Source: Patescibacteria group bacterium
GTDB taxonomy: Bacteria; Patescibacteriota; Minisyncoccia; UBA6257; JACRHW01
Direction of reading: 5' to 3'
Length of the DNA stretch: 64,000 nucleotides
NCBI GenBank assembly: GCA_028865725.1
Contig: JAGWJP010000002.1
Span: 40,050 to 104,049 of the forward strand
In this document: piece after piece, positions 1 to 64,000 of the stretch
Layout of the letters: each line of letters opens with the position of its first letter
Numbering within the stretch: position 1 is the stretch's first letter
Made by a program: the position numbers and the translations under genes
The notes under the pieces: model-generated
What the model was told of the DNA's origin: nothing
Database searches by the model: none
Seen by the model: the letters and a program-made list of their open reading frames with translations, nothing else

Positions 1-908
1 GCGCGCATCGTTGTCTGAGTAATTTTGGCCGTGATAGTATCAATCTCCGCAGCATAGCTTTTTTCAGATGCCAGATCCACTGCAAGCGCAGCTTTTTCCG
101 CGGCAAGGGTATTTTGTAAACTTTTTGTCGCGGAAAGAGCGGTATCGATTTCCGTGCGTGCCGAGGTAATATATGTTTTATATGTCGAAACCGTTGACTG
201 CGGAATATTCAGAGCGCTAGAAAGAAGATTGTTAAGGATATTCAAAAGCATTTCTATATTATTGAGATTAGTAACACTCTCTGCGAGATCATGCTCCAAT
301 GTGCTGGTGGCCACTCCATCGGTAACCATATTGATATGCGTAACCCATTCGGCGAGTACATCGTTCATGCCAAAGCGTTCACTTTCCGCGTTTTGTTGAT
401 TTTGAGAACTAGGAACTAAAAATGAAAGTCGCGGCGTACCGTCGCTATTCGTAAAAAATGGATCTATTTTAATGCGAATTGCATCATTTGCGCTTGTATA
501 ACTGCTATTCAACGTCGCGACAACTGTCGTATATGAATTGTGAAGCATTACTTCATCTTGGGCGGTTTTCTCTTGTTGTGTTCCGAGATCTGCCTGCGCC
601 TTTACAAGCTCTGTGGCAAGCTCAGAAGAATCAAGTGTTGCAATCACGCTTCCTGCAAGAACATGATCGCCCACCTCATGTGTCACAGTGGTAATGAGAC
701 CGCTTGTTTGAAACGCCAAATCAACATGTTCCGCCGCCTTCACATTTCCTGTTTCGGATACCACTTGCGCAATGTCTCTTTTCCCTACTGTCGCCAATGA
801 GGGAAGCGCTTCGTTCTGGCTTCCTCGATACCAATACAGGATCCCTGTGATGCAGAGAACAATGAAACATCCCCATAGTACCCACCTGAACACAGAAGCT
901 CCTTTCAT
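1..908 (-). CDS. HlyD-family membrane-fusion (efflux adaptor) protein, 3' end outside window
   Basis: Minus-strand ORF starts with ATG at 908 and runs off the window at position 1. It has an N-terminal TM helix, a biotin/lipoyl-like hairpin motif (VGDHVLAGSVIATLDS) and a long coiled-coil, as in HlyD/MFP adaptors. Confidence 0.5.
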   Translation of the reverse strand, partial: MKGASVFRWVLWGCFIVLCITGILYWYRGSQNEALPSLATVGKRDIAQVVSETGNVKAAEHVDLAFQTSGLITTVTHEVGDHVLAGSVIATLDSSELATELVKAQADLGTQQEKTAQDEVMLHNSYTTVVATLNSSYTSANDAIRIKIDPFFTNSDGTPRLSFLVPSSQNQQNAESERFGMNDVLAEWVTHINMVTDGVATSTLEHDLAESVTNLNNIEMLLNILNNLLSSALNIPQSTVSTYKTYITSARTEIDTALSATKSLQNTLAAEKAALAVDLASEKSYAAEIDTITAKITQTTMR

Positions 909-1176
909 AAAAAAGATGTATTATATAGTTATAATATACCACAGATGACAAAATTCCCACGACCTTCTATAGCCTCATCATAACGACACGCAACAGATGA
1001 CCACTTCACCATTCTTTATAACGTTTCAGCGTTTGGTATTGCAAGAAAAAAATTTTTGTGTTACCATAATTATACTACCGAAAGAGCCAATTTCATCACA
1101 ATTGTAAACACTTGCGTAATGCAGTATCTCCGAGGTAGATTAGAAATGCCCTCTTATCAAAACCTATTTTAACTAT

Positions 1177-1401
1177 ATGAAAAAAGATATTCATCCACCT
1201 TATCACCAGGCAAAAGTCTCCTGTGCATGTGGAAACACATTCACGGTCGGCTCGACTAAACCTGAAATTCATACTGAAATCTGCAGCAAATGTCATCCTT
1301 ATTACATAGGGAAGGATCGCACGCTTGATATTGCGGGCCGCGTAGAACGCTTTAAGGAACGGGCAGCCAAGGCAGCAAAAAAGACTAAAAAGAAACAATA
1401 A
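1177..1401 (+). CDS. rpmE: 50S ribosomal protein L31
   Basis: 74-aa ORF with the CxxC...CxxC zinc ribbon (CACGNTF...CSKCHPYY) typical of L31. Confidence 0.9.
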   Translation: MKKDIHPPYHQAKVSCACGNTFTVGSTKPEIHTEICSKCHPYYIGKDRTLDIAGRVERFKERAAKAAKKTKKKQ

Positions 1402-1513
1402 TTCCTGTACGTCTTGCATAAAACGCGCCATAGTTAGTAGTAACGAGCGCGTTTTATATTAAAAGAACACTTATTGCACTTTTTCCACAAACCATAGGCT
1501 ACCGCCCCATTAT

Positions 1514-2566
1514 ATGACACATCTAGAAGAACTTCGTGAGGAATATGCCAAGCTCACTAATACGGTGGTCTCCCTTTCTTCGCATCCGGAATCGGAAGAA
1601 TTTAAAAATGCTTCCAAAGCGCTTGCTCGATATGCACGCCTCATTTCCCTTATAGAAAAACGAGAGCTTAAACTGCATGAACAAACAAGTATCCTTGAAT
1701 TATTGGCTGAAGAAACAAATTCAGAACTCCTTACCATGGCAGAACAGGAGAAAAAAAAACTTGAAGAACAAATTACCGCACTCGATGAGCAAATTGAAAT
1801 CGAAGAACACGGGAAAAAGGATCCTATTAATTCTATAATAATGGAAATCCGGGCGGGTGCAGGAGGTGATGAAGCAGCACTGTTTGCGGTTGACTTACTT
1901 CGCATGTACCAACGTTACGCCACAAAACGAAAGTGGAGTTTTACTATTATTGACGAACACACAAATGATATCGGTGGAATGAAAGAAGTAACTGTAGAAA
2001 TAGAAGGAGATAATGTCTATAGCGAACTCGAACATGAATCTGGAGTCCATCGAGTACAGCGTATTCCTGATACAGAAAAGGCGGGAAGAATTCACACTTC
2101 TACTGCATCGGTCGCTATCCTTCCCGAAATAGAAAATTCAGATGTAGTGATCAACCCAAACGACCTTGAAATTACATTCTTCCGTTCATCGGGTCCCGGA
2201 GGACAAAACGTCAACAAAGTAGAAACCGCGGTCCGTATCTTACATAAGCCGTCCGGAATTGTGGTAAGTTCGCAATCAGAACGCTTTCAGGCTCGCAACA
2301 AAGAAAAAGCAATGACTATTCTCAGAGCAAAACTACAGGAATTACAGAATAAGGAAACAGCGTCAAACCTTACAAGCGAACGAAAAAAACAAATCGGCAC
2401 ACAAGATCGTTCTGAAAAAATACGGACCTATAATTTTCCTCAGGACAGAATCACCGATCATCGCATCAACGAAAGCTGGCATCATATTGAAGATATCATG
2501 GAAGGCAACATCGATCCCATTATCGATGCGTTCAAACACCAACCTCCTGGAGCTGAGAAAAATTAA
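1514..2566 (+). CDS. prfA: peptide chain release factor 1
   Basis: 350 aa; GGQ motif (SGPGGQNVNK); RF1-type tripeptide (RIPDTE, PxT); class-I RF architecture. Confidence 0.9.
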   Translation: MTHLEELREEYAKLTNTVVSLSSHPESEEFKNASKALARYARLISLIEKRELKLHEQTSILELLAEETNSELLTMAEQEKKKLEEQITALDEQIEIEEHGKKDPINSIIMEIRAGAGGDEAALFAVDLLRMYQRYATKRKWSFTIIDEHTNDIGGMKEVTVEIEGDNVYSELEHESGVHRVQRIPDTEKAGRIHTSTASVAILPEIENSDVVINPNDLEITFFRSSGPGGQNVNKVETAVRILHKPSGIVVSSQSERFQARNKEKAMTILRAKLQELQNKETASNLTSERKKQIGTQDRSEKIRTYNFPQDRITDHRINESWHHIEDIMEGNIDPIIDAFKHQPPGAEKN

Positions 2567-2750
2567 AAACCCGTGGAATATACACACGGGCTCACTGCTC
2601 TTACTCCTCTCATCGCATTAAGGATTGTGTATTGCCTAAGCACTACGACGGAACACATGTTCTTTTTCTAGGAACTATCGTTAATGCTCCTCCGCTTTTT
2701 CTTCCATGTTTTTATATCACAAAGCCACAAGGTATGCGTCAAATTGAATT

Positions 2751-4271
2751 CTAAGAATTAGAGTTCAACACGTCGATGTCGTCTTGGAATCCTTGCGCAC
2801 GCTCTGCGACGCGATATCCATAGGAACCAACTCTTGTATATGATCGCCACGCACTTCCTGCATAATATTTAGCGGCGGCGCAATTTTCTTGTGAAAACAT
2901 AGCGGAGTAGATTGTTTTACAGGTGGCAAGTCCTCCTTGGAGATACAGGGCGGTACCGGTAAATGCATCAAGATTATTAAAAGGCGAGGGTGGATTTCCT
3001 CCCGTGATCCTCGCTACCCTATCAGCAAATAATTGCCACGTACTCGGCATAAATTGAGCAGGACCCATTGCCCCTCCGTACGATCCGTCAGAAACAATCG
3101 GACATGAAACAGGCGTTTTTTCGGGATCTAGATGCAGCTCTGTCATAAGGGCAAGAAAAATCGGTTTTTCTTTATCACTCATCACTGTACCACTCGGATT
3201 TACACTCGGATCGTTGTAGGCACAGCGCCCTAGGTTAGTGCCTATCACGCCATTTATTGATGATTCTTGAGTAAGGATAGCGAGGATAAATGCCGCACGT
3301 ACCCCCGTGGCCTTCTCTGCCACCGCTGCAAGTTTAACCGCATCGCCAAAAGGAAGTTCGCCGCCGCCCGTTAAACGAAAAATTCTATTGCGTATCTCTG
3401 CCGCCTTTGCTTGTGTATCAGCAAGAAGTTTTTGATATTGGGATTCTTTTCCTTTAGTAATTGCTAAAAGATTATTCTTTTCCTTTTGAGTCTCCTGAAT
3501 GGTAGACTTTTGTGTCGCCTGATATGCTCGCAGGGCTGTCGCATCTTCGCGCTGAAGCGCAAGCGCCGTCTTTTGATTTACATATTGATCACGTAAATTA
3601 GAGTATTCAGCCAGCGCATTGTTAAGATTATCCTGTACCAAAACTAGATTATTCAGGTCGCCAAAGAAATCGGAAAGATGAGGATTTTCAAGCATGGCTT
3701 GAAATACAGTGCGATTTTCTCCTTCGTAAACCCGTTGAAGTGCAGTAGACAACGCCTCTTTTTCAAACCCAATTTGTGTTTCTGTCTTTCCAATCGCCCC
3801 TTCTGCTTGAGTAATCTCCCCGTCAAGCGAGGAAATACTGACATTCACAGCCTTAATCTGTAAATTTAGTTTTGCGATTTGAGCATTCAAAAGTTTAATT
3901 TCAGATGAAAGACTCTTTCCTTGTTTTTGGTATTGTTCGATCGTCGCCTGATGCGCTGCAATCTGTTTTTCCAAATCTGCAAGCTGCGCTTCTAATGCAG
4001 ACCGCTCCTGCGTATAATCTTGTGAGAGTACAATAGTAGGTGCAACCACAAGGCCGCGCAAAGAAACAACAATCAACACAAGTATTACCAATAATGATTT
4101 TGCGACCGCAGATGTGCAATATGAAAAAACTCTATACTTTTTCTTTTTTGACACTAAAAAAACAGGGGGGTTAGACTCTCCTTTTCGACTGATTTTTACA
4201 TCCACAAGAACAGAGGGGTGTATGGAGGGCTCTTCCATCATTGTAATTAAGAGCAAAAAGTTTGGGAACAC
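2751..4271 (-). CDS. membrane-anchored coiled-coil protein with C-terminal lytic transglycosylase (MltB/Slt-like) domain
   Basis: N-terminal TM helix, ~250-aa coiled-coil, and a C-terminal domain with GPAQFMPSTW as in family-3 lytic transglycosylases. Start may be internal (MMEE... near 4238). Confidence 0.6.
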   Translation of the reverse strand: MFPNFLLLITMMEEPSIHPSVLVDVKISRKGESNPPVFLVSKKKKYRVFSYCTSAVAKSLLVILVLIVVSLRGLVVAPTIVLSQDYTQERSALEAQLADLEKQIAAHQATIEQYQKQGKSLSSEIKLLNAQIAKLNLQIKAVNVSISSLDGEITQAEGAIGKTETQIGFEKEALSTALQRVYEGENRTVFQAMLENPHLSDFFGDLNNLVLVQDNLNNALAEYSNLRDQYVNQKTALALQREDATALRAYQATQKSTIQETQKEKNNLLAITKGKESQYQKLLADTQAKAAEIRNRIFRLTGGGELPFGDAVKLAAVAEKATGVRAAFILAILTQESSINGVIGTNLGRCAYNDPSVNPSGTVMSDKEKPIFLALMTELHLDPEKTPVSCPIVSDGSYGGAMGPAQFMPSTWQLFADRVARITGGNPPSPFNNLDAFTGTALYLQGGLATCKTIYSAMFSQENCAAAKYYAGSAWRSYTRVGSYGYRVAERAQGFQDDIDVLNSNS

Positions 4272-4470
4272 ATTCTGAAAATTGTCCTTTCACTTCATGA
4301 CCAATAATTTGTCCGCATATTTAGTATATCAAAAAGATAGCCAACTCTCCATAGAAAAAGAACGGATAATCTACACGTGGCATAAATAATTCAAACATCT
4401 CAAACAAACGTGCGGCGCAAAAAAACACATCCCCTTATGCAGGGGGTGTGTAAACCATCAGCTACGGACA

Positions 4471-5154
4471 TTACTTCCTCGCTTCTGTATCCTTTTCTTC
4501 TTCACGTTTTGCCTTCTTCTCCTCTGTTTCCACCTTAACCTCCTCCACCCCTCCGGAACCACCCTCTACTTCCATCGCTTTAATTTCTTCTTCACTCAAA
4601 GGTTCAGATACAGAAACAATAACCATATCTGGTTCGGATATAAGACTTACTCCCACAGGGAGTGTGATGTCGCTCGCGTGAATTTTGCTTTCAAAATCAA
4701 ACAATGACGCAAGTGATACTTCAATCTCTGAGGGAAGATCTTGAGGAAGAGCTTCTACCTCAATTTCAGAAGCAACCTTGATAACAATACCGTGCAACTC
4801 CTTCTCAACAGGCGCCTCGTTGATAAACTCTAACGGCACTGTGGCTTCTGTAGGCTTATCAAGTGCAACCGCATAAAAGTCCACGTGCAAGACATTGTGA
4901 GTAAGCGGATCACGAAGAACATCGTGAATTAACACAGGTTTTTTCATCTCCTTCCCTGCGGCGTCAATAAACACTAAATCAATAAGCACGTTTTCTCCTG
5001 CCTCTTTATAGAGATTCGCGAATACGCCTTCCTCAATCGATAGGTTTACCGATTCTCCTTTACCATAAAGCACTGCAGGAATGAATCCTTTTCTGCGGAG
5101 TCCACTCACCGCCTTCCCCACCACGTCTCGTTTTGATGCATGTAATGTGAGCAT
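4471..5154 (-). CDS. rplY: 50S ribosomal protein L25 / general stress protein Ctc
   Basis: Best start is MLTLHASKRD at 5154; N-terminal L25 beta-barrel (GKGAxRRLR-like 'GKAVSGLRRKGFIPAVLYG') plus acidic C-terminal Ctc extension. Confidence 0.85.
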   Translation of the reverse strand: MLTLHASKRDVVGKAVSGLRRKGFIPAVLYGKGESVNLSIEEGVFANLYKEAGENVLIDLVFIDAAGKEMKKPVLIHDVLRDPLTHNVLHVDFYAVALDKPTEATVPLEFINEAPVEKELHGIVIKVASEIEVEALPQDLPSEIEVSLASLFDFESKIHASDITLPVGVSLISEPDMVIVSVSEPLSEEEIKAMEVEGGSGGVEEVKVETEEKKAKREEEKDTEARK

Positions 5155-5231
5155 AAAAATGTACAATTAAACTAAAATCCTCCAAAAACAAAAAACACCA
5201 CGTTTTTACCCTTATATTTGAAGTGCTTGTA

Positions 5232-6116
5232 TTATACCAGATGTTGAAATAATTTCAACCTCTTTTCAACGATCAAACCCATGTCCTCCCGTGCGTTCAG
5301 GAGAAGCTTATATGGTGCTACTTCTTCAGGATGTGTGGCAAGAGTTTCTTCGATGCCTGCACGCCACGCAACGCGAAGCTCTGTGCTGATATGCACGATC
5401 GATATCCCCGCACGAATTGCAGCAATAAACTCCTCATCACGCGTACCAGACCCGCCATGAAGGACTAAAGGAGTATTCAGCGAGGCGTGGAGCGCCTCAA
5501 TGCGCGCAATATCAAGGTGGGGCTCTGGCACATCTTTTAAGATACCGTGCAGGTTCCCTACTGCAGGTGCAAATAAATTAACCCCTGTTTCAGCCACAAA
5601 TCGCTCCGCATCAGGAACGGTGGTAAGATAATCGCCTTGTGATGCTCCCTCGGGAATCACATGTAAAACCTCAGAAGAAGTACCTATATAGCCAAGTTCT
5701 CCCTCAATAATGACATCGGAACGAATCGCGCGCGCGGCGTCTGCTGCCTCTTTTGTTTTTTTAATATTTTCTTCCAACACATACTGTGCCCCATCAAAAA
5801 TTACTGCATCATAGCCAGCCCGTACGGCATCTTCCACTCCACGTAAGGTGTGAGTATGATCGGCATTCAAAAACACAGGATAAGGTTCTTGCTCGCGAAT
5901 ACTCGCAATAAGAGCAGCGACTTGGCGCACTCCAATAAATGCTCGCTCTCCCTCGGAAACCCCGATTATAATCGGGATAGCGTTCCCTGCCTCACGCGAA
6001 ACTTTTTTCGCTCCATCCATGATAGCGCCCAGCGCAGCAAAATCAGAGATATTAAAGTGGGCTATCGCGGTCTTCGTTGCTCGTGCTTCTTCTAGATAGT
6101 CATAAAGTGTTTTCAT
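5232..6116 (-). CDS. fba: class II fructose-bisphosphate aldolase
   Basis: 294 aa; class-II aldolase signatures (NADHTHT, LHGGSG, metal-binding His residues). Confidence 0.85.
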   Translation of the reverse strand: MKTLYDYLEEARATKTAIAHFNISDFAALGAIMDGAKKVSREAGNAIPIIIGVSEGERAFIGVRQVAALIASIREQEPYPVFLNADHTHTLRGVEDAVRAGYDAVIFDGAQYVLEENIKKTKEAADAARAIRSDVIIEGELGYIGTSSEVLHVIPEGASQGDYLTTVPDAERFVAETGVNLFAPAVGNLHGILKDVPEPHLDIARIEALHASLNTPLVLHGGSGTRDEEFIAAIRAGISIVHISTELRVAWRAGIEETLATHPEEVAPYKLLLNAREDMGLIVEKRLKLFQHLV

Positions 6117-6128
6117 AGCAATACAAGG

Positions 6129-7388
6129 CTACAATTCGAAAAATCCTTGAAGAAGATATTCTCGCGCAAAAATCTCTAATTCACCGAGACTGAAATATTC
6201 AGAAAATATCTTATTCCACAATGCTTCTTGGTGATGATAGAGATATTTGATCATTTCTTTTTCTTGTACCAATGACATGACCGTATCCACCAAGTCAAAG
6301 CTCACCAATATATCATCTCCGACATCATCCTTGAAATAATCACCCACCCAATCCAAATCCTCCCAAAAGCCCAGCGAATGATCAAACTCCGGATGGAGTT
6401 CTCCGATGCGCGCGAGACTCCGTTCCGCCTTCACCCAATGCAGCGCCTCTGGATTCAAGTGCGGGACAAATAAACGCCAATCATTTTCATCATCCTTCGC
6501 AAGATAACGCTGTACCACGAGCCATAATGATTTCGTGCCCTCTTGCATTCTTCTGTCCATCACATCTCCTCGCAAGAGTGAGATAAGATTTTGAGAAAAT
6601 GTGGTAGGAACATTGGCATTTTTTTTAAATAAGTCGGCGTAAAAAGGTATCTCGTGTAGATAATGAAAGATGAGACTTAACGTGCGTAAAATCTCTCCAG
6701 AAATATCAAGCGCAATCGGAATGATAAAAACAACTCCCAACTCTTTAAGATGACTGATGTTGTGCCATTTTTTTGCTACAAATGCCCCCGCAGCCTTGCT
6801 CCATCGCTCTCCTAGCGTACGCACTTTAATAGCTCGTTCTTCGAAGTCGTCAGGCGTCAACGCTTCATATTGCTTAAAAAATATAGTATTCAGCCACTCA
6901 CTTCCCTCGATAAATCGGAGTGCGCTATACACTTCGTAGAGATCTTCGTGCGCCAACATCTCTTCCACAGAATGATAGTTCAAGTAGGCAAGCACCTTTT
7001 GAGGAGGTTGTTGCTTCAAAAATTCGCGCGCCTTTTCCTCTTTTAAGAAAAACCCTGTTTCGACAGATGCGATACTCTGCGCAAGATTCAAAAGTTTCGC
7101 ACAGTCTTCAGGGTTGCAGGCAACGGGGCTTCCCAACGCCTTAAACACATTATGATCGTCAGATTCTATCTTCGAAATGAGAGCATCATAAATTACTTTT
7201 GCAGGTTCGTCTCGCGCGACACCTAGTTTCATCAAACGATCCTGCATGCATGCCGCATTTTCTTCCATAATACGGTCAATTACACCATGTTTGCCTGTAA
7301 GCGAAGCGAGGCGTTGTTCTACATTAATAATAGAGTCTTTATCTGCGCGCAATATCTTTGCGAGCTTTTCCTGTGAAGTCATGGACAT
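6129..7388 (-). CDS. hypothetical protein (419 aa), co-located with glycolytic genes
   Basis: Long uninterrupted ORF tightly packed between fba and the pfkB-family kinase. No family recognised by eye. Confidence 0.5.
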   Translation of the reverse strand: MSMTSQEKLAKILRADKDSIINVEQRLASLTGKHGVIDRIMEENAACMQDRLMKLGVARDEPAKVIYDALISKIESDDHNVFKALGSPVACNPEDCAKLLNLAQSIASVETGFFLKEEKAREFLKQQPPQKVLAYLNYHSVEEMLAHEDLYEVYSALRFIEGSEWLNTIFFKQYEALTPDDFEERAIKVRTLGERWSKAAGAFVAKKWHNISHLKELGVVFIIPIALDISGEILRTLSLIFHYLHEIPFYADLFKKNANVPTTFSQNLISLLRGDVMDRRMQEGTKSLWLVVQRYLAKDDENDWRLFVPHLNPEALHWVKAERSLARIGELHPEFDHSLGFWEDLDWVGDYFKDDVGDDILVSFDLVDTVMSLVQEKEMIKYLYHHQEALWNKIFSEYFSLGELEIFAREYLLQGFFEL

Positions 7389-7415
7389 AAGAATATGAGA
7401 GTAATAATGGGATAA

Positions 7416-8405
7416 TTATGAAGAAGGAGTAACGGAAACAGCTAAGTCCTTCCAGCGCGCGTCGTGTTCAAACTGATCTTTGGTGAGAATGCCCGCAGTA
7501 CCCCCGACATGTTCAACGACAGAGGCTGCATTTGCAGTTCCTAAACGAATGGCATAAGAAATATCATTCTTCCGCATGAGGCCCGCGACAAATCCGGACC
7601 CGAATGCATCTCCCGCACCAGTCCGATCACGCAACACCTGTTCATTAAAAATGCCCGCCCGGTAGATTTTTGTACCATCAGACACCGTCACCCCTTGCGG
7701 CCCATTTGTCATTGCAACAATCCCCGGCATATCTCTATCAAGTGCGGAGAACACCTCTTCTGGCTTTTCAAAGGAAATGCCGAGAAGCGTTGCCGCCTCG
7801 CCCTCGTTTACCAACAACACGGCAATATTCTTCAGTGCCGCAAGAATACCATCGCGATCTCTTTTGATATGGTATCCCGACGGATTAAACGCCACCTTGA
7901 TTCCCTGGGAATGGGCAAATGTCAGAAGTTCAGGGAACAGATGATACGACTCGCCCGCAAGCGAAAGATACCACCACGGAGCCCGCATGGCATCCCGGTG
8001 AATATCCGATGTGGAAAACGTATCGGAGGCGCCATGATATCCCAAAATCGTGCGCTCGCCGCCTGAAAGCAAGAGCGTAGAAAACGCGGTATGCCGTTCT
8101 GAGGTCGCTTCAAGGAGCTCCGTAGCAACATGTTCACGCGTCAAATCTTCCTGCAGCGCGCGCCCCATGCTATCGTTGCCGATCTTCCCGCAGCAGAATA
8201 CACGAAACCCGTGGCGTGCAAATGTCACGCTTGCATTTGCCGCATTACCACCAAGCGTACTGAATGCATTTGAAATCTCTACCTTTTCGCCCACAGGAAA
8301 TATCAAAGCTTTATGTGACGGAGTTTTATCCCAATTCACAAATTGATACTCACTTTCCAAAAAGTGATCGCGCGTAACCGATCCGATACAAATAATATCT
8401 TTCAT
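7416..8405 (-). CDS. PfkB/ribokinase-family carbohydrate kinase (possibly a sugar-phosphate kinase)
   Basis: GGNAANASV N-terminal motif and DRTGAGDAFGSGFVAG C-terminal PfkB signature. Confidence 0.8.
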   Translation of the reverse strand: MKDIICIGSVTRDHFLESEYQFVNWDKTPSHKALIFPVGEKVEISNAFSTLGGNAANASVTFARHGFRVFCCGKIGNDSMGRALQEDLTREHVATELLEATSERHTAFSTLLLSGGERTILGYHGASDTFSTSDIHRDAMRAPWWYLSLAGESYHLFPELLTFAHSQGIKVAFNPSGYHIKRDRDGILAALKNIAVLLVNEGEAATLLGISFEKPEEVFSALDRDMPGIVAMTNGPQGVTVSDGTKIYRAGIFNEQVLRDRTGAGDAFGSGFVAGLMRKNDISYAIRLGTANAASVVEHVGGTAGILTKDQFEHDARWKDLAVSVTPSS

Positions 8406-8813
8406 ATCGTTATTCTACTCTTTCCCTCACAAAAAGAAAAACCCCGCGCTGATGCGCGAGGTGGCAAACATTACGTTTCTTTATTGCACCGCTTCAAAGG
8501 ACAAAGGTTCAAGGATCAAAGAAGATCCAAGTGACCAAAATCCCAAGAGCTACTTACTTGCGCGCAGAGCCGCGGGCCCACGACCGCGCCAGCCGCTGAC
8601 AAGCCAGCGGTAGCGCCAGAACCACTGCCCGCCGAGGAAGTACAGAGAGCGCACGCACAGGCTGCCATCCGAGTCGCGGTAGATCGTTCCCCAGAAGTAG
8701 ATGAAACGAATGTTTCCACTCTCATCTTACTTCCAGTCTTCGGGAATGAGCTCGGGGTGGGCGAGCAGGTAGTCGAGGACGTTTGCGTTCAGCACAGGCT
8801 GTTGCTCGAGCTC

Positions 8814-9161
8814 TTAGCGAAGCGTGTTGCCTTCGATCATCTTGCCGTTCTGCTGATTCTTCGAGAGATGGAGCCGCACCTGAGCAGGGTTCCACACGAT
8901 AGACCCACACGCCCTGCCGGAAAGCTGATCATTTGCTCTTACTTCCCATCCTGATGGAATATGAGGTCGGCCGTCGAGGTCAATGCAATGCTTGATACGT
9001 TTGATTTCAGCATGCCCTCGCAATACCTCACGTACCCTTGCAAGCAGGTCTCCCTCTGAAAGAGTTTTGATCTCCTGATTCGTAAACCCTGCGCGCCGAA
9101 ACGCAAGCTTCAATTCGTTGGCCTGGCCGACATCGAGCATAAGTTCTTCGCTCATTGTCAC
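8814..9161 (-). CDS. hypothetical protein encoded in a GC-rich insert
   Basis: 115-aa ORF with a good RBS (aagaGGAGGcagagtgacaATG) in a ~60-65% GC segment that contrasts with its ~45% GC surroundings. Confidence 0.4.
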   Translation of the reverse strand: MTMSEELMLDVGQANELKLAFRRAGFTNQEIKTLSEGDLLARVREVLRGHAEIKRIKHCIDLDGRPHIPSGWEVRANDQLSGRACGSIVWNPAQVRLHLSKNQQNGKMIEGNTLR

Positions 9162-9337
9162 TCTGCCTCCTCTTCTTTTTGCGGCTGCGTCCTTCTAAAA
9201 AGAACTGTGCCGCATATTGGTTATACCAAATCACTTCTACCTTGTAAAGAAAGAAGGTTATACGCGAAACGTCGCTTCATCCTCGCCCGTATCGCGAGAA
9301 ATATCCGTCCCAAGTCTCTAAGCATTTAATTGATAGA

Positions 9338-10339
9338 TTATTTCCTTTTGCGAAGAATGACACGTTTTGCAGCAGCTACAATATGGGTGACTCCCATGCC
9401 GTATTTTTCGATCAATGCATCAGGCGGACCTGACTCACCGAAGGTATCCTGCATACCAATGAACTCGAGCGGAACGGGAAAACGCTTTGCTACGCACTCC
9501 GCAATCGCACCTCCCAATCCTCCAAGTATCTGGTGTTCTTCAACGACTACGCCAGCCCCGCTTCTCACGACCGCAGCCTCTACCCCCTCCTCATCAAGCG
9601 GCTTTACGGTCGCCACATTGACTACCGCCGTATCAACGCCTTCGCGCTCAAGCATCTGTGCCGCTTGCAAGGCATGGTACATCAGCGGTCCGGCCACAAA
9701 AACAGTGACATCAAACTTCTCCTTATGCGGTAACCAAAACCACGAGACTTTTCCAAACTCAAATGGCGTGTGCTCTGTGGTCACTACGGGCGTTTTCTCG
9801 CGGGCAAGCCGTACATAGCAAGGTCCATCGAGTGATGCAATCGCATACGTAATACGATCCGCTTCATGCACATCACAGGGAACAAACACCTTCATGGTGG
9901 GGATGGCGCGCATCGTCGCAATATCTTCTATCGCTTGGTGCGTTGCGCCGTCAGGACCCACCGAAATACCCGCATGCGATCCAATAATCTTCACGTTTGA
10001 ATGATTGTACGCGATCGTAGTACGAATCTGTTCCCAATTTCTTCCGGGAGAAAAAGTGGCATACGAAGAAATGAATGGAATCTTTCCGCTCACCCCTAAA
10101 CCTGCCGCAATGGTCGCAAGATTTTGCTCTGCTACGCCGATCTCAAAAAAACGATCCGGAAATTTCTCCGCAAACCCTAATGAACGTGTCGATTCGGTAA
10201 GGTCAGCGCACAATACTACGACATTACTGTCTCGCTCTCCCGCGCGCACTACTCCTGTGCCATACCCATCGCGAAGAGGCGCACTCTCAAGATTATCTTT
10301 AAAAAGATGAGGAGAAAGTTTTAAGTCTGCATTTAACAT
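9338..10339 (-). CDS. transketolase, C-terminal (pyrimidine-binding and C-terminal domains) subunit
   Basis: 333 aa; matches the transketolase C-terminal half (FEIGVAEQNL, SHAGISVGPDGATHQ). Confidence 0.85.
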   Translation of the reverse strand: MLNADLKLSPHLFKDNLESAPLRDGYGTGVVRAGERDSNVVVLCADLTESTRSLGFAEKFPDRFFEIGVAEQNLATIAAGLGVSGKIPFISSYATFSPGRNWEQIRTTIAYNHSNVKIIGSHAGISVGPDGATHQAIEDIATMRAIPTMKVFVPCDVHEADRITYAIASLDGPCYVRLAREKTPVVTTEHTPFEFGKVSWFWLPHKEKFDVTVFVAGPLMYHALQAAQMLEREGVDTAVVNVATVKPLDEEGVEAAVVRSGAGVVVEEHQILGGLGGAIAECVAKRFPVPLEFIGMQDTFGESGPPDALIEKYGMGVTHIVAAAKRVILRKRK

Positions 10340-10447
10340 AGAAAAATAAAAAACTCAAAATCCAAAAGTCAAAACTATGCCTGTATCCTTCTTCCCGCGC
10401 GTCATACACCAAAGCATTTCATTTTGACTTTTGATTTTTAATTTCTT

Positions 10448-10690
10448 TTATTTCGTAATGTCCTCCATTTTGTTACAGCACCCACCCTTACACCCTTCTC
10501 CCCCACATTGCGTCTTGCACATCATTCCCATCTTTCCAGCATGGAGTTTCAGAGGAATAGCGAGAATACCGAATGCTACTGCATTCATCCACCAAAATGA
10601 AGGATCGAATCCCCAAAACTCACCCGTACGCATTGCAATCCACATTCCTATTAATGACAACACGCCCAAAATCCAAAGCAACAACCCTAT
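10448..10690 (-). CDS. small two-TM membrane protein with Cys-rich tail
   Basis: ORF between the two tkt halves; two hydrophobic helices followed by CKTQCGGEGCKGGCC. Start taken at MIGLLLW. Confidence 0.35.
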   Translation of the reverse strand: MGLLLWILGVLSLIGMWIAMRTGEFWGFDPSFWWMNAVAFGILAIPLKLHAGKMGMMCKTQCGGEGCKGGCCNKMEDITK

Positions 10691-10863
10691 CATTTTTCTA
10701 CAGTGACACCGCGTATGCCATGCATCATGCATCATACTATTTAATTATTTATTCCTTATTTATTGCCCTATCGACCTTTCAATATTTTTTATAGCTGATA
10801 TCTGGCATCCCGGTAGAGAATACTTTTATACAAACAACCTGATATACAATACAAAATACTTGG

Positions 10864-11763
10864 TTACTCATGTTCAGCCACTATCTTCTCCTGCAACGCG
10901 CGTAGTTCCGCAAGCGCCTGCGTTGCTTGTTCTTTATTCGGAGGTTTTCCATGCCACGCAAAATCATTTTCCATAAATGAGACTCCCTTTCCGGGAATAG
11001 TGTGCGCAATAATCATTGTAGGTTTTTCAAAAATAGCTTTTGCCTCCGCAAGCGCACCAATAATATGAAAAAAATTATGCCCGTCAATCTCAATCACATG
11101 CCAATTAAACGACTCGTATTTCTTTCGCAATGGTTCGAGTGGCATCACATCCTCGGTAAATCCATCGATTTGAATATTGTTCCTATCCAATACTGCGGTA
11201 AGGTTGTGCAATTTATGTTTGCCCGCGAACATTAAGGCTTCCCACGTATTTCCTGCATCATGCTCTCCGTCTGACATAAGACAAAATATGCGATGCTTTT
11301 TGTGATCAAGTCGCGCAGCAAGCGCCATCCCAACCGCTTGAGATAATCCTGATCCCAGGGGACCGGAAGTACTCTCAAGTCCGGGCAATATCGTACGATG
11401 CGGATGCCCCTGAAGCCGACTTCCCACCTTGCGAAGCGTACCCAGTTCCCACTTTTCAAAATACCCTGCCTTTGAGAGTGTCGCGTAGAGAATAGGACAA
11501 ATATGGCCATTCGAGAGCACAAGACGATCACGGTTAGGATCATTGGGATTATTCGGATCATGGTGCATGACATGAAAATAAAGAGCGGTAAAAATATCCG
11601 CCATACCGAGAGGTCCCGCACTATGTCCCGATCCTGCTTCCACAAGCATTTCTATCACATCTTGTCGTAGCTCATTTGCAATGTTCTCGAGTTTATGAAG
11701 CGTAGAGTCGCTCAATGATGTCATAATTGAATTAACTGTGTAATAACTCTTGATATGCCTCAC
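10864..11763 (-). CDS. transketolase, N-terminal (TPP-binding) subunit
   Basis: 299 aa; GHSAGPLGMADI and GDGE TPP-binding motifs. Confidence 0.85.
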   Translation of the reverse strand: MRHIKSYYTVNSIMTSLSDSTLHKLENIANELRQDVIEMLVEAGSGHSAGPLGMADIFTALYFHVMHHDPNNPNDPNRDRLVLSNGHICPILYATLSKAGYFEKWELGTLRKVGSRLQGHPHRTILPGLESTSGPLGSGLSQAVGMALAARLDHKKHRIFCLMSDGEHDAGNTWEALMFAGKHKLHNLTAVLDRNNIQIDGFTEDVMPLEPLRKKYESFNWHVIEIDGHNFFHIIGALAEAKAIFEKPTMIIAHTIPGKGVSFMENDFAWHGKPPNKEQATQALAELRALQEKIVAEHE

Positions 11764-12373
11764 GGGGATTACTACTTTTCATAATGTAAGAAGCTGACAC
11801 TATCGTGTCGGCCCCCGCTTCTTGTATGCGTTTTGCGGTTTCTGGAGTCATCCCCCCATCTACCTCCAGTATACCACTTGGAAACATCTTGCGAAGTGCA
11901 TGAATTTTTTGAAGCGCCTCTTCACCAAATTTCTGCCCTGCCGCACCAGGATGCACTGCAAGCACCTGTACAAGATCCATCGGGGTACGCGGAAAAATGA
12001 AATTTTCAATTGACGCATGCGGTGCAAATGATATACCGAATTGAATATGCTTAGCAGTACACTTGTTCAGCAATTCGTTGGGATCAGAAACCGCGTCGCT
12101 TTGTACGATAATGCGCCCTACGCAGGGTTGCAACCACGAATCAATAGTCTTCTCGGGATTTCGAATCATAAGGTGAACCTCGAAAATGCTACGATCGGAA
12201 ACACGAGATAAATCGTAAGGATTATTCCACAAGGGATAGGTACTATAAAACCCGTCAGTAACATCGAGATGAACAAACCCTTTGTGTTCCGGGATATTTT
12301 GTTTTACAAATGCAAGCTGTTCTTGCACTCCTTCAAATGTTGCTGCGTTGATCGCTGGTATAACCTGCATCAA
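11732..12373 (-). CDS. rpe: ribulose-phosphate 3-epimerase
   Basis: 213 aa; HLDVTDG, HLMI, VDGG motifs of Rpe. Confidence 0.85.
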   Translation of the reverse strand: MMQVIPAINAATFEGVQEQLAFVKQNIPEHKGFVHLDVTDGFYSTYPLWNNPYDLSRVSDRSIFEVHLMIRNPEKTIDSWLQPCVGRIIVQSDAVSDPNELLNKCTAKHIQFGISFAPHASIENFIFPRTPMDLVQVLAVHPGAAGQKFGEEALQKIHALRKMFPSGILEVDGGMTPETAKRIQEAGADTIVSASYIMKSSNPREAYQELLHS

Positions 12374-12388
12374 TAAAAAATAAAACCT

Positions 12389-12823
12389 TTAAAACTTTGC
12401 CAATCTGCGCTTGTGCCGTTCCTCTTCAGAAAATGGTGTCTCGAGCCATAGCGCAATCACTGTAAATGCTTCCTCTTTACTCACGAAACGGGCGCCAAGC
12501 GAAAGAACATTTGCGTTATTGTGCGCGCGAGAAAGCCGAATAATCTCGTGAGATCCTCCATAATATACTGTTGCACGTACTCCCGGAATCCTGTTCGCCA
12601 CCATTGCTTCTCCCTCTCCCGATCCTCCTAATACAATACCCCTACTCGACTCATCTTGTGCGACCGCCTCTGCCGCGGGGCGAATAAAATCCGGATAATC
12701 ATCTCCGGGGTCAAAGGAAAACGCGCCGCAATCTTGCACCTCGTAGCCTTTTTCTAAAAGAAATGACTTGATACTCTCTTTAAGTTCAAACCCCGCATGA
12801 TCTGTTCCCAGGTATATTTTCAT
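12389..12823 (-). CDS. rpiB: ribose-5-phosphate isomerase B
   Basis: 144 aa; MKIYLGTDHAGFELK and GGSGEGE as in the RpiB/LacAB family. Confidence 0.85.
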   Translation of the reverse strand: MKIYLGTDHAGFELKESIKSFLLEKGYEVQDCGAFSFDPGDDYPDFIRPAAEAVAQDESSRGIVLGGSGEGEAMVANRIPGVRATVYYGGSHEIIRLSRAHNNANVLSLGARFVSKEEAFTVIALWLETPFSEEERHKRRLAKF

Positions 12824-12843
12824 AGAAAACAGAAAATAGAACC

Positions 12844-12899
12844 TAGAAAGTAGAATTTAGAATGGTGTCATGATATCTTTTTCTATGTTCTACTTTCTA
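12844..12899. promoter_or_regulatory. 12-bp inverted repeat with ~32-nt spacer between gap and rpiB
   Basis: tagaaagtagaa ... ttctactttcta; also short tagaa direct repeats. Confidence 0.3.
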
Positions 12900-12915
12900 T
12901 TCTCTACTTTCTTTA

Positions 12916-13926
12916 TTAGAATGTCTCGCCTGCTTTCAATATATGTTGCACAAGTGTCGCCACATATCCCCATTCATTATCATACCATGACACTACCTTC
13001 ACTAAATTACCGTCCACTACGCGCGTAAACTGCGTATCCACTATCGCACCGTATGGATCCTTTTGAATATCAGAGGATACTAATTGATCATCGCTTACCT
13101 TGAATATTCCTTTCCATCGCGACTGCTCTGCCGCATCTCGAAAAAGTGCATTCACTTCCTCCACAGTCGTATTGCGCTTTGTAAGACAAGTAATATCAGC
13201 GACAGAACCGGTAATCACGGGTACACGAAATGCAATACCGTCAAATTTTTCTTCCAAACGAGGAATAGCTCGCGCGACTGCAATGGCAGCGCCTGTCGAA
13301 GAGGGCACAATATTTTGTCCTGCGGCACGCCCTCTTCTGAAATCCTTTCCTCTTGTCGGACCGTCCACTAAGTTCTGGGTAGCCGTATACCCATGAATAG
13401 TGCTCAACATAGCTTTTTCTATTCCCAGTGATTCCTCTAAAACTTCCATAACGGGAGACGTCGCGTTCGTGGTACAAGACCCATTGGAGGAAATAAGACA
13501 TGTTTTTAACGCTTCATCATTGACACCCATTAACACCGTCTTCCCCCCTTCCACTCCATCGGCATCTTTTGCGGGAGCAGTGATCACTACTCTTTTTGCT
13601 CCTGCGTCAATATGCGCCTTTGCTTTTTCAAATGACTCAAAAAAACCAGTAGCTTCTACTGCGATATCAACGCCTAGTTCGCCCCAGGGAAGTTCGTGAG
13701 GATCTTTCACTTGAAATACCTTGATCGAGGTATCTTCTATCATCAAGTTTCCGTCGCGCACGTCAACATTTTTTTCATAACGCCCGTATACTGTATCGTA
13801 CTTCAATAAGTATGCGAGATTTTCAATATCTCCCAAATCATTAATTGCAACAATCTCTGCCTTATCCGACAGTTCACGAAATAATAACCTTCCAATACGC
13901 CCGAACCCATTAATAGCAATTTTCAT
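12916..13926 (-). CDS. gap: glyceraldehyde-3-phosphate dehydrogenase (type I)
   Basis: NGFGRIGR NAD-binding motif and catalytic SCTTN segment. Confidence 0.9.
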   Translation of the reverse strand: MKIAINGFGRIGRLLFRELSDKAEIVAINDLGDIENLAYLLKYDTVYGRYEKNVDVRDGNLMIEDTSIKVFQVKDPHELPWGELGVDIAVEATGFFESFEKAKAHIDAGAKRVVITAPAKDADGVEGGKTVLMGVNDEALKTCLISSNGSCTTNATSPVMEVLEESLGIEKAMLSTIHGYTATQNLVDGPTRGKDFRRGRAAGQNIVPSSTGAAIAVARAIPRLEEKFDGIAFRVPVITGSVADITCLTKRNTTVEEVNALFRDAAEQSRWKGIFKVSDDQLVSSDIQKDPYGAIVDTQFTRVVDGNLVKVVSWYDNEWGYVATLVQHILKAGETF

Positions 13927-13944
13927 AGTGAGGTAATGAATATG

Positions 13945-14868
13945 TTATGATCTTTGCGGCGTAATCAAGTAACTATAAATATCGAGAACTGCGCGTATGG
14001 CATCACCTGCCGCAATATTGTTTTGTTTATAAGGCATCGTCGTCACGTCTCCCGCCGCCCACACCCCAGAAACCGATGTTCTCCCGCGACTATCTACCTC
14101 GACTTCTCCATAAGGATTCAATGATACGAGTGTGCGTACTAATTCTGAATTTGGAATACTGCCGATCTCTACAAACACTCCGTCTACTTGAAGGGTATGC
14201 TGTTCTTTTGTGTCCGTATCCTCGTATATGAGTCCCGTGACAACTGTATCTCCTATTATTTCCTTCGTTGCCGCATTCAATAACACGGACACGCGCGGAT
14301 TACTTGCTACCTGTTCCTGGGTGACCGCATCCCCCTTGAGTGCCGCGCTCCTTTGTAACAAATAAATCTTGTTGGCATACGGAAATAAATCAATAACTGC
14401 TTCGAGACCTGCATTCCCTCCCCCTACCACCGCGACAGTTTTTCCCTGAAACAAGGGAGCATCGCAAATACTGCAATACACCACCCCTTTTCCATCAAGC
14501 TCTTTTTCTCCAGGTATCCCAAGTTTTCTTCTTCTTCCTCCTGTGGCAACAAGTACAGTCTTTGTTTCAAATTGATTTCCACGTTCTGTCATCACTGTAA
14601 ATTTGTCGTCGTGCTTCGCTACTGATGCGACGCGCTCCCCCGTCTTTACTTCTACGCTTTCCTGCGCACGAAGATGCTGTTCAAGCGCAATAGAGAGATC
14701 GTATCCAGATATAGAACGCGTCCCAATCCAATTTTGAATATCCTGCGATACCACAGACTGCCCTCCAAATTGATCGGCAAGTACCAATGTATTTAATTTT
14801 TTCCGCGCAGCATATACTCCTCCCGCCGCCGCCGCAGGACCTCCGCCTATGATAATAAGGTCGTACAT
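13945..14868 (-). CDS. trxB: thioredoxin-disulfide reductase-like flavoprotein
   Basis: Two GxGxxG/A dinucleotide motifs (IIGGGPAAAAGG, VVGGGNAGLEA) and a CxxC (CSIC) redox centre. Confidence 0.75.
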   Translation of the reverse strand: MYDLIIIGGGPAAAAGGVYAARKKLNTLVLADQFGGQSVVSQDIQNWIGTRSISGYDLSIALEQHLRAQESVEVKTGERVASVAKHDDKFTVMTERGNQFETKTVLVATGGRRRKLGIPGEKELDGKGVVYCSICDAPLFQGKTVAVVGGGNAGLEAVIDLFPYANKIYLLQRSAALKGDAVTQEQVASNPRVSVLLNAATKEIIGDTVVTGLIYEDTDTKEQHTLQVDGVFVEIGSIPNSELVRTLVSLNPYGEVEVDSRGRTSVSGVWAAGDVTTMPYKQNNIAAGDAIRAVLDIYSYLITPQRS

Positions 14869-14927
14869 AAAAAAATCTAAGAACTGGATCGGGAAAAAAA
14901 TTTATTCCGGATCCTGCATTCTTAATG

Positions 14928-15155
14928 CTAAAGTTTTAATAGTTCACGCAGTTTCGGTTCATTAAAACCAAGAACGACCGTGCCATCAATATCGATTACA
15001 GGGACACCCTGCTGGTGGGACTTATTGAACATCTCTTCCCGCGCGCTAAGATCTTCGAGCACATTAAACTCTTTGTATTCAACGTTGTTTTTCTTAAAAA
15101 ATTCTTTTGCCATTTTGCAATAGACACATGTGGGGGTGGTATATATTAAGACCAT
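14928..15155 (-). CDS. glutaredoxin-like protein (YruB/NrdH family)
   Basis: 75 aa; TPTCVYCK CxxC motif in a thioredoxin fold. Confidence 0.7.
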   Translation of the reverse strand: MVLIYTTPTCVYCKMAKEFFKKNNVEYKEFNVLEDLSAREEMFNKSHQQGVPVIDIDGTVVLGFNEPKLRELLKL

Positions 15156-15176
15156 ATGTTTGAAAATTGATAAGTA

Positions 15177-15485
15177 TTATTTTCCACTTTTTATTTTTAA
15201 TTTGCGTTCGAGAAGAGCAATACGCGCAAGCGCGTCTTCAAATTCATCGCGATAGACAACGTGACGTTTAAGTTCTGCGACATCGCGCGAAACCGTTTCG
15301 ATCTCTGCGTTCAAGTGATGAAGCTCTACTTCTACTTTTGTGAGGCGTGTTTCCACACCATCAAGGCGTGTTTCCACACCATCAAGGCGTGTTTCCACAC
15401 CATCAAGGCGTGTTTCCACACCATCAAATCCTCGCTGAACCATCCCAGCAAGATCATCAAGAGTGATTCGTTTTGTCTTGTTCAT
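15177..15485 (-). CDS. hypothetical coiled-coil protein with tandem heptad repeat DGVETRL x4
   Basis: ORF contains four perfect 21-bp tandem repeats encoding DGVETRL; start taken at MNKTKRITL (15485). Confidence 0.5.
   Translation of the reverse strand: MNKTKRITLDDLAGMVQRGFDGVETRLDGVETRLDGVETRLDGVETRLTKVEVELHHLNAEIETVSRDVAELKRHVVYRDEFEDALARIALLERKLKIKSGK
15343..15426. repeat. 4 perfect tandem copies of a 21-bp unit (aggcgtgtttccacaccatca)
   Basis: Direct reading of the sequence. The repeat is in-frame within the ORF 15177..15485 (DGVETRL x4). Confidence 0.9.
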
Positions 15486-15531
15486 AGTTTTAGTATAGCA
15501 AATTTTTTTTCCCTCAAAAATACCCAATCTC

Positions 15532-16266
15532 CTACTTGAGCGCGGCATCAATTACTCGCTCGAAATCCGAGGGAGGAAGTGCTCCTACCAGTATTTTTCC
15601 ATTAATAAAGAACGTGGGCGTCCCCTCTACTCCTAGCGTGCTTCCGTCTGCTGCGTCAGCCTTGATTTGATCTGCGTGAATATGCTGACTGATACATTGA
15701 CTAAATTGGGTCATATTGAGTCCGGTAGCGTGTGCCCATGCGATGATGTCATCATTCGTCGTAGTGGTAATCGTACCTTCCCCCAACTTGTTTTGCTCTC
15801 CAAAAATACGGTCATGCATCTCCCAAAACTTTCCTTGATCATTCGCGCAGAGGGCTGCTTCTGCATAGGGAACTGCCATTGGGTGAATAGAAAGGGGAAA
15901 ATTACGATACACAAACTTCACCTTGCCCGTATCAATATACTCCTTTTTAAGCGCGGGGAATGTATCCCTCCAAAATACCCTACAAAATGGGCACTCAAAA
16001 TCACTAAACTCAACTACTGTCACTGATGCATTTTTGTTACCGAGCGCCACGCCGCCACGATTCAGTACTTCCATGTCAACCGGCTGCACTGTTGGTGTAG
16101 TGGCACCATGGTCTGGCGAGACGCCTAAATTGTGAACAGAATAATACGCTGCAGAAAAAATAATACTTCCTCCCAAAATCGCGGCAGCAAGAATAAGTAT
16201 ATTTGAAGAATCATTATTGTTTTTTATTTCATTCATAATGAGAGAATATATCTTAGTGTACCACAA
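15532..16266 (-). CDS. DsbA-like thiol:disulfide oxidoreductase (membrane anchored)
   Basis: N-terminal TM helix; CPFC active site (FECPFCRVFW) in a DsbA-like thioredoxin domain. Confidence 0.7.
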   Translation of the reverse strand: MWYTKIYSLIMNEIKNNNDSSNILILAAAILGGSIIFSAAYYSVHNLGVSPDHGATTPTVQPVDMEVLNRGGVALGNKNASVTVVEFSDFECPFCRVFWRDTFPALKKEYIDTGKVKFVYRNFPLSIHPMAVPYAEAALCANDQGKFWEMHDRIFGEQNKLGEGTITTTTNDDIIAWAHATGLNMTQFSQCISQHIHADQIKADAADGSTLGVEGTPTFFINGKILVGALPPSDFERVIDAALK

Positions 16267-16400
16267 AATTCATAAATACAAATTTTCTCTCTCCATTAGA
16301 CATTGATTATTTATAAAACGATCGTTATGTAATTTATGGTGACATGCACCCTATAATCACCCGCCCATACCGGATTACCTCTCTGAAGTTTTCCGAATAA

Positions 16401-16428
16401 CAAAAGCCCCCGTCATAAGACGAGGGCG
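16401..16428 (-). terminator. Rho-independent terminator after the 1116-aa surface protein gene
   Basis: On the minus strand: gccctcgtc-ttatga-cgggggc followed by ttttgtt. Confidence 0.55.
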
Positions 16429-16476
16429 TTTGTATCTGGTTTTGAGCTACCAGAAAACTATCCTCAACTCACGCTA

Positions 16477-19400
16477 TTAGAAGCTGAAGTTGCTGACCTG
16501 ACCGTTTATTGGAGTGACCACAATTGGATTGATAGATGCATTAGAAACACCATCATTCCATGAAGCGGCCTGAAGGTTAATCTGGTAAGAGCGTGTGCCT
16601 GTTGTGGTTAACAAGTTTGTTGCGCTACCAAGATTAGCCTTTACGATCAAGTACTGTGTCGAACCCTTTGCAACAGTCCACCCCGTAGAACCATTAAGTG
16701 TCACTACGTAAGTGTTTGTTGATGTTGCGGTCGATGTTCCAAGCGTAGTGGATGGAGCATCGCTACCATACACTGTCAACGCTACGGAAGATGAACTCTG
16801 AAGCAATGAACCTGCCATGCTGAGTGAAACAGACTTCACGACGACATCATGGTTTGCACCCGCGGTGATGTTGAATTGACCAACAATCGATCCGTCAGAC
16901 AAACCTGCTGGTGAAGTGAAGGAAGGTCCTATAGCAGGCACCATTGATGTCTGGTAGATGGTAAACGTTGCTCCGGTGTTTACAGCCAATGCAACGCTTG
17001 CATCTGATCCTGACATGTGGCCTTGTGCAGTGATAGAAGGAATACCTACGTACACTGTATCTGCAGAAGTTGCGCCACCCGTCTGATCGTTCATATCAGC
17101 CACAACATTCAAGTTTATGTAGCTGTTCTGAGGAACATTAAGTGGTGTGCTGAGAGTAAAGGTGGTTGTTGAGCTTGCTGCTGAAATACCAGAAACCGCT
17201 GAACCAACCTGAGTCGTACCGCTCATCAAGCGAAGGTTCTTGATGTCGTTTGCAGATGATGCATGGACATCAACACCCAAAGAGGTGACATCAACAGACT
17301 CGCTGTTGCTCGTCTCTGAAAGCTTGAAGCTTCCAAGAACTACGCCAGAAACTCCCATACCGACCTGTTGGGTCTGTATAGACGGGGTTGCTAATGCAGA
17401 GGTTAATGTACCCGCCGAATTTACCGTGACACTCTGACCGGCAACAGATGTTCCTGTTGCAGTACGAGTGGTATTTGTAGAAGCTCCTGTTCCCTGTGCG
17501 GTTGTCAAACTTACAACCGTCGATGCAGAGGAGGTTGCTCCCGAAACGGTGTCAGCATACACATCTACTACGATCTGACCACCTGTCGCGATTGCGATTG
17601 GTGCAGATGGAGAAACGGTGAATGCCGATGTTGTTACCGTTGCCTGTGTAGAACCAACCTGCGTGCCACCCACCATCACCTTCATATTCTGAAGATGACC
17701 TGCAGTTGAACTTGGGGTAAGCGTAAGGCTTGTTACATTAATGCCTTCTGCAGGACCTGCAGTAAGCGTAAATGAACCCACGCGTACTCCCATTGCACCC
17801 GCCACGGTAGAAATTGAACCCACTGCGTTGTTCTTTGCCGCTACAAACGGTGCAGAAGATGCACTGAGTGCATTTCCTGAATGCGTTGTTGTATCGGTAA
17901 TCGCTGCAAGTGAAGTATATCCCTGACCCGTAATGGATGTGATACTGCCTGTTACGCTACCCGCATACGCAGCAGCAATGTCTGCAATAACCGACAATTT
18001 GCGTGTTGTATTTGCTGGGATAATGTAGTTCAGGTTAGTAAGCGCATTTGCTTTTGACGTTCCCACTGTAGCGCCCGCAGTAACGGTGGTACCAATCTGG
18101 ACACCCTGATCATCTACGAGCTTTAGGTTATTCCATACGGTTGTTTCTGCACCGGAAGTATAACTTCCGATTTGATACGTAAGTGCAGTAATTCTCACAG
18201 GCTCACCATTTGCCTGGAAGTCAAATGTGGCAAGTGTTGCGTTTGTTGCACCTGCTGCAACGTAGTTATTTGGAGATGCTGCATCCTTGTTTACCACAAG
18301 AGTACCTGCATTCACCGTTACTTGTGTCGCAGAGATTGGGAATGATACCTGTGCCAACACTGATGCGCCTACATTGTAGGTCATGTCTGTTGCAACCACA
18401 TCATACGAGCGCTGGATAGTGAACGTCATATGGCGATTCACACCACCAACCACATCTGCGTACACAGAAAGATTTACCGTCTGACCTGAAGCAATCTGTA
18501 AAGGATTCTTGGAGAGGTCAAACACCGCCGTTCCGTCTGCATTCAAGTTTGCGAGTGTTGCACCTACCTGGGTGGTTCCATTCATAAGCTTGATATTTGC
18601 GAGATCGGTTGAAGCATTAATCGTATCATTCTCTGTGAGTTTGATAGACTTCACGCTTACTGCGCTGTTTGCAGAAACAAATGAGAACTGACCTGCCAAG
18701 AAGTTTGTTGTTCCGGCATTTACTGAACCACCTGTTGAAAGGTTGTTAAGGGTCAACGTTGCGAGTGATGGATTTGAAACCGTCACCGCCGTCATCTGGT
18801 TTCCTGTCATTGGGAAGGAGCCTGAGACACTCGTAGAAGCGGTGATATCGGAAGCCGAGTTCACGCCAAATGCGAATGTTTTTGAAGCACCCGTTGTTGC
18901 AATATCAGCAGCTACTGTGATCAAGCGTGTTTGGCCTGCTTTCACAGTAAACAACCCCGAGCTGAGAGAGAACTGTACTTTTCCATTTGACAACCCGATG
19001 TTTGTGGCGAGCACGGTGCTACCATCCATCAAGTATACATTCGATACGTCATTATCGCTCGAAAGTCCCGAACGATATACGTTCATTGCGGTCACAGTGG
19101 TGTCGCTTGAACCGCCCACAACTTTCAACACCATGAAAGGAATTTTACTTCCTCCTGCAGGGAAGTTCCCTGCTGCAGGGTTTGATGCATCGACAGAAAC
19201 TGTCAATCCATTTCCTGTTGGAGCTGGAGTTGTCGTTCCTGTGGTCGTTGTTGTTGTCGTTCCTGTGGTCGTTGTTGTTGTCGTTCCTGTGGTCGTTGTT
19301 GTTGTTGCGGTCATAGACGCAAATGCCTTCTGCGAAATAGGACCGAAATAACCTGCTGCAGGAGATACTCCCTTTGCAGCTTGCCATTTTGCTACTGCCG

Positions 19401-19752
19401 CTTTGGTCAAAGAACCAAAGTATCCTGTCGCAGGCACTGCGAGATAGCCATCGCTATGCAATACCCCTTGTAAGCAGGTGACATCATTACCACGTGAACC
19501 TACGGTGAGGCTTCGTGAGAATGAGCATGCTGCAGATGCCGTACTTGCACCTGTTGATGCGCTGAGCTGCGCTTGTAACGCAGTGATCTGTTGCAACAAC
19601 GATGCAATCTGAGCCTGAAGCTCTTCAACAGTTGCAGCTTTCGCAACAGTTGGAAGCGCTAATGCTGCCCCGGAAAGCCACATCGCAGTGGTCAATGAAA
19701 GTCCGATTGCGATTACTTTCGCAGCAGTCTTTTTGAATTTGTTGTTACCCAT
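16477..19752 (-). CDS. large secreted surface protein: signal peptide, N-terminal peptidoglycan-binding domain, poly-Thr linker, ~850-aa Ig-like beta-rich repeat region
   Basis: Start at MGNNKFKK (19752) with signal peptide; PG_binding_1-like segment (GSRGNDVTCLQGVLHSDGYL...GYFGSLTKAAVAKWQ); (T/G)-rich linker; long Ser/Thr/Gly/Val-rich beta repeats. Confidence 0.7.
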   Translation of the reverse strand: MGNNKFKKTAAKVIAIGLSLTTAMWLSGAALALPTVAKAATVEELQAQIASLLQQITALQAQLSASTGASTASAACSFSRSLTVGSRGNDVTCLQGVLHSDGYLAVPATGYFGSLTKAAVAKWQAAKGVSPAAGYFGPISQKAFASMTATTTTTTGTTTTTTTGTTTTTTTGTTTPAPTGNGLTVSVDASNPAAGNFPAGGSKIPFMVLKVVGGSSDTTVTAMNVYRSGLSSDNDVSNVYLMDGSTVLATNIGLSNGKVQFSLSSGLFTVKAGQTRLITVAADIATTGASKTFAFGVNSASDITASTSVSGSFPMTGNQMTAVTVSNPSLATLTLNNLSTGGSVNAGTTNFLAGQFSFVSANSAVSVKSIKLTENDTINASTDLANIKLMNGTTQVGATLANLNADGTAVFDLSKNPLQIASGQTVNLSVYADVVGGVNRHMTFTIQRSYDVVATDMTYNVGASVLAQVSFPISATQVTVNAGTLVVNKDAASPNNYVAAGATNATLATFDFQANGEPVRITALTYQIGSYTSGAETTVWNNLKLVDDQGVQIGTTVTAGATVGTSKANALTNLNYIIPANTTRKLSVIADIAAAYAGSVTGSITSITGQGYTSLAAITDTTTHSGNALSASSAPFVAAKNNAVGSISTVAGAMGVRVGSFTLTAGPAEGINVTSLTLTPSSTAGHLQNMKVMVGGTQVGSTQATVTTSAFTVSPSAPIAIATGGQIVVDVYADTVSGATSSASTVVSLTTAQGTGASTNTTRTATGTSVAGQSVTVNSAGTLTSALATPSIQTQQVGMGVSGVVLGSFKLSETSNSESVDVTSLGVDVHASSANDIKNLRLMSGTTQVGSAVSGISAASSTTTFTLSTPLNVPQNSYINLNVVADMNDQTGGATSADTVYVGIPSITAQGHMSGSDASVALAVNTGATFTIYQTSMVPAIGPSFTSPAGLSDGSIVGQFNITAGANHDVVVKSVSLSMAGSLLQSSSSVALTVYGSDAPSTTLGTSTATSTNTYVVTLNGSTGWTVAKGSTQYLIVKANLGSATNLLTTTGTRSYQINLQAASWNDGVSNASINPIVVTPINGQVSNFSF
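19232..19303. repeat. 3 perfect tandem copies of a 24-bp unit (gtcgttcctgtggtcgttgttgtt) encoding the poly-Thr linker
   Basis: Direct reading of the sequence; encodes TTTTTGTT repeats in the 1116-aa protein. Confidence 0.9.
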
Positions 19753-20323
19753 AATATGCTGTTTGTTTATTTTTATACGATTTGATTTTGCAATTCGACC
19801 TCGCAAAACAAATCGTCTTATTAACAATTGCTTTAATTACTTTTCTGGATGAGCCAAGAGCATGATAAGCTTTGAACCTACCATCGACCTTGAAAGTGGC
19901 TCATTATTTCAAAATAATAAAATAATTAGGAAATACCAACTGTTTATCCTTTTCATTCCTTCCTTATTTGTTTTTCAAATACCGTTCGTTGCGATCGTAT
20001 TTTTTCTTTTCTCCTCACATCTATTGTACTACAGAAATATGTACACGAGATGTGAAAAGAAAAATGTCCCCTAACCTAAAAAATGGGATGGCAGGAAAAA
20101 TCTAGCAATTTGCTTGATTTGTCCAGACCCAATTATTATAATCCATTTTACCAAAAAAAGCAACCCCTTTTCAAGCTTTTTTCTGTGGAAAACCATCCCC
20201 TTCATTTTTCACAAAAAAACTTTTCATCACTCTTCTTTAATACAACGAGATTGTTCCTCGCTACGTTACACTCTCTTCTTATTTCTATTTCAATTCTTTT
20301 AAGCCGCAGTTGGTAAACTCTTT

Positions 20324-20998
20324 TTACGATTGTGCCTGATATTTACTTCCTCGTCCTCCATTTCCGATACGTATTGCCCTGCCTTGCTCACAAAGTGTCC
20401 GCAAGTCATTTCGGATTGTTTTTTCATTGAATTCAGGAAAGTGTACAAGGATATCCATAAGACGCACAGATTCCTTTTTATGTAAAAGGGAGAGGATTGT
20501 TTCTTGTCGCATAGTTAACGATGCGTGTGTAGGAGTACTTGCGCTCCCCGATTTGTGTTCATGCGTTCCATGGTGTACTGCTGCACGTTCTTGAGAGGTA
20601 GTCGATTTCTCTTGCGTGGGGATATCTGCTCCAGAATAACTATTTTTAGGAAATACGGAACTTTCCGGAAATATAGCTAACGCATCTTGTCCCGTAAAAC
20701 GTTCTTGCTTGTAAATATATGTCTCACAGCGCCCCAAAAAAATTCCCAGCTCACGAGAAAGCACGTCATAATTTTCTTCAGCAATGAAATGCAACCCCGC
20801 TGCGTTTTTAAGCAACAACTCTACCATACCCACCTGTTCCCTCATCCTGCTCAGATCTTTCTTACAAAATGATTCCATAATCAACAACGCATATTCTTTT
20901 ACTTTCTCGCGATATTGTGTGTCGGAAATAGTGTGCGCTACCGCATACAAAACGCGACTGATCACACTAAATTGTTCAACGATAGGTTCCATGCGCAA
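20324..20998 (-). CDS. hypothetical protein, possible regulator with C-terminal winged-helix
   Basis: N-terminal helical bundle-like region and C-terminal segment (ILSLLHKKESVRLMDILVHFPEFNEKTIRNDLRTLCEQGRAIRIG) resembling a DeoR/MarR-type wHTH. Confidence 0.35.
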   Translation of the reverse strand: MRMEPIVEQFSVISRVLYAVAHTISDTQYREKVKEYALLIMESFCKKDLSRMREQVGMVELLLKNAAGLHFIAEENYDVLSRELGIFLGRCETYIYKQERFTGQDALAIFPESSVFPKNSYSGADIPTQEKSTTSQERAAVHHGTHEHKSGSASTPTHASLTMRQETILSLLHKKESVRLMDILVHFPEFNEKTIRNDLRTLCEQGRAIRIGNGGRGSKYQAQS

Positions 20999-20999
20999 G

Positions 21000-23021
21000 T
21001 TATTTAAGATAGCGCGCTGCGGTTGAAGAAGGATTAATAGTCAGCGCTTTTATAAGCTCGGGATTTGCGTGGGCAAGGTCGTGAAGTTCATAGTAAGTAA
21101 TACCCAGAAGACGGTGTCCCACCTCCATATCAGGGCGAAGAGCAACAATCTGCGATGCAAACGTACGCGCATCATTATAATCCTGTTCCATAAGCAGTGT
21201 GGATGTGAGCGCATCAAGCGTTTCGATACGATTAGGACTCTTAGCGTTCGCTTCACGTAAAACTATTTCTGCTTTCTTTATGTAAGCTTCGGAACTCAAT
21301 TTAGTTCCTAAAAGCTGATATGTTTTTCCCAGGACATAATCAAGAAGCAAATACTGAGGATCTTGTTTTCTTGCAACATCAATCATGGCTAACCCCTTGT
21401 CCAGGGCCGGAATATTCTGTTCAATTTCCTTACTATCAAAAGAAGCAACCCAGGAATACAAGTATACGCTCAATTCCTTCTCTACCTCACGGTGTCCTAG
21501 GTAGGATGGCTCCTGTGCCATAGACTCGAAACGACTTACTCCCTCTGCAAGCGAACTTTGTCGAACAAAAAAATATGATGCCGCGAGTTCTTGATTTTTG
21601 TGGTAGGCGGCAGAATTTTCATATAACGCCCAGATACTCATCACGGCGAGCACGGTTACTACCACAAAAAAAACAAAACTCGCGTTAAACTGATATTTGG
21701 GTAGAGATTGCGGTGTATTCTTCTTTGTACTCTGTTCCTCTCCTCCCACCGCAGCATGTCGTGCAAGAACCAAAAAAACAAAAAAAGAAAGGTAGGAAGA
21801 GAACGTATCAAACAGTACTAAGTTTTGTACGAGATAGGCAACGGGCAGCGCAATGTAAATACCGGATACCATTGCGGAATTCCTTTTAAGGATACGAGAA
21901 ACATACCATCGATATAATGCAAAGAAAATAAAACAATAGGCTAAAAATCCTAAAATTCCTGATGTTGCGAGAAGATCAAACACAATACTGTGTGCGTGAT
22001 CAAACCATATCTCAATTCCTGAGTGGATAGGATCGTAATGCTTATCAAAAATTACGGAAAAATTTTCAGGACCATACCCGATTAAGGGTCTCTCTAAAAA
22101 TCCTTTCCATGCCGCTTTCCATGTTGCTACGCGAAGAGTGAAGGTGGAAAGATTATCAAGCCCTGAAAATGGAGTACTCTTCCCCCTTAATACAACAAGT
22201 CCCGTCAAAACAGTCCCAAGCAATACTACAAGCAATCCGATGCCCAGCATGCGTTCCCGACGTTCTGTCCCTTTCCACAGCAAAAAGCCTCCATACACAA
22301 ACAGTCCCGCGAAAAGCCCGATATATGCACCACGTGTCTGTGTAAGCACAAACGCGATAAGATCTACTACCGCCACACATCCCAGTAAATAGTTTTCTGC
22401 ATAAGGAAGGGCGTCTTTGGATCGTCGCCCATGAGCACTATTACGAAGCATCAGCAACCCGATAAATGCAAACACAAAAATAAGAAACCCCGCGAGATAG
22501 GAGGGATTGCCAAATACCCCGCTTACCCGTTCAAAGGTATGTGTACCAAAGTTTATTGCACTGGAAATACGATAAAACGCTGCAAAAGGTGATGCATAAA
22601 TCAATACCCGCACCACATTCATGCAATCATCTATCGTGGCAACATCAAGTAAGAGAAGGAAAAATGCAAAATAATGCAGCAAAGAAAACAACCCCTCGCT
22701 CCGTTCAAAATTGGACCACATGCTGAACGCAGGGTTTACTCCCCACACCGCAGCAAGTGTCAGGGCACCCACAAATATACTTACCGCAGCAACAATAGGC
22801 TCGGTGAAACGAAATCGCACTACACGATGTTGCGCAACATCAATAAGCCACGCTAATAACGCAATCTCGACAAAAAACCTAAACCAGAACACCTTGCTTA
22901 CGATAAATGGAAAATAAAACTGAGGTGAGAAAAAAAACAAAGATAATACCGACAACAAAAGAAATACTTTAACAACAATACGCATAAATAGATTCAAATT
23001 AAAACGGTTTTTGTGTTGCAA
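21000..23021 (-). CDS. O-antigen ligase (Wzy_C)-like polytopic membrane protein fused to C-terminal TPR repeats
   Basis: ~12 TM helices with a large periplasmic loop followed by TPR-like helical repeats (YYELHDLAHA...). Confidence 0.65.
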   Translation of the reverse strand: MQHKNRFNLNLFMRIVVKVFLLLSVLSLFFFSPQFYFPFIVSKVFWFRFFVEIALLAWLIDVAQHRVVRFRFTEPIVAAVSIFVGALTLAAVWGVNPAFSMWSNFERSEGLFSLLHYFAFFLLLLDVATIDDCMNVVRVLIYASPFAAFYRISSAINFGTHTFERVSGVFGNPSYLAGFLIFVFAFIGLLMLRNSAHGRRSKDALPYAENYLLGCVAVVDLIAFVLTQTRGAYIGLFAGLFVYGGFLLWKGTERRERMLGIGLLVVLLGTVLTGLVVLRGKSTPFSGLDNLSTFTLRVATWKAAWKGFLERPLIGYGPENFSVIFDKHYDPIHSGIEIWFDHAHSIVFDLLATSGILGFLAYCFIFFALYRWYVSRILKRNSAMVSGIYIALPVAYLVQNLVLFDTFSSYLSFFVFLVLARHAAVGGEEQSTKKNTPQSLPKYQFNASFVFFVVVTVLAVMSIWALYENSAAYHKNQELAASYFFVRQSSLAEGVSRFESMAQEPSYLGHREVEKELSVYLYSWVASFDSKEIEQNIPALDKGLAMIDVARKQDPQYLLLDYVLGKTYQLLGTKLSSEAYIKKAEIVLREANAKSPNRIETLDALTSTLLMEQDYNDARTFASQIVALRPDMEVGHRLLGITYYELHDLAHANPELIKALTINPSSTAARYLK

Positions 23022-23718
23022 TTATTACAATAACAAGCATACACAAAAAAGTAAATAATATGATAGGAGAGTATCCGACCAATGTCTTTTTCCGAAGATA
23101 ATAACGGCCCCCGTGTACAAGGCAATAGACAAAAAGGGAAAGAAAAAGCGGTGAAAAAAGATAACCGAGAGGCAACAATGCGGTGACCCATACCATTTCC
23201 ATACATAAAAGCACCTCAAGCATCAGTACGCCTGTTTCGTGCGGATGCACCTCCTCTCCCCTGCGACGTAAGGCATAGTTATACCCGCGCAACACTCCCC
23301 ACAGCGCTGCTGCGAATACGATACTTTTTATGGTATCAAAGGGCACATTAAAAAAGAACCAATAAATCCACATGTTAAGTGGGAAAAACCAAGCCCATGC
23401 ACAGAATTTCTTTTGTTGTGCACACACACCCACGACAATGAGAAGAAGGGCGGCACTACAAGCAATTTCGGCCCCCGCAACCATATAAAATGAGTGAAGG
23501 GGCGCTGATAAAAGATATAATGGCGCAATGAAAAATGCGGAAAACGGAAAGTTTCCGGAATCCCGCATAAGAATGTTCAGCCACCACAAAAGCACTATTG
23601 CATTACCTACTTGAAAGATTGGATCCGCACTCAATCCAAGCCACAACAAAAAAGCCGTACCGCAATATGCAAGAAATAACACACCGTATTGCCTAAAGAT
23701 GGATTGTAATTTCATCAC
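22999..23718 (-). CDS. hypothetical polytopic membrane protein
   Basis: 239 aa; 7-8 hydrophobic helices; no family recognised. Confidence 0.45.
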   Translation of the reverse strand: MMKLQSIFRQYGVLFLAYCGTAFLLWLGLSADPIFQVGNAIVLLWWLNILMRDSGNFPFSAFFIAPLYLLSAPLHSFYMVAGAEIACSAALLLIVVGVCAQQKKFCAWAWFFPLNMWIYWFFFNVPFDTIKSIVFAAALWGVLRGYNYALRRRGEEVHPHETGVLMLEVLLCMEMVWVTALLPLGYLFSPLFLSLFVYCLVHGGRYYLRKKTLVGYSPIILFTFLCMLVIVIIATQKPF

Positions 23719-23755
23719 ATCCTACACCTCTAAAAATAAGACTTGCGCGTGCTCT

Positions 23756-26371
23756 TTACTTACTAAGCACGAGTTCTTTCCCTTTTGTAGATACGCTGAC
23801 CCGCCCCTCCTTCAGCTCACCAAGCACTAATTTTTGTGCAACTGCGTCCACAATGAGTTTTTGTATTAATCGCTTTAGCGGACGTGCCCCAAAATCATGG
23901 TCATATCCATGTTCAACAAGATACTGCTTGGCTTTATCATCAACCTTCAACACAATATTCCGCGCCGCTAGTCGTTCCTTCACATAAGTAAGCTGTACAT
24001 CAATGATCTTAATGAGATCTTCCTTGCGGAGCGAATTAAACATCACAATTTCATCAATACGGTTCAGAAACTCTGGCCTAAAATATCCCTTCAACGCTTC
24101 CTGCATTTTTATTTTTACGTTATCTTCCTGTGCAACCGCCCCCTCCCCCATCACAAATCCAAAATTTCCTTCTTGTACGAATTCGCCTCCGATATTCGAT
24201 GTCATGATGATAATAGTGTTCTTAAAATTCACAGTACGCCCCTTCGAGTCAGTCAACCGTCCATTATCAAGCACCTGCAATAAAATATGGAATACTTCGG
24301 GATGCGCTTTTTCGATTTCGTCAAAAAGAATCAATGAATACGGTCTGTGTTTCACAATCTCAGTAAGTTGACCTGCTTCGTCATACCCCACATATCCCGG
24401 AGGCGAACCAATCAATTTAGCGATAGAATGCTGTTCCATGTACTCTGACATATCAAGACGCACGATCGCGTCCTCATCATTAAACATAAAATCTGCGAGC
24501 GCCTTAGCAAGCTCTGTCTTCCCTACTCCGGTTGGCCCCAAAAACAGGAAAGAACCAATGGGCCTCTTTTCGTCCGCAAGCCCCAACCTGCTTCGTTTGA
24601 TTGCCCGTGACACAGCCTCTATTGCCTCATCTTGTCCGATCACCCGCTGCTTCAATACCTGTTCCATCGTCCTTAATTTTTCTGCTTCACCTTCCAAAAT
24701 CTTATCAACAGGAATTCCTGTCCAGCGCGAAACAATCTTTGCAATTTCTTCATCAGTTACTTTTTCTTTTACAAATTGAAATCCTTTCTTGGCCCGCAGA
24801 ATCTTTCTCTCTAACGTTTTCAGCGATTTCTCTGTCTGCGGTATTTTTCCGTATACAATCTCTGCAACCTTTTCTAAATTACCTTCCCGTTCATAACGAT
24901 CGGCATCCTGCCGAAGCTCATCTAGTGTTTTCTGAAGCGCCTGTGCTTTCTCAATCATCCCTTTTTCATCTTTCCATTGCTGCATCAGAGAATCTTTTCC
25001 ACCTCGAAGCTCTTTGAGTTCGCTCTGAATTTCAGAAAGCCTTTTCTTGCTTGCCACAGAAGATTCCTTCTTTAACGCCTCGCGCTCGATCTCAAGACGC
25101 GTAATAGTACGCGTACGCTGCTCTAATTCAGCAGGCATCGAACCCATTTCTAATTTTACGCTCGATGACGCCTCGTCAATAAGATCCACTGCTTTGTCAG
25201 GAAGAAAACGATTGGCGATATAGCGACTGCTGAGCGTTACCGCTGCCACGATAGCACTATCTGCGATTTTGACTCCATGATGCATCTCATACTTCACTTT
25301 TAATCCGCGCAAAATAGCAATACTATCCTCCACGCTCGGTTCTTCTACAAGAATAGGCTGAAATCTACGTTCGAGTGCTGCATCTTTTTCGATGTATCGC
25401 TGATATTCCTTAAATGTCGTCGCTCCAATTGCGCGTAATTCACCCCGCGCAAGAGGAGATTTTAACAAATTTGCCGCATCGAGTGCCCCCTCCGCAGCAC
25501 CAGCCCCCACAATCATGTGAATTTCATCGATAAACAAAATATATTTACCTTGATTTTTTTGCAATTCCTTCATGAACGCTTTCAATCGATCCTCAAATTC
25601 ACCTCGAAATTTCGTACCGGCAATCAGCGCCCCAAGATCTAAGGAAATAACCTCCTTGCCTTGCAACATTTCAGGAACATCTTTGGTTACGATGCGCTGT
25701 GCGAGCCCTTCAATAATGGCGGTCTTTCCCACTCCAGGTTCACCAATCAAGATAGGATTGTTTTTTGTTCTGCGCGATAAGATCTGGACCAATCTGCGCA
25801 ATTCATTTTCCCGTCCGATAATGGGATCAAGCTTTCCTTCTCGTGCAAGCTCGGTCAAGTTTACTGCATACTTTTCTAATGTTTTAAACTTCGTTTCTGG
25901 CGTTTCATCATTAACTTGCGCTCCACCGCGAACATCCTGAAGCACTTTTACAAATTCGCCGTAATTCACCCCAAAATTTTTCAAAATTTCTCTGCCCCGA
26001 GATGAAACCTCAAGAACACCCAATAACAAATGCTCACATGAGATAAATTCATCTTTCATTTTTACCGCTTCTCGTGATGCACTTTCTAAAATCTGCATCA
26101 TCTCCTGAGAGATGTAGAGTTGCGCTTTCTGCGCTCCATTAACGACGCGGGGAATGCGTCCAAGTTCTGTTTCAACGGTTGCCTGTAATGAGCTGATATT
26201 AGTGCCTAGTTTGACAAGGCTCGCCAACACAAACGACTCCTCTTGGTTAAGAAGGGCGTATAATAAATGCAATGATTTTAATTCCGCATTATTACGCTCA
26301 AGTGCGATATCTTGAGCGGTTTGTATAGCTTCCTGTGCTTTTATTGTAAAACGATTAAATGGGCTGAACAT
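23756..26371 (-). CDS. clpB: ATP-dependent chaperone ClpB
   Basis: 871 aa; Clp_N domain, two AAA+ modules (GEPGVGKT, GPTGVGKT) and a long coiled-coil middle domain. Confidence 0.9.
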   Translation of the reverse strand: MFSPFNRFTIKAQEAIQTAQDIALERNNAELKSLHLLYALLNQEESFVLASLVKLGTNISSLQATVETELGRIPRVVNGAQKAQLYISQEMMQILESASREAVKMKDEFISCEHLLLGVLEVSSRGREILKNFGVNYGEFVKVLQDVRGGAQVNDETPETKFKTLEKYAVNLTELAREGKLDPIIGRENELRRLVQILSRRTKNNPILIGEPGVGKTAIIEGLAQRIVTKDVPEMLQGKEVISLDLGALIAGTKFRGEFEDRLKAFMKELQKNQGKYILFIDEIHMIVGAGAAEGALDAANLLKSPLARGELRAIGATTFKEYQRYIEKDAALERRFQPILVEEPSVEDSIAILRGLKVKYEMHHGVKIADSAIVAAVTLSSRYIANRFLPDKAVDLIDEASSSVKLEMGSMPAELEQRTRTITRLEIEREALKKESSVASKKRLSEIQSELKELRGGKDSLMQQWKDEKGMIEKAQALQKTLDELRQDADRYEREGNLEKVAEIVYGKIPQTEKSLKTLERKILRAKKGFQFVKEKVTDEEIAKIVSRWTGIPVDKILEGEAEKLRTMEQVLKQRVIGQDEAIEAVSRAIKRSRLGLADEKRPIGSFLFLGPTGVGKTELAKALADFMFNDEDAIVRLDMSEYMEQHSIAKLIGSPPGYVGYDEAGQLTEIVKHRPYSLILFDEIEKAHPEVFHILLQVLDNGRLTDSKGRTVNFKNTIIIMTSNIGGEFVQEGNFGFVMGEGAVAQEDNVKIKMQEALKGYFRPEFLNRIDEIVMFNSLRKEDLIKIIDVQLTYVKERLAARNIVLKVDDKAKQYLVEHGYDHDFGARPLKRLIQKLIVDAVAQKLVLGELKEGRVSVSTKGKELVLSK

Positions 26372-26427
26372 AAATATCTATTGGCTGGATTAATAATGAA
26401 ATCTGAGCATACGCACCCGTACATACC

Positions 26428-27705
26428 TTAAAGATTGTGAGGTCTTTCCACAAGAAGCATACTGACATCTTCCTCGTCCTTACCCCGCAGCACCTTAAGA
26501 GTAATAACATCCCCTACCTTATACTGACTTATGATATCGGTCAAGCTTTTTTCTTGGGATATCAGAGCTCCGTTTACAGAAAGAATAATGTCCCCCTCTT
26601 TAATACCAGCCTTGTCTGCAGGAGAACCTTTTATTACCGCCGGAATATTATTATCTCCTCGTACGAGAGCGCCCTCATCCACAGACAAATGTTCGGTATC
26701 CTTCAATGACTTGGTGATTAATACATAACGCACACCTATGTAGGGGGTGGAAATCTTACCCGTAGTCGCCACATCTTCTATGGCACGCTTTACGTTATTG
26801 ATAGGAATAGCAAACCCAATACTCTGCGCCCCTTGCGCCAATGCAGCATTCACGCCTATTACTTCTCCCTTTAAATTCAGAAGCGGGCCACCGGAGTTTC
26901 CTTCATTAATGGCAGCATCAGTTTGTATCAATCCCTGAAGAGTCTCCTCTGTATTTGCGCCTTGTGCTGTTACCGTTCTGGCTAATCCGGAAATTATACC
27001 TTCTGAAGCGGTATTCCGGAATTCCGCTAACGCATTTCCTATTGCAATCACGGTCTGCCCAATCATTGCCGTATCCGAGTCCCCTAAAACAAGCGAGGCG
27101 AGCCCTTTTGCAGGAATTTTTACTACTGCCATATCTTGAAATGGATCCCGCGCAAGTACGGTTGCATCAAATTTTTGTCCATCATTGAGATACACGGTAT
27201 ACGATGCAGTTGGGTCACTTACCACATGTTTATTTGTCACAATAAGGCCGTTAGGTGATACAATAAACCCAGACCCTTCACCTACCTCCTTTAATTGGGT
27301 GCCATTTTGGCGAACATTGGGTATTGCAATCTGTCCGCCAAAAAAATTATTGACCGTAGCATTTCCTTGCCAAGGATTCGTATAATACTCTTCATATACA
27401 GGCTCATTCTTTGATACTACAATACTCACTACTCCCGGCATGGCCTGATGAATCACATTTATCACCCGTTCCTCGTGAAGATCCGCTTCGTTACTGACGG
27501 AGGACGACATTAGAGTACTGGGGTACGACACGTGAGATATCAAAGACGGGATGAACCTGGGAGTAAGTATTGTAAGAAGTCCGGGCATGTGATACGGGAT
27601 TGCACCTTCTGCACGCTGCGGATAGAGCCACAACCCCACACACAAAAGACCACTAATAATCGATGTTAGGATAAGAGCGGGGAAAAAAATATGTTTATGT
27701 GTCAT
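26428..27705 (-). CDS. htrA: HtrA/DegP-family serine protease with PDZ domain
   Basis: N-terminal TM helix; trypsin-like catalytic segments (TNKHVV, GNSGGPL) and a C-terminal PDZ domain. Confidence 0.85.
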   Translation of the reverse strand: MTHKHIFFPALILTSIISGLLCVGLWLYPQRAEGAIPYHMPGLLTILTPRFIPSLISHVSYPSTLMSSSVSNEADLHEERVINVIHQAMPGVVSIVVSKNEPVYEEYYTNPWQGNATVNNFFGGQIAIPNVRQNGTQLKEVGEGSGFIVSPNGLIVTNKHVVSDPTASYTVYLNDGQKFDATVLARDPFQDMAVVKIPAKGLASLVLGDSDTAMIGQTVIAIGNALAEFRNTASEGIISGLARTVTAQGANTEETLQGLIQTDAAINEGNSGGPLLNLKGEVIGVNAALAQGAQSIGFAIPINNVKRAIEDVATTGKISTPYIGVRYVLITKSLKDTEHLSVDEGALVRGDNNIPAVIKGSPADKAGIKEGDIILSVNGALISQEKSLTDIISQYKVGDVITLKVLRGKDEEDVSMLLVERPHNL

Positions 27706-27851
27706 ATCATTCTTTGTACACGTTAATACTTCCTTTATAGTATACCAAAAATAGATCTTTCAAATCTAATTCGTCCGTCACGCACCTACCGAAGAGTAAT
27801 TAAAGCCACTTCTCGGTTTTGCTTTTTATTACTTTCTTTGTTACATTAAAA

Positions 27852-27924
27852 AAGAAAAATGGGCCCTTAGCTTAGTTGGTAGAGCGCGTCATTTGCAATG
27901 ACGAGGTCAGGAGTTCGAATCTCC
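27852..27924 (+). tRNA. tRNA-Ala (anticodon TGC)
   Basis: 73-nt cloverleaf folded by hand: acceptor GGGCCCT/AGGGTCC with the G3:U70 Ala identity pair, anticodon loop TTTGCAA, T-loop GGAGTTCGAATCTCC, discriminator A. No encoded CCA. Confidence 0.85.
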
Positions 27925-27939
27925 TAGGGTCCACTCGAG
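27920..27939. repeat. direct repeat copy 1 (gtccactcgagatttgtgaa), overlapping the last 5 nt of tRNA-Ala
   Basis: 19/20 identity with 34366..34385. Confidence 0.7.
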
Positions 27940-28082
27940 ATTTGTGAACCAAATCGCGGAGGAATTGAAAGTTTTGAGAAGTATGATGGAGTCATGACAT
28001 ATTGGACAGGTGGCGACCTGAATGTTATGTTTTGTTTAGAACATTAGATAAATTAATAACGAATGGGGAGGTCCTGTTTCTG

Positions 28083-28568
28083 ATGGAGCAGTATTGGATG
28101 CCAAAGAGATTAGACGTTAAGAATTTACAATTATGTTTAGGTGCATATATCCCAACACATATTTTAATTAGATTGGTAGGTTCTGCTGGCGGAACTGTGA
28201 AAGTTGATCAAGACCTAAGGGGAAAGACTTTACGTTTTAGAAAAGATAAAACAGGCCTCTACCTATTTATTGACGCACAAGAAGTATTTCATTTTCCTCT
28301 CAAGGATTACCAAAAGGGTTTTTCTCTTGGATACGAAAGGATTGAGCCCACAGAAGATGGTGTTGGAAGAATGATCGTGTTAAGTCGCGAGGTTGATCCA
28401 TATGCTCCAAACCTTCCAGAACCAAGATGGTCATTTTTGAGGATTGTACTGGACAATCATCTTATGGAGATCTTTTTTGAAGGCAGGGTTAATCTAAAAT
28501 TTCATTCGTGGTGGGTTAAACCACGTTGGAAATACTGGGTTATTGATGGGCCTGATAGGAAATCTTAA
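28083..28568 (+). CDS. hypothetical protein (AT-rich orphan ORF beside tRNA-Ala)
   Basis: ORF with RBS (ggggagg) 11 nt before ATG at 28083; visibly lower GC (~39%) than neighbours; followed by a hairpin terminator. Confidence 0.45.
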   Translation: MEQYWMPKRLDVKNLQLCLGAYIPTHILIRLVGSAGGTVKVDQDLRGKTLRFRKDKTGLYLFIDAQEVFHFPLKDYQKGFSLGYERIEPTEDGVGRMIVLSREVDPYAPNLPEPRWSFLRIVLDNHLMEIFFEGRVNLKFHSWWVKPRWKYWVIDGPDRKS

Positions 28569-28573
28569 TTTTC

Positions 28574-28603
28574 GCACCACGCATTAAAGGGTGCTTTTTT
28601 ATT
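28574..28603. terminator. hairpin + T-run, likely bidirectional terminator between convergent genes
   Basis: gcacc-acgcattaaag-ggtgc followed by tttttt; A-run on the other side. Confidence 0.5.
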
Positions 28604-28617
28604 TTTTTACAATCAAA

Positions 28618-31017
28618 TTACTGCTGTGATTCCTTAAGAATCTTATTCAATTGATTGCGCGTGAGAGGTCCTACCACTCCTACCTGCGGGATATTGTATT
28701 TTTTCTGAAAAGCTTGGACTCCCACCTGCGTGAGAGATCCAAAATATCCCGTAACCGGACCATGATATACCCCGATTATTTTTAGAAATAATTGCAAGCC
28801 TATCAATTCACTTCCCAATGAACCAATCTCCATATGACTACGGAAAACGGGAATGTACTGAAGAAGTGAAGATGTTGATGTTTCTGTCGGAACGGGTGCA
28901 GAAACGGTTGGTGTGGATGTCGAAGGAAAGAAGGAAGGCGCTTCTTCTTCGTAAAGATAGGGTTCCACAACGGCTTTCTGATAGGTAATGCGGTGTGAAA
29001 TAATACGTGAAGGAATATTGAGGCTTGAATAATATTGAACATATACATTATATGTTCCTTCTTTGTCAGGAAGAACGATAGTGCCAAACGGGCCATAGGG
29101 AAGGCGCGGTACATCAGTAAACTGTGGATCAAGCGATACTGCATACCACGAAACAAAATTCGGATCTGCGTTCAATGTAAGCGCAAGCACTCGCTCCGAA
29201 GTACTTGTAGCGCCATCATCAATCGCAAAATCAAGCGGAAGACGCACTCCTCCGCTCACCACTACTCCCTCCGGAGTAGCATAGGCTGCACCGCCTTTTG
29301 CGGATCCAAACAGTGCAAAAGTAGAAAATGAGGATGCGGTACAAGTTACTGTTCGTGCTGTCGTGTCGACCGCGCAGGAAGATAGCGGCGTCCACGCTCC
29401 CTCTGTATAGTGATAGATCGCGAGCGTATTTTCATTGACATTGAGAATATCACTTAACGAATATCCTAGTGTCACGGAAACGTTATGAGCAAATGAAGAG
29501 AGCTCGGTTTGCGAATCGGATAATGCCTTCAGATCATATGCATATGTTCCTATCGGCACCATATCTGTGGGAGTTGAAAGCGCGCTGAGTACCGTGGATT
29601 TCAAAAGCGCCTTGATTTGAAAATAATTGGACGTTCCCGCATAGCCTGATGGAACCGCGAGAGTAATGGTGGTTCCGCCGTGAGTGAGGCTTAATATGCC
29701 TCCTCCTGCGGTAATGGTTCCTAAGGATTGATTTTGTACCGATGCACCCCCCGCACACCCGGTGGTTGTAAATGTTCCATCTGTCCCCGTAGTGGTATTT
29801 CCCATCAAATCAGTCGAAACTACCTTATAGTGATAGGTGGTACACGCTACAAGATTTGAAATAGTTGCCGTATGAGACACGACACGCGGTGAAAGATCGA
29901 TTTCCGTCGTCGCCGCGCTGTAGGATGTGTCGGGACTGTAGGACACTTTGGTTGAAGAAAGCGAATCAGTCATCCACCCGATCGACACCGATGTCTGCGA
30001 CGGGGTTGCGTTCACCAATGAAATAACCGGCGCGGACGTCACAATCGAATATCCGCTTTGCGTCGCAGTTGCAGTATTTCCCGCATCATCAATCGCATTC
30101 ACAATAAGATCTCCGTCGGAATTGATACGAATCGTGCAGTCGACTGTCTTGCTATCCGTTTGCGTACAAACAAAATTACTCGTATCGACAGTAGACTGCG
30201 CATCAATAGATACCTGTGATGCACGCACGTCGTTATTGTCTGTCACATGAATCGTCGTATCGGTAATCGGAGCACCCGAAACTAATGTAGGCGCAGTAAT
30301 GATTACTACCGGTAGAATCGTATCAATCACGTATCCGCCTTCCACATCTTCGGTCATTGCCTTTGGACCGTTTACGGCATCAATTACTAAATTTCCGCTT
30401 GACGTGATGCGAATCGTGCAGTCGACGGTAGAGGTATCGGTCTGCGTACAAGAAAAATTGCTCGTGCCGGCAGTAGAAGAAGCGCTTACGGTTACGTTAG
30501 ACGCGGCCACTGAAACATCATCAGTAACACGAATCGTCGTATCGGTAATTGTAGAACTTGAAATCTTCGTTGGAGGAGTAATGTGAATTGAAGGACCGGG
30601 ATGCATAAGTATATAACCGCTTTGTGTCTGTGTCGCTGTATTATGCGCTGCATCAGTCGCATCAACAATAACATTTCCTGACGTATCTATTTCAATAGTG
30701 CAATCGACTGTCTTGCTGTCGGTCTGCACACAAACATAATGGTGTGTGAAAGCAGTACTCGATGCATCGACCAGTACATTTGCCGCAAAAATAGCATTGT
30801 CGTCCGTGACATGAATCGTGGTATCCGTAATATCATCGTTGGAATTTAATGTAGGCGCAGTAATCATAACCACAGGCGGCGTGGTATCAATCACGTATCC
30901 GCTTTGTATTTGGGTAAAACTGTTTCCTGCGTCATCCATTGCCTTCACTATCACATTTCCGCTTGACGTGATGCGAATCGTGCAGTCGACGGTGTAGAGG
31001 TATCGGTCTGCGTGCAA
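28618..31017 (-). CDS. giant repeat surface protein, C-terminal portion (Ig-like ~95-aa repeats, FN3-like domain, C-terminal peptidoglycan-binding domain); frame-shifted relative to upstream portion
   Basis: Continues the same ~95-aa repeat (TDTTIHVTDN...SNFSCTQTDTSTVDCTIRITSSGNLVI) as the ORF 30951..34253. Ends with a PG_binding_1-like segment (GVYHGPVTGYFGSLTQVGVQAFQKKYNIPQVGVVGPLTRNQL). Confidence 0.6.
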   Translation of the reverse strand: MHADRYLYTVDCTIRITSSGNVIVKAMDDAGNSFTQIQSGYVIDTTPPVVMITAPTLNSNDDITDTTIHVTDDNAIFAANVLVDASSTAFTHHYVCVQTDSKTVDCTIEIDTSGNVIVDATDAAHNTATQTQSGYILMHPGPSIHITPPTKISSSTITDTTIRVTDDVSVAASNVTVSASSTAGTSNFSCTQTDTSTVDCTIRITSSGNLVIDAVNGPKAMTEDVEGGYVIDTILPVVIITAPTLVSGAPITDTTIHVTDNNDVRASQVSIDAQSTVDTSNFVCTQTDSKTVDCTIRINSDGDLIVNAIDDAGNTATATQSGYSIVTSAPVISLVNATPSQTSVSIGWMTDSLSSTKVSYSPDTSYSAATTEIDLSPRVVSHTATISNLVACTTYHYKVVSTDLMGNTTTGTDGTFTTTGCAGGASVQNQSLGTITAGGGILSLTHGGTTITLAVPSGYAGTSNYFQIKALLKSTVLSALSTPTDMVPIGTYAYDLKALSDSQTELSSFAHNVSVTLGYSLSDILNVNENTLAIYHYTEGAWTPLSSCAVDTTARTVTCTASSFSTFALFGSAKGGAAYATPEGVVVSGGVRLPLDFAIDDGATSTSERVLALTLNADPNFVSWYAVSLDPQFTDVPRLPYGPFGTIVLPDKEGTYNVYVQYYSSLNIPSRIISHRITYQKAVVEPYLYEEEAPSFFPSTSTPTVSAPVPTETSTSSLLQYIPVFRSHMEIGSLGSELIGLQLFLKIIGVYHGPVTGYFGSLTQVGVQAFQKKYNIPQVGVVGPLTRNQLNKILKESQQ

Positions 31018-32330
31018 GAAAAATTGCTCGTGCCGGCGGTTGTGGAAGGATCCACAATGACGCTTGCCGCGCTTATTGCGTAATTATCCGTCACGTGAAT
31101 CGTCGTATCGGTGATAGCAGAACTTGAAGCTGTGGTCGGTGCTATGATTGCTATGCTTGGCGGCGCAGTCTCGATCACATAATGATCCTGATTTTCTTGC
31201 GCACTGTTTGAAACGCTATCCGTCGCCTTGATTACTAAATTTCCGCTTGACGTGATGCGAATCGTGCAGTCGACGGTAGAGGTATCGGTCTGCGTGCAAG
31301 AAAAATTGCTCGTGCCGGCGGTTGTGGAAGGATCCACAATGACGCTTGCTGCGCTTATTGCGTAATTATCCGTCACGTGAATCGTCGTATCGGTGATAGC
31401 AGTATTAGAGACCTTCGTACTCGGCGTAATAGTAATTATCGGAGGAACTCCTTCAATTACGTAATCATTTTCTGACTGGCTTGAAGTATTTCCAAGCAAG
31501 TCTGATGCCTTAATCGTCACATTTCCGCTTGAAAGCACATCGATTGAGCAATCAACGGTTTTGCTGTTGGTTTGGCTGCAGAGAAAACTCCCTACACTTG
31601 CCGTCGTAGAGGTACTAAGTGTCACATCGCTCGAAGATAATCCGCTATTATCGGTAATATGAATGAATGTATCCGAAATCGTATCGCGACTTGACTTTGT
31701 CGGTGCCGTAATCGTAATCGACGGAGGAATCGCATCGATCACATATCCGCTTTTGGTTTCTGTTGCCGCATTTCCCGCATTATCCGTCGCCTTGATTACT
31801 AAATTTCCGCTTGACGTGATGCGAATCGTGCAGTCGACGGTAGAGGTATCGGTCTGCGTGCAAGAAAAATTGCTCGTGCCGGCGGTTGTAGAAGGATCCA
31901 CAATCACATTCATCACATTGATGCCGGAATTCAAGGTCGGCAAATCGAGCACATGAATTGTGGTATCAATTATAGTTGCAGTGGAGCTTGTCGTCGGTGC
32001 TGTAATCGTAATCGACGGAGGTGTTGTTTCGATGCGATACCCTGTTTCGGTAGCTGTATTTACATTACCACTTTCATCGGTTCCTTTAATGACAAGATAC
32101 CCACTTGAAGTAATATGAATCGTACAGTCGACAACTCCGATACTTGTCTGCGTACAAGAAAAATTGCTCGTGCCGGCAGTTGTGGAAGGATCCACAATCA
32201 CATTTGAAACAAGAATATGCGTATTTACCACGTGGACGGTCGTATCAGTAATCGCAGTTGTAGAAATCTTTGTAGGAGCCGTAATGGTAATTGCAGGAGG
32301 CGTCGTATCAATCACCTGGAGCGTACTTGA
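30030..32330. repeat. array of ~9 near-identical ~285-bp direct repeats inside the giant surface-protein gene
   Basis: The same long strings (e.g. gtgatgcgaatcgtgcagtcgacggtagaggtatcggtctgcgt...aaaaattgctcgtgccggc) recur at ~30404, 30961, 31248, 31806 and 32150. Confidence 0.7.
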
Positions 32331-34079
32331 ATTCGATGTTCCGCCTCCTGGGGTAGATGTAAATACTGTAATAACATGTGTTCCTGAAACAGCAATATAC
32401 GAGGAAGGGATCGCAGCTTCAAGATGATGAGTGTTCACATACGTGGTCGTCAGCGTATCTCCGTCGATCTTTACTATCGAGCTTGTTGCATAGCCTGTTC
32501 CATCCACATCGAGGGTAAACGATAAACTTCCCGCTTCAATAGTTGACGGGGAGATGGAGGAAATCGTTGGAGTCGGATTATTTATAGTAAACATCCTCAA
32601 TCCCGATGTCCCACCCCCGGGAGTAGGATTAAAAACGCTTATGCTTTTTGTTCCCGCCGCAAGCAAACTGCTTGAGGCAACTGTTGCAGTCAGTTGTGTC
32701 GAATTCACATATGCAGTGCCCAGATCAGTTCCATCAAGACGTACGATAGAACCAGAAACAAAATTAGTTCCTGTAAGAGTGATTGTTGTATTACCATCAC
32801 CAACCGTTGCCGAGTCTGGCAACACCGTTGTAAAGACAGGGACAGGATTATTTACGATAAATTCCTGAGCATTTGACTGTCCGCCCCCTGGGGTTGGATT
32901 TAGCACAGTTACATTAAACGTCCCTGCGAGTTCAAGAAACGATGCAGAAACAGTTGCAGTAAGTTGGGTGCCTGTCACATAGGTAGTAGGAAGCGCATTG
33001 CCTTCAAAATATGCCGTAGAACTCGCATTGAAATTTGTTCCAATAAGTGTCAGCGTAAACGTACTATCTCCCGCATTTTTAGAAGGAGGAGAAATACTAG
33101 AAAGAGAAGGAACTGGATTAGCAACCGTTACGGTCGGAGATGTGGCAAGAGCAACTTCTGTCCCTGCTGCATTGATACGTGTTTTTGTAAGAAACGTGCT
33201 TTTTCGTCCCGTCCGTGGCGCGAGCGCCCCGCTTGCTCCTCCTCCCGACCCATAGGTAAACACAACCGTCTGTCCACCAGTAAGGCTCAATAGATTAACT
33301 CTTACTACATTATCTCCAGGAAATGTTGCGACGCCTGGACCAATCATAATATCGTCAACAAATATGTTAACATGATCGAGTGCTGAATTATGAGCAATAC
33401 GAAACCCATAACTTGCAATTGATGTCCGTGTTCCGGTAAGCGCAAGCGTTTCATAAGTCCAGGTATTAGCAGACAACGCAGGGATGTTTAGTATTGCGAC
33501 GGGGCTCGCGAGATTATTATTGTCGTCATATGCAAACTGAAGCCGATTTGCGGCAACTGCCGCACTCGTGCGAATCCAAAACCCTATCGTCGTATATCCA
33601 GACCAATTCTGCGTACTAATGTTTTTATAAAAAACATTACCGGTTGATTCATTACCATTTTGACACTCAATCGATGCAGTTCCTTCATAATACGTTGCAG
33701 TTGATGTATCGAGCCCATTAGTACAGGCCGTTCCCGCAGACCAACCCAAACTCGAATCCGCCGTATCTAGTATGGTTGCTATCATTCCCGCGCCCGAGGT
33801 CACTGTCGTATACCCTGCTGTTCCACTAGTAGATGTAGGCGTACTCCAATCAGATGGTATTGTAACCGCGACATCACCACTACTCATTGTTTCCGCCGCC
33901 GTAAACGTAAAAACAAGCGCATTACCTGTGGTGCTGGCAATCACTGTTGAAGGCGTTACACTATTTGTTCCTGAACCATCGGATGCACGTGCAAATCTTT
34001 GAATCCACCCCAACCACCCCACTGCTCCTATTACCATCATTACGCCTATGGAAAAAAGTATAAAAAACTTTTTCTGCAT
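30951..34079 (-). CDS. giant repeat surface protein, N-terminal portion (signal peptide, 3 IPT/TIG-like repeats, 5 Ig-like ~95-aa repeats); interrupted by a 2-nt frameshift near 30993
   Basis: Start at MQKKFFILF (34079) with signal peptide/TM; repeats of the NPxPxISSISP...TTYV...NPTPGGGxS type, then ~95-aa repeats. Reading frame is lost at ggtGTagagg (30991-31000) compared with other copies (ggtagagg). Confidence 0.6.
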   Translation of the reverse strand: MQKKFFILFSIGVMMVIGAVGWLGWIQRFARASDGSGTNSVTPSTVIASTTGNALVFTFTAAETMSSGDVAVTIPSDWSTPTSTSGTAGYTTVTSGAGMIATILDTADSSLGWSAGTACTNGLDTSTATYYEGTASIECQNGNESTGNVFYKNISTQNWSGYTTIGFWIRTSAAVAANRLQFAYDDNNNLASPVAILNIPALSANTWTYETLALTGTRTSIASYGFRIAHNSALDHVNIFVDDIMIGPGVATFPGDNVVRVNLLSLTGGQTVVFTYGSGGGASGALAPRTGRKSTFLTKTRINAAGTEVALATSPTVTVANPVPSLSSISPPSKNAGDSTFTLTLIGTNFNASSTAYFEGNALPTTYVTGTQLTATVSASFLELAGTFNVTVLNPTPGGGQSNAQEFIVNNPVPVFTTVLPDSATVGDGNTTITLTGTNFVSGSIVRLDGTDLGTAYVNSTQLTATVASSSLLAAGTKSISVFNPTPGGGTSGLRMFTINNPTPTISSISPSTIEAGSLSFTLDVDGTGYATSSIVKIDGDTLTTTYVNTHHLEAAIPSSYIAVSGTHVITVFTSTPGGGTSNSSTLQVIDTTPPAITITAPTKISTTAITDTTVHVVNTHILVSNVIVDPSTTAGTSNFSCTQTSIGVVDCTIHITSSGYLVIKGTDESGNVNTATETGYRIETTPPSITITAPTTSSTATIIDTTIHVLDLPTLNSGINVMNVIVDPSTTAGTSNFSCTQTDTSTVDCTIRITSSGNLVIKATDNAGNAATETKSGYVIDAIPPSITITAPTKSSRDTISDTFIHITDNSGLSSSDVTLSTSTTASVGSFLCSQTNSKTVDCSIDVLSSGNVTIKASDLLGNTSSQSENDYVIEGVPPIITITPSTKVSNTAITDTTIHVTDNYAISAASVIVDPSTTAGTSNFSCTQTDTSTVDCTIRITSSGNLVIKATDSVSNSAQENQDHYVIETAPPSIAIIAPTTASSSAITDTTIHVTDNYAISAASVIVDPSTTAGTSNFSCTQTDTSTPSTARFASRQAEM

Positions 34080-34365
34080 TTTCAAAAGAAAAAAAACGCA
34101 CATTATAATCGCCTTTATAATACAACCATCCACATATTTCGTCACTGTGCATATTTTGCACAAATAACCTTCCCCGAGCGGGGCAGCCTCGGGGTATACC
34201 TTGATCCCCTTCGGCACAAGGAATACACCTGTCGCGCGCCCCTTCGGGCGCATGGTATGCGACCAGTCAAGTTTTTTAGATCACTCGCTTCGCTCAGGGC
34301 TTCTGATTCATCCCCCGCCCTTACGGGCGGGAGATTCTCCTCAGGTCTAATAAACTTCTACCGGA

Positions 34366-34385
34366 GTCCACTCGAGATTTCTGAA
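34366..34385. repeat. direct repeat copy 2 (gtccactcgagatttctgaa)
   Basis: 19/20 identity with 27920..27939, which overlaps the tRNA-Ala 3' end. Confidence 0.7.
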
Positions 34386-34412
34386 AATAAAAACACACCG
34401 CGAGGGGTGTGT
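34381..34412 (-). terminator. Rho-independent terminator for the 34426..34935 gene
   Basis: On the minus strand: acacacc-cctcgc-ggtgtgt followed by ttttattttc. Confidence 0.55.
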
Positions 34413-34425
34413 ACGTGGCATCTCT

Positions 34426-34935
34426 CTAAGTCTCTTCTACCATCTCAATGCAGCCTGATTTTTTGAGCATGTCGTTCATGACCTCAGGAAGCGTCGGGCA
34501 ATGTCCTGCGCGCATTTCATCATTCAATATTCTAAAGTATCGATGCATATGCACAAAAGATTTCGGGGGGAAAGAAATAACCTTATCAGAAACACTTTCA
34601 AAAGAATTCCGAACTTCTTCTATGATTGCTGGCAACCCTGGAAACTCGCGCTGTCGTTTTTCACTTTTGAGAATGATCTTTCCTGAAAAATCTTTGTAAA
34701 TAGCCACTAATGTACCGGTCCCTACAACTTCCCCGGTCTCTTGTTCCACAAACTCGCACACAGTGTACTGTAATGCGGAATTAAGACCGGAACTTACCTC
34801 AAGATGATAATAGATGCGCCGCCTGAGATCTTCTGAAGTTGCGATGTGTACAAAACATGCCTGCAGTGCATCTGATGGATGCAGGCGAGCACACATCTTT
34901 GTGCCATTTGTGGCTTCCATTGCCGTGGATACCAA
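34426..34935 (-). CDS. hypothetical protein (169 aa)
   Basis: Uninterrupted ORF with its own terminator; no family recognised. Confidence 0.45.
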   Translation of the reverse strand: MVSTAMEATNGTKMCARLHPSDALQACFVHIATSEDLRRRIYYHLEVSSGLNSALQYTVCEFVEQETGEVVGTGTLVAIYKDFSGKIILKSEKRQREFPGLPAIIEEVRNSFESVSDKVISFPPKSFVHMHRYFRILNDEMRAGHCPTLPEVMNDMLKKSGCIEMVEET

Positions 34936-35057
34936 CCTCCTTTCACTATAGAAATCTTGTCACAATTACCGTATTCATGTCAAGAATATGGATCAAACGT
35001 ATGAGTGCACCCGCATCACGCCAGTCATACAAATACCACCCCATGGGGCGGTATTAT

Positions 35058-36140
35058 TTATGATTTCCGAGATGTGCGTGGAGGCTTTTGGTACAAAAAC
35101 TTAAGAGCGAGAGTTTTATTGGGCGGTGCATACTCCCCCGTCCAAAGACCAAGAAAGGTCGCACCGTCAAAAAGTGACTTGTCATAACCGAAACCATAAA
35201 ATACTTCTCGAGATGCTTTGCGATCATGATCGACAATAAGGCAGACGCAAGTTCCTCCTCGATTCGGCACGCGTGTCACCACCATCTCGAGGATATCAGG
35301 CGTCCATTCAGTCGCATCCCTATTACGCCGCAAGATGGGCACGCGCACATGAGCGGGAAGCGGCAAATCACGCAACGTTCGCGCGCGAATCATATCCCCC
35401 GCCTTAAATATTTTCGGTATATGTTCTTTCTTCTCACGCGGAGCCTTTTTTGCCGGCATATCCCCAAGGCCGCGTTCCTCGAGCATGCGACATAAGCATT
35501 CCAGAAACCTTACATTACGGTCGGCACGCGTCGCTTTGAATTGCACATCGCTCTCGATATATTCAAAATCGAAATCCTCTTCGCAAGCCTCCTCTCCTGC
35601 ATGCGCATAAGAAACAAAAATATGACCATACAGACACTCCTCGCTTACAAGCACGCGGCAAAATGCCTCGACCTCCCGCTCCCTCCACCCTTGCAGCGCA
35701 CTAAACATGCCTGCTCCATAATAAGACGCCCCTCGCTGCTTCCCGATTCCACGCAAAAATCGCATAAACGCAGAACGGCCCCATGATCGCGGCGCTTCAG
35801 AAAATGCTTTAAGAAACGTATGCGCATCGCGGCGAGCCTCAGGCGTATCATATTGAACACATAATGCATACACATATTCAGCCTCCGCAAACACGGAACG
35901 GAAGTCAATGTATTTACGCGCACGTGATCCGAAAAAGATAATAAGAGCGTTCAAGAATTCCTCCGCACGCGCCTCAACGCGCGCGATGGTTTCTTTCTTT
36001 TCTGCCTCCTCGCAAGCCTGCAGCTCTCCCCAATACGCATCAAAACTATGGTATACATTCTGCTGCCATTGCTCTTCTATTCTATCGCGCTGCGCTCTAT
36101 ATGCAGCTTCTTCTTCTTCAGTAAAGAGCGGGATACTCAT
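35058..36140 (-). CDS. hypothetical acidic protein (360 aa), GC-richer than surroundings
   Basis: Long ORF, ~53% GC by eye against a ~45% background; no family recognised. Confidence 0.5.
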   Translation of the reverse strand: MSIPLFTEEEEAAYRAQRDRIEEQWQQNVYHSFDAYWGELQACEEAEKKETIARVEARAEEFLNALIIFFGSRARKYIDFRSVFAEAEYVYALCVQYDTPEARRDAHTFLKAFSEAPRSWGRSAFMRFLRGIGKQRGASYYGAGMFSALQGWREREVEAFCRVLVSEECLYGHIFVSYAHAGEEACEEDFDFEYIESDVQFKATRADRNVRFLECLCRMLEERGLGDMPAKKAPREKKEHIPKIFKAGDMIRARTLRDLPLPAHVRVPILRRNRDATEWTPDILEMVVTRVPNRGGTCVCLIVDHDRKASREVFYGFGYDKSLFDGATFLGLWTGEYAPPNKTLALKFLYQKPPRTSRKS

Positions 36141-36220
36141 ATTCCCGTCCTCCCTCTCTTGTCAATGAGCCTTGCCAGTTATATCATAATCCTCTCATTA
36201 CACGCAAATTTCTCTTCACG

Positions 36221-38671
<2,451 letters not shown>

Positions 38672-38678
<7 letters not shown>

Positions 38679-40153
38679 GTAGGAAAAAATTCATGAATAA
38701 AATCATCGGCAGAATAACGAATCATGGCGATCGCTTTTTCTGTTAATCCATTCCGGGTGATTTCGGCAACCATGTCAGCATAACGAATCGGTATCATCTC
38801 TGGAAATACGCGAACCATATCCGTCCATTTTTCTTCCTCAAGATCATCAAAATATCCCCGTGTGATAGCACAAAATAATATCACCTGCACCACCCAAGAA
38901 ACGCCTGTATGTTTATCTTGTTTCAATGCAGCAAGTAACAGCGCACCCCGTTTAATCTCTTGCTCGGCCTTGGTACTGACATTTGTTTCCAATTGAGATA
39001 ATTTACGCAATTCTTTGTATTGTGCAATCGCGAGACGCATTCCCCCCACCACCGCACTTAATGCCTTTTGCTGCGCTTGAGACCCGACGCGTGAAACAGA
39101 AAGCCCAATGTCTACTGCGGGGATAAATCCTTTTTGAAATAATCCACGATTCAAATAAATCTGGCCATCAGTAATGGAAATGATATTAGTAGGAATAAAA
39201 GAGGTGATATCATCCTCTTGCGTTTCGATGATAGGGAGTGCAGTAAGCGAGCCGCCTCCATTTTTTTTTGCAAGTTGCGCCGCGCGTTCTAACAATGTGG
39301 CATGCAACGAAAAAATATCACCAGGATATGCTTCTCTTCCTGGGGCACGTTCAAGAAGAAGAGATATGCTCCGATACGTTCGCGCATGTTTAGAAAGATC
39401 ATCATACACGACAAGCGCATCTTTGCCTTGGTTGCGAAAATATTCTCCTATCGCACATCCGACGAACGGAGCAAGATATTGTGCAGCAAAAGAATCTCCC
39501 GCAGTGGCGGCCACAATAACCGAATATAACATTGCACCTCTGTGTTCAAACAGGGTCGCAAGTTCTTGGAGCTGCTCTTCCTTTTGACCGCATACCACGT
39601 ACACACAATACACAGAAGGTGTAGCATGTTTTTGGTGGAGAACTGTGTCGATGGCAAGCGTGCTCTTTCCCAACTTCCTATCCCCGATAATAAGCTCACG
39701 CTGCCCCCTGCCAAGAGGTAAAATAGAATCAATCATTTTTATTCCGGTCGAGAGAGGTACCGAGACAGGTTCTCGATCAATAATGGAGGGTGCCCCTGCA
39801 AATACAGCGATCGTGTTTCCTGCGATATCTTGAAGCCCATCACGCGGCATTCCGAGTCCGTTCAATACCCTCCCCACACACGCATCGGACAAAGAAAGTG
39901 AAAATAGTTTCCCGCTACGCATTACCGAATTGGCCGCATCAAAACGATCATCAAAAAACAGCGCTTCCACATGATGTTCATTAAACCCAATCACAATGGC
40001 TACTGCGTTCTCTTTTTCATCAAGAAGTACTTCATGTAAAAATACATGCGGCAGTCCTTCAATTTTTGCAACTCCAGAAAAAAAGGAAACAATATGTCCT
40101 TGTTCGTGAACCATTTTATTTCTTGTGGTGTTCTGCATTTTCAATTTCCGCAA
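38672..40153 (-). CDS. atpA: F-type ATP synthase alpha subunit
   Basis: GDRKLGKST P-loop; 493 aa. True start probably an internal Met (MQNTT or MVHEQG). Confidence 0.9.
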
Positions 40154-40499
40154 GACGAGTGCGTGCTTGTTCTAAGATTGCTCCCCTTTCCGCCTCCGTC
40201 TCCAAATACGCCTGTTCTTTGATTTTTCGCGCAGCTTCTTCTGCTTCTTCTACAATACCTCGCGCATGCTCTTTGAGTGCTTGCGCTTCCTTTTGCTGCT
40301 CTGCGGCAAATGCTTGCTTGTCTTGATTTAATTTATCGGACAATTCATTTATTTTTTTTAATGTCTCGTCATCTTTCTCAATCCGAGCAATAAGCGGTTT
40401 GTACACAAAGAATGCAAGCACCCACACAAGAAGCCCGAAATTGATAATCTGAGCCAATAATAATTTCATGTCGATACCAAGACTTCCTAATAATTTCAT
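40116..40499 (-). CDS. atpF: F-type ATP synthase subunit b
   Basis: 127 aa; N-terminal TM helix followed by a charged coiled-coil stalk. Confidence 0.7.
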   Translation of the reverse strand: MKLLGSLGIDMKLLLAQIINFGLLVWVLAFFVYKPLIARIEKDDETLKKINELSDKLNQDKQAFAAEQQKEAQALKEHARGIVEEAEEAARKIKEQAYLETEAERGAILEQARTRLAEIENAEHHKK

Positions 40500-40520
40500 A
40501 CTCGGAACATTCGCTTAAAA

Positions 40521-40736
40521 TTATTTTACAAATTTAAGAATTAAGGCGGTCACCAACGCGTAGATGGCGATAGCCTCTGCAAATGCAATAGCAATAATCA
40601 TCGATACCTGAATTCTATCAGAATTATCAGGGTTGCGCGCCATTCCCATAAGCGCGGCAGCGCCGATTATGCCAATGGCAAGCGCGGGACCAACAGTTCC
40701 TATAGCCATGACAAATGCTGATGGATCTTGATTCAT
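40521..40736 (-). CDS. atpE: F-type ATP synthase subunit c
   Basis: 71-aa two-helix proteolipid with conserved carboxylate in helix 2 (IAIAFAEAIAIYAL). Confidence 0.85.
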   Translation of the reverse strand: MNQDPSAFVMAIGTVGPALAIGIIGAAALMGMARNPDNSDRIQVSMIIAIAFAEAIAIYALVTALILKFVK

Positions 40737-40751
40737 AATCGTAGTGTTATA

Positions 40752-41798
40752 TTAATGATGAATCTGTTGCACCTTCGACCGATGATGCAAAAATGTAATC
40801 TCAGTAATCAGAAAAGTAAACATTGCGCATACTGTCGCTTGTAACATCCCTATTCCTACACCCAATAGGGGCGACGAAAAAACAAAATATGGTGTGACGA
40901 TTGCGATGGTCGCAATCAATACCAATATTGCTCCTGTACTTATCATACCAAAAATATGAAATGAGCGCACAAGTATGATCACCCACTCTTGGAACGCTAA
41001 CACCAATGCGGTGGTAAGCCATCGTATATCAAGAAAACGAAGATGATGAGGAACCGGTTTCATTTCCACCATACGAACTGAACTCGTTTTAATGAAGGTG
41101 AGAGTGAGCGCGGCAAAGATAAACGCCTGTATGATTCCCACAAATACCTCCAATATCATAAACGGAAGAGGAATGATGTAGGGAATAAGTGCCGATACCA
41201 CAAGTAATAGCACCTCTCCGGCAAACATATTGCCGAAAAGACGAAAAGAGAACGAGACTGTTTTAATAATTTCGGAGAGTATTTCAAAAAAACCAAGAAT
41301 ACACTGGACAATTCCGGATATGTTTAAGAATCGTTGTATATATGACGCGATCCCCAAAACAGAAATCGAAAAATACTGAATTGACGCTACTGCACATAAT
41401 GCCAATGCTATTGTGGTGGTAAGATCGCTATTCGGAGAACGCAAAAAAGGCACGGTCGTACCTCCCGTTCGCACTACGAATGAACCAGAAAATCCCGGGA
41501 TAAGCTCTAAAAGATTAGCGGTACCAATAAAAACAAACAGCGTAGCAATGAGGGGAAAAATTTTTTTTGAAAGTACACGATCGTGCGTCACGCTGTCAAT
41601 AAAATGCAGAAGATCCACCACGTATACACGCATTGCTTTTATCACGATCATCTCACTTTCTTGATTAAAATAAAATATCAAGCCCAACGCAATAAGAACG
41701 AAAGTGGTAAGTATCGATGTAAAAAACGTATTCGTGATCAATACCCCGTGAAAAGAAATGATATATTCCGGTTGTAATCGAATCGTGATAACCATCAT
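40752..41798 (-). CDS. atpB: F-type ATP synthase subunit a (with extra C-terminal extension)
   Basis: Conserved Arg-containing motif FSFRLFGNMFAGE; 348 aa (longer than typical). Confidence 0.8.
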   Translation of the reverse strand: MMVITIRLQPEYIISFHGVLITNTFFTSILTTFVLIALGLIFYFNQESEMIVIKAMRVYVVDLLHFIDSVTHDRVLSKKIFPLIATLFVFIGTANLLELIPGFSGSFVVRTGGTTVPFLRSPNSDLTTTIALALCAVASIQYFSISVLGIASYIQRFLNISGIVQCILGFFEILSEIIKTVSFSFRLFGNMFAGEVLLLVVSALIPYIIPLPFMILEVFVGIIQAFIFAALTLTFIKTSSVRMVEMKPVPHHLRFLDIRWLTTALVLAFQEWVIILVRSFHIFGMISTGAILVLIATIAIVTPYFVFSSPLLGVGIGMLQATVCAMFTFLITEITFLHHRSKVQQIHH

Positions 41799-41801
41799 CC
41801 A

Positions 41802-42059
41802 TTATTCATCCTCATCATGACTCAAAAGCGGCATAAGAAGGTGAGTGATCTCATATACCGTAAGCACAATCCCCAGAAAAATTCCTATACTCACACCAAG
41901 AGGCGAGATATTCCATGCTCGATCTACTGCATTACCTAGCCACATCATAAAGGCTATTGGAAGAACAATATAAAATCCCAATTGCCACGCGAGTGATACC
42001 GCATACCATACCTTGAATTGATCGTGTTGTGTCCCCCGTATACTCTTCATGGATTCCAT
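41802..42059 (-). CDS. small membrane protein, AtpI/AtpZ-like (position-based)
   Basis: 85 aa, two TM helices, directly upstream of atpB as atpI/atpZ usually are. Confidence 0.4.
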   Translation of the reverse strand: MESMKSIRGTQHDQFKVWYAVSLAWQLGFYIVLPIAFMMWLGNAVDRAWNISPLGVSIGIFLGIVLTVYEITHLLMPLLSHDEDE

Positions 42060-42136
42060 TCTTTCTTATATTATACCGCGCAATCCTACCGTGAGGAAAC
42101 GTGCTACGTTTATAAAACATGAGATACAAATATTCC

Positions 42137-43177
42137 TTATTTCTTTCTAAAAAACAATCGATCAAGCGTAAAACGTTCCGGCTGTACTAACAAATTAAGC
42201 GAGATTCCGTAAAGCAATACATGCGGCCACACTAATTCCCGAAAGTAAATAAGCGAAAGCGTGATATAAAAAAGGCTGATGAGCACAGTAAGGCGCAATT
42301 CAAATCCCAAAAAGATAAAAAGACCAATTGCAAACTCGGCAAGCCCCGCCCCTAACGTCACGAGAACTGGATCACTAGGAAATAACCAATGAAATTGAGT
42401 GAGATGCCATGTGGTTACTACATGAATTGTAAGTGCAGGATGCAAAAACTTAACCACGAGAGCCGCATACATAAGCGCGATACCATAGCACACACGCACG
42501 ATGGTGGTTTCATAACGTTTCCAACTTTCAAAAAAAACATGTGTGCCCCGCAATACTCTATCAAACGACCACGTACGCGTCCCAAATAACAGTAGCGCCA
42601 CAATCTCACCAAAATAGTTAAGATACGTTACCATATACATTCCAAATGTGCGCCACCCGATTAAAAAGATGATGAGTGTAATGAACGCTGCAATTTCTGT
42701 GTACCACCCTACAGCAATTAGAATACTCGACACAAAAAGAAGAGCACGTAAAAGAACGGGCACGGGCATCTGCCGTAATAATAATTCAGGTCCCAAAAAA
42801 CTCCAACTGAGCGCAGAATAAAAAAATGCTATCGCGATTGCACTGCGAACAAAAAGAGAGCCATAAGGAGCAAGGTGCTCAAACGCATGATGTACCCGCA
42901 TACCCAACCTTGTCCTGCGAAACCATGCATTCAAAAAAAGAACTACGAGAAATCCTCCTACTACTTGCAATGTGATATGCAGATCAACCTTATTTTTAAG
43001 CGCCTCCCATGCCTGTGCACTCACGGGCGCCGCAAGCTGCTGCCAAAAGTAATCTCGATTCACGACATATGCTTCATGGGCATAAGCAAAACCAGCAGAT
43101 AAAAACCACAACGCGACACCTGAGCCTGCAGACACAACGATACGCATTAATATCTTGAACACGGGAACGCGACGCAT
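42137..43177 (-). CDS. hypothetical polytopic membrane protein with signal peptide
   Basis: 346 aa; N-terminal signal sequence and ~9 TM helices. Confidence 0.45.
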   Translation of the reverse strand: MRRVPVFKILMRIVVSAGSGVALWFLSAGFAYAHEAYVVNRDYFWQQLAAPVSAQAWEALKNKVDLHITLQVVGGFLVVLFLNAWFRRTRLGMRVHHAFEHLAPYGSLFVRSAIAIAFFYSALSWSFLGPELLLRQMPVPVLLRALLFVSSILIAVGWYTEIAAFITLIIFLIGWRTFGMYMVTYLNYFGEIVALLLFGTRTWSFDRVLRGTHVFFESWKRYETTIVRVCYGIALMYAALVVKFLHPALTIHVVTTWHLTQFHWLFPSDPVLVTLGAGLAEFAIGLFIFLGFELRLTVLISLFYITLSLIYFRELVWPHVLLYGISLNLLVQPERFTLDRLFFRKK

Positions 43178-43188
43178 AATACGTTATA

Positions 43189-43575
43189 TTATATTCCTCC
43201 AAACAGATTAAATATATGCACGACGATCATGTACAGTGCGGCACACACAAAAAAAGAAAGAAGTCCGGTACCAATCGCGATGCGTGATCCCCATTTGGGC
43301 GCGAAAAGAGCTACTATAAGCATATAAGGCACCCACGACACCAAAGTACCTATTAGCACAAACCACGCATGCTGCCCTACCGCGCCTCCTCCTTGCGATT
43401 CACCGATAAAAATATAGGCGATCAAGGTAAATACGGGTATGAGAGTGGCAAATCCAGAAAGGAGCCGCGACCCATGCTCTTCAAGTCCTACAATCAAAGA
43501 AACAAATGCGCCTCCTACGAAAAAATAAAGAAGATAATGTTTAATAACGTGCATATCATATATATCGTACCACAT
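43189..43575 (-). CDS. hypothetical small membrane protein (4 TM)
   Basis: Start taken at MWYDIYDMHV; four hydrophobic helices. Confidence 0.4.
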   Translation of the reverse strand: MWYDIYDMHVIKHYLLYFFVGGAFVSLIVGLEEHGSRLLSGFATLIPVFTLIAYIFIGESQGGGAVGQHAWFVLIGTLVSWVPYMLIVALFAPKWGSRIAIGTGLLSFFVCAALYMIVVHIFNLFGGI

Positions 43576-43627
43576 AACCTTCCGAATATAAAAAACGCGC
43601 GACAGTGGTGCGCGTGTTATATTTTTA

Positions 43628-44242
43628 TTAATGAGATAAGGTATGTTCCATGGCAGCCGCCACAGTCGCCTCAAGCGTGTTATGAATCTGAAAAGAACAA
43701 CGTAGTTGGGTATCGAAATTGAGTTGAATCTGTTTCAGGCCTGGAAATTCTGCTTCTGCGCCAACCACCATCTTAAGTTTTGGGTTGTACGCCATATGCG
43801 CGCGCCATTCGCCAAGCTCTCCTCGCGTTTCTCGGGCATACGGCCCATCATTAGAATCACGTGGATGTTCCCTACTTTCGCAAGGAAGCCAGAACAAAAT
43901 GCATCCCATCTGCGCAGCCATAGAAAGATAATAACGTTCCCATAACGTCTGATGCTGAAACGTACGCGCAAGATCGTGACTTTCCACTTCATACTGACGT
44001 AGAGAGTGGTCTCTAGGATAATGAGAAGGAATTGCCACACAGCAATAACGAAACTGCGAAGAAAGCGGCAAATAACGCTCCATAATCAAGTTCACACATT
44101 GCATTTGCCAATCGCCCCCACCCCGTACCGGACCGGCCAAAAAAATCAAGATATCCCTATCAGGCGACATACCTCCAGGCATATAAAACGTATTGGGTAA
44201 AATGACCCTTGGGGTACGCCTTGACAGTTCAAAATTCGTCAT
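43628..44242 (-). CDS. hypothetical protein, possibly nucleoside 2-deoxyribosyltransferase-like Rossmann fold
   Basis: ILIFLAGPVRGGGDWQ resembles the P-loop-like motif of the DRTase/LOG-type fold; weak. Confidence 0.35.
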   Translation of the reverse strand: MTNFELSRRTPRVILPNTFYMPGGMSPDRDILIFLAGPVRGGGDWQMQCVNLIMERYLPLSSQFRYCCVAIPSHYPRDHSLRQYEVESHDLARTFQHQTLWERYYLSMAAQMGCILFWLPCESREHPRDSNDGPYARETRGELGEWRAHMAYNPKLKMVVGAEAEFPGLKQIQLNFDTQLRCSFQIHNTLEATVAAAMEHTLSH

Positions 44243-44373
44243 ACTATTCTCCTTCAGTTTTCTATGAACCACTTGCAGTATATCACGGATATATTATTGT
44301 GTAAACTTGCTATAATCTATATTATGTGATACAGTAATTTCCAACTACGCACGCAGAAAGGATTTCGTAGAGA

Positions 44374-44763
44374 ATGAATATAAAAAATGTGACAGAGCAA
44401 AAACTTGCCCTCGATCTTTGCAAAACACGCTCGACATGTCGCAGGGCACGCATGGCAGCAGTCTTAAGTGACAAGCAGGGCATTTTTGCATGGGGATGGA
44501 ACCATATGCTCTCTACTACAAAAACAGCGGGTAGCGGTATGCATGCTGAACACCATGCGATACGTCGGGCCAATAGGAACCGCCTTCGCGGTGCAACGCT
44601 CACTGTCGCAGGAATATCATCAGGAAATAATAAAAATCCCCTTCTCTCAAAACCTTGCGAGCACTGTCTTGCGCTTGCAATGAAATATGGCATAAAAAGA
44701 ATCGTCTATCTCACAAAAGATGGGACCTGGGCGGCACTCATACTTACCTATCAGGAAGTTTAA
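44374..44763 (+). CDS. CMP/dCMP (cytidine) deaminase-family zinc enzyme
   Basis: HAEHHAI (H[AC]E) and PCEHC (PCxxC) zinc-binding signature. Confidence 0.75.
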   Translation: MNIKNVTEQKLALDLCKTRSTCRRARMAAVLSDKQGIFAWGWNHMLSTTKTAGSGMHAEHHAIRRANRNRLRGATLTVAGISSGNNKNPLLSKPCEHCLALAMKYGIKRIVYLTKDGTWAALILTYQEV

Positions 44764-44791
44764 TACCTGGCGCATATGCCAGGTATTTTTA
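44764..44791 (+). terminator. Rho-independent terminator after the deaminase gene
   Basis: atacctggc-gcatat-gccaggtat followed by ttttt. Confidence 0.6.
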
Positions 44792-45022
44792 TTACACTCC
44801 GCTCCTCTTCCGCGTGTCATAATAATATAATATATAGCGTGATCACATACCCCAGCCTCTCTGAACCTCATCGCAAGTGCATGAGAACATTTTATTACAT
44901 ACTCACGATGAGCTTAAAAAATAACACGGCGATAATCATTCGAACCCACACGAAATTTATGGGTATCAGCTTCTTCAGATTTTCCTATAAAAAGGAAGTG
45001 AACGCCTAATTTCGCCCGTACT

Positions 45023-47419
45023 TCATAAATTTTCAAGCGCCTTACGCGTCAAAGGACCCACCATGCCAATGGGTGCAATACCGTGTTCAGTTTGAAACGT
45101 GCGGACGCCTGCGGCAGTAAGCGGCCCGTAATATCCGGTGATAGGGCCCGTATAATAGCCGCCTCGAGTAAGGTATATTTGAAGATTCGTTACCTCATCT
45201 CCCCGCGAACCCATACTTATATTCTGAGAGAGTGATAACATCTTCGTCTGCGACAAAAGCGAAGAGATATCATCGTGTGAAATGAACGTATTCAGCACAC
45301 CGCGCGTCAAAGGACCCACTATGCCAACGGGTGCAATACCGTGTTCGGCTTGAAACGCACGGACGCCTGCGGCGGTAAGCGGCCCGTAATATCCGGTGAT
45401 AGGGCCCGTATACACATGGAGATGAGCGAGGAGAGTTTGGAGTACAACCACACTATCACTCTTAGCGCCCTGAGAAAGAAACGTGGTAAAAATGAGATTC
45501 CGCGTAGATGAAGAGACTGATTCATTCGGTAACACTACCTCCGGAGTCGCGGTTTTTACTACAGGCTCTTCAGTTGATTCAGGAAGTGAAACAGGAGACT
45601 CCACTATCGTTTTTGAAATCGGTAGGGTGGTAGAAGAGGCAGAAGATGAAGAGACTGATTCATTAGTATTTTCTACGCCGGAAAAAGAACTGCCTCCTCC
45701 GACAAAATGAACAAATGTAACCTTGCTTTGATCCGTTGTTGCAGAAACTTCGGTGCCTCTGTTTCCTACGGAATCTTGAAAATCAATCGTAAAAGGGATC
45801 TGACCCGTGGCATCGCTTGAAACAAGAGTATACGATGTTGTCCATGTATTTCCTGTAGTATTGGTAGAAGCTACACTATGCCCCAGAAGCGTTACAGTAG
45901 GCGTTGAGATAGATTCGCTTGCAGTAAACGTAAGCGTCACGGAGTCACCCGCCACAGCATGGCTCGGAATAGTATTATTTGATCCAATGGAAACCCCTGA
46001 AAGCAAAGGAGCCTGACCGTCTGAAAGTGCAATCGACTGATCGTGGGGAACAAGAACATTCGTCACCCCGTTTGCGTCGGTAACCGCGTTTTCATCGGCA
46101 TAAAGACCCAGCGCAGCTGTGGTCGATGCAGAGGTATTACTCCATGGAGAACCTGAAAATGTAAGCTCAACCTTCCAAGGAGATGAGGAATTTATGATGG
46201 TGGCGCTTGATGCCGTAAGCGGCGAGACGCCTCCACCGTTTTGATCTACGTGCCAATCAGCTGCCGATATCGCAGAAAGCGTAGAACTTGTATCCGTAAG
46301 GTTAACAAGGAGTGTTGAGGGAGACGTAATGGAAGCAGAATCTACAGTAATAATGGGAGAAAAAATTTGAACGCGCTGATTGCTAAAATCAACCACATAT
46401 GCAAGCGAAGAGCTTGAAAATGCGAGAGCAACAGAACCGCTAAACTGACCATCTCCGGAGCCAGACGATCCGAATGTGGAGAGATAATTTCCCGCGCTGT
46501 CGAACACTTCGATGCGATTGTTGCTGTAATCTGAGACATAAACACCAGAAGAGCTCGAAATCGCAACTCCGAACGGTAATGCAAATTGACCGTTTCCGCT
46601 TCCTGAAATCCCTTGTTGGCATTGCGAAGTACAAACTTCAAACGAAGATGCACCGTCCTTTACCCCCCACCCAAAGGTAGATATGAAATTTCCCGCGCTG
46701 TCGAACACTTCGATGCGATGGTTACTCTCATCAGCAACATAGACATCTGATGAACTCGAAAGAGCAATACCCGTAGGACTTTGTAACTCTCCCGTGCTTG
46801 TTCCTAGCGTTCCAAATTGAGAGAGATAATTTCCCGCGCTGTCGAACACTTCGATGCGATTATTAAAATGATCAGAAACAAATAGTTGCGAGGAACTTGA
46901 AAGAGCAATATTTGCCGGACGGCTTAGTTGTCCGTTTCCAGACCCTGCAATGCCTGCTTGACAGTTTGACGTACAGATTTCAAATGTCGAAGATCCATTG
47001 CTCACGCCCCACCCGAACGTAGAAATAAAGTTACCTGCGCTATCGAACACGTCGATGCGATTGTTATTGTAATCCACAACATACATATCGGAAGAACTTG
47101 AAAAAGCAATACCTGTCGGAGAATTCATCTGACCGGCACCTGAGCCCAAAGATCCAAATTGGGAGAGATAATTTCCCGCGCTGTCGAACACTTCGATGCG
47201 ATTGTTGACGTTGTCCGCAACGTACACTTGAGAAGAGGTGGAAATGGCAATCTCACGCGGACCGCTAAACTGGCCGCTTCCGGATCCGGATGAGCCAAAT
47301 TTTGAGAAATAGGTATAAGAACTCGCCGCATGTACAGTATCCGCGATACCAAAAGTGCCCACCATGCCCATGGCAACAAAAAAAATCAACAGTATGATAC
47401 GACGCGCACGAAAATACAT
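45023..47419 (-). CDS. secreted NHL-repeat beta-propeller protein with Ser/Thr-rich stalk and two C-terminal peptidoglycan-binding domains
   Basis: Signal peptide; six NHL repeats (NNRIEVFDSAGNYLSQFG); two PG_binding_1-like copies (GPITGYYGPLTAAGVRAFQAEHGIAPVGIVGPLTR). Confidence 0.75.
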   Translation of the reverse strand: MYFRARRIILLIFFVAMGMVGTFGIADTVHAASSYTYFSKFGSSGSGSGQFSGPREIAISTSSQVYVADNVNNRIEVFDSAGNYLSQFGSLGSGAGQMNSPTGIAFSSSSDMYVVDYNNNRIDVFDSAGNFISTFGWGVSNGSSTFEICTSNCQAGIAGSGNGQLSRPANIALSSSSQLFVSDHFNNRIEVFDSAGNYLSQFGTLGTSTGELQSPTGIALSSSSDVYVADESNHRIEVFDSAGNFISTFGWGVKDGASSFEVCTSQCQQGISGSGNGQFALPFGVAISSSSGVYVSDYSNNRIEVFDSAGNYLSTFGSSGSGDGQFSGSVALAFSSSSLAYVVDFSNQRVQIFSPIITVDSASITSPSTLLVNLTDTSSTLSAISAADWHVDQNGGGVSPLTASSATIINSSSPWKVELTFSGSPWSNTSASTTAALGLYADENAVTDANGVTNVLVPHDQSIALSDGQAPLLSGVSIGSNNTIPSHAVAGDSVTLTFTASESISTPTVTLLGHSVASTNTTGNTWTTSYTLVSSDATGQIPFTIDFQDSVGNRGTEVSATTDQSKVTFVHFVGGGSSFSGVENTNESVSSSSASSTTLPISKTIVESPVSLPESTEEPVVKTATPEVVLPNESVSSSTRNLIFTTFLSQGAKSDSVVVLQTLLAHLHVYTGPITGYYGPLTAAGVRAFQAEHGIAPVGIVGPLTRGVLNTFISHDDISSLLSQTKMLSLSQNISMGSRGDEVTNLQIYLTRGGYYTGPITGYYGPLTAAGVRTFQTEHGIAPIGMVGPLTRKALENL

Positions 47420-47574
47420 TGCAAGGTAATTAAAAACTTGACTCCTGCGCTGTGAAGAAGAAGCGACGAGTTATTATTTTGATTATACGTTTGTCTATGC
47501 GCCGTTTCTAGCGGATCGTGTGGATAACTCATCTGGTAACATGGGAAACGCGCGAAATACATGCCACAGGTTTT

Positions 47575-48462
47575 TTACGACTCCTCACTTCTCCATCGCG
47601 CAAAAATACCGCAGGGCAATAATCGTTTTCCTATAGATTCTCTAATCGTAAGCTCTCCCGACTCCACCTTACCGCCATAACGATACACCACGCTCTCCAC
47701 ATTATAGCGATATGCCAATTGTGAGTATCCTGCCGCATAACCGTTTACAAGGAAAAAAAGCGGTTGAGGAGAGAGGATGGATTTGCATGCATCCACTAAT
47801 ACCGTAAAATCATTTTCGATATGCCAGAGCGTACCGTTCGGTCCGCGTCCAAACGCAGGAGGATCAAGGATAATGCCATCGTAGGTATGTCCTCTCTTGA
47901 TCTCTCGTTTCACAAATGCGCGTGCGTCATCCAGAATCCAACGAATCGGCTTTTCATAAAAACCCGAAAGCCTTGCATTATCACGCGCCCAAGTAAGAGC
48001 CGATTTTGAGGCATCCACATGGCACACCTCTGCCCCTTCTGCGGCTGCTGCAAGCGAAGCGCCGCCCGTATAACCGAACAAATTTAATACAGAAACAGAC
48101 CTTTCTGCATTACGAATCGTCTCACGCACCCACTGCCAATTAGGTATCTGTTCAGGAAACACGCCCGTATGCTTAAAGGCGGTCGGACGAATATGAAAAT
48201 GAAGACCATCAAATGCAATACTCCATGTTTCGGGCACAGATGCCGTGCCATTCCATTTTCCGTCCTTTCCTTCACGAACAAACTGTGCATGCGCCGCGTC
48301 CCACAACGCAGGATCTGTTTTATGCCATAACGCCTGCGGATCCGGGCGCCGCAGGATCACGGTGCCATACCGCTCAAGCTTTTCGCCGTCTCCGCTATCC
48401 ATCAATTCATAATCCGCCGATGGCTCGGTAACCGTAATACATGATAGTGATACATCATTCAT
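47575..48462 (-). CDS. class I SAM-dependent rRNA methyltransferase (RlmI/RlmK-like, PUA-less short form)
   Basis: LNLFGYTGGASLAAAAEGAEVCHVDAS SAM-binding motif and RlmI-like C-terminal catalytic region. Confidence 0.65.
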   Translation of the reverse strand: MNDVSLSCITVTEPSADYELMDSGDGEKLERYGTVILRRPDPQALWHKTDPALWDAAHAQFVREGKDGKWNGTASVPETWSIAFDGLHFHIRPTAFKHTGVFPEQIPNWQWVRETIRNAERSVSVLNLFGYTGGASLAAAAEGAEVCHVDASKSALTWARDNARLSGFYEKPIRWILDDARAFVKREIKRGHTYDGIILDPPAFGRGPNGTLWHIENDFTVLVDACKSILSPQPLFFLVNGYAAGYSQLAYRYNVESVVYRYGGKVESGELTIRESIGKRLLPCGIFARWRSEES

Positions 48463-48514
48463 AGTTCTTACCCTATCAAAAAAATATGATTTTGACCACT
48501 TAAAAGTAACGACA

Positions 48515-49117
48515 TTGTCACACAAAAAAAATAATGCGAGAATGAGTGATAACCAACGTACGCAATATCTTATGGAAGAACACTACACTCCCGCACATCA
48601 TAAGAATAACCCTGAGAAATCTGAAGCATCAACAAATCCTTTTGAATTAGGACCCGATCCCGAGGGTGAGTTAAAAGCCTTTATACGATACCTTGCGATG
48701 GCAAAGGAAGGCGTTAGTTACTTTATTTGCACACCAGAGGATCGAGAAAAAACTGTAGAACAAATAAAAAAAGAGCTTGAGCACATACGCGGTATCAACG
48801 AAATAAATATCACTATACCTCCTGATACGGATTTTAACGCCTTTCAGCCCCTACAACTCTATTTTGAAATTGAGGAATTAAAACAAAAAGGCGCGATTCA
48901 GAATAATAATATTATTTTTATCTACGGAATTGAAAACGTACAAAAAGACCTGCGCACATTTGTGGGCTTAAATCATTCACGCAATTCAATAATTCCGCGA
49001 AATGGGCCTATTGTATTTTGGCTTCCTAGTCCCAATCTCCTTCGTATATTCTCTCAAAATGCACCCGACTTCTTTTCCGCACGATCGGGAGTCTATATCT
49101 ATTCTTCCGAGGATTAA
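48515..49117 (+). CDS. hypothetical protein (200 aa)
   Basis: Uninterrupted ORF; no family recognised. Confidence 0.4.
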   Translation: MSHKKNNARMSDNQRTQYLMEEHYTPAHHKNNPEKSEASTNPFELGPDPEGELKAFIRYLAMAKEGVSYFICTPEDREKTVEQIKKELEHIRGINEINITIPPDTDFNAFQPLQLYFEIEELKQKGAIQNNNIIFIYGIENVQKDLRTFVGLNHSRNSIIPRNGPIVFWLPSPNLLRIFSQNAPDFFSARSGVYIYSSED

Positions 49118-49236
49118 AAACACGAGACAATTACACACAAAACCATACGTCTCAACAAGAAAAAAATCCCTCTTTTGACTTTCTGTGCACGTTTTGGTTT
49201 GATAACGATAGTTCATTTGCATGAGGTGAAAAATCA

Positions 49237-49806
49237 ATGGCGCTGCCGCCACGCATACCAGTTGATACTTTACTACACTTAATCGATGAACCTTATCAAT
49301 CTGCGTGCCGAACAATTCTTCAGGAACATCGGGTCCTCTTCCAGACTGTCCAAGGTTCCACCCATAATCACCAAGCATGGCCCGGCGGATACTACGACCA
49401 CGTTCAAGAAGTGATGAATTTTGCGCCTCATCTCTATGCCATCGCGAGCAGATGGTTTGACACGCTTCCCTTCTCCTTGTCCGATGCGCTCCTCATCTTA
49501 TTCCTCCACGACATTGAAAAACCGTGGAAGTATGAATGGGGGCCTGATGGCCATCTTCAAGAAATCGAAGCATTGCGATCAAAAGACGCACAGCATGAGT
49601 TTCGTGCACGTAAACTCCATGAGTATGGCATCGTACTCACTGCTCCACAAGCGAACGCCATGAGATATGTAGAAGGAGAACTCGCAGAATATTCGAATAA
49701 GCGACGCGTAATGAACGAACTAGCCGCGTTCTGTCACTGCTGCGACACGATAAGCGCACGCATCGGTTATAATCTCCCTCAAGCAGAAGACCGCCTCCGT
49801 GGATAA
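49237..49806 (+). CDS. HD-domain phosphohydrolase-like protein
   Basis: H...HD pattern (THNHQAW...LFLHDIEKP) typical of HD metal-dependent phosphohydrolases. Confidence 0.5.
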   Translation: MALPPRIPVDTLLHLIDEPYQSACRTILQEHRVLFQTVQGSTHNHQAWPGGYYDHVQEVMNFAPHLYAIASRWFDTLPFSLSDALLILFLHDIEKPWKYEWGPDGHLQEIEALRSKDAQHEFRARKLHEYGIVLTAPQANAMRYVEGELAEYSNKRRVMNELAAFCHCCDTISARIGYNLPQAEDRLRG

Positions 49807-49820
49807 TCCCCCAAAAAACA

Positions 49821-49850
49821 AACCGGCTCAATGTGGCCGGCTTTTTGTTT
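49821..49850. terminator. bidirectional hairpin terminator between convergent genes
   Basis: ccggc-tcaatgtg-gccgg followed by ctttttg; A-run upstream. Confidence 0.55.
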
Positions 49851-50710
49851 TATATTTCTTTTCGAAGCGCATCTACAAAACGAGTATTATCATGAGGAAT
49901 AGTTAACACACGGCGTATAAGATCGTTGCATTTCACGATTTTTCCTGAACACTGTTCTATCTCTTCAAATAATGCAATCGTGTGTGCGATGCAAAACCGT
50001 GAAAACTCGGCTTCTCTCCTTTGAGGAATAGACGCCCACTCACGCGGATTTCCAAAAGGAAGTAGATAAGGCACGCCGATATTATTGCTTCCCACAAGCG
50101 ATCTTCCCGCATAAGGGACCCCGGGATAAAAATCGCGTTCACACACCTCATCGATCACCTCGTCGTAGAGTCGCACGCATTCCACTTCGCAGCCCAGTGC
50201 GATAATCTTTTCCACGCCTTTACGAATCCCTATACCCGTACACACTTTTGGAACGTTTATTCCCATTTGCTGCATTACTGTTATAAGGCGACTCATCATC
50301 ACCCCGGAAAAGATGACATCGTCAACAAGCACTACCTCGCAAAGACCCGCAGAAACTAACTCATGCATTTGGGTACGAAGAGACGGGAAACCGGTCCTTC
50401 TTCTCAGTCCGCAATTAATCCCTTCTCTCGTAACACAACGCGTAATCTCAAGCGTGTGGTCGGTGTGAGTATATATCTTCTCGAGCGACACCGGCGGAAG
50501 ACCTGCATGCAGAATACATTCGCGCATACCCTCGCGCAATTCATTCTCTTCTACAAAATCAAAATAGGGAAACATGGATCTCATCTCATCGCAAAACACC
50601 ATTCTCATCGATCGAAAGAAATTCTGATTTGGAAGAATAAATCCCAGCTCCCTAACCCATTGCTGCATAAGAATATAAATATCGGCAGACACCACATATG
50701 GAATTGCCAT
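49850..50710 (-). CDS. phosphoribosyltransferase (type I PRTase)-domain protein with extra N-terminal region
   Basis: EVVLVDDVIFSGVMMSR matches the PRPP-binding motif of type I PRTases. Start taken at MAIPYVV. Confidence 0.5.
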   Translation of the reverse strand: MAIPYVVSADIYILMQQWVRELGFILPNQNFFRSMRMVFCDEMRSMFPYFDFVEENELREGMRECILHAGLPPVSLEKIYTHTDHTLEITRCVTREGINCGLRRRTGFPSLRTQMHELVSAGLCEVVLVDDVIFSGVMMSRLITVMQQMGINVPKVCTGIGIRKGVEKIIALGCEVECVRLYDEVIDEVCERDFYPGVPYAGRSLVGSNNIGVPYLLPFGNPREWASIPQRREAEFSRFCIAHTIALFEEIEQCSGKIVKCNDLIRRVLTIPHDNTRFVDALRKEI

Positions 50711-50814
50711 TAGCACTTCTCCTCCTTTTTCAATGAACTTCCTCCCAAAAAAGAAAAACCCTTTTGGAAGGGGTTCGGTGTCATTCTTCGTGTTAATCAC
50801 AACCAACCTCTTCC

Positions 50815-51369
50815 TCAAAGAGTTCGATTATGATATTTTTTCCCAAGAATAATTGCGCGACGTGCTGCCTCATGCGGCGTAGCAACTTCTTCAATGATTA
50901 TTCGTTTTCGCCCGTCAAGATATTCGCCCGCAAGACGATCGCTCCATCCGCCTGTTCCTTTCATAACCACCACAGGAATGTTTGCTTGATAAGCAATCGC
51001 TATCTCAGTAAGAGTTCCTGAGCCACCGCTTACCGCGATCACCGCATCGCAACTTAATACCAGCGCCATCTCGCGCCCGCCCCCGCGCTCGAGGCCTGTG
51101 GCAATTACCACATCAACCTGTTTTTCTATTATCGCCAATCCCTTCCCATAGGTAATTCCGACAGTAAGCCCACCCCCGCGTTTCGCCCCGCGACAAGCTG
51201 CGGTAGAGAGTGAATCAAAATCTTTTTCTGCGCCAAACAAAAGCACGGCCCCCTTTTTCGCGACCTCATACCCGATCTCCTCCGCGATTCTTTCAATATC
51301 CTTGGAATACTTAAGATCGGCTGCGGAGCCCATAACGCCAATTTGTAGTTTTCTTTTTTCTGTTCTCAT
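50815..51369 (-). CDS. TIGR00725-type SLOG/LOG-like Rossmann-fold protein
   Basis: IGVMGSA...GAEKD...GGSGTLTEIA pattern of the DprA/LOG/SLOG superfamily. Confidence 0.6.
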   Translation of the reverse strand: MRTEKRKLQIGVMGSAADLKYSKDIERIAEEIGYEVAKKGAVLLFGAEKDFDSLSTAACRGAKRGGGLTVGITYGKGLAIIEKQVDVVIATGLERGGGREMALVLSCDAVIAVSGGSGTLTEIAIAYQANIPVVVMKGTGGWSDRLAGEYLDGRKRIIIEEVATPHEAARRAIILGKKYHNRTL

Positions 51370-51411
51370 AATATGGGTATTTTATCGAGCTCACGTATTT
51401 TGTGTAAAAAA

Positions 51412-51711
51412 TTAGCGGGTTTTGTTTAACATCCTTCTGTATCCCCCTGCCCCTTTCTTCATCCACGCGTGAATCCGAGCGATAGTGGTTGAGCTCATTT
51501 TTGTTTCTTCTTCTATAGATTTATAGGAATCCCCTACAGCAAGCATACGCACCACCTTCCACCTTCGCCCAAACTCCTCAATCTCTTTCTCAGTCAACAA
51601 ATCACGAAAAAAAATGCGGGCCTCATTGATGTCTTTTAACATAAGAACCGCGGCAAATAGTGCACGAACGTCCTTAGTAAACCAATCTTGTTTTTCCTGT
51701 ATCTTTTTCAT
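51412..51711 (-). CDS. YerC/YecD-family (TrpR-like) small DNA-binding protein
   Basis: 99 aa; LLTEKEIEEFGRRWKVVRML...SYKSIEEETKMSSTTIARI resembles the TrpR-like YerC family. Confidence 0.65.
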   Translation of the reverse strand: MKKIQEKQDWFTKDVRALFAAVLMLKDINEARIFFRDLLTEKEIEEFGRRWKVVRMLAVGDSYKSIEEETKMSSTTIARIHAWMKKGAGGYRRMLNKTR

Positions 51712-51812
51712 ATCACTTTAGTATACTAAAGTGATTTTCAAAAGTCAAGTACCCAAAAAAATTTAATAAAAAACCTCGCGCATAGAGCCGAGGCCTCTTT
51801 TACCTTTATCTT

Positions 51813-52184
51813 TTACATCGTAGTATGCACACCCCTAGAATCACGGAAACGTGAAAATATCACAGACTCTCGCACCACACACTGAATAATATAGTCCCTC
51901 TCAAGAATTGTATTCGAAGTTAATGCGTCCACAATCGCTTCAGCAATACCTGGATGAAGTGGCCCATACCCCTGAGTGACATCAATGCTGACAATAAGCG
52001 GCATAGGTTCCGATCTGTAACGGTAGGCACGGAAATGCTCGCCTTCTCTCTCAAAACTTACTGTCAAGTCTGACTCCTCAATGAAAAAAACTTCTTTTAA
52101 ATGTGCAAAAATAGCCTCTCGAATCTTCCATTCTTCCACACCTCCATGCATTCCGTGCAAAGAAACAATAACCTGCGGCATCAT
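51813..52184 (-). CDS. hypothetical protein, possibly tandem tautomerase (4-OT)-like halves
   Basis: Two ~60-aa halves, each beginning MP(Q/L)(V/I)IVS, as in the Pro-1 tautomerase superfamily; weak. Confidence 0.3.
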   Translation of the reverse strand: MMPQVIVSLHGMHGGVEEWKIREAIFAHLKEVFFIEESDLTVSFEREGEHFRAYRYRSEPMPLIVSIDVTQGYGPLHPGIAEAIVDALTSNTILERDYIIQCVVRESVIFSRFRDSRGVHTTM

Positions 52185-52322
52185 ATGATCCCCTTTCTTC
52201 ATTACGATCTAAATGGTATTATACCACATTCTAATACTATTTATCAATAGTGCATCTAATATCCTCCTTGCGCTATACTAAGAATACATAATGAGTGCAA
52301 CAATTTATCATATTAATATTAT

Positions 52323-53039
52323 ATGACTGAAGAACAACGAAAAAAATTAAATGTACCGGCCTCCAAACTTCCCGTATTTGAAGAACCGACTGATTTTCGG
52401 GCATCACTTCATTGGAAGGTTTTTCGCATTATGGCGGAGATGGTGGACGGGTGGCAATTTATCGCAGATTTCAAAAAGACCGTAACCTTTTTTGGTTCGG
52501 CGCGTTTTCCTGAGAACAACAAATGGTATAAAACCGCGGAACAACTCGGGAAACTTCTTGCGGAACACGGGTTTGGCGTAATCACAGGAGGAGGCCCGGG
52601 TATCATGGAGGGTGGAAATCGCGGTGCACACGAAGCGGGCGGCACCTCGGTGGGGCTTAACATCAAACTTCCTGCAGAACAACGTATCAACCCTTACGTA
52701 AACGCAAGCATCGCATTTCATTACTTCTTCACAAGAAAAGTGATGCTCTCCTATGCTGCACAAGCGTACGTCTACTTTCCCGGAGGATTTGGTACCCTTG
52801 ATGAGTTCTTTGAGCTTGTAACCCTCATTCAAACCAAAAAGATCGCGACTCATATCCCCGTAATCCTGTTGGGTCGAGAATACTGGGGGCCGCTCAATGA
52901 ATGGATTCGCACGCAAGTATACGGCACGTTCCATGCAATTGATGAAGAAGACATGAATATTTATCAAATTGTGGATACTTCCGAAGAGGCGCTCGAGATA
53001 ATTCTTAAAACCCCCGAACGAAAGGATCTCGGATACTAA
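52323..53039 (+). CDS. LOG-family protein (nucleotide 5'-monophosphate phosphoribohydrolase, TIGR00730)
   Basis: VTFFGSAR, GGGPGIMEG and PGGFGTLDE motifs. Confidence 0.8.
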   Translation: MTEEQRKKLNVPASKLPVFEEPTDFRASLHWKVFRIMAEMVDGWQFIADFKKTVTFFGSARFPENNKWYKTAEQLGKLLAEHGFGVITGGGPGIMEGGNRGAHEAGGTSVGLNIKLPAEQRINPYVNASIAFHYFFTRKVMLSYAAQAYVYFPGGFGTLDEFFELVTLIQTKKIATHIPVILLGREYWGPLNEWIRTQVYGTFHAIDEEDMNIYQIVDTSEEALEIILKTPERKDLGY

Positions 53040-53065
53040 TACGGTATCTGTCTCTCTTTACCCTA

Positions 53066-53100
53066 CTACAAAACCCCACTTTCTTACGGGGTTTTGTAGT
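53066..53100 (+). terminator. Rho-independent terminator after the LOG gene
   Basis: acaaaacccc-actttcttac-ggggttttgt followed by a T-rich stretch. Confidence 0.6.
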
Positions 53101-53198
53101 ATCATGCCGCACCCATGGACTTGCGAAACTCTTGAAAAAACTTTACAATCGTAGCATTGTAGATTACTCATTTTTTATAACCCTATACATAACGTGGT

Positions 53199-55187
53199 AT
53201 GAACTATCTCCCTCTCGGGGTATCCGCTCTAGGAATCCTCTATAGCGTGTACCTTATCCAGTCCGTGCTCTCGCTCCCTGCGGGAGACGAAAAAATGAAA
53301 CAAATATCGCATGCGGTTCAAGAAGGATCAGAAGCCTATCTTGCGCGGCAAAACAAGGCAGTGTTTGTAGTAGCGGTCGTCATTGCAATCGTACTCTGGT
53401 TTACCCTTGGGACACTCACTACTCTTGGATTTATTGTAGGTGCATTTCTTTCTGGTCTTGCAGGATACCTTGGAATGAACGTTGCCGTCCGGGCAAACGC
53501 GCGCACCACCGAAGCCGCAAAACAAGGCATGCAGCGTGCACTTGATGTGGCATTCAAAGGAGGCGCAGTCACGGGAGTCCTCGTAGTCTCTCTCGGTCTT
53601 CTCGCTGTAAGCGGTTATTTTATGCTCACCCATAATGTCACAAGTCTTGTGGGGCTTGGATTTGGCGCAAGCTTGATTTCTACTTTCGCACGTCTTGGGG
53701 GCGGAATCTTTACGAAAAGCGCTGACGTGGGCGCTGATCTTGTGGGAAAAGTGGAAGCGGGTCTCCCGGAAGATGATCCTCGCAACCCTGCGGTCATCGC
53801 GGATAACGTAGGAGATAATGTGGGCGATTGCGCAGGAATGGCTGCTGATTTGTTTGAAACCTATACTGTTACCATTATTGCCGCGATGCTTCTTACCAAC
53901 CTCATCTTTCCCAACAATGCCGTACTTCTCATGCTCCCCTTCCAAATCGGCGCACTCGCAATCATCGCATCGATTTTAGGACTCTATTTTGTAAAACTTG
54001 ATCGTTCGCAGGACATTATGCGCGCCCTCTATAAAGGCCTTCTTGGAAGCGCGATCCTTGCAGGATTATTCTTTGCCGGATTTATCAAATACTTCCTCGG
54101 CGACACAGGAGGAGTGATCTCAAATCGCAATATATTCTTCGCGCTTCTTATTGGACTTCTTGTGACTGCGCTTATCGTATGGATCACCGATTACTACACT
54201 GCAAAGAAATATAAGCCAGTGCAACACGTTGCAGAAGCGGCAAACTCAGGACATGGGACAAACGTAATCATGGGTCTCGCCGTAGGACTTGAAGCGACAG
54301 TGCTCCCCGTGTTTATTATTGTGGCCGCCACGCTTCTTGCATTTCATTTTGCAGGACTCTATGGCATTGCGCTTGCCGTACTCGGCATGCTATCTCTCAC
54401 GGGAATTGTTGTTGCAATTGACTCATTCGGCCCGATCACTGATAACGCAGGCGGTATCGCTGAAATGACTCAACAACCCGAATCTGTACGAACCATTACC
54501 GATGCCCTCGACGCAGTAGGCAACACCACGAAAGCAGTGACGAAAGGGTATGCGATTGCTTCCGCAGGACTTGCCGCACTTGTTCTCTTCTCCTCATATA
54601 TCCAAGAAGTAGAAGCCACAGGCCACAAACTCGAGCTCGTACTCCAAGATCCGTGGGTGCTTGCCGGGATTCTCATAGGAGCAAGCATCCCTTATCTCTT
54701 TGCGTCGATCGCCATGCGCGCAGTGAGCAAGACAGCACAGTCAGTGGTACATGAAGTACGTACCCAGTTGAAAGAAAATCCGAATATCCTCGAAGGAAAG
54801 GAGCTTCCTGATTACGCACGCACCGTTGATATTGTCACAAAAGCAGCACTCAAAGAAATGTCACTCCCCGCTCTCATTCCTATCGCAAGTGTTATCTTGG
54901 TTGGTTTGCTTCTGGGTGCAAAGGCGGTGGGCGGTCTTCTTATCGGAACTATCATCACCGGCATCTTCCTTGCACTTTCTATGACAACGGGCGGTGCAGC
55001 ATGGGATAATGCAAAAAAATACATTGAAGAAGGCCATTTTGGAGGAAAAAAATCTCCCGCACACCAAGCTGCGGTTACCGGCGATACCGTAGGAGATGTC
55101 TACAAAGACACCGCAGGTCCCGCAATTAATCCCATGATCAAAGTAGTGAATATTGTCGCATTGCTGCTCGTCCGCTTCTTAAAGTAG
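53199..55187 (+). CDS. hppA: membrane-bound proton/sodium-translocating pyrophosphatase
   Basis: 662 aa; ~16 TM helices; conserved V-PPase motifs ([39 protein letters not shown]). Confidence 0.9.
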
Positions 55188-55316
55188 AACGTACATATTG
55201 AGGGAATTTCTTTGTCAAAACCTGTGATCCTCAACTCGAAATACCATTTTCGTATTCTTCGTTTCAGTGCTCGGTTTTTCCTCGAACCTCATCTCAATCT
55301 GTATGTTCTATAACGC

Positions 55317-55348
55317 AAAACCGTCTCGAGTTTCGGGGCGGTTTTTGT
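55317..55348 (+). terminator. Rho-independent terminator after hppA
   Basis: aaaaccg-tctcgagtttcgggg-cggttttt. Confidence 0.55.
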
Positions 55349-55395
55349 TGCACACCCGTCTTGCATCTGTTAGGATTGAAGGAGTTTCTTGAAAA

Positions 55396-55424
55396 AGCGC
55401 ACACAGCCTCATGAGACTGTGTGC
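55396..55424 (+). promoter_or_regulatory. perfect 9-bp stem hairpin immediately upstream of an SD (aaaggagg) and small ORF
   Basis: cgcacacag-cctcatgaga-ctgtgtgcg, then taaaGGAGG, 10 nt, ATG at 55445. Confidence 0.35.
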
Positions 55425-55444
55425 GTAAAGGAGGTCATTCCTTT

Positions 55445-55780
55445 ATGTCGGCGTCAATTGCGGTACAGTTCTTTCTGCGCGTAAAACGCAAAGAATATAT
55501 AAAACATATCATGCGTTTACTTCGTACCCATTATAGACACACGATTATTACAGAACCGGATCGTAGAAGTGTCTTCCAAATCATGAAAACAAACCAAGTC
55601 ACTTACGAAAAAGTTTTCTCCACTACACTTGAGCTGCGTAACGAACAATCGGGAAATGGATCCCTTGGCACCGCCTATTGGGCCGCTCTCACGCCCCCCA
55701 TCATTCCTCATGCGTTACGCCCCTTTGTAGAATCTGTAGAAATAAACGTTCCTATTTCCGTGGGTTCTTCGCCAAGATAA
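55445..55780 (+). CDS. hypothetical small basic protein (111 aa), doubtful
   Basis: ORF with a good SD; no similarity recognised. Lies in an otherwise empty ~450-bp gap. Confidence 0.25.
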   Translation: MSASIAVQFFLRVKRKEYIKHIMRLLRTHYRHTIITEPDRRSVFQIMKTNQVTYEKVFSTTLELRNEQSGNGSLGTAYWAALTPPIIPHALRPFVESVEINVPISVGSSPR

Positions 55781-55810
55781 ACAATACCGCCTCTCGAAAG
55801 GCGATATTTT

Positions 55811-56707
55811 TTACATTTCGCGCAAAGCCTTGATGCGTTCCTCAATAGGCGGGTGGGTCATAAACAAAGTATGCAACCAAGGCGTTGTTTTTTTATCTTC
55901 ATAAGGATCGTTAAGCCATAAATGTGCCGTGGTGGGATTCGCGCACTGCATCGGCACGGGATGATCAGCTATTTTTTGCAATGCATCCGCAAGTCCTTCT
56001 GGATAGCGAGTAAGAAGCGCACCCGAAGCATCAGCGAGCGACTCACGTTTTCTGGAAATCGCAAGCTGCATGAGAGTCAGCGCGAGAGGAGCGAGAATGG
56101 ACAATACGATCCCTGCAATAATAAAAAAAGCGTTATTCCCTTGCTCCTCATCGCGGCTGCGGAATCCGCCCCACATCCATGAACGCAAAAACCAATTTGC
56201 CAGCAGCGAGATAAATCCTACAAGAATTACTATAATCGTGGAAAGCAACATATCTCTGTTCCCCACATGCGAAAGCTCGTGTGCAAGCACTCCTTCCAAT
56301 TCAGAACGATTCATGATTTGCAAAAGTCCTTCGGTAACAGCCACCACAGCATGCTGCGGATCGCGTCCCGTAGCAAATGCATTCGGCTGGCGCTCAGGCA
56401 CGATGTAGATTTTGGGTGTAGGAAGTCCCGCAGTAATTGCAAGATTTTCTACCAGATGATAGAGCTCTGGTGCATCATCCTCCTGCACCTCATGTGCTCC
56501 TGCCATCCCAAGCACAATTTTATCTGAATACCAATAACTGATGATACTCATTACTATGCTAAGAAGTACGGCACTATACAAAATAGGCGGATTATCATAA
56601 GCTTCCGCAAATACAAATCCCACACCAATGACCACCACAAAAAACACGATGAATGTCATCCATGTTTTGCGGATATTAGAATCTTTGTAGGTATAGAGTG
56701 TCATCAC
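55811..56707 (-). CDS. htpX: zinc metalloprotease HtpX (peptidase M48)
   Basis: Four TM helices and the HELSHVGNRD HExxH motif. Confidence 0.85.
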   Translation of the reverse strand: MMTLYTYKDSNIRKTWMTFIVFFVVVIGVGFVFAEAYDNPPILYSAVLLSIVMSIISYWYSDKIVLGMAGAHEVQEDDAPELYHLVENLAITAGLPTPKIYIVPERQPNAFATGRDPQHAVVAVTEGLLQIMNRSELEGVLAHELSHVGNRDMLLSTIIVILVGFISLLANWFLRSWMWGGFRSRDEEQGNNAFFIIAGIVLSILAPLALTLMQLAISRKRESLADASGALLTRYPEGLADALQKIADHPVPMQCANPTTAHLWLNDPYEDKKTTPWLHTLFMTHPPIEERIKALREM

Positions 56708-56716
56708 CCAAAAAAC

Positions 56717-57271
56717 CTAAAACGACACTTTGACCGGTTCCTTTTCTTCGGCATTTGCAATCTCAAAATATTCTCGCGCAGTAAATCCAAACATGTGTGC
56801 AAAAAGATTCGTAGGAAATACTGCGATTTGCGCATTAAAATCACGCGCATTGCCGTTATAAAACCGCCGCGCAGCCTGAATTTTATTTTCCGTATCCGCA
56901 AGCTCCTCTTGTAGCTTGGTAAAGCTCTCAACAGCACGAAGTTGTGGATAAGCTTCCGCAAGCGCAAATATACTCTTCAACGCCCCCGTCATCATGTTTT
57001 CCGCCGCAGCTTTTTCTGGAACAGACTGCGCGCCAAGTGCCTTCGCGCGTGCATCCATGACGTGGGTAAATACTTCGTTCTCGTGTGCCGCATACCCTTT
57101 GACCGTTTCTACGAGGTTCGGAATAAGATCGTAACGGCGCTTCAATTGCACATCAATATCCGACCACGCCTCATCCACACGCGTCTTATTTCGTACAAGC
57201 CCGTTATACGCTGCAATCACCCAAAGCACCAACAATACGATAATTCCAAGAACGAAAAATCCTGTTTGCAT
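56717..57271 (-). CDS. lemA: LemA-family protein
   Basis: N-terminal TM helix; AYNGLVRNKTRVDEAWSDIDVQLKRR conserved LemA segment. Confidence 0.8.
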   Translation of the reverse strand: MQTGFFVLGIIVLLVLWVIAAYNGLVRNKTRVDEAWSDIDVQLKRRYDLIPNLVETVKGYAAHENEVFTHVMDARAKALGAQSVPEKAAAENMMTGALKSIFALAEAYPQLRAVESFTKLQEELADTENKIQAARRFYNGNARDFNAQIAVFPTNLFAHMFGFTAREYFEIANAEEKEPVKVSF

Positions 57272-57471
57272 AATTTATGTTATTAAACAAGTTATAATGG
57301 TTTTATTATACCCATTTCACATTGAAAAAAACAGGTGCACGAGACCACCATTCTTTTCTAAAGAAAAGATCCCGTGCTATCGATTGCGTAATTCCACCTT
57401 CTTCCCCGCCTTTTTTGCATGTTTTTTCTTCGCAAGCTTTTTCTTTTTGTACATATGACTGTGTTTATTTT

Positions 57472-57858
57472 TTATAACAATTTAACAAGCGCCTGGGGGC
57501 TTTTTGCGACTCCGCGAAATAGGACAAGGCGCACGAGTTCATCATTCTCTGGTGAGAGGGCGTAGATAGGCTTTCCTGCCCCTACCGCAAAGCCGATCTC
57601 AAGCGTAGTGCCATTTCCACTATATCCGTTCTTATTGTAAATAAAAACAACATCCGCCATCCTTATCTTGTAAAAATGATCATGAGTAAGCCCCAATGCA
57701 ATCAGCTTCTTGTGTTCCATTGACTTCATCTCCTCCAATTCTTTCGGATTATGAAGGTGGGGCTCATATACCACAACACCGAGTTTTCGAAGATCGGCAG
57801 CAAGTTTTTGTATCTCCGACTTAAACCGCGTGCTTCCGCACAAGACAACTGAACGCAT
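57472..57858 (-). CDS. nucleoside 2-deoxyribosyltransferase-like protein
   Basis: VVLCGS...ADVVFIY...GTTLEIGFAVGAGKPIYAL pattern of the DRTase-like Rossmann fold. Confidence 0.45.
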   Translation of the reverse strand: MRSVVLCGSTRFKSEIQKLAADLRKLGVVVYEPHLHNPKELEEMKSMEHKKLIALGLTHDHFYKIRMADVVFIYNKNGYSGNGTTLEIGFAVGAGKPIYALSPENDELVRLVLFRGVAKSPQALVKLL

Positions 57859-58148
57859 AAAGAAATAAATTAACCATATTTTCGGAATATCACATTAATA
57901 CCATATGCCGTTGATTAATGATACAGACACATGATAACGCCTGGCAACCAAACCTGCTCATACTTTCCCGCATTTTTTCAAACCACCTGTAAAAAAGTCT
58001 TTCATACCATCCTATTGGTGGTCCCAACGGGATCGGTCACAGGTTCTCGCTTCGCGAGCCCCGCAACCCCGCCTCGCATGCACTGCGTGCATATGCTCCG
58101 GCTTTCAATTCCCGACGCAAGCCAAGCAGTTGGCTTGCTTTGGTACTG

Positions 58149-58220
58149 TGGTCCCAACGGGAATCGAACCCGTATTTACGCCTTGAAAGAGCGCTGTCCT
58201 AACCATTAGACGATGGGACC
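58149..58220 (-). tRNA. tRNA-Glu (anticodon TTC)
   Basis: Reverse complement folds by hand: acceptor GGTCCCA/TGGGACC, anticodon loop CTTTCAA, T-arm ACGGGTTCGATTCCCGT, discriminator A. Closely resembles canonical bacterial tRNA-Glu. Confidence 0.8.
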
Positions 58221-58493
58221 ACTATCTTCTATCTTGACGAAAACTAACAAAATAACTACTCTTTAAATTACCATTCATTCTATCAGAGTATTTGAAACTT
58301 ACAACAGATAGTGTAAAATCGCAAGTAGGCTTCTGAATGAAAAGACCGAGCGATCTAGGGCGATCACAGCGCGCCTCGCACTAAAAAGGAGGGTGTCTGG
58401 GCGGTTGAAAGAGACAGTCTTGAAAACTGTTATACACGAAAGGAGTTAAATCTGTTAACAGCAAATTTAACAGGGTTCGTTCCGTAATAAAGC

Positions 58494-58578
58494 GGAGGGT
58501 TGGCCGAGTGGTTTATGGCGCTGGTCTTGAAAACCAGTTGAGGGAAACCTCTCACAGGTTCAAATCCTGTACCCTCCG
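58494..58578 (+). tRNA. tRNA-Ser (anticodon TGA)
   Basis: Acceptor GGAGGGT/ACCCTCC, anticodon arm CTGGT-CTTGAAA-ACCAG, long variable arm, T-arm ACAGGTTCAAATCCTGT. Confidence 0.8.
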
Positions 58579-58802
58579 CTTTGAAACGTATAACCATTCC
58601 ACCCCTTCCGCAAATGGGATTTTTGAGTGAAAAGCCTTGATGAGAACAGGGCTTTTTGGTTCTGACATTGTCGAAAAACCAAAAATGGCAGTGACAAGCA
58701 TTGACGCAAATACTACCCACAATAATAGTTTAAATCCCGACTGATGCATGTTCAAAAATCTCATCTTGAGCAATTCTCCATTTTCCGTAAAGCTCCTCAA
58801 CT

Positions 58803-60920
58803 CTAAATCTTTTGATTGCGGAGGAGAACCGCGTTTGCGGCAACAATTACGGTCGAAAGCGACATAAAGACGGCTCCGATTGCGGGAGTAAACAGTATCC
58901 CCCACGGCGCCAAGACACCGGCTGCAAGCGGTATTGCCACAATGTTATATCCTGCCGCCCACCACAGATTTTGTATCATCTTTACATAGGTAAGCTGCGA
59001 AAGATGAATAACTTTCGCAATATCGCGCGGATCATTACGCACCAAAATAATACCTGCGGACTCAATCGCCACATTCGTGCCTGCTCCGATTGCAATGCCA
59101 AGATCTGCTTCAGTAAGTGCGGGAGCGTCGTTGACTCCGTCCCCTACCATTGCCACCTTCTGCCCTTTCGATTGCAAGAATTTTACTTTTTCAGATTTTT
59201 GCTCCGGAAAGACATTCGCAAAATACTCATCGATGTTCAATTCACCTGCCACCCATCGCGCCACATCCTCCGCATCTCCCGTCACCATAGCGGTTTTTAT
59301 TCCCATAGCACGCAATGTAGCAACCGCCTCGCGTGACTCCTCGCGAATTACGTCAGCACATGCAATTGCCCCCAATACTACACCGTCCTGCATCACCATG
59401 TTTATCGTTTTCCCTTGCTGTGCGTAGGTAGTTACTTGCGCCGTAAGTGCATCACTTAATTTGACCCCCTGTTCTTTGGCAAGCGCAACGCTCCCCACCA
59501 CAATCTCCTTATGCCCCACCTCCGCGCGCACGCCCTTACCAGGAATTCTTTGCACATTCTTGACCCCTGGAAGTGTTATCCCTTTTTGCGTTGCGTAGTC
59601 GACGATTGCTTTCGCGAGTGGGTGCTCTGACTGCATATTGACCGCCGCGGCATAACGCAATATTTCCTCATTGTTATGTGATGCTTCTTGAAGCACCGCA
59701 TCTACGCCAAACGCGCCACGTGTGAGTGTTCCTGTTTTATCAAACAACACCACATCAATATTGCGCGCTGCCTCGAGTGCAAGTCGTTGTTTTACCAACA
59801 AACCATTGCGTGCCGCCTTTGTAGTCGATATCGAGGCCACAAGAGGAATTGCAAGCCCCAATGCATGGGGACACGCGATCACGAGCACTGCGACCATTCG
59901 ATTGATCGCAAACGCAGGATCAGCAAACACAAGCCATGTGACAAGAGTACCTCCTCCCGCTCCTATTGCAACAAGCGTTAAATAGTAGGCAGCACGATCA
60001 GAAAATATCTGAATCCTCGACTTCGAACTCTGCGCCTCAGCCACAAGACGCATCACTCCTGCCAAAAATGTTTCTTCACCTATTTTAGTAACACGGACAG
60101 TAAGCGCGCCGTCTCCATTAGTAGTTCCTGCGATGACCGCATCACCTTGCTTTTTTGAGACTGGTTTCGATTCTCCTGTGACAATCGACTCGTTCACCTC
60201 GGAAACTCCTTCTTGTATCACTCCATCGGCAGGAATACGTCCGCCTGGTTTCACGAGCACCATATCCCCTTTTTGGAGCTCTGCAAGTGGAATACGCACC
60301 ACTGCTCCATCCCTCATAACCTCTGCGGTATCGGGTAATAGTTTTGATAACTCCTTCAAAGCACTCTGGGCCCCTGAAACCGCACGCATTTCAATCCAAT
60401 GCCCCAAGAGCATCACGGTAATAAGAGTAGAAAGCTCCCAATAGAGCGTTCCCGTTTTTCCAAGGAAGGTGATCACCACGCTATAGCTATACGCCACTGA
60501 GATTGCAAGTGCAATCAGCGTCATCATACCGGGCAGACGCGCCTTCAACTCACGATACGCCGATGCAACAAAAAGCCACCCCCCATAAAAGAAAATAATG
60601 GACGAAAGTATAATTTGTATATAGGAGGAACCGGGAAAAACCCACGCATGATACCCCACAAACTTTTGAACCACATCCGAATACACTACCACAGGAATAG
60701 ATAGAATAAAGCTCACCCAAAACTTCATCTTAAAGATATTCGTGCTGTTGCCATTTTTCTTCGAAATCATGCCGCCATGCTCATGATGGGCGTCACCTGC
60801 ATCCGTAGATACAAGATTCATGCCGCACTCAGGGCAAAGACCTGGACTTTCCTGCTTGATCTCGGGATGCATGGGACATGTATAGAGTGTCGATTCCTGA
60901 TTATGATGTTCGTGATGCAT
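58803..60920 (-). CDS. heavy-metal (copper) P1B-type ATPase, CPH subtype with His-rich/zinc-ribbon-like N-terminus
   Basis: His-rich N-terminus (MHHEHHNQE) with CPMH...CPECG; TM CPH motif (IACPHALGL); DKTGTLT phosphorylation site; GDGVNDAP hinge. Confidence 0.85.
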
Positions 60921-60951
60921 GAAATAAAAAATTGAAATTAATCACCAACGC

Positions 60952-61221
60952 CTACTTCTCCTCTGAAACACAAATACTATTACAAAGCCATGCGAAGAAA
61001 GCCCCCAATACCCAACCATAACCAAACGATTCCACTACGCCAATACCCGCCCCCGCAACGCTCATGGTGAAACCTGGATATGCAATACGAAGAAGATTCG
61101 CATGAAGATCTCTTAACACGGGATCAGTAAATAAGAGGCCCCACCACATACAAAGAAGAAAAAAGACAACTGAAATAATACCTACCACATTCCCTGTTCT
61201 TTTAATATGTAACATATTCAT
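60952..61221 (-). CDS. hypothetical small membrane protein (3 TM)
   Basis: 89 aa; lies between the Met-rich protein gene and the P-type ATPase gene. Confidence 0.4.
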   Translation of the reverse strand: MNMLHIKRTGNVVGIISVVFFLLCMWWGLLFTDPVLRDLHANLLRIAYPGFTMSVAGAGIGVVESFGYGWVLGAFFAWLCNSICVSEEK

Positions 61222-61255
61222 GTTATTGTTATTCGTGTACTATATCGCATTTACA

Positions 61256-61870
61256 TTATTTCTTGCTTTTTTGATCGAATACCCATTTTATTATGGCAAC
61301 TATCCCCACGAAAGCAAAAATCCAAAGAATACCATTAAATAAGATTTCCAAAAATCCATACCCACTCCACCACCCAGGGTATCTATGGGTACCCTGCATC
61401 ATATTCCACCCCGATCCATATCCGCTCATCATTGGCATATACACAGGATGAGCGGAATAGTTTGACCAGCATCCTAAGTACGACCTGCCCATATTGACGT
61501 GTGCCGCGACGAGACTCGCCGAACCCTCCCCGCCCATCATAGTATCCATTGCTTCATGCCGTGCTTCATTCGGTACCATAACTCCCATATATGCATCACC
61601 CAACTTCTCAAATTGTGCATCAGTGACATTATTGCAACTGATGTCGGTACCGACATCAACGTGTTGCGCAGCATAAATATCCCGCAATGCATCCTGAACC
61701 TCTTTATTTTGTGCCACAAGTGAATAGCTAGACGTCGCGATGCTTCCCTTATATTCATAGGTACCCATCATACCCATTTGTGCCCCAGCAATGTTTGCGA
61801 GAAATACCATACCAATCACGAAAGTTCCTCCGATTATTGTTTTTGTGAGTTTCATAACTGCTTCGCTCAT
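61256..61870 (-). CDS. secreted Met/His-rich protein with C-terminal TM anchor (putative copper-binding)
   Basis: Signal peptide; M-rich motifs (MGMMGT, MDTMMGGEG, MPMMSGYGSGWNMMQG); C-terminal hydrophobic helix. Co-operonic with csoR and the Cu-ATPase. Confidence 0.5.
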   Translation of the reverse strand: MSEAVMKLTKTIIGGTFVIGMVFLANIAGAQMGMMGTYEYKGSIATSSYSLVAQNKEVQDALRDIYAAQHVDVGTDISCNNVTDAQFEKLGDAYMGVMVPNEARHEAMDTMMGGEGSASLVAAHVNMGRSYLGCWSNYSAHPVYMPMMSGYGSGWNMMQGTHRYPGWWSGYGFLEILFNGILWIFAFVGIVAIIKWVFDQKSKK

Positions 61871-62142
61871 TATTTGTTTGATAATGTATAAATAGCAATA
61901 AGTTCTTTTATGGCTTTTTCGTAATCCCCTTTATGCTGCATCTGAGATTTCACGTGTGTTCGCAAATGATTCTCCAAAAGAAACGTATCAAGACTTTTAA
62001 GCGAACGCTCAATAGAACGTGATTGTTCTAAAAGGGTTGGACAATATATCTCGCGCTCAATCGCATTCAAAAGCCCGTCTAATTGCCCTCGAATAATCTT
62101 GATTCTGTGGAGTGCCCGTTTTTTTAATTTTTGATCAACCAT
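61870..62142 (-). CDS. csoR: CsoR/RcnR-family metal-sensing transcriptional repressor
   Basis: 90 aa; RIKIIRGQLDGL...C...H...C pattern of DUF156/CsoR. Confidence 0.75.
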   Translation of the reverse strand: MVDQKLKKRALHRIKIIRGQLDGLLNAIEREIYCPTLLEQSRSIERSLKSLDTFLLENHLRTHVKSQMQHKGDYEKAIKELIAIYTLSNK

Positions 62143-62312
62143 ATACTATGTAAAATAAGTTCACGTCGACCTTACTTCTCCTATATACCCACTCCCCCTA
62201 TTTGTCAATCAGACCTCTATGTGGACAGATTCTCTTCCCAATACCCTCGCCCTAGGGTACACTAAGAGAGCAGAAAGTGTCGCAGGACATTACTAAATTA
62301 ACTCATATAATA

Positions 62313-63308
62313 ATGAAAAAATTAACATACTTCGCAGTGGCATGTAGCGCGGGAGCACTCTTACTTGCAAGCGCGATCGCGTTTGCTGAGAGTAGCAATG
62401 CTTCTTCGCACCGAAATACTCTCGCAGAAAATTCGTCAGTCGAGGTCCATTCTGTATCTCACGACAACAACAACGAAGATCAAAACACCGTAACAGCCTC
62501 CTCGCAGGAACAAAAAGATAACACCTCTGAGGATCAGCTTTCATCTCAAGAACGGCAGCAAAAAGAAAAGGAGTTACAAAAACAAGAATCGGAAACGCAA
62601 CAAAAACAGGCAGAACTGCAAAAACAAAACTCAGAAGATCAACAGCAAAAACAAGAAGAATTACAAAAAAAAGAATCTGAACGAAACAACGCGTTTGAAG
62701 AACGAGCACAAGAAGCGGCAGCGCACATAAAAGATGCTCAAAAGAAGGCAGAAGAAGAAAAAGCACAACACCATACTGATCTAGAAGATAGAATTTCTCA
62801 TATCACTGATTCTGCAAAACGCACTCTTGCAACACGCATTGCCGATCAATTTGATCATATTAACACCGTATGGACTGATCACTTCACGCTGGTGTTAAAC
62901 CGCTATGATGCAATCTTGCAAAAGATCCAAACACGTGCAGATATGGCTGCTGCTAATGGAAATGATGTAAGCGCAGTTACTACATTAATACAAAAAACAA
63001 CAACGGACCTCGCGACAGCACGCACTGCAGTAGAAGCCCAAGCAACAAAATCCTATACCGCTAAACTTGCATCAAGTACTTCAAACATAGAGGTATCCTC
63101 AAGTACTGAGAGTCATTTCGTACAAAACTTCCGCGATTCATTTAATACCCTTCACGAGAGTCTCCTGCATGACCTCTTCGCATTACGTGACGGGGCAGTA
63201 AGAACCGTACGCACCGATTTACAACGTGCAAACCAAGCACTTCAAACTATTCCTGGGGTCGACAATGATGTACAAGAAAGCTCCTCAACCGCATCCTCAA
63301 CACACTAA
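62313..63308 (+). CDS. secreted low-complexity protein (Q/E/K-rich coiled-coil)
   Basis: Signal peptide (MKKLTYFAVACSAGALLLASAIAFA), then a highly charged QQKQEELQK-type region. Confidence 0.45.
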   Translation: MKKLTYFAVACSAGALLLASAIAFAESSNASSHRNTLAENSSVEVHSVSHDNNNEDQNTVTASSQEQKDNTSEDQLSSQERQQKEKELQKQESETQQKQAELQKQNSEDQQQKQEELQKKESERNNAFEERAQEAAAHIKDAQKKAEEEKAQHHTDLEDRISHITDSAKRTLATRIADQFDHINTVWTDHFTLVLNRYDAILQKIQTRADMAAANGNDVSAVTTLIQKTTTDLATARTAVEAQATKSYTAKLASSTSNIEVSSSTESHFVQNFRDSFNTLHESLLHDLFALRDGAVRTVRTDLQRANQALQTIPGVDNDVQESSSTASSTH

Positions 63309-63328
63309 TAACCCGCCACTTCATATAT

Positions 63329-63595
63329 ATGGATACTCAAAAAACAACACAATCAAAGCGGAATACTTCAAATGTGATTGCGATTCTCGGCATAATCCTC
63401 ATTCTTGTCGGAATCTGGTATGCCTATGCGCATCGCGCCACTCGTTCTCCTTCCGCAAGCCCTGTCGATGTGGGCACAGCACTTACCCCGGGCAACACTA
63501 CCACCGATATACAGAATGACTTAAACACAACACCTAGCCCCGATGTCCCGAATGCGGAACTTAATAAACTCAATAGTAATCTCCGCGCATTCTAA
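63329..63595 (+). CDS. hypothetical small membrane-anchored protein
   Basis: 88 aa; one TM helix (VIAILGIILILVGIWYAYA) then a Thr/Pro-rich tail. Followed by a strong terminator. Confidence 0.35.
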   Translation: MDTQKTTQSKRNTSNVIAILGIILILVGIWYAYAHRATRSPSASPVDVGTALTPGNTTTDIQNDLNTTPSPDVPNAELNKLNSNLRAF

Positions 63596-63600
63596 GCCTA

Positions 63601-63630
63601 AAACCCGAGCACGAATGCTCGGGTTTTTTA
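63601..63630. terminator. Rho-independent terminator (probably bidirectional)
   Basis: aacccgagc-acgaatg-ctcgggtt followed by ttttt; A-run on the other side. Confidence 0.65.
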
Positions 63631-63649
63631 TATCCTCTGCACACGACTT

Positions 63650-64000
63650 TCATTTTTTAAGTCTAAAACTTTGAAACGCGCGCAAAGGGATCAGCACGCA
63701 TTCCTCTCGCACGCCCTCCACAGGAAATCCTAGCAGTTTCAACAGTCTCTCCCGATTCCATTCCTTTAATTCGGCTACCGGCTTGCCTATACATTTTTTT
63801 GCAAGAAGAGAAGACGCAAGGCGTGAAAGAAAACATCCATACCCATCAAATCCGATATCCTTTACCTCTCCCTCCTCTATTAAAAAATAGAACGTAAGCC
63901 CGTCGCCGCACATGTCATTCATACGAGAAATCTTCCGTGTCGGAGCAGAAAGCACATGTTCGTGAGGCAACTTATTTAGCTTATACTTCGAAAGATATTG
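63650..64000 (-). CDS. IscU/SufU/NifU-like Fe-S cluster scaffold protein, 5' end outside window
   Basis: CGD...GYGC...ASS...C cysteine pattern of U-type scaffolds (MCGDGL, GFDGYGCFLSRLASS). ORF remains open to the window edge. Confidence 0.55.
   Translation of the reverse strand, partial: QYLSKYKLNKLPHEHVLSAPTRKISRMNDMCGDGLTFYFLIEEGEVKDIGFDGYGCFLSRLASSLLAKKCIGKPVAELKEWNRERLLKLLGFPVEGVREECVLIPLRAFQSFRLKK

What the first reader, a model, noticed from the sequence alone, without database searches (positions are those of the whole stretch)
16477..47419. Three giant secreted proteins each carrying peptidoglycan-binding domains, plus a coiled-coil lytic transglycosylase: a cell-wall-targeting surface repertoire
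Three large secreted proteins carry PG_binding_1-type modules (…TGYFGSLT…AFQ…G…GPLTR): the 1116-aa Ig-repeat protein (N-terminal domain), the ~1900-aa frameshifted repeat protein (C-terminal domain) and the 798-aa NHL-propeller protein (two C-terminal domains). Position 2751..4271 encodes a membrane-anchored coiled-coil protein ending in an MltB-like lytic transglycosylase domain. Together these occupy ~13 kb. If the organism is an episymbiont, as its reduced metabolism suggests, PG-binding modules on long stalk-like repeat proteins are plausible host-cell-wall attachment or remodelling devices rather than self-wall anchors.
Basis: inference. Interest (0 to 1): 0.55.

Follow-up and report, generated by a model that had tools for sequence, protein, structure and literature searches.

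The report
Wall-anchored surface proteins of a Parcubacterium
Three large secreted proteins of an ultrasmall (CPR/Parcubacteria) bacterium do carry peptidoglycan-binding modules, but these most likely tether the proteins to the bacterium's own wall; one belongs to a widely conserved family that may be the group's unidentified S-layer protein.

Summary
The window holds exactly four PG_binding_1 (PF01471) modules, in the three proteins named, plus a membrane-anchored coiled-coil protein with an SLT_2/MltB-type lytic transglycosylase domain.

The host-wall interpretation is the less likely one. All three proteins have signal peptides that look cleavable and no other retention module.

- **1091-aa protein.** It belongs to a length-conserved family across Parcubacteria (562 clusters at E<=1e-30; 80 loci in 80 assemblies). 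191 of 230 full-length members have one PG-binding module, always N-terminal. One member has SLH domains, the classic own-wall anchor of S-layer proteins, in its place. A Wzy_C (O-antigen-ligase-like) gene lies within 2.5 kb in 42 of 83 loci.
- **Giant protein.** It reads as a fibrillar adhesin: a carbohydrate-binding-module-like tip, about 11 Ig-like repeats and a "choice-of-anchor" domain. Its orthologues carry different C-terminal modules.
- **Its frameshift.** This is a 2-nt AC duplication at the edge of a repeat that an earlier assembly could not resolve, so it may be an artefact.
- **Transglycosylase.** Its coiled coil resembles EnvC, which suggests a division hydrolase acting on the cell's own wall.

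Verdict: own-wall-anchored envelope proteins. The conserved family is a plausible, untested S-layer candidate. Moderate interest.

The parts
16477..19752 (-). Gene for the 1091-aa conserved envelope protein ('p1091'). It has a signal peptide, a short coiled coil, PG_binding_1, a Thr-rich linker and six beta-sandwich modules of about 150 aa.
   Evidence: It is 100% identical to NCBI 'peptidoglycan-binding protein' P0001. The AF2 model has pLDDT 86.3. A module landmark NxxLMxGxTQVG recurs at aa 238, 386, 542, 689 and 839.
19636..19752 (-). p1091 signal peptide, aa 1-39, with a likely cleavage site AKA|AT.
   Evidence: Hydrophobic segment at aa 13-31. The cleavage site was read by eye and is an inference.
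19309..19515 (-). p1091 PG_binding_1 domain (aa ~80-148). It is preceded by a heptad helix at aa 42-66.
   Evidence: PF01471 at 30.9 bits. The family profile matches solved PG_binding_1 domains 4lpq, 5nm7 and 1lbu. The model shows three helices at 89-100, 114-126 and 138-148.
19219..19305 (-). Thr-rich linker (TTTTTTG)n of p1091, encoded by a perfect 24-nt tandem repeat.
   Evidence: TRF finds period 24, 3.2 copies and 100% matches at 19229-19305. The model is disordered at aa 150-176.
16480..19215 (-). All-beta body of p1091: six beta-sandwich modules.
   Evidence: Foldseek gives only generic multi-Ig-like matches, among them PrgB and the Bacillus anthracis Sap S-layer assembly domain.
21000..23021 (-). 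Wzy_C (O-antigen-ligase-like) polytopic membrane protein with C-terminal TPR repeats. It is a candidate O-oligosaccharyltransferase partner of p1091.
   Evidence: PF04932 at 68.4 bits. A homologue lies within 2.5 kb of the p1091 homologue in 42 of 83 loci.
20324..20998 (-). HTH_DeoR-like protein immediately upstream of p1091.
   Evidence: PF08220. It is conserved immediately upstream in 19 loci.
23756..27705 (-). ClpB and HtrA genes, syntenic with p1091.
   Evidence: ClpB lies upstream on the same strand in 47 of 83 loci and HtrA in 33.
28618..34079 (-). Giant surface protein, 1819 aa once the 2-nt insertion is removed. In order it has: signal peptide, CBM-like N-terminal domain, three IPT/TIG ('choice-of-anchor Z') domains, about eight Ig-like repeats of ~94 aa, an FN3-like domain, unassigned domains and a C-terminal PG_binding_1.
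   Evidence: Intact orthologues exist: P0121 (2269 aa, 56% identity) and P0128.
30992..30995 (-). Frameshift site: ACAC where the sister repeats have AC.
   Evidence: It lies about 66-75 nt from the end of contig JAGWUQ010000005.1 in GCA_028868355.1.
33120..33983 (-). N-terminal tip domain of the giant protein, with a beta-jelly-roll fold like a carbohydrate-binding module.
   Evidence: AF2 pLDDT 67. Foldseek matches CBM4, CBM16, CBM22 and CBM11 at E about 1e-4 with TM about 0.5-0.6. The domain is conserved at the N-terminus of P0121, P0128, P0191 and P0195.
30043..32309 (-). Array of ~94-aa Ig-like repeats. Six units matched the TPPSITITAPT-type landmark; about eight are inferred from the spacing.
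   Evidence: TRF finds a 282-nt period at 30950-31532.
28648..28809 (-). C-terminal PG_binding_1 of the giant protein.
   Evidence: PF01471 at 40.5 bits.
45023..47419 (-). 798-aa NHL protein. It has a signal peptide (VHA|AS), a six-bladed NHL propeller (aa ~35-355), beta domains, a Ser-rich linker and two PG_binding_1 modules.
   Evidence: It is identical to NCBI P0241. No full-length orthologue was found; the NHL plus PF01471 combination appears only in P0247 and P0306.
45035..45472 (-). The two C-terminal PG_binding_1 modules of the NHL protein.
   Evidence: PF01471 at 104.7 bits in two stretches. Motif cores at 45350-45394 and 45092-45136.
2751..4271 (-). Membrane-anchored protein: TM at aa 48-84, an EnvC-like coiled coil at aa ~88-303 and an SLT_2/MltB-type lytic transglycosylase domain at aa ~314-500 that contains a TQES motif.
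   Evidence: PF13406 at 28.7 bits. EnvC matches: PDB 8hd0_E at E 9e-4 and NCBIfam NF008644 at E 2.8e-8, below its cut-off. MltB TIGR02282 at E 4e-6.

Best explanation
The window comes from a Parcubacteria/Paceibacteria-type CPR bacterium. The finding is a set of envelope proteins held non-covalently on the bacterium's own peptidoglycan by PG_binding_1 modules, which play the part that SLH, LysM or LPXTG anchors play in other single-membrane bacteria.

1. **The 1091-aa protein** is exported and its signal peptide removed (inferred). A short N-terminal coiled coil probably oligomerises it (inferred). The PG_binding_1 domain next to it binds the sacculus. A Thr-rich linker, probably O-glycosylated by the neighbouring Wzy_C-type enzyme, spans the wall. 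Six beta-sandwich modules form the exposed layer. It is a core, probably single-copy envelope protein of the lineage and the best candidate for its S-layer subunit (inferred).
2. **The giant protein** is a fibrillar adhesin. Its C-terminal PG_binding_1 is the anchor, about 11 Ig-like/TIG domains form the stalk, and an N-terminal domain resembling a carbohydrate-binding module is the distal ligand-binding tip. If any part contacts a host, it is that tip and not the PG-binding end.
3. **The NHL protein** is a lineage-specific propeller, a ligand-binding or enzymatic head, anchored by two C-terminal PG-binding modules.
4. **The coiled-coil transglycosylase** has the layout of EnvC, PcsB and CwlO (membrane anchor, coiled coil, hydrolase). 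It most likely remodels the cell's own wall during growth or division.

The frameshift in the giant gene is more likely an assembly error than a real inactivation.
For: **Shown**
- Four PF01471 modules above threshold, and only four in the window.
- Each protein has one N-terminal hydrophobic segment and no other membrane segment, apart from one weakly hydrophobic stretch inside the giant's Ig-like repeats.
- The p1091 family is large and length-conserved. There are 855 hits of mostly 1070-1250 aa, named from Wolfe-, Lipton- and Azambacteria and from Minisyncoccia; 562 clusters at 50% identity with E<=1e-30; and 80 loci in 80 assemblies.
- 191 of 230 full-length members have exactly one PG-binding module, starting at aa 24-126.
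- Member P0385/P0502 has a signal peptide, SLH domains (PF00395, E 1.9e-16; three by my reading of the P0502 sequence), a Ser/Thr linker and the same body, including the NYIIPANTTRK signature.
- An unassigned module (GDLIK..VYY..KRYVFPNE..SWY.DFS) replaces the PG-binding module at the N-terminus of other members. The same module forms the C-terminus of the giant's orthologue P0128.
- The giant protein matches NCBIfam 'choice-of-anchor Z' at 88.9 bits against a cut-off of 30.
- Synteny: Wzy_C lies within 2.5 kb in 42 of 83 loci (median gap 607 bp) and ClpB lies upstream in 47. In an Azambacteria locus the gene is followed by Wzy_C, glycosyltransferases and a PMT-like protein.
- The giant's N-terminal domain resembles carbohydrate-binding modules.
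- The transglycosylase's coiled coil has EnvC as its best named match in both NCBIfam and PDB.

**From the literature**
- Peptidoglycan biosynthesis genes are frequent in the phylum, and S-layers have been seen in some members (PMC13293708).
- A Parcubacterium attached to Methanothrix shows an apparent S-layer and encodes three PG-binding proteins, which its authors link to its own envelope (bioRxiv 10.1101/2022.04.20.488981).
Against: - There is no experimental localisation or binding data.
- Signal-peptide cleavage was judged by eye only.
- I could not show that this genome encodes peptidoglycan synthesis. No mur genes lie in the 64 kb, and attempts to walk along the contig failed.
- The structural matches of the p1091 body are generic Ig-like strings with low TM scores, so they do not identify an S-layer.
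- The SLH-bearing relative comes from an unclassified 3.8-kb metagenome contig, so its lineage is unknown.
- Identity of 35-60% across orders is higher than is usual for S-layer proteins (my own judgement).
- Kuroda et al. (PMC10936435) interpret highly expressed PG-binding-domain proteins of Paceibacteria as host-attachment factors. Their example PMX_810_sub_00350 is only 692 aa, so it may belong to another family.
- The EnvC similarity is below the curated cut-off and could partly reflect coiled-coil composition. No ftsEX genes were seen in the window.
Confidence: 0.7

Rival explanations
1. The PG-binding modules are the business end. Held on long stalks, they bind or help breach the murein of a bacterial host, and the lytic transglycosylase cuts host wall to open a feeding junction.
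For: The organism belongs to a phylum whose cultivated members are episymbionts. Lytic transglycosylases of Patescibacteria have been proposed to compromise host envelopes (PMC11665869). Kuroda et al. suggest that PG-binding-domain proteins act in host attachment. In the giant and NHL proteins the PG-binding modules are at the C-terminus, far from the signal peptide, so if the N-terminus stayed membrane-bound they would be distal.
Against: - The N-terminal segments end in AxA-type sites and look cleavable. No other retention device exists, so a distal PG-binding end would leave the protein unattached.
- In p1091 the module is at the proximal end in 191 of 230 relatives and is replaced by SLH domains in one.
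- C-terminal modules are swapped among the giant's orthologues, and the protein carries a 'choice-of-anchor' domain.
- Parcubacteria with archaeal hosts also carry PG-binding proteins; these hosts have no murein, to my knowledge.
- The transglycosylase is membrane-anchored with an EnvC-like coiled coil.
Confidence: 0.15
2. The 1091-aa protein is a fibrillar adhesin or spacer that projects singly from the wall. It is not a lattice-forming S-layer subunit. It is still anchored to the cell's own wall by its PG-binding module.
For: Its best structural matches are stalk-like Ig strings such as PrgB, antigen I/II C-terminal domains and pilins. pTM is only 0.50, so no compact arrangement is predicted. 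Sequence conservation is high for an S-layer protein.
Against: - It has no distinct terminal adhesive domain: all six modules are alike.
- Length is uniform and there is one locus per assembly across the lineage.
- A relative has the SP-SLH-linker-body layout typical of S-layer proteins.
- It neighbours glycosylation genes.
- Its composition is S-layer-like: Thr, Ala, Ser, Val and Gly make up 60%, with 2 Cys.
Confidence: 0.25
3. The 'repertoire' is a coincidence of annotation. PG_binding_1 is simply the common wall-anchor module in this lineage. The four genes are functionally unrelated and not co-regulated. The giant gene is a dead pseudogene.
For: The genes are separated by housekeeping genes and are not an operon. 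The NHL protein has no full-length orthologue. The giant gene has no homologue beside HtrA in other loci. A 2-nt frameshift is present in both available assemblies.
Against: The order HtrA-ClpB-(HTH)-p1091-Wzy_C is conserved. The two assemblies are not independent, and the frameshift lies about 70 nt from a contig end at a repeat boundary. Both halves of the giant gene remain open for 1100 and 799 codons, and intact orthologues exist.
Confidence: 0.3

Closest known systems
S-layer proteins of single-membrane bacteria with SLH anchors (e.g. Bacillus anthracis Sap/EA1)
   Same: The order is the same: signal peptide, N-terminal wall-anchoring domain, linker, then about six beta-sandwich modules. 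A relative of p1091 (P0502) has SLH domains in place of the PG-binding module. The Sap assembly domain is among the Foldseek matches. The gene neighbours glycosylation genes.
   Different: The anchor here is PG_binding_1, which presumably binds murein itself, whereas SLH domains bind a secondary cell-wall polymer. There is an extra N-terminal coiled coil. Lattice formation and abundance are untested. There is no sequence homology to Sap outside generic folds.
Fibrillar adhesins of Gram-positive bacteria (anchor + stalk + tip; Monzon et al. 2021, PMC8286594)
   Same: The giant protein has a C-terminal wall anchor, a long stalk of Ig-like/TIG repeats and an N-terminal putative binding domain.
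   Different: The anchor is a non-covalent PG_binding_1 domain, not an LPXTG/sortase signal. The ligand of the tip is unknown, and its model has only moderate confidence (pLDDT 67).
EnvC / PcsB / CwlO-type hydrolases and activators controlled by FtsEX
   Same: The layout is N-terminal membrane or secretion signal, long coiled coil, then a C-terminal wall-hydrolase-type domain. EnvC is the best named match for the coiled coil.
   Different: The catalytic domain is an SLT_2/MltB-type lytic transglycosylase, not LytM, CHAP or NlpC/P60. No ftsEX genes were seen in the window. The EnvC similarity is below curated cut-offs.
PG-binding-domain proteins of archaea-parasitising Paceibacteria (Kuroda et al. 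2024, PMC10936435) and Ca. Nealsonbacteria (bioRxiv 10.1101/2022.04.20.488981)
   Same: They come from the same phylum, are secreted, combine a PG-binding domain with Ig-like domains, and are reported as very highly expressed.
   Different: Homology to the proteins here was not established: PMX_810_sub_00350 is 692 aa. Kuroda et al. favour host attachment, whereas the evidence here favours anchoring to the cell's own wall.

Membership tests
PG_binding_1 (PF01471) | Match to the Pfam profile above the gathering score (23 bits) | tested here: met
   Scores are 30.9, 40.5 and 104.7 bits (the last from two copies). The p1091 family profile matches solved PG_binding_1 domains 4lpq, 5nm7 and 1lbu.
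PG_binding_1 (PF01471) | Three-helix bundle fold | tested here: met
   The AF2 model of p1091 has helices at 89-100, 114-126 and 138-148 with pLDDT about 90. The other three modules were not modelled.
PG_binding_1 (PF01471) | Actual binding to peptidoglycan, and whose peptidoglycan | not testable with these tools
   This needs sacculus pull-downs.
Family 3 lytic transglycosylases (SLT_2 / MltB) | Profile match above the gathering score | tested here: met
   PF13406 scores 28.7 bits against 24.3, but covers only profile positions 76-197 of 292. MltB TIGR02282 gives E 4e-6, far below its equivalog cut-off.
Family 3 lytic transglycosylases (SLT_2 / MltB) | Catalytic glutamate in an E-S motif at the start of the domain | tested here: inconclusive
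   The sequence reads ...AILTQESSINGV... at the start of the matched region. I did not inspect its alignment to the catalytic Glu of MltB residue by residue.
EnvC/PcsB/CwlO-type FtsEX-controlled hydrolases | Coiled coil N-terminal to a wall-hydrolase domain | tested here: met
   The coiled coil at aa 95-303 aligns to EnvC (8hd0_E, E 9e-4; NF008644, E 2.8e-8), followed by SLT_2.
EnvC/PcsB/CwlO-type FtsEX-controlled hydrolases | A partner FtsEX ABC transporter | tested here: inconclusive
   No FtsE or FtsX was found among the window's genes. The rest of the genome could not be reached.
S-layer protein (single-membrane type) | Secreted, with a dedicated wall-anchoring domain at one end | tested here: met
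   It has a signal peptide and an N-terminal PG_binding_1. SLH domains occupy the same position in relative P0502.
S-layer protein (single-membrane type) | Self-assembly into a two-dimensional lattice covering the cell | not testable with these tools
   This needs cryo-ET or in vitro assembly. The AF2 monomer has pTM 0.50.
S-layer protein (single-membrane type) | One of the most abundant proteins of the cell | not tested
   No expression data exist for this family. The gene is monocistronic, with a promoter-like site about 390 nt upstream and a strong terminator, which is weak evidence.
Fibrillar adhesin (anchor-stalk-tip) | Anchor, a stalk of repeated Ig-like domains, and a distinct terminal binding domain | tested here: met
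   In the giant protein the anchor is PF01471, the stalk is TIG/choice-of-anchor-Z domains plus ~94-aa repeats, and the tip resembles a carbohydrate-binding module (moderate model confidence).
Choice-of-anchor Z repeat proteins (NCBIfam NF058597) | Profile match above the curated cut-off (30 bits) | tested here: met
   88.9 bits at aa 322-400 of the giant protein. The C-termini of orthologues differ, as the family name implies.
NHL-repeat beta-propeller | Multiple NHL repeats forming a six-bladed propeller | tested here: met
   PF01436 scores 98.5 bits and PF17170 (six-bladed propeller) 63.9 bits. No structure was predicted.

The most novel reading that the evidence does not exclude
The 1091-aa family is the still unidentified S-layer (outer sheath) subunit of Parcubacteria/Paceibacteria. 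It would be tied directly to murein by a PG_binding_1 domain instead of SLH, oligomerised by a short coiled coil, and O-glycosylated on its Thr-rich linker by the syntenic Wzy_C-type transferase. The N-terminal anchor module would be exchangeable between lineages (PG_binding_1, SLH, and at least five apparent unassigned module types), tracking differences in wall chemistry.
Probability: 0.4. Interest if true: 0.6.

Novelty: new variant of a known kind. Interest (0 to 1): 0.45.

Why it matters
Ultrasmall CPR bacteria live attached to other cells, and their envelope is the interface for that lifestyle. Yet the proteins that build the S-layer-like coat seen by cryo-EM on Parcubacteria have not been identified in any paper my searches found.

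This analysis makes the question testable. It points to one conserved gene of about 1100 codons, with one locus per assembly in the scan, and with a syntenic glycosylation partner. That gene can be sought by proteomics and subtomogram averaging in the few available (co-)cultures.

It also changes how PG-binding domains in CPR genomes should be read. The anchor-swap evidence argues they are tethers to the cell's own wall, so candidate host-contact domains should be sought at the opposite ends: the CBM-like tip and the NHL propeller.

Tried and rejected
- **Walking along the source contig for peptidoglycan synthesis genes.** The RF1 look-up returned only a 4-kb Logan contig. The P-type ATPase and the 204-aa protein were not on record. 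Abandoned.
- **Linking p1091 to the highly expressed PG-binding-domain genes of Kuroda et al.** The one gene found in the supplement is 692 aa, so identity of family was not established.
- **The giant protein as a conserved neighbour of HtrA.** Rejected: no homologue of its repeats or C-terminal region lies in the 80 related loci. The 2279-aa protein beside HtrA in L003 showed no similarity to the giant's repeat or C-terminal region in that search.
- **Independent confirmation of the frameshift from the second assembly.** Rejected: GCA_028868355.1 is sequence-identical over 14.6 kb, and the site lies about 70 nt from its contig end.
- **Hidden RNA gene in the ORF-free, GC-rich gap 8406-9337.** No Rfam match at E<=1 and no excess folding (z = -0.7).
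- **Promoter and terminator scan around p1091.** Site counts do not exceed shuffles, so this is only weak support.

Full report
**1. What is in the sequence**

The window is gene-dense, mostly on the minus strand, with 41-51% GC. Pfam annotation of the larger ORFs shows a reduced, fermentative gene set:
- RF1, ribosomal protein L25, class II aldolase, a PfkB kinase, a transketolase split into two genes, ribulose-phosphate epimerase and GAPDH;
- thioredoxin reductase, a DsbA-like protein, ClpB and HtrA;
- an F-type ATPase operon, an H+-pyrophosphatase and a P-type metal ATPase.

The NHL protein and the 1091-aa protein are identical to NCBI proteins named 'MAG: peptidoglycan-binding protein [Patescibacteria group bacterium]' on a 236,400-bp contig. 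The same DNA is in assembly GCA_028868355.1.

**2.

- PF01471 is found above threshold in the three proteins named, four modules in all. A six-frame motif scan finds no other copy in the 64 kb.
- ORF 2751-4271 has one membrane segment, a long coiled coil and an SLT_2/MltB-type domain.
- The '1116-aa' protein starts at Met26 and is 1091 aa.
- The 'about 1900-aa' gene is two ORFs separated by a 2-nt AC duplication inside one of several near-identical repeat units. Removing it gives an 1819-aa protein.

**3. The frameshift**

In GCA_028868355.1 the giant gene is split over two contig ends. Contig 5 starts at window 31067 and contig 3 at window 34161. The lengths add up: 71,101 + 162,177 + about 3,093 bp equals the 236.4-kb contig that the window comes from. 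That contig is therefore the same data with the repeat gap closed.

The AC duplication is present in contig 5 but lies only about 66-75 nt from its end, exactly where unique sequence meets the unresolved repeat. The two assemblies are not independent. Intact orthologues exist (P0121, 2269 aa, 56% identity). I consider an assembly artefact more likely than a pseudogene, but only read mapping can settle it.

**4. The 1091-aa protein belongs to a large conserved family**

*Distribution.*
- A word-indexed search gave 855 hits. The best 120 are nearly all 1070-1250 aa and nearly all carry PF01471. Those with names come from Parcubacteria, Wolfe-, Lipton- and Azambacteria, Minisyncoccia and Paceibacterota.
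- An exhaustive HMMER search of 1.84 billion cluster representatives found 562 at E<=1e-30.
- A scan of one genome per GTDB species found 80 loci in 80 assemblies. Named records include Colwell-, Jorgensen- and Yanofskybacteria.

*Structure.* The alignment consensus and an AlphaFold2 model (pLDDT 86.3) agree on this order:
- signal peptide;
- a heptad helix at aa 42-66;
- a three-helix PG_binding_1 domain at aa 80-148;
- a disordered Thr-rich linker, encoded by a perfect 24-nt tandem repeat;
- six beta-sandwich modules of about 150 aa.

Thr, Ala, Ser, Val and Gly make up 60% of the residues, and there are two cysteines. The family profile matches solved structures only through the PG-binding domain. 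Foldseek gives generic multi-Ig strings, among them PrgB, alpha-2-macroglobulin, integrin legs and the B. anthracis Sap S-layer assembly domain. All have low TM scores, so this is not diagnostic.

**5. Gene neighbourhood**

- In the window the minus-strand order is HtrA, ClpB, a 239-aa membrane protein, Wzy_C, an HTH protein, then p1091.
- A 0.9-Mb genome has HtrA, ClpB, HTH and its homologue in the same order.
- In an Azambacteria locus the homologue is followed by Wzy_C, several glycosyltransferases and a PMT-like protein.
- Across 83 loci a Wzy_C homologue lies within 2.5 kb in 42, with a median gap of 607 bp. In 39 of the 45 loci with a Wzy_C homologue anywhere in the flank it lies downstream on the same strand. 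ClpB lies upstream on the same strand in 47, and HtrA in 33.
- Of the 41 loci with at least 8 kb on both sides, 34 have Wzy_C or ClpB.

The Wzy_C fold includes protein O-oligosaccharyltransferases (established knowledge). Together with the Thr-rich linker, this makes O-glycosylation of p1091 a reasonable inference.

**6. The anchor-swap argument, the key evidence**

I built an HMM of the family's PG-binding region and searched 230 full-length members. 191 have exactly one copy, always at the N-terminus (start aa 24-126). The other 39 have different N-terminal modules of 150-200 aa.

One of these, P0385, scores 1.9e-16 against the SLH domain. Its longer cluster-mate P0502 reads, in order: signal peptide, SLH domains (three by my reading), a Ser/Thr linker, then the same beta body, including the NYIIPANTTRK signature. 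This is the textbook layout of an S-layer protein in a single-membrane bacterium, with SLH where p1091 has PG_binding_1.

A second, unassigned module (GDLIK..VYY..KRYVFPNE..SWY.DFS) replaces the PG-binding module in other members. The same module forms the C-terminus of P0128, an orthologue of the giant protein. Separately, the giant protein matches NCBIfam's 'choice-of-anchor Z' repeat at 88.9 bits against a cut-off of 30. Its four orthologues share the N-terminal domain but end differently and lack a PG-binding module.

Modules that are exchanged at the same terminal position, one of them a known own-wall anchor, are best read as alternative anchors. This is inference, but it rests on direct sequence observations.

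**7. The giant and NHL proteins**

*Giant protein.* After its signal peptide it has, in order:
- an N-terminal domain of about 340 aa; the model has moderate confidence (pLDDT 67), and its best structural matches are CBM4, CBM16, CBM22 and CBM11 carbohydrate-binding modules (E about 1e-4, TM about 0.5-0.6);
- three IPT/TIG-like domains;
- about eight Ig-like repeats of ~94 aa;
- an FN3-like domain and two unassigned regions;
- the C-terminal PG-binding module.

This is the anchor-stalk-tip layout of Gram-positive fibrillar adhesins, with the PG-binding module in the anchor position.

*NHL protein.* It has a VHA|AS signal-peptide site, a six-bladed NHL propeller, beta domains, a Ser-rich linker and two PG-binding modules. 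No full-length orthologue was found. Only two other proteins among the best 120 hits combine NHL with PF01471. It is therefore a lineage-specific product of domain shuffling.

**8. The transglycosylase**

Its coiled coil (aa 95-303) has EnvC, the murein hydrolase activator, as the best named match in NCBIfam (E 2.8e-8, below the cut-off). In PDB, EnvC (E 9e-4) ranks just behind a phage tail-needle coiled coil (4lin, E 5e-4). The order membrane anchor, coiled coil, hydrolase is that of EnvC, PcsB and CwlO, which act on the cell's own wall under FtsEX control (established knowledge). No ftsEX genes are in the window. This points to housekeeping wall remodelling, with modest confidence.

**9. Literature**

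- Reviews state that peptidoglycan synthesis genes are frequent in the phylum and that S-layers have been seen in some members (PMC13293708).
- Ca. Nealsonbacteria, attached to the archaeon Methanothrix, shows an apparent S-layer and encodes three PG-binding proteins, which the authors relate to its own envelope.
- Kuroda et al. found secreted PG-binding-domain proteins among the most highly expressed genes of unknown function in Paceibacteria that parasitise methanogens, and proposed host attachment. To my knowledge those hosts have no murein, which fits own-wall anchoring better.
- My searches found no paper that identifies the S-layer protein of Parcubacteria/Paceibacteria. The held library is incomplete.

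**10. Verdict**

The 'cell-wall-targeting' reading is probably inverted: the PG-binding modules are most likely tethers to the cell's own wall, and any host-contact function lies in the opposite ends. Confidence is about 0.7 for own-wall anchoring and about 0.4 for the more specific claim that the 1091-aa family is the S-layer subunit. Wall-anchored surface proteins are a known kind. The variant here, a PG_binding_1-anchored and anchor-swappable envelope family syntenic with Wzy_C and conserved across a major CPR class, appears undescribed and is directly testable.

Noticed in passing
window 8406-9337: A 932-bp stretch with no long ORF and raised GC (about 51% against about 44%). It holds three short consecutive minus-strand ORFs (8814-9161, 8722-8910, 8516-8725) that look like one gene broken by stops. 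There is no Rfam match and no excess RNA folding.
   Followed up: partly
window 9338-10339 and 10864-11763: Transketolase is encoded as two separate genes, an N-terminal TPP-binding half and a Pyr/C-terminal half, 524 bp apart. They sit within a run of pentose-phosphate and glycolysis genes.
   Followed up: no
window 19229-19305: A perfect 24-nt tandem repeat (3.2 copies, 100% identity) encodes the (TTTTTTG)n linker of the 1091-aa protein. Perfect identity suggests recent expansion or contraction, so linker length may vary between strains.
   Followed up: no
window 31067 and 34161 (contig ends of GCA_028868355.1): An earlier assembly of the same organism breaks on both sides of the giant gene's repeat array. 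The window's 236.4-kb contig equals those two contigs plus about 3.1 kb of closed gap.
   Followed up: yes
relatives P0436, P0456, P0472, P0497 (N-terminus) and P0128 (C-terminus): An unassigned module of about 120-150 aa (GDLIK..VYY.G.DGKRYVFPNEKTY.SWY.DFS.V...) has no Pfam match at E<0.1. It occupies the anchor position in two unrelated surface-protein families, so it is a candidate new wall-binding domain. By a rough motif grouping, several other unassigned N-terminal module types also occur in the family.
   Followed up: partly
window 61256-61870, next to 58803-60920: A 204-aa protein with a signal peptide, a C-terminal membrane helix and a strikingly Met/Gly-rich sequence (MGMMG, MDTMMGG, YMPMMSGYG, WNMMQG). 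It lies beside a heavy-metal P-type ATPase that has an HMBD domain, so it may be a Cu(I)-binding accessory protein.
   Followed up: no
window 62277-63308: A 343-aa secreted protein with a signal peptide and a long Gln/Glu/Lys-rich, probably coiled-coil region. No Pfam match.
   Followed up: no
window 36454-41798 (locus L001 gene list): The F-ATPase operon is called as gene1-a-c-b-alpha-gamma-beta-epsilon. No separate delta (OSCP) gene is called, and the b subunit is only 127 aa.
   Followed up: no
window 50815-51369 and 52323-53039: Two SLOG/LOG-like ('lysine decarboxylase'-family) genes lie on opposite strands. A small Trp-repressor-like gene and an unassigned gene lie between them (seen in L001).
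   Followed up: no
locus L003 19031-19876: In a related 0.9-Mb genome, a small 281-aa protein combining He_PIG/PKD-like domains with PG_binding_1 lies about 5.5 kb downstream of the p1091 homologue and close to pilM. This suggests PG_binding_1 is used as an anchor on many small surface proteins in this lineage.
   Followed up: no

Follow-up and report, generated by a model that had tools for sequence, protein, structure and literature searches.

A short direct repeat at the 3′ end of a tRNA-Ala gene bounds a 6.4-kb block that may have been inserted in a Patescibacteria genome

Islands and islets made by tyrosine integrases reportedly include a class in which crossing over takes place at the very 3′ terminus of a tRNA gene, an account that Williams is said to have given in Nucleic Acids Research in 2002. 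We compare such systems with a locus in a 64,000-nt window, the whole stretch of DNA analyzed here, which comes from an uncultured Patescibacteria group bacterium (GCA_028865725.1, contig JAGWJP010000002.1, positions 40,050-104,049, forward strand). The locus shares with tRNA-linked islands the boundary at the 3′ end of a tRNA gene, on the far side a short direct repeat of that end, the apparent displacement of the original downstream DNA, and a cargo of the accessory surface-protein type. Unlike those islands, it has no detectable internal integrase, no deviant composition, and only 5 nt of the tRNA in its repeat. A second group, which includes the cis-mobilizable elements (CIMEs), such as those of Streptococcus thermophilus, consists of att-flanked remnants of integrative elements without a recombination module. 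The block described here likewise has att-like direct repeats at both ends, contains no recombinase or transfer genes, and would need an enzyme acting in trans. The difference from CIMEs is that no related autonomous counterpart with this site turned up, either in the window and the relatives or in viral contigs searched with the 20-mer and the trailer motif.

Other known systems share fewer of these features. Elements of the IMEX type, which use host Xer at dif, are also integrated DNA without an integrase of their own between repeats of a short site, but the site here is a tRNA end with its trailer, and the 20-mer does not have the two-arm architecture of dif. We rejected this class on the overlap of the repeat with the tRNA end and on the GC skew and gene orientation, which agree to the left and right of the block, with no change of skew sign or switch of gene-strand bias across it. 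In other lineages, the 13-nt core of the repeat lies within a repeated 70-270 nt intergenic unit that separates small genes, much as REP/BIME sequences, MITEs, and integron attC sites do, whereas the window has the short core alone. A transposon or MITE with a target-site duplication was rejected because the block lacks terminal inverted repeats (best inverted end match 7, against 6.5 ± 1.0 in shuffles), has no transposase match, and is present as a single copy. An integron cassette array or CALIN was rejected as well, there being no attC-like palindrome with a GTTRRRY core at either boundary and no integron integrase detected. Modules bounded by GTTAGAACC are present in other lineages and absent from the window.

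According to the accessible part of one report (PMC9897764), tRNA gene fragments mark integrated elements, with a displaced piece of the tRNA 3′ end at the distal end of the inserted DNA. As far as that part of the account describes such markers, they are matched closely by a second tRNA gene in the window, tRNA-Glu, which has a displaced partial copy of its own 3′ end ≈110 nt downstream (58020-58036); the displaced piece of tRNA-Ala, with its 5 nt, does not have the length to count as a fragment of a tRNA. The tRNA-Glu scar indicates that recombination at tRNA 3′ ends has occurred before in this genome. The block between the repeat copies (27949-34365, ≈6.4 kb) comprises a small ORF, a large frameshifted surface-protein gene, and a structured leader (Table 1).

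Table 1 Features of the tRNA-Ala locus, in window coordinates
Feature	Coordinates	Strand	Evidence or remarks
tRNA-Ala(UGC) gene, without encoded CCA; left anchor of the block	27861..27933	+	ARAGORN; Rfam tRNA model, 70.9 bits; same tRNA upstream of HtrA in L084, L086, and L089
Left repeat copy GTCCACTCGAGATTTGTGAA: last 5 nt of the tRNA and 15 nt of trailer	27929..27948	+	Sequence comparison
Small hairpin (CAGGTGGCGACCTG) with T-rich tail, between left repeat and small ORF	28007..28036	+	Terminator-like site
Small ORF (ORF161); alternative starts TTG 28032, ATG 28098	28083..28568	+	Conserved, patchy Patescibacteria family
Hairpin GCACC...GGTGC and T run, separating the convergent small ORF and large gene	28575..28607	.	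Read directly from the sequence
3′ ORF of large gene, 799 aa: 94-aa tandem domains, FN3-like stretch, C-terminal PG_binding_1	28618..31017	-	PG_binding_1, E 3.2e-10, residues 737-790
Array of 282-nt (94-aa) tandem repeat units in large gene	30005..32315	-	Repeat families D1-D6
5′ ORF of large gene, 1100 aa as listed	30951..34253	-	Translation; promoter-like site 34145-34117
+2 (AC) insertion, approximate site, splitting large gene into two frames	31003..31006	-	Alignment with three sister repeat units
GC-rich, hairpin-laden noncoding leader, right end of the block	34086..34365	-	Folding
Right repeat copy GTCCACTCGAGATTTCTGAA	34366..34385	+	Also in NCBI contig JAGWUQ010000003.1; two other sequencing runs have it in Logan contigs
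Presumed ancestral tRNA-Ala trailer continuation AATAAAAAC with hairpin CACACC-GCGAGG-GGTGTG	34386..34412	.	Terminator site; alignment to L089 and L086 trailers
169-aa hypothetical gene, first outside the right repeat; then a 360-aa hypothetical gene and the ATP synthase operon	34426..34935	-	

The two copies of the 20-mer agree at 19 of 20 positions and begin with the final five bases of tRNA-Ala, GTCCA, which make up the entire share of the tRNA in the repeat. The initial annotation had recognized this repeat and placed its right copy correctly, but it put the left copy at 27920-27939; the true position is 27929-27948, so the earlier start coordinate falls within the T-arm. When up to three mismatches are allowed, the right copy is the sole match to the left one in the window, and the pair is the only 19/20 direct pair there that is neither tandem nor within a gene. 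The claim that such a match is unexpected by chance in 64 kb proved to be overstated, since 0.15 direct pairs of this quality are expected per 64-kb window and such a pair turned up in 6 of 60 Markov-random windows. What is rare is the placement at a tRNA end, with an expectation of ≈3e-4 for a copy that starts no more than 10 nt from any of the window's three tRNA 3′ ends. No resemblance to the tRNA body is seen in the 68 nt preceding the right copy (p = 0.43), and this sharp boundary argues for the duplication of a short core rather than a decayed copy of the tRNA. In the two other sequencing runs, the right junction is 100% identical and only its occupied form was seen.

The right copy and the flank that follows it from 34386 are collinear with the sequence directly 3′ of tRNA-Ala(UGC) in a family-level relative, L089. 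The flank of the right copy aligns to the L089 trailer with a score of 22.5 (shuffles, 3.1 ± 1.6; 0 of 1000 reach it), whereas the present flank of tRNA-Ala scores 3.0, equal to the shuffle level. A second relative, L086, has 16 consecutive bases, CGAGATTTCTGAAAAT, identical between its trailer and the right copy with its outside flank. On the 5′ side, L084, L086, and L089 all keep the tRNA-Ala-HtrA-ClpB-Wzy synteny; on the 3′ side, each has different genes, and none of the three has a second copy of the trailer within 5-9 kb. An empty site, as the initial annotation had suggested, should show the tRNA followed directly by the sequence from 34386 with a single repeat copy. L089 does have the homologue of this sequence after its tRNA, in one copy, but the genes farther on differ from those of the window. 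The nearest relative in the collections searched reaches just 64% HtrA identity, too distant to serve as a true empty site.

Because the relatives have one copy and the right flank matches their tRNA-Ala trailer, insertion between the tRNA and the old trailer is likely, and we favor, with modest confidence, a reading in which ≈6.4 kb of DNA entered between tRNA-Ala(UGC) and its original trailer and terminator and duplicated a 20-bp site. This reading is carried by the repeat and where it sits on the tRNA, by the homology between the right flank and the trailers of relatives, by the single copy in those relatives, and by the absence of recombinase matches. From them we infer that insertion rather than another rearrangement was the source of the duplication, as well as the site-specific nature of the recombination at tRNA-Ala and the direction of the event. 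The original observation of a repeat-bounded islet at tRNA-Ala is thereby confirmed in part, and its interpretation as an integration footprint is partly supported, by the flank match and the single copy, while the missing integrase, the recurrence of the core elsewhere, the host-like composition, the native type of cargo, the chromosomal gene family of the small ORF, and the small tRNA share of the repeat count against it.

The most likely mechanism would be one reciprocal, conservative recombination of the kind that integrases carry out at tRNA 3′ ends: a circular DNA with its own copy of the 20-bp site would have joined the chromosome at the resident copy, and the insertion would have duplicated that site. 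The recombinase would have been encoded outside the block and, as far as the scanned ORFs show, outside the 64-kb window. Neither the three ORFs of the block nor 33 further ORFs of the window matched a Pfam family of integrases, serine recombinases, or transposases, in agreement with the earlier statement that the islet contains no integrase, and the noncoding stretches of the block are too short to conceal a recombinase remnant. The block would therefore now be either an immobile remnant or reliant on an enzyme whose gene lies elsewhere.

The islet is modest and mostly ordinary, with one curious conserved motif. The small ORF (GC 0.385, GC3 0.315) is AT-richer than the remainder of the block. 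Its initial description as an AT-rich reading frame (≈39% GC) on the strand opposite to its neighbors is accurate, but it is not an orphan: it has 207 clusters of homologues at 45-75% identity, none of them found to be of phage or viral origin. Judged by these homologues, it is a member of a conserved chromosomal Patescibacteria gene family that is patchily distributed. The motif is the 13-nt core of the repeat, CGAGATTTCTGAA, which has a chance expectation of ≈0.04 per 1.4 Mb by our own arithmetic and is found in distant lineages both beside homologues of the small ORF and beside tRNA genes. The exact 13-mer is found in L137 (one copy), in a Sungbacteria locus (L090-L093, L102; two copies), and in the sequence trailing tRNA-Ala in L086; L104 and L108 have it with one mismatch. 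In L140 and L175, a version with two to three substitutions lies ≈160 nt upstream of the ORF homologue, similar to the ≈135 nt in the window.

This recurrence makes a conserved functional motif, with no insertion at all, a rival reading. GTCCACT and the 13-mer would then be conserved Patescibacteria blocks that selection maintains in several intergenic regions, for instance as a site bound by a protein, as a signal for processing, or as a piece of a terminator module. In other lineages, the 13-mer belongs to a conserved 70-80 nt unit with 13 distinct copies, which all share the strand of the small-ORF homologue and in several cases abut tRNA 3′ ends, and GTCCACT is kept in that unit ≈41 nt after the 13-mer. 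Since the core occurs there in other arrangements, the two copies in the window may have been selected rather than duplicated; each of the two enclosed genes has one copy upstream, so the repeat could be a shared operator, and the palindromes within the core (CTCGAG and TTTCnGAAA) would be in keeping with such a role. We nevertheless consider this reading unlikely. Both window copies fuse the two blocks identically, with first five bases that are set by the tRNA and that independent selection would not be expected to copy, and the flank of the right copy matches the tRNA-Ala trailer far beyond the motif. The copies are also opposite in orientation relative to the two genes, and the window resembles the 70-80 nt unit over just ≈24 nt (E = 2.4). 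According to the initial annotation, integration would be called into question if the second copy belonged to a conserved motif found elsewhere. The core comes close to this, recurring as it does in other lineages in different settings, but the complete 20-mer arrangement was seen nowhere other than in the window, with just two copies in 64 kb.

Insertion at tRNA-Ala must also be weighed against an ordinary rearrangement at a synteny break, which we judge to be somewhat less probable still than a selected motif. The 3′ side of tRNA-Ala would in that case be a variable surface-protein locus that received the block by homologous or illegitimate recombination (uptake from a relative, or translocation), and the 20-bp duplication would have arisen incidentally when short homologies were joined, with no dedicated recombinase involved. 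Each relative does differ after tRNA-Ala, L089 having a 1210-aa PA14 surface protein there, and the neighborhoods of the small-ORF family are generally not conserved. The absence of recombinase matches and terminal inverted repeats fits this account, as do the cargo type and the host-like composition of the block, whose GC content is 45.5% versus 45%, with a GC3 of 0.39-0.42 and a large-gene GC3 that matches the flanking genes. The tetranucleotide check that had been proposed for the islet reveals no deviation, the distance of 0.0165 being equal to the value for the stretch at 13-17 kb, where another large surface-protein gene lies. Yet a clean 20-bp duplication at a tRNA 3′ end, with the trailer intact beyond it, is the standard product of site-specific integration and would be unusual for illegitimate recombination, and the same kind of scar is present at tRNA-Glu.

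The large gene was initially described as encoding a secreted repeat protein of ≈1900 aa with a C-terminal peptidoglycan-binding domain. PG_binding_1 is indeed present, but the gene consists of two overlapping ORFs separated by a +2 frameshift, where CCTCTACACCGTCGAC aligns with CCTCT--ACCGTCGAC in three sister repeat units; one repeat interval measures 284 nt and the others 282 nt. Translation of the 5′ ORF probably begins at Met51 or Met59 (34103 or 34079), immediately ahead of the signal or anchor peptide (MQKKFFILFSIGVMMVIGAVGWLGW...ARA). Two more PG_binding_1 surface-protein genes in the window resemble the large gene, which suggests a cargo of a type native to this genome. For the same organism, the NCBI assembly is interrupted at two points within the large gene, window positions 31067 and 34161, and the join between the two flanks passes through the repeat array where that assembly breaks. 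Chance similarity of unrelated 20-mers, or a misjoining of the flanks through this array so that no single 6.4-kb interval exists, could draw on these breaks, on the closeness of the frameshift to one end of NCBI contig JAGWUQ010000005.1 (≈62 nt), and on the chance expectation of such pairs per window, but is very improbable in view of the rarity of the tRNA-end placement, a flank homology that is independent of the repeat, the location of both copies inside independent public contigs well away from their ends, and the two contig ends, which hold the 5′ and 3′ parts of one gene built from the same 94-aa repeat.

Terminators had been reported on both sides of the element. The hairpin at 28575-28607 instead lies inside it, between the convergent genes, and is missing from the terminator scan because its 11-nt loop exceeds the limit of the scanner; the hairpin at 34393-34412 acts on the minus strand as the terminator of the 169-aa gene outside the block. 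The leader has no Rfam family above threshold, and no DNA resembling it occurs in any locus retrieved. Folded on the minus strand together with the right repeat (34086-34392), it reaches a minimum free energy of -112.9 kcal/mol, against -91.4 ± 5.7 kcal/mol for shuffles (z = -3.8). At the other end of the block, the small hairpin at 28007-28036 may be the present terminator of the tRNA-Ala transcript.

The interval at tRNA-Ala(UGC) is flanked by two direct copies of a 20-mer that agree at 19 positions and are spaced 6437 bp apart from start to start. The initial annotation had recognized this pair correctly but had placed its left copy at 27920-27939, whereas it lies at 27929-27948; given the position of tRNA-Ala(UGC), the repeat therefore opens with the final five bases of the tRNA. 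The accompanying claim that a 19/20 match is unexpected in 64 kb is too strong, as the expected number of such direct pairs in a window is 0.15, and one turned up in 6 of 60 Markov-random windows. Among the 19/20 direct pairs of the window, the one at tRNA-Ala is the only one outside tandem or in-gene repeats, and no further match to the 20-mer at up to three mismatches is found elsewhere in the window. The chance expectation of a pair with a copy starting within 10 nt of any of the three tRNA 3′ ends is ≈3e-4. A decayed second tRNA-Ala in front of the right copy was considered and rejected: global alignment there performs like shuffles (p = 0.43), and Rfam shows no tRNA.

We compared the locus with those of three family-level relatives, L084 (GCA_016217555.1), L086 (a JGI metagenome), and L089 (GCA_964388055.1), which have in common the order tRNA-Ala(UGC), a small ORF, HtrA, ClpB, a 234-260-aa protein, a Wzy_C protein, and more genes. 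ClpB identity with these relatives is ≈82%; the next-best HtrA in the collections searched is 64% identical, with no close relative among them. In the 5-9 kb available 3′ of tRNA-Ala in the three relatives, there is no homolog of the interval's small ORF (28083-28568) or large surface-protein gene, nor of the hypothetical 169-aa gene that is the first outside the right repeat copy, the 360-aa gene, and the ATP synthase operon. The outer flank of the right copy, however, aligns to the L089 tRNA-Ala trailer with a score of 22.5, against 3.1 ± 1.6 for shuffles (0/1000), whereas the flank now following the tRNA scores 3.0 (shuffles, 3.4 ± 1.7). Second copies of the tRNA end or trailer are absent from all three relatives. 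This is the pattern expected had the block entered between the tRNA and the trailer and terminator that originally followed it, duplicating 20 bp. Because the genes past the terminator differ in each genome, the comparison serves as a proxy for the empty site and not as a true empty site. A search for the latter through HtrA in species-representative genomes returned identities of ≤55%, and these genomes are uninformative because tRNA-Ala(GGC) arrays replace tRNA-Ala(UGC) in them.

Most simply, one conservative recombination at the 20-bp site would have placed the block between tRNA-Ala and the ancestral trailer, and we favor this reading with modest confidence. If true, it would be a documented case of a Patescibacteria genome acquiring genes in the 3′ flank of a tRNA, and it would mean that hot spots of this kind exchange large, cell-wall-anchored surface proteins although no integrase resides there. 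Patescibacteria have tiny genomes, and their surface proteins are thought to mediate host-cell attachment. The variable region after tRNA-Ala in L089 (1083-4715) holds a PA14-domain surface protein of 1210 aa that converges on the tRNA, which may mean that variable surface-protein genes are generally accommodated at this locus. The tRNA-Ala(UGC) gene has no encoded CCA in the window (27931-27936) or in L084 (GTCCACT...) and has one in L086 and L089 (GTCCACCA...); both repeat copies in the window have the CCA-less form.

An unlikely alternative is that a selected motif occurs twice here, with no insertion at all. The repeat core, the 13-mer CGAGATTTCTGAA, occurs exactly in the trailer of L086, in two copies at a Sungbacteria locus (L090-L093, L102), and as a single copy in L137; L104 and L108 have it with one mismatch. 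By our own arithmetic, the chance expectation is ≈0.04 per 1.4 Mb. A rearrangement at the synteny break that was not site-specific is a doubtful explanation; in its favor, the 3′ side of tRNA-Ala differs in every genome compared. The inner ends of the interval have no homology in any fetched locus. Chance similarity or misassembly is very improbable, since both copies lie well interior to their respective NCBI contigs and, at the right copy, Logan contigs of two further sequencing runs extend into the interval at 100% identity, so that the repeats are not assembly products. The window comes from a Patescibacteria metagenome-assembled genome whose HtrA, ClpB, and flanking genes match GCA_028868355.1 at 100% identity. 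That public assembly is fragmented here, with JAGWUQ010000005.1 ending at window position 31067, in the repeat array, and JAGWUQ010000003.1 at 34161, within the leader of the large gene; the linkage of the flanks, the count of 282-nt units, and the frameshift all depend on assembly through repeats.

Features of the tRNA-Ala locus, compared trailers, and related elements (window positions unless a locus is named)
Feature	Position	Strand	Remarks
tRNA-Ala(UGC)	27861-27933		
Left repeat copy	27929-27948		20-mer GTCCACTCGAGATTTGTGAA
Small hairpin	28007-28036		T-rich tail
Small ORF	28083-28568	+	Alternative starts 28032, 28098
Hairpin and T run	28575-28607		Between convergent small ORF and large gene
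Large gene, ORF of 799 aa	28618-31017	-	
Large gene, ORF of 1100 aa	30951-34253	-	Overlaps 799-aa ORF
Right repeat copy	34366-34385		One mismatch versus left copy (G to C at position 16)
Outer flank of right copy			AATAAAAAC, then hairpin CACACC...GGTGTG
Window, from right copy, after GTCCA			CTCGAGATTTCTGAAAATAAAAACACACC-GCGAGG-GGTGTGT
L089 tRNA-Ala, after GTCCA			CCAATTCAGATTCGTGAAAAATAAAAACACACC-ATAATG-GGTGTGTG
L086 tRNA-Ala, after GTCCA			CCATAACGAGATTTCTGAAAATGAAC...
Further large PG_binding_1 proteins	16477-19827; 45023-47419		
Intergenic element, 70-270 nt	L092 8576-8885, 9655-9836, 10532-10712		Also L104, L108, L111, L136-L140, L147, L175
tRNA-Glu(UUC)	58148-58220	-	
Displaced partial copy of tRNA-Glu 3′ end	58020-58036 versus 58150-58166		With CCA; ≈110 nt downstream

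The DNA enclosed by the repeats (27949-34365) holds the large gene, which is split into two ORFs by a +2 insertion (AC) at ≈31003-31006, in one 282-nt (94-aa) tandem unit. That unit reads CCTCTACACCGTCGAC, three sister units read CCTCT--ACCGTCGAC, and one interval of the array is 284 nt, not 282. The insertion lies ≈62 nt from the end of contig JAGWUQ010000005.1, and the frameshift may be a true pseudogenizing or phase-variable change or else an assembly error. Besides IPT/TIG-like repeats and about ten 94-aa units, the protein has an FN3-like stretch and, at its C terminus, a PG_binding_1 domain (E 3e-10); its N-terminal domain has only 17 homologs, at ≤57% identity and in unrelated contexts. 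The initial ≈58 codons of the 1100-aa ORF are probably non-coding and coincide with GC-rich hairpins; a promoter-like site is located at 34145-34117, and a signal or anchor peptide plausibly begins at Met59. As RNA on the strand of the large gene (minus), the non-coding leader (34086-34392) is significantly stabler than shuffles (z = -3.8). It has three strong, tetraloop-capped GC hairpins, and the ATG of the listed ORF is covered by one of them. Neither an Rfam family nor similar DNA in the fetched loci was found for it; the only Rfam hit was a sub-threshold one to CRISPR-DR9, which a single hairpin produced and which reached 23 bits where 45 are required. The description of the islet as bracketed by terminators is half right, in that the right-side hairpin, CACACC...GGTGTG, is on the minus strand the terminator of the outside 169-aa gene.

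The reported absence of an integrase holds: integrase, serine recombinase, and transposase families are missing by Pfam from the interval ORFs and from 33 further window ORFs. With no recombinase gene left in either set, the block would be a remnant or reliant on an enzyme encoded elsewhere. A transposon was rejected because no terminal inverted repeats lie just inside the duplication, and a dif/IMEX element because GC skew is unchanged. A phage or viral origin was also rejected, as the 20-mer, the trailer motif, the core of a 70-nt unit associated with the 13-mer, and the small ORF are unmatched in viral contigs; among PHROG families, none fits the small ORF, either of the flanking hypothetical proteins, or the large protein in its N-terminal part. 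The interval is host-like in composition (45.5% GC), and GC3 of the large gene (0.39-0.42) is like that of the flanks, with only the small ORF being AT-richer. At 0.0165, its tetranucleotide distance comes 6th among 116 windows but is equal to that of the 13-17 kb region, which contains another large surface-protein gene; PG_binding_1 surface-protein genes are common in this genome and raise the tetranucleotide deviation by themselves. The two further PG_binding_1 surface proteins in the window indicate that the cargo of the interval is of a native type, and the syntenic block of the relatives contains a conserved counterpart to one of the two. One of these two genes carries NHL repeats and internal repeats of 141-684 nt. 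Short tandem arrays (15342-15428, 19228-19307) are also present, of 21-nt units in a small ORF at 15177-15551 and of 24-nt units in the 16477-19827 gene.

Overall, the arrangement is like that of a tRNA-linked genomic islet. Unlike a tRNA-linked genomic island, however, the interval has neither an integrase nor a deviating composition, and the relatives give an empty-site proxy only. On the features tested, it does not qualify as an IMEX, a transposon, or an integron cassette; it fits best with att-flanked remnants that lack a recombinase (CIME-like), a class that is loosely defined. The window locus is an ordinary islet that has probably decayed.

The small ORF, described in the initial annotation as an orphan, is no such thing: across Patescibacteria lineages its homologs form 207 clusters at 45-75% identity, and a library of representatives yields 133 clusters at 50% identity. 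Conservation is strong, yet the family is small and patchy, with no assignment in Pfam, NCBIfam, or PHROG. Its product is predicted to fold mostly into beta-strands, and structure searches gave no convincing functional match. The neighbors of the homologs are housekeeping genes that are unconserved across lineages. In 20 of 80 metagenome loci, some of them redundant, a tRNA gene lies within 700 nt of the homolog, usually downstream and convergent, and at least 10 different anticodons are represented.

In the loci named above where it recurs, the 13-mer belongs to a conserved unit of 70-80 nt, ...GAACC(YS)-CGAGATTTCTGAA-ATAGAAACGGCGATTGATG-hairpin-AAAAGTCCACTAnTGTG, which accompanies the small-ORF homolog in at least seven distinct loci. 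A profile search recovered 13 distinct copies, all on the strand of the homolog, several of which run directly up to a convergent tRNA (Gly, Leu, Lys, Ile) at its 3′ end. The link of the motif with tRNA flanks and the small-ORF family is real in the loci examined. No consensus RNA structure is predicted for the unit, and loci fetched through HtrA have no clear copy of it, with two weak partial matches (E 2.4, 5.8). The window has only ≈24 nt in common with the unit (E = 2.4); GTCCACT stands ≈41 nt after the 13-mer in the unit and directly before it in the window. The window also has none of the GTTAGAACC-bounded modules that surround the homolog in some lineages.

In those lineages, a repeated intergenic element (70-270 nt), which has GTTAGAACC at its boundaries and ends in ...CGAGATTTCTGAA...AAAAGTCCACTAnTGTG, sets small genes apart in a cassette-like fashion and frequently sits right against a convergent tRNA gene, of varying identity, at its 3′ end. 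It has no Rfam match and no predicted consensus structure. Loci L134 and L147, from related genomes, share three upstream genes and the small-ORF homolog and diverge exactly after GTTAGAAC(C/T)TC, L134 continuing into CGCCTTTTGTG and tRNA-Val and L147 into a 250-nt element and tRNA-Leu; the point of divergence is a precise rearrangement breakpoint. In L092, tRNA-Gly(CCC) adjoins a second copy of its 5′ half, 78% identical (10745-10798, 10801-10854).

The strong but patchy conservation of the family among unconserved neighbors, the tRNA genes near about a quarter of its loci, and the recurrent unit beside it raise the improbable but broader idea that GTCCACT/CGAGATTTCTGAA (13-20 nt) is the recombination site of an undescribed Patescibacteria cassette system. 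Such a system would move the small ORF and co-traveling genes, large surface-protein genes for example, to various tRNA 3′ flanks, its recombinase being encoded elsewhere or, conceivably, being the small all-beta protein. The short motif is the more interesting lead, being common to distant lineages and tied to tRNA genes and one small-protein family; whether a recombination or a regulatory site, it would offer a handle on the shuffling or control of accessory genes in reduced genomes.

A second scar in the window, at tRNA-Glu(UUC), provides context that we count as supporting insertion at tRNA-Ala. The displaced piece of the tRNA 3′ end, GGTCCCAACGGGATCGG, is preceded by TGGT (ACCA on the tRNA strand), and a GC-rich segment with the hairpin GCAAGCCAA-GCAG-TTGGCTTGC lies between it and the tRNA gene. 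The scar matches no Rfam family. Its intervening segment has a homolog in a like scar at tRNA-Trp in L114, and a like architecture is seen at tRNA-Lys in L112. The three scars look like a family of miniature att-flanked remnants, and the hairpin stems across those of L112 and L114 appear to covary.

Follow-up and report, generated by a model that had tools for sequence, protein, structure and literature searches.

Within 5.5 kb of a patescibacterial contig lie genes for an HD protein, a type I phosphoribosyltransferase (PRTase), a SLOG protein, a YerC regulator and a LOG protein, and the locus raises the question of whether these nucleotide-centred genes act together, and in what process. A sequence-only reading of the window (the whole 64-kb stretch of DNA that was analysed) had proposed a co-regulated module around YerC that might serve either nucleotide salvage or conflict and immunity. 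All of the genes it listed are present at the positions it gave and most of its domain calls hold, so that the observation is partly confirmed and the interpretation partly supported. The listed eight-gene "nucleotide cluster" does not form one unit, and the single real unit within it is hisR(yerC)-SLOG4-PRT, at 49850-51748 on the minus strand. The genes and terminators discussed below are as follows:

44374-44763: dCMP/cytidine-deaminase-fold protein, elsewhere in the window
47575..48525, minus strand: protein with a Methyltrans_SAM domain (class I SAM-dependent RNA methyltransferase domain; 58.6 bits), outside the operon
48515..49117, plus strand: 200-aa ORF with no family match, outside the operon
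49237..49806, plus strand: YhaM-like HD-domain protein of a family conserved in Patescibacteria, outside the operon
49820..49843, unstranded: bidirectional terminator-like hairpin that ends both the operon and the convergent HD gene
49850-51711 (genes), minus strand: operon of yerC, the SLOG cluster-4 gene and PRT, a conserved neighbourhood
49850..50710, minus strand: PRT (286 aa), a type I phosphoribosyltransferase of divergent sequence, recognised by its PRPP loop and fold
50815..51369, minus strand: SLOG4, a SLOG cluster-4 Rossmann protein (LOG-like; PF18306) and predicted ribotide N-ribohydrolase
51412..51711, minus strand: hisR (yerC), predicted TrpR-family histidine repressor (TIGR02531), the operon's first gene
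51813..52181 (ORF listed to 52202), minus strand: near-orphan 122-aa ORF first called a tautomerase, outside the operon
52323..53039, plus strand: type II LOG phosphoribohydrolase homologue (TIGR00730, above cut-off), outside the operon
57472-57858: ORF of the Nuc_deoxyrib_tr family, above the family threshold, elsewhere in the window

The genes that flank hisR-SLOG4-PRT are housekeeping genes unrelated to the operon. The methyltransferase, which had been called RlmI-like, does carry the expected domain but scores far under all RlmI/RlmK equivalog cut-offs. The HD assignment is borne out by the invariant H..H..HD..H..D residues and by an AF2 model whose nearest structure is the YhaM HD domain (E 1.6e-4, TMq 0.66), in a protein with no Pfam match; a homologue in locus L101 has another gene context. 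The LOG call also stands (3e-59 to the type II LOG 5zi9). The supposed tandem tautomerase does not: the 51813-52202 ORF matches no family and is a near-orphan among 1.8 billion representatives, and its Pro-1 is not conserved, because the sole relative begins MSQVIV. This ORF has a separate promoter-like site, a strong one (11 of 12 positions match the consensus), and is set apart from the yerC promoter by a terminator-like hairpin, as the HD gene is from PRT by the bidirectional terminator. One of two DRTase-like ORFs reported elsewhere in the window (43628-44272) found no match in Pfam, PDB or PHROG searches, while the other (57472-57858) passes its family threshold and the cytidine deaminase has the corresponding fold. 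Elevated GC content is true only marginally, for the methyltransferase, HD and SLOG genes (0.49-0.50, against a mean of 0.452, sd 0.028 and maximum 0.501 for window genes); the remaining cluster genes lie at or under that mean.

The reality of the three-gene unit can be judged from 100 related loci that contain a PRT homologue. Only yerC, SLOG4 and PRT keep together in these loci, with SLOG4 near PRT in 78 of the 100 (71 of the 82 with sufficient upstream sequence) and yerC in 47 of the 100, counts that are uncorrected for shared ancestry. Of the 75 loci in which upstream sequence sufficed, 42 had yerC upstream of SLOG4 and PRT and in the same orientation, and the commonest gene order is yerC>SLOG4>PRT on a single strand. 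Furthermore, the distance matrices of PRT and SLOG4 are correlated (Mantel r 0.49; the highest of 500 permutations reached 0.30). These three genes travel as a group across the ultra-small Patescibacteria. None of the 100 loci has a counterpart of the methyltransferase, the 200-aa ORF or the tautomerase-like ORF nearby; the HD gene is beside PRT in 0/100, and the LOG gene is near PRT in only 3. What survives of the proposed module is therefore yerC, SLOG and PRT, and the other five genes fall outside it.

The first gene of the operon indicates what may control it. The YerC assignment was upheld (65.3 bits against TIGR02531, the YerC/YecD model, with a cut-off of 42.2), and the best PDB match is 3g1c, the HisR of Eubacterium eligens (E 7.7e-13). 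The Ruminococcus gnavus HisR uses histidine as co-repressor in vitro (PMC9413887). Since TrpR-family paralogues are able to change effector, as in the case of HisR2 and tyrosine (PMC9413887), histidine is the presumed ligand of this probable histidine repressor. Two sites lie at the head of the operon:

51712..51735, unstranded: putative HisR operator, a perfect 24-bp palindrome ATCACTTTAGTATACTAAAGTGAT that matches the published HisR box
51720..51748, minus strand: promoter-like site TTGACT-17-TATACT, from a promoter scan

The palindrome ATCACTTTAGTATACTAAAGTGAT matches the published HisR consensus cacTTTAnnnnnnTAAAgtg (PMC9413887) and is the sole site of its kind within the 64-kb window; the window operon has this one box and none before SLOG4. 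Of 44 loci, 32 carry the same box at the 5' end of hisR. In 0.89 Mb of sequence, 72 boxes of the form ACTTTA-N6-TAAAGT were found; shuffled sequence gave about 20 sites over three spacings together, and thus about 7 would be expected for one spacing. Of the 78 natural sites over three spacings, 58 lie at the hisR start or about 7 nt before SLOG4. The -10 hexamer of the yerC promoter forms the operator centre and the ATG follows about 9 nt downstream, so the transcript should be leaderless or nearly so. The canonical HisR operator is thus shown to overlap the -10 element of the operon promoter.

A second control element lies between SLOG4 and PRT:

50737..50873, minus strand: attenuator RNA, from a covariance model and covariation
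50873-50793, minus strand: leader-frame ORF, reading MRQHVAQLFLGKNIIIELFEEEVGCD and then a stop
near 50833-50818, minus strand: attenuator region 1
50812-50798, minus strand: attenuator region 2
near 50780-50768, minus strand: attenuator region 3
50772-50759, minus strand: terminator hairpin followed by a T run, a terminator-like site

In about 75 of 99 loci the covariance model finds this element ahead of PRT, and it matches the window at 50737-50840 (59.1 bits, E 7e-10); no Rfam family matches it. Comparison across the family shows PRT to be preceded by a leader-peptide transcription attenuator with consecutive His codons. The conserved leader, M-x(7-12)-HHH-x-QLFLEEIGCG and a stop, stands directly upstream of PRT regardless of the preceding gene and carries two to four consecutive His codons; at least two occur in 31 of the 51 motif-bearing loci, and at least three in 20. 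Pairing reaches 88.5% in the fold with 1:2 and 3:4, in which 10 pairs are altered on both sides, and 94.3% in the 2:3 fold, in which 5 pairs are; none of 500 shuffles reached the observed covariation score for either fold. This covariation speaks for both of the mutually exclusive pairings, 1:2/3:4 and 2:3. The window operon is a reduced variant. Its leader has Ile-Ile-Ile in place of the His run, its terminator is weaker, with a stem of only 5 bp, and its SLOG4 frame extends into region 1 and has a single His codon five codons ahead of its stop. Given the missing His run and the short terminator stem, the attenuator may not respond to histidine in this genome.

The two enzymes point to chemistry on a ribotide. 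The earlier description of a type I PRTase with an extra N-terminal region holds: PRT, which starts at the ATG at 50710 rather than at the TTG at 50818, carries VLVDDVIFSG as its PRPP-loop motif, its N- and C-terminal extensions are conserved (CERDFYPG; GVPYLLPFG.P..WASIP), and its AF2 model (pLDDT 92) adopts the type I PRTase fold, with OPRT, APRT and XPRT as best Foldseek matches. It has at least 748 relatives, none named and about 50% identical, and it misses every family threshold, those curated for salvage PRTases included. PRT is predicted to join a nitrogenous base to PRPP. SLOG4, earlier assigned to TIGR00725, scores 108.6 bits against Pfam LDcluster4 (PF18306), but 92 against TIGR00725, under the cut-off of 106.9. 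It matches 1rcu and 2iz5 in the PDB, contains the conserved motifs SGGSGTLTE and GGGRE and with them the LOG-type GGxGTxxE, and has a median identity across loci of 70% to the window copy. SLOG4 (72 loci) and genes resembling IU-nucleoside hydrolase or uridine phosphorylase (9 loci) are never both beside PRT (Fisher p 1.4e-6, without phylogenetic correction). From these data SLOG4 is predicted to split a ribotide into base and ribose 5-phosphate. To our knowledge, no SLOG cluster-4 member has a proven substrate, and one member is a cofactor carrier.

Other loci add accessory genes and fusions. HAD-PRT, PRT with an APH-like kinase, and a PRT paralogue with Cof-HAD are found as fusions, and SLOG4 is elsewhere fused to an AstE/AspA-like deacylase (N-acyl-amino-acid deacylase). 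Genes for a genuine HisRS occur in 22 loci, before or after the operon, and for histidine ammonia-lyase in 10, none of which has yerC; elsewhere, the operon itself contains GNAT and aspartoacylase-like genes. In one Micavibrio locus, a TerD gene lies 3 kb away.

The explanation that we favour, and consider probable, is that hisR-SLOG4-PRT is a histidine-controlled ribosylation/de-ribosylation operon gated by HisR and the attenuator. When histidine is plentiful, histidine-bound HisR would block the promoter, and ribosomes passing through the leader would allow the 3:4 terminator to form ahead of PRT. When histidyl-tRNA is scarce, HisR would come off the operator, and ribosomes stalled at the His codons would favour 2:3 pairing and transcription of PRT. 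PRT would then couple a base with PRPP and SLOG4 would return the ribotide to base and ribose 5-phosphate, a step that a phosphatase plus a nucleoside hydrolase or phosphorylase would perform in lineages without SLOG4. Our best guess for the base is histidine itself or a closely related imidazole compound, because histidine sensors, HisRS, histidine ammonia-lyase and N-acyl-amino-acid enzymes all accompany the module. The cycle would capture or release this base during histidine starvation; since a PRTase paired with a ribotide hydrolase for the same base would form a futile cycle, such capture or release is only a rationalisation. It counts against the proposal that the accessory genes suit ordinary pyrimidine salvage and that histidine ammonia-lyase, which degrades histidine, sits oddly in a starvation regulon. 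The predicted sensing of histidine shortage through two separate sensors points to an undescribed histidine-starvation response of these parasites.

The accessory genes lead to the strongest rival, which we consider possible but rather unlikely: an auxotrophic symbiont salvages nucleobases or nucleotides in the ordinary way, or harvests ribose. SLOG4, or a nucleotidase with a nucleoside hydrolase or phosphorylase, would strip bases from scavenged nucleotides and PRT would re-attach a needed standard base, probably a pyrimidine, with histidine serving as no more than a general signal of starvation. The E. coli LOG-family nucleosidase PpnN, which (p)ppGpp activates when amino acids run short, offers a parallel. 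The folds nearest to PRT are those of salvage enzymes and its homologues match UPRTase and Pribosyltran weakly; among the accessory genes, the phosphatase is closest by score to pyrimidine 5'-nucleotidase, the hydrolase to RihA/RihC, the phosphorylase to uridine phosphorylase and the kinases to ribokinase-family kinases; and the window holds the cytidine-deaminase-fold and deoxyribosyltransferase-family genes. Plain salvage, as first proposed, is nevertheless an incomplete account, because it leaves unexplained two independent histidine-specific controls (the HisR box and the family's His-codon attenuator) and the recurrent linkage of HisRS, histidine ammonia-lyase and N-acyl-amino-acid enzymes, one of them fused to SLOG4. 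The sub-threshold scores and large invariant extensions of PRT also argue against it, and a HAD-PRT fusion would destroy the salvage product.

Alternatively, PRT could make a signalling ribotide, a histidine-starvation alarmone, that would be cleared by SLOG4 or by a phosphatase and a nucleosidase. The genes for synthesis and breakdown lie together and co-evolve, histidine gating is tightest on PRT, and SLOG domains recur in nucleotide signalling (PMC6459960), yet the operon has no linked sensor or effector protein, the kinases, deacylase and GNAT look metabolic, and a type I PRTase would be an alarmone synthase without precedent; we regard this as improbable. It is more improbable still that PRT and SLOG4 bind nucleic acid, perhaps tRNA-His, in the manner of ComFC (PRTase fold) and DprA (SLOG fold). 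Published SLOG-PRTase gene pairs and the ComFC/DprA precedent (PMC5512222; PMC6459960), a weak match of SLOG4 to a DprA-like PHROG, its unusual conservation and the linked HisRS are opposed by the catalytic-type motifs retained in both proteins, by the small-molecule glycosidases and phosphatases that replace SLOG4 in 9 loci, and by the fusion of each protein to small-molecule enzymes. A nucleotide-signal conflict or anti-phage system, raised earlier because such systems use SLOG, PRTase and HD domains (PMC5512222; PMC6459960), deserves hardly any credence even with the weak matches of PRT homologues to Pfam PRTase-CE (24-26 bits, cut-off 27), as PADLOC gave no meaningful match and none for PRT, SLOG4, HisR or the HD protein, the viral contigs, phages and plasmids searched held no relatives of PRT, nothing tied the listed genes to phage defence, and the operon has no effector, housekeeping flanks, high sequence conservation and control by an amino-acid repressor and attenuator.

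The histidine-controlled operon that we favour most closely resembles the HisR (YerC/YecD) regulons of Firmicutes, Actinobacteria and Synergistetes (PMC9413887), a study that did not report Patescibacteria among its phyla. Both have a regulator of this family, the 20-bp palindromic box cacTTTAnnnnnnTAAAgtg, and hisR as the first gene of the regulated operon with an autoregulatory site before it; those regulons contain histidine biosynthesis genes or hisXYZ/yuiF transporters, whereas here SLOG4 and PRT are found. Candidate histidine attenuators have been described in the Bacillus cereus group, Peptostreptococcaceae and Erysipelotrichales (PMC9413887), and the his leader of gamma-proteobacteria (Rfam His_leader) likewise has a short ORF with 3 to 5 consecutive His codons. 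The patescibacterial element shares with histidine attenuators the exclusive 1:2, 2:3 antiterminator and 3:4 terminator pairings and the U run. Unlike known his leaders, it differs in sequence, lies inside an operon before a non-his gene, and has a leader ORF that spans both arms of the 1:2 hairpin and ends in the conserved peptide, with Ile codons at the family's His positions in the window copy.

SLOG4 shares its fold family and GGxGTxxE motif with LOG/PpnN (TIGR00730) and the SLOG cluster-4/TIGR00725/MoCo-carrier group, and its predicted interchangeability with a phosphatase plus nucleoside hydrolase is as expected of a ribotide-splitting enzyme; it scores below the TIGR00725 cut-off, and its predicted histidine control is new to that group. 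PRT has the core fold of type I PRTases (OPRT, APRT, XPRT, UPRT) and of PRTase-CE, with an acidic PRPP loop followed by SG, but its structural TM scores are only 0.3-0.5, it falls below the Pfam and NCBIfam cut-offs, it has about 100 residues with invariant motifs beyond the salvage enzymes, and it is absent from mobile elements. Anantharaman, Iyer and Aravind, cited in PMC5512222, reportedly proposed in 2012 PRTase-plus-HAD "nucleoside-like metabolite" modules for Ter systems, in which, as here, HAD phosphatases are fused to a PRTase or linked with it and accessory enzymes vary by lineage. The patescibacterial loci differ from these modules in having no Ter gene, ATP-grasp or lyase component, in the predicted glycosidase step, which would be obligatory, and in their control by histidine.

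The sequence-only reading had proposed an eight-gene, nucleotide-centric cluster at 47575-53039, possibly a conflict or immunity module, with ORFs that are correctly placed. Tested by conserved neighbourhood, its joining of yerC, SLOG4 and PRT held and that of the other genes did not. The test took the window proteins as phmmer queries against 100 loci (20 genomic and 80 metagenomic; handles beginning with L), each encoding a relative of the divergent type I phosphoribosyltransferase PRT. SLOG4 was found near PRT in 78 of the 100 loci and YerC in 47, LOG in three and a deoxyribosyltransferase-family protein in one; the HD protein, the orphan ORF, the 200-aa ORF and the methyltransferase were found in none. 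An eight-gene module was thus rejected, with only SLOG4 and yerC recurring, and the commonest order is yerC>SLOG4>PRT on a single strand. In the window, a hairpin and T run lie between the orphan ORF and the yerC promoter, and a bidirectional terminator lies between PRT and the convergent HD gene; from this recurrence and these boundaries, therefore, the unit is one of three genes rather than eight. PRT and SLOG4 distances are correlated (Mantel r 0.49; top permutation value 0.30), and median identity to the window copy is 47% for PRT and 70% for SLOG4, which is unusually conserved. The operon and its operator, in window coordinates, are:

51712-51735, HisR operator, perfect palindrome ATCACTTTAGTATACTAAAGTGAT, immediately before the yerC ATG
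51412-51711 (-), hisR (yerC)
50815-51369 (-), SLOG4
49850-50710 (-), PRT

The YerC/YecD, TrpR-type assignment of 51412-51711 is above the NCBIfam cut-off (65.3 bits against TIGR02531, cut-off 42.2), and the best solved relative of the window protein is the HisR structure 3g1c (E 7.7e-13). YerC has been identified as HisR, the histidine repressor, whose consensus box in Firmicutes, Actinobacteria and Synergistetes is cacTTTAnnnnnnTAAAgtg, a 20-bp palindrome in the promoters of regulated genes; histidine is needed for DNA binding in vitro, a co-repressor role shown for Ruminococcus gnavus HisR only (PMC9413887). The centre of the window's palindrome coincides with the -10 hexamer of a TTGACT-17-TATACT promoter, and the 20-bp box CACTTTAGTATACTAAAGTG at 51714-51733 is the sole such site within the 64 kb. 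The same operator was found before hisR and before SLOG4 in other loci. Its core, ACTTTA-N6-TAAAGT, occurs 72 times in the 100 loci against about seven expected; 58 of 78 sites (three spacings counted) lie at the yerC start or about 7 nt before SLOG4, and a -10-like TAnnnT usually falls inside the box. Two loci (L096:3940-4760 and L097:21-639) carry arrays of up to five boxes upstream of hisR, spaced about 60-80 nt, with two more before SLOG4, and paired adjacent boxes are present in several others (L049, L057, L082 and L092).

Conserved hairpins lie in the spacer between SLOG4 and PRT, whose median length is 165 nt. A known riboswitch or leader was rejected as its identity, since Rfam models, including His_leader, gave no match in the window at the gathering threshold, nor in the spacers of the window and of L001 at E up to 10. 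A PyrR-type protein-binding site, considered for the CCAGAAGGG loops, was dropped because a leader ORF with histidine codons explained the element. This short ORF runs in frame through the first hairpin and encodes a conserved peptide, for example MKKIVNTIVIFVIHHHSQLFLEEIGCG followed by a stop, and it is always directly upstream of PRT, irrespective of the preceding gene. The region-2 motif is present in 51 loci; two or more His codons stand in a row in 31 of these, and three or more in 20. Four regions of the RNA can pair in alternative ways, either 1:2 together with 3:4, the latter a terminator with a U run after region 4, or 2:3. In an alignment of 37 sequences, pairing reaches 88.5% in the first fold and 94.3% in the second, and changes on both sides are seen at 10 and five pairs, respectively; for neither fold was the observed covariation score reached in any of 500 shuffles, and both beat the slid controls. 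A covariance model recovers the element ahead of PRT and on the coding strand in about 75 of 99 loci, and in the window at 50737-50840 with 59 bits.

The window copy of the element keeps the three pairings, including an exchange of G-C for A-U in 2:3, and its terminator stem has five pairs only. The ORF in the leader frame, 50793-50873 (-), encodes MRQHVAQLFLGKNIIIELFEEEVGCD followed by a stop, and has Ile-Ile-Ile (ATC ATA ATC) exactly at the position of the family's His-His-His, which is seen in about 30 other loci. Read in the SLOG4 frame, the same bases give one His codon; that frame has its stop within the 1:2 loop, five codons after a lone His codon. The leader of the window could be a frameshifted relic, or the amino acid that it senses could have changed.

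Of the two proteins under this control, PRT (286 aa, starting at the ATG at 50710 and not the TTG at 50818) was the subject of a phosphoribosyltransferase call that stands on its motif and modelled fold and not on family membership. Its PRPP loop reads VVLVDDVIFSG, with D131, D132, V133 and G137 invariant in 25 sequences, and its AF2 model (pLDDT 92) matches OPRT, APRT and XPRT in Foldseek with probability 1.0 and E down to 8e-5, at modest TM scores of 0.37-0.52 normalised to the target. The window protein had no Pfam match and scored about 19 bits against the NCBIfam APRT and HPT models (cut-offs 146-200); its homologues reached 24-26 bits against PRTase-CE (cut-off 27), and no curated threshold among Pribosyltran, UPRTase, PRTase-CE and NCBIfam APRT/HPT was passed. 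The PRT of the window is identical (100%) to a hypothetical protein from a Patescibacteria group bacterium MAG. For SLOG4, the SLOG part of the earlier assignment is upheld by Pfam LDcluster4 (PF18306, 108.6 bits, cut-off 26.3), and the TIGR00725 part falls short at 92 bits, under the cut-off of 106.9. The protein carries the motif GGxGTxxE, and we know of no substrate for the SLOG cluster-4 family.

The genes that accompany this pair in other loci bear on its chemistry. The genes inserted between SLOG4 and PRT encode HAD/Cof-type phosphatases, a protein with a ribokinase-family C-terminal domain, APH-like kinases, an aspartoacylase/AstE-like deacylase, a GNAT protein, an IU-nucleoside hydrolase, a uridine-phosphorylase-like protein and a radical SAM protein. 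Several companions are also fused, and these gene fusions tie the pathway together: PRT is joined to an HAD phosphatase in one kind and to an APH-like kinase in another, a divergent PRT paralogue is joined to a Cof-type HAD protein, and SLOG4 is twice joined to an AstE/AspA-like deacylase. The fusion loci are:

L092:6290-7885
L088:3455-5134
L033:2-1621
L095:4971-6245
L019:2899-4242

Next to PRT, SLOG4 occurs in 72 loci, and in nine there is a nucleoside hydrolase or phosphorylase, with no overlap between the two sets (Fisher p 1.4e-6, uncorrected for ancestry); the hydrolase or phosphorylase is usually accompanied by a phosphatase. Such exclusivity is expected if SLOG4 splits a ribotide into base and ribose 5-phosphate in one step; together with the GGxGTxxE motif, it makes phosphoribohydrolase the probable activity of SLOG4 and its family. 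A genuine HisRS gene lies beside the operon, on either side, in 22 loci, and in 10 loci (L071, L084, L085, L099, L018, L087 and others), all of them without yerC, a histidine ammonia-lyase gene has HisRS and the PRT/SLOG4 genes as neighbours. In four loci (L037, L054, L069 and L092) the gene after PRT-HisRS encodes an EamA-family transporter. In three loci a radical SAM protein is encoded inside or beside the extended operon (L054:4251-5501, L099:2878-3972 and L083:4580-5674), which hints that the base is chemically modified in some lineages. A genome of Micavibrio, an epibiotic predatory alphaproteobacterium, has yerC in divergent orientation to PRT, together with genes for a nucleoside hydrolase and an inositol-monophosphatase-family phosphatase (L020:6545-9667 and 10829-11692), and a TerD-domain gene about 3 kb away; this copy suggests that the module has spread laterally between bacteria that live by feeding on other cells.

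That the operon, PRT above all, is meant for expression when histidine is short is well supported, the HisR operator and the attenuator family being predicted from their sequences to report histidine supply. The predicted chemistry would have PRT use PRPP to form an N-ribosidic bond, and one or more of the other enzymes break such a bond, with companions acting on phosphate esters and N-acyl amino acids. The histidine sensors, HisRS, the ammonia-lyase and the deacylase fusion make histidine or a related imidazole the favoured base, which a ribosylation cycle would then trap or release, a hypothesis that is less likely than not. We propose, tentatively and as something rather unlikely, that a new histidine-starvation pathway is present in Patescibacteria and, among epibiotic predators, in at least Micavibrio. 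In it, a dedicated PRTase would phosphoribosylate histidine or an imidazole made from it, the base would be released by a LOG-like hydrolase or by a phosphatase and a nucleosidase together, and control would be exerted by HisR and a new class of His attenuator. If true, such a pathway would provide an energy-coupled capture of host histidine, or the making of a histidine-derived nucleoside.

A serious rival is ordinary pyrimidine or purine salvage placed under a starvation signal, and it keeps that standing because the accessory enzymes most resemble pyrimidine enzymes. PRT as a replacement for HisG was rejected as a working model because no other step of the his pathway is linked to the operon. 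A conflict or anti-phage system is very unlikely: PADLOC returned only a methyltransferase-domain match and a weak LOG match, PHROGs were negative, no PRT relative was found among the viral contigs of IMG/VR, the INPHARED phages or the PLSDB plasmids, and the flanks are housekeeping genes (H+-pyrophosphatase, HtpX, LemA, tRNAs and a P-type ATPase). Foreign origin by GC was likewise discarded, the supposed GC richness of the cluster being marginal and its genes inside the range of other window genes.

The remaining genes of the region have separate identities. The SAM methyltransferase domain at 47575-48525 is borne out by Pfam and NCBIfam, and the LOG gene at 52323-53039 scores above the TIGR00730 cut-off, with 3e-59 to a solved type II LOG. 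The HD call at 49237-49806 (+) is sustained by its metal-binding residues, no Pfam HD match being found: H45, H55, H91, D92, H167 and D170 are invariant in the family alignment, and among solved structures the HD domain of YhaM, an exoribonuclease, comes nearest to its model (pLDDT 87.6). The protein is a YhaM-type HD domain standing alone, with no OB fold. The family is about 60% identical across many Patescibacteria, and in another genome a homologue (L101:6001-6576) lies amid ribosomal-protein and translation-factor genes. The tandem tautomerase suggested for 51813-52202 was abandoned; this ORF had no Pfam or NCBIfam match and is a near-orphan with one weak, distant relative (P0242) among 1.8 billion representatives, whose N-terminus, MSQVIV, does not conserve the Pro-1 of tautomerases. 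At 51813-52247 (-), the near-orphan ORF of 122 aa (51813-52181) is probably expressed, since it has the region's best promoter-like match (TTGATA-18-TATAAT plus extended TG, 11/12) and its own terminator-like hairpin. A deoxyribosyltransferase had been read in the ORF at 43628-44272, for which no similarity was found. At 45023-47419 (-) is encoded a 798-aa protein with a signal-like N-terminus, many NNRIEVFDSAGNYLSQFG-type repeats that resemble NHL-type beta-propeller blades, and two C-terminal repeats like peptidoglycan-binding domains, which makes it a possible surface protein of the epibiont. Directly downstream of the LOG gene is a membrane H+-translocating pyrophosphatase gene, 53199-55187 (+); pyrophosphate would also be the co-product of the PRT reaction, and the gene showed no conserved linkage.

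A large share of bacterial diversity belongs to the Patescibacteria, and to our knowledge how they acquire and sense nutrients from their hosts is largely undescribed. A literature search found no patescibacterial regulon described, and nothing relevant on TIGR00725, PRTase-CE or HisR in these bacteria. The operon offers a testable regulon, in which a known repressor, a recognisable operator and a new attenuator RNA converge on two conserved, uncharacterised proteins. Should histidine or an imidazole derivative be the substrate of these enzymes, their biochemistry would be new and bound up with the epibiotic lifestyle. Should they prove to be salvage enzymes, the sequence evidence would still extend the HisR regulon to Patescibacteria, add an attenuator absent from Rfam, and have SLOG cluster-4 replace a phosphatase and nucleosidase, which would give that family a likely activity.

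HisR regulons and His attenuators are both of known kinds, and in the family the spacer element follows the same classical design as histidine leader-peptide attenuators. The known targets of HisR are genes of histidine biosynthesis and transport, whereas here the targets are SLOG4 and PRT, and no his genes or homologues of hisXYZ/yuiF were seen in the operons of the PRT loci. What appears to be undescribed in the literature searched is the presence of such control in Patescibacteria, the attenuator family itself, and the direction of both toward two uncharacterised enzyme families.
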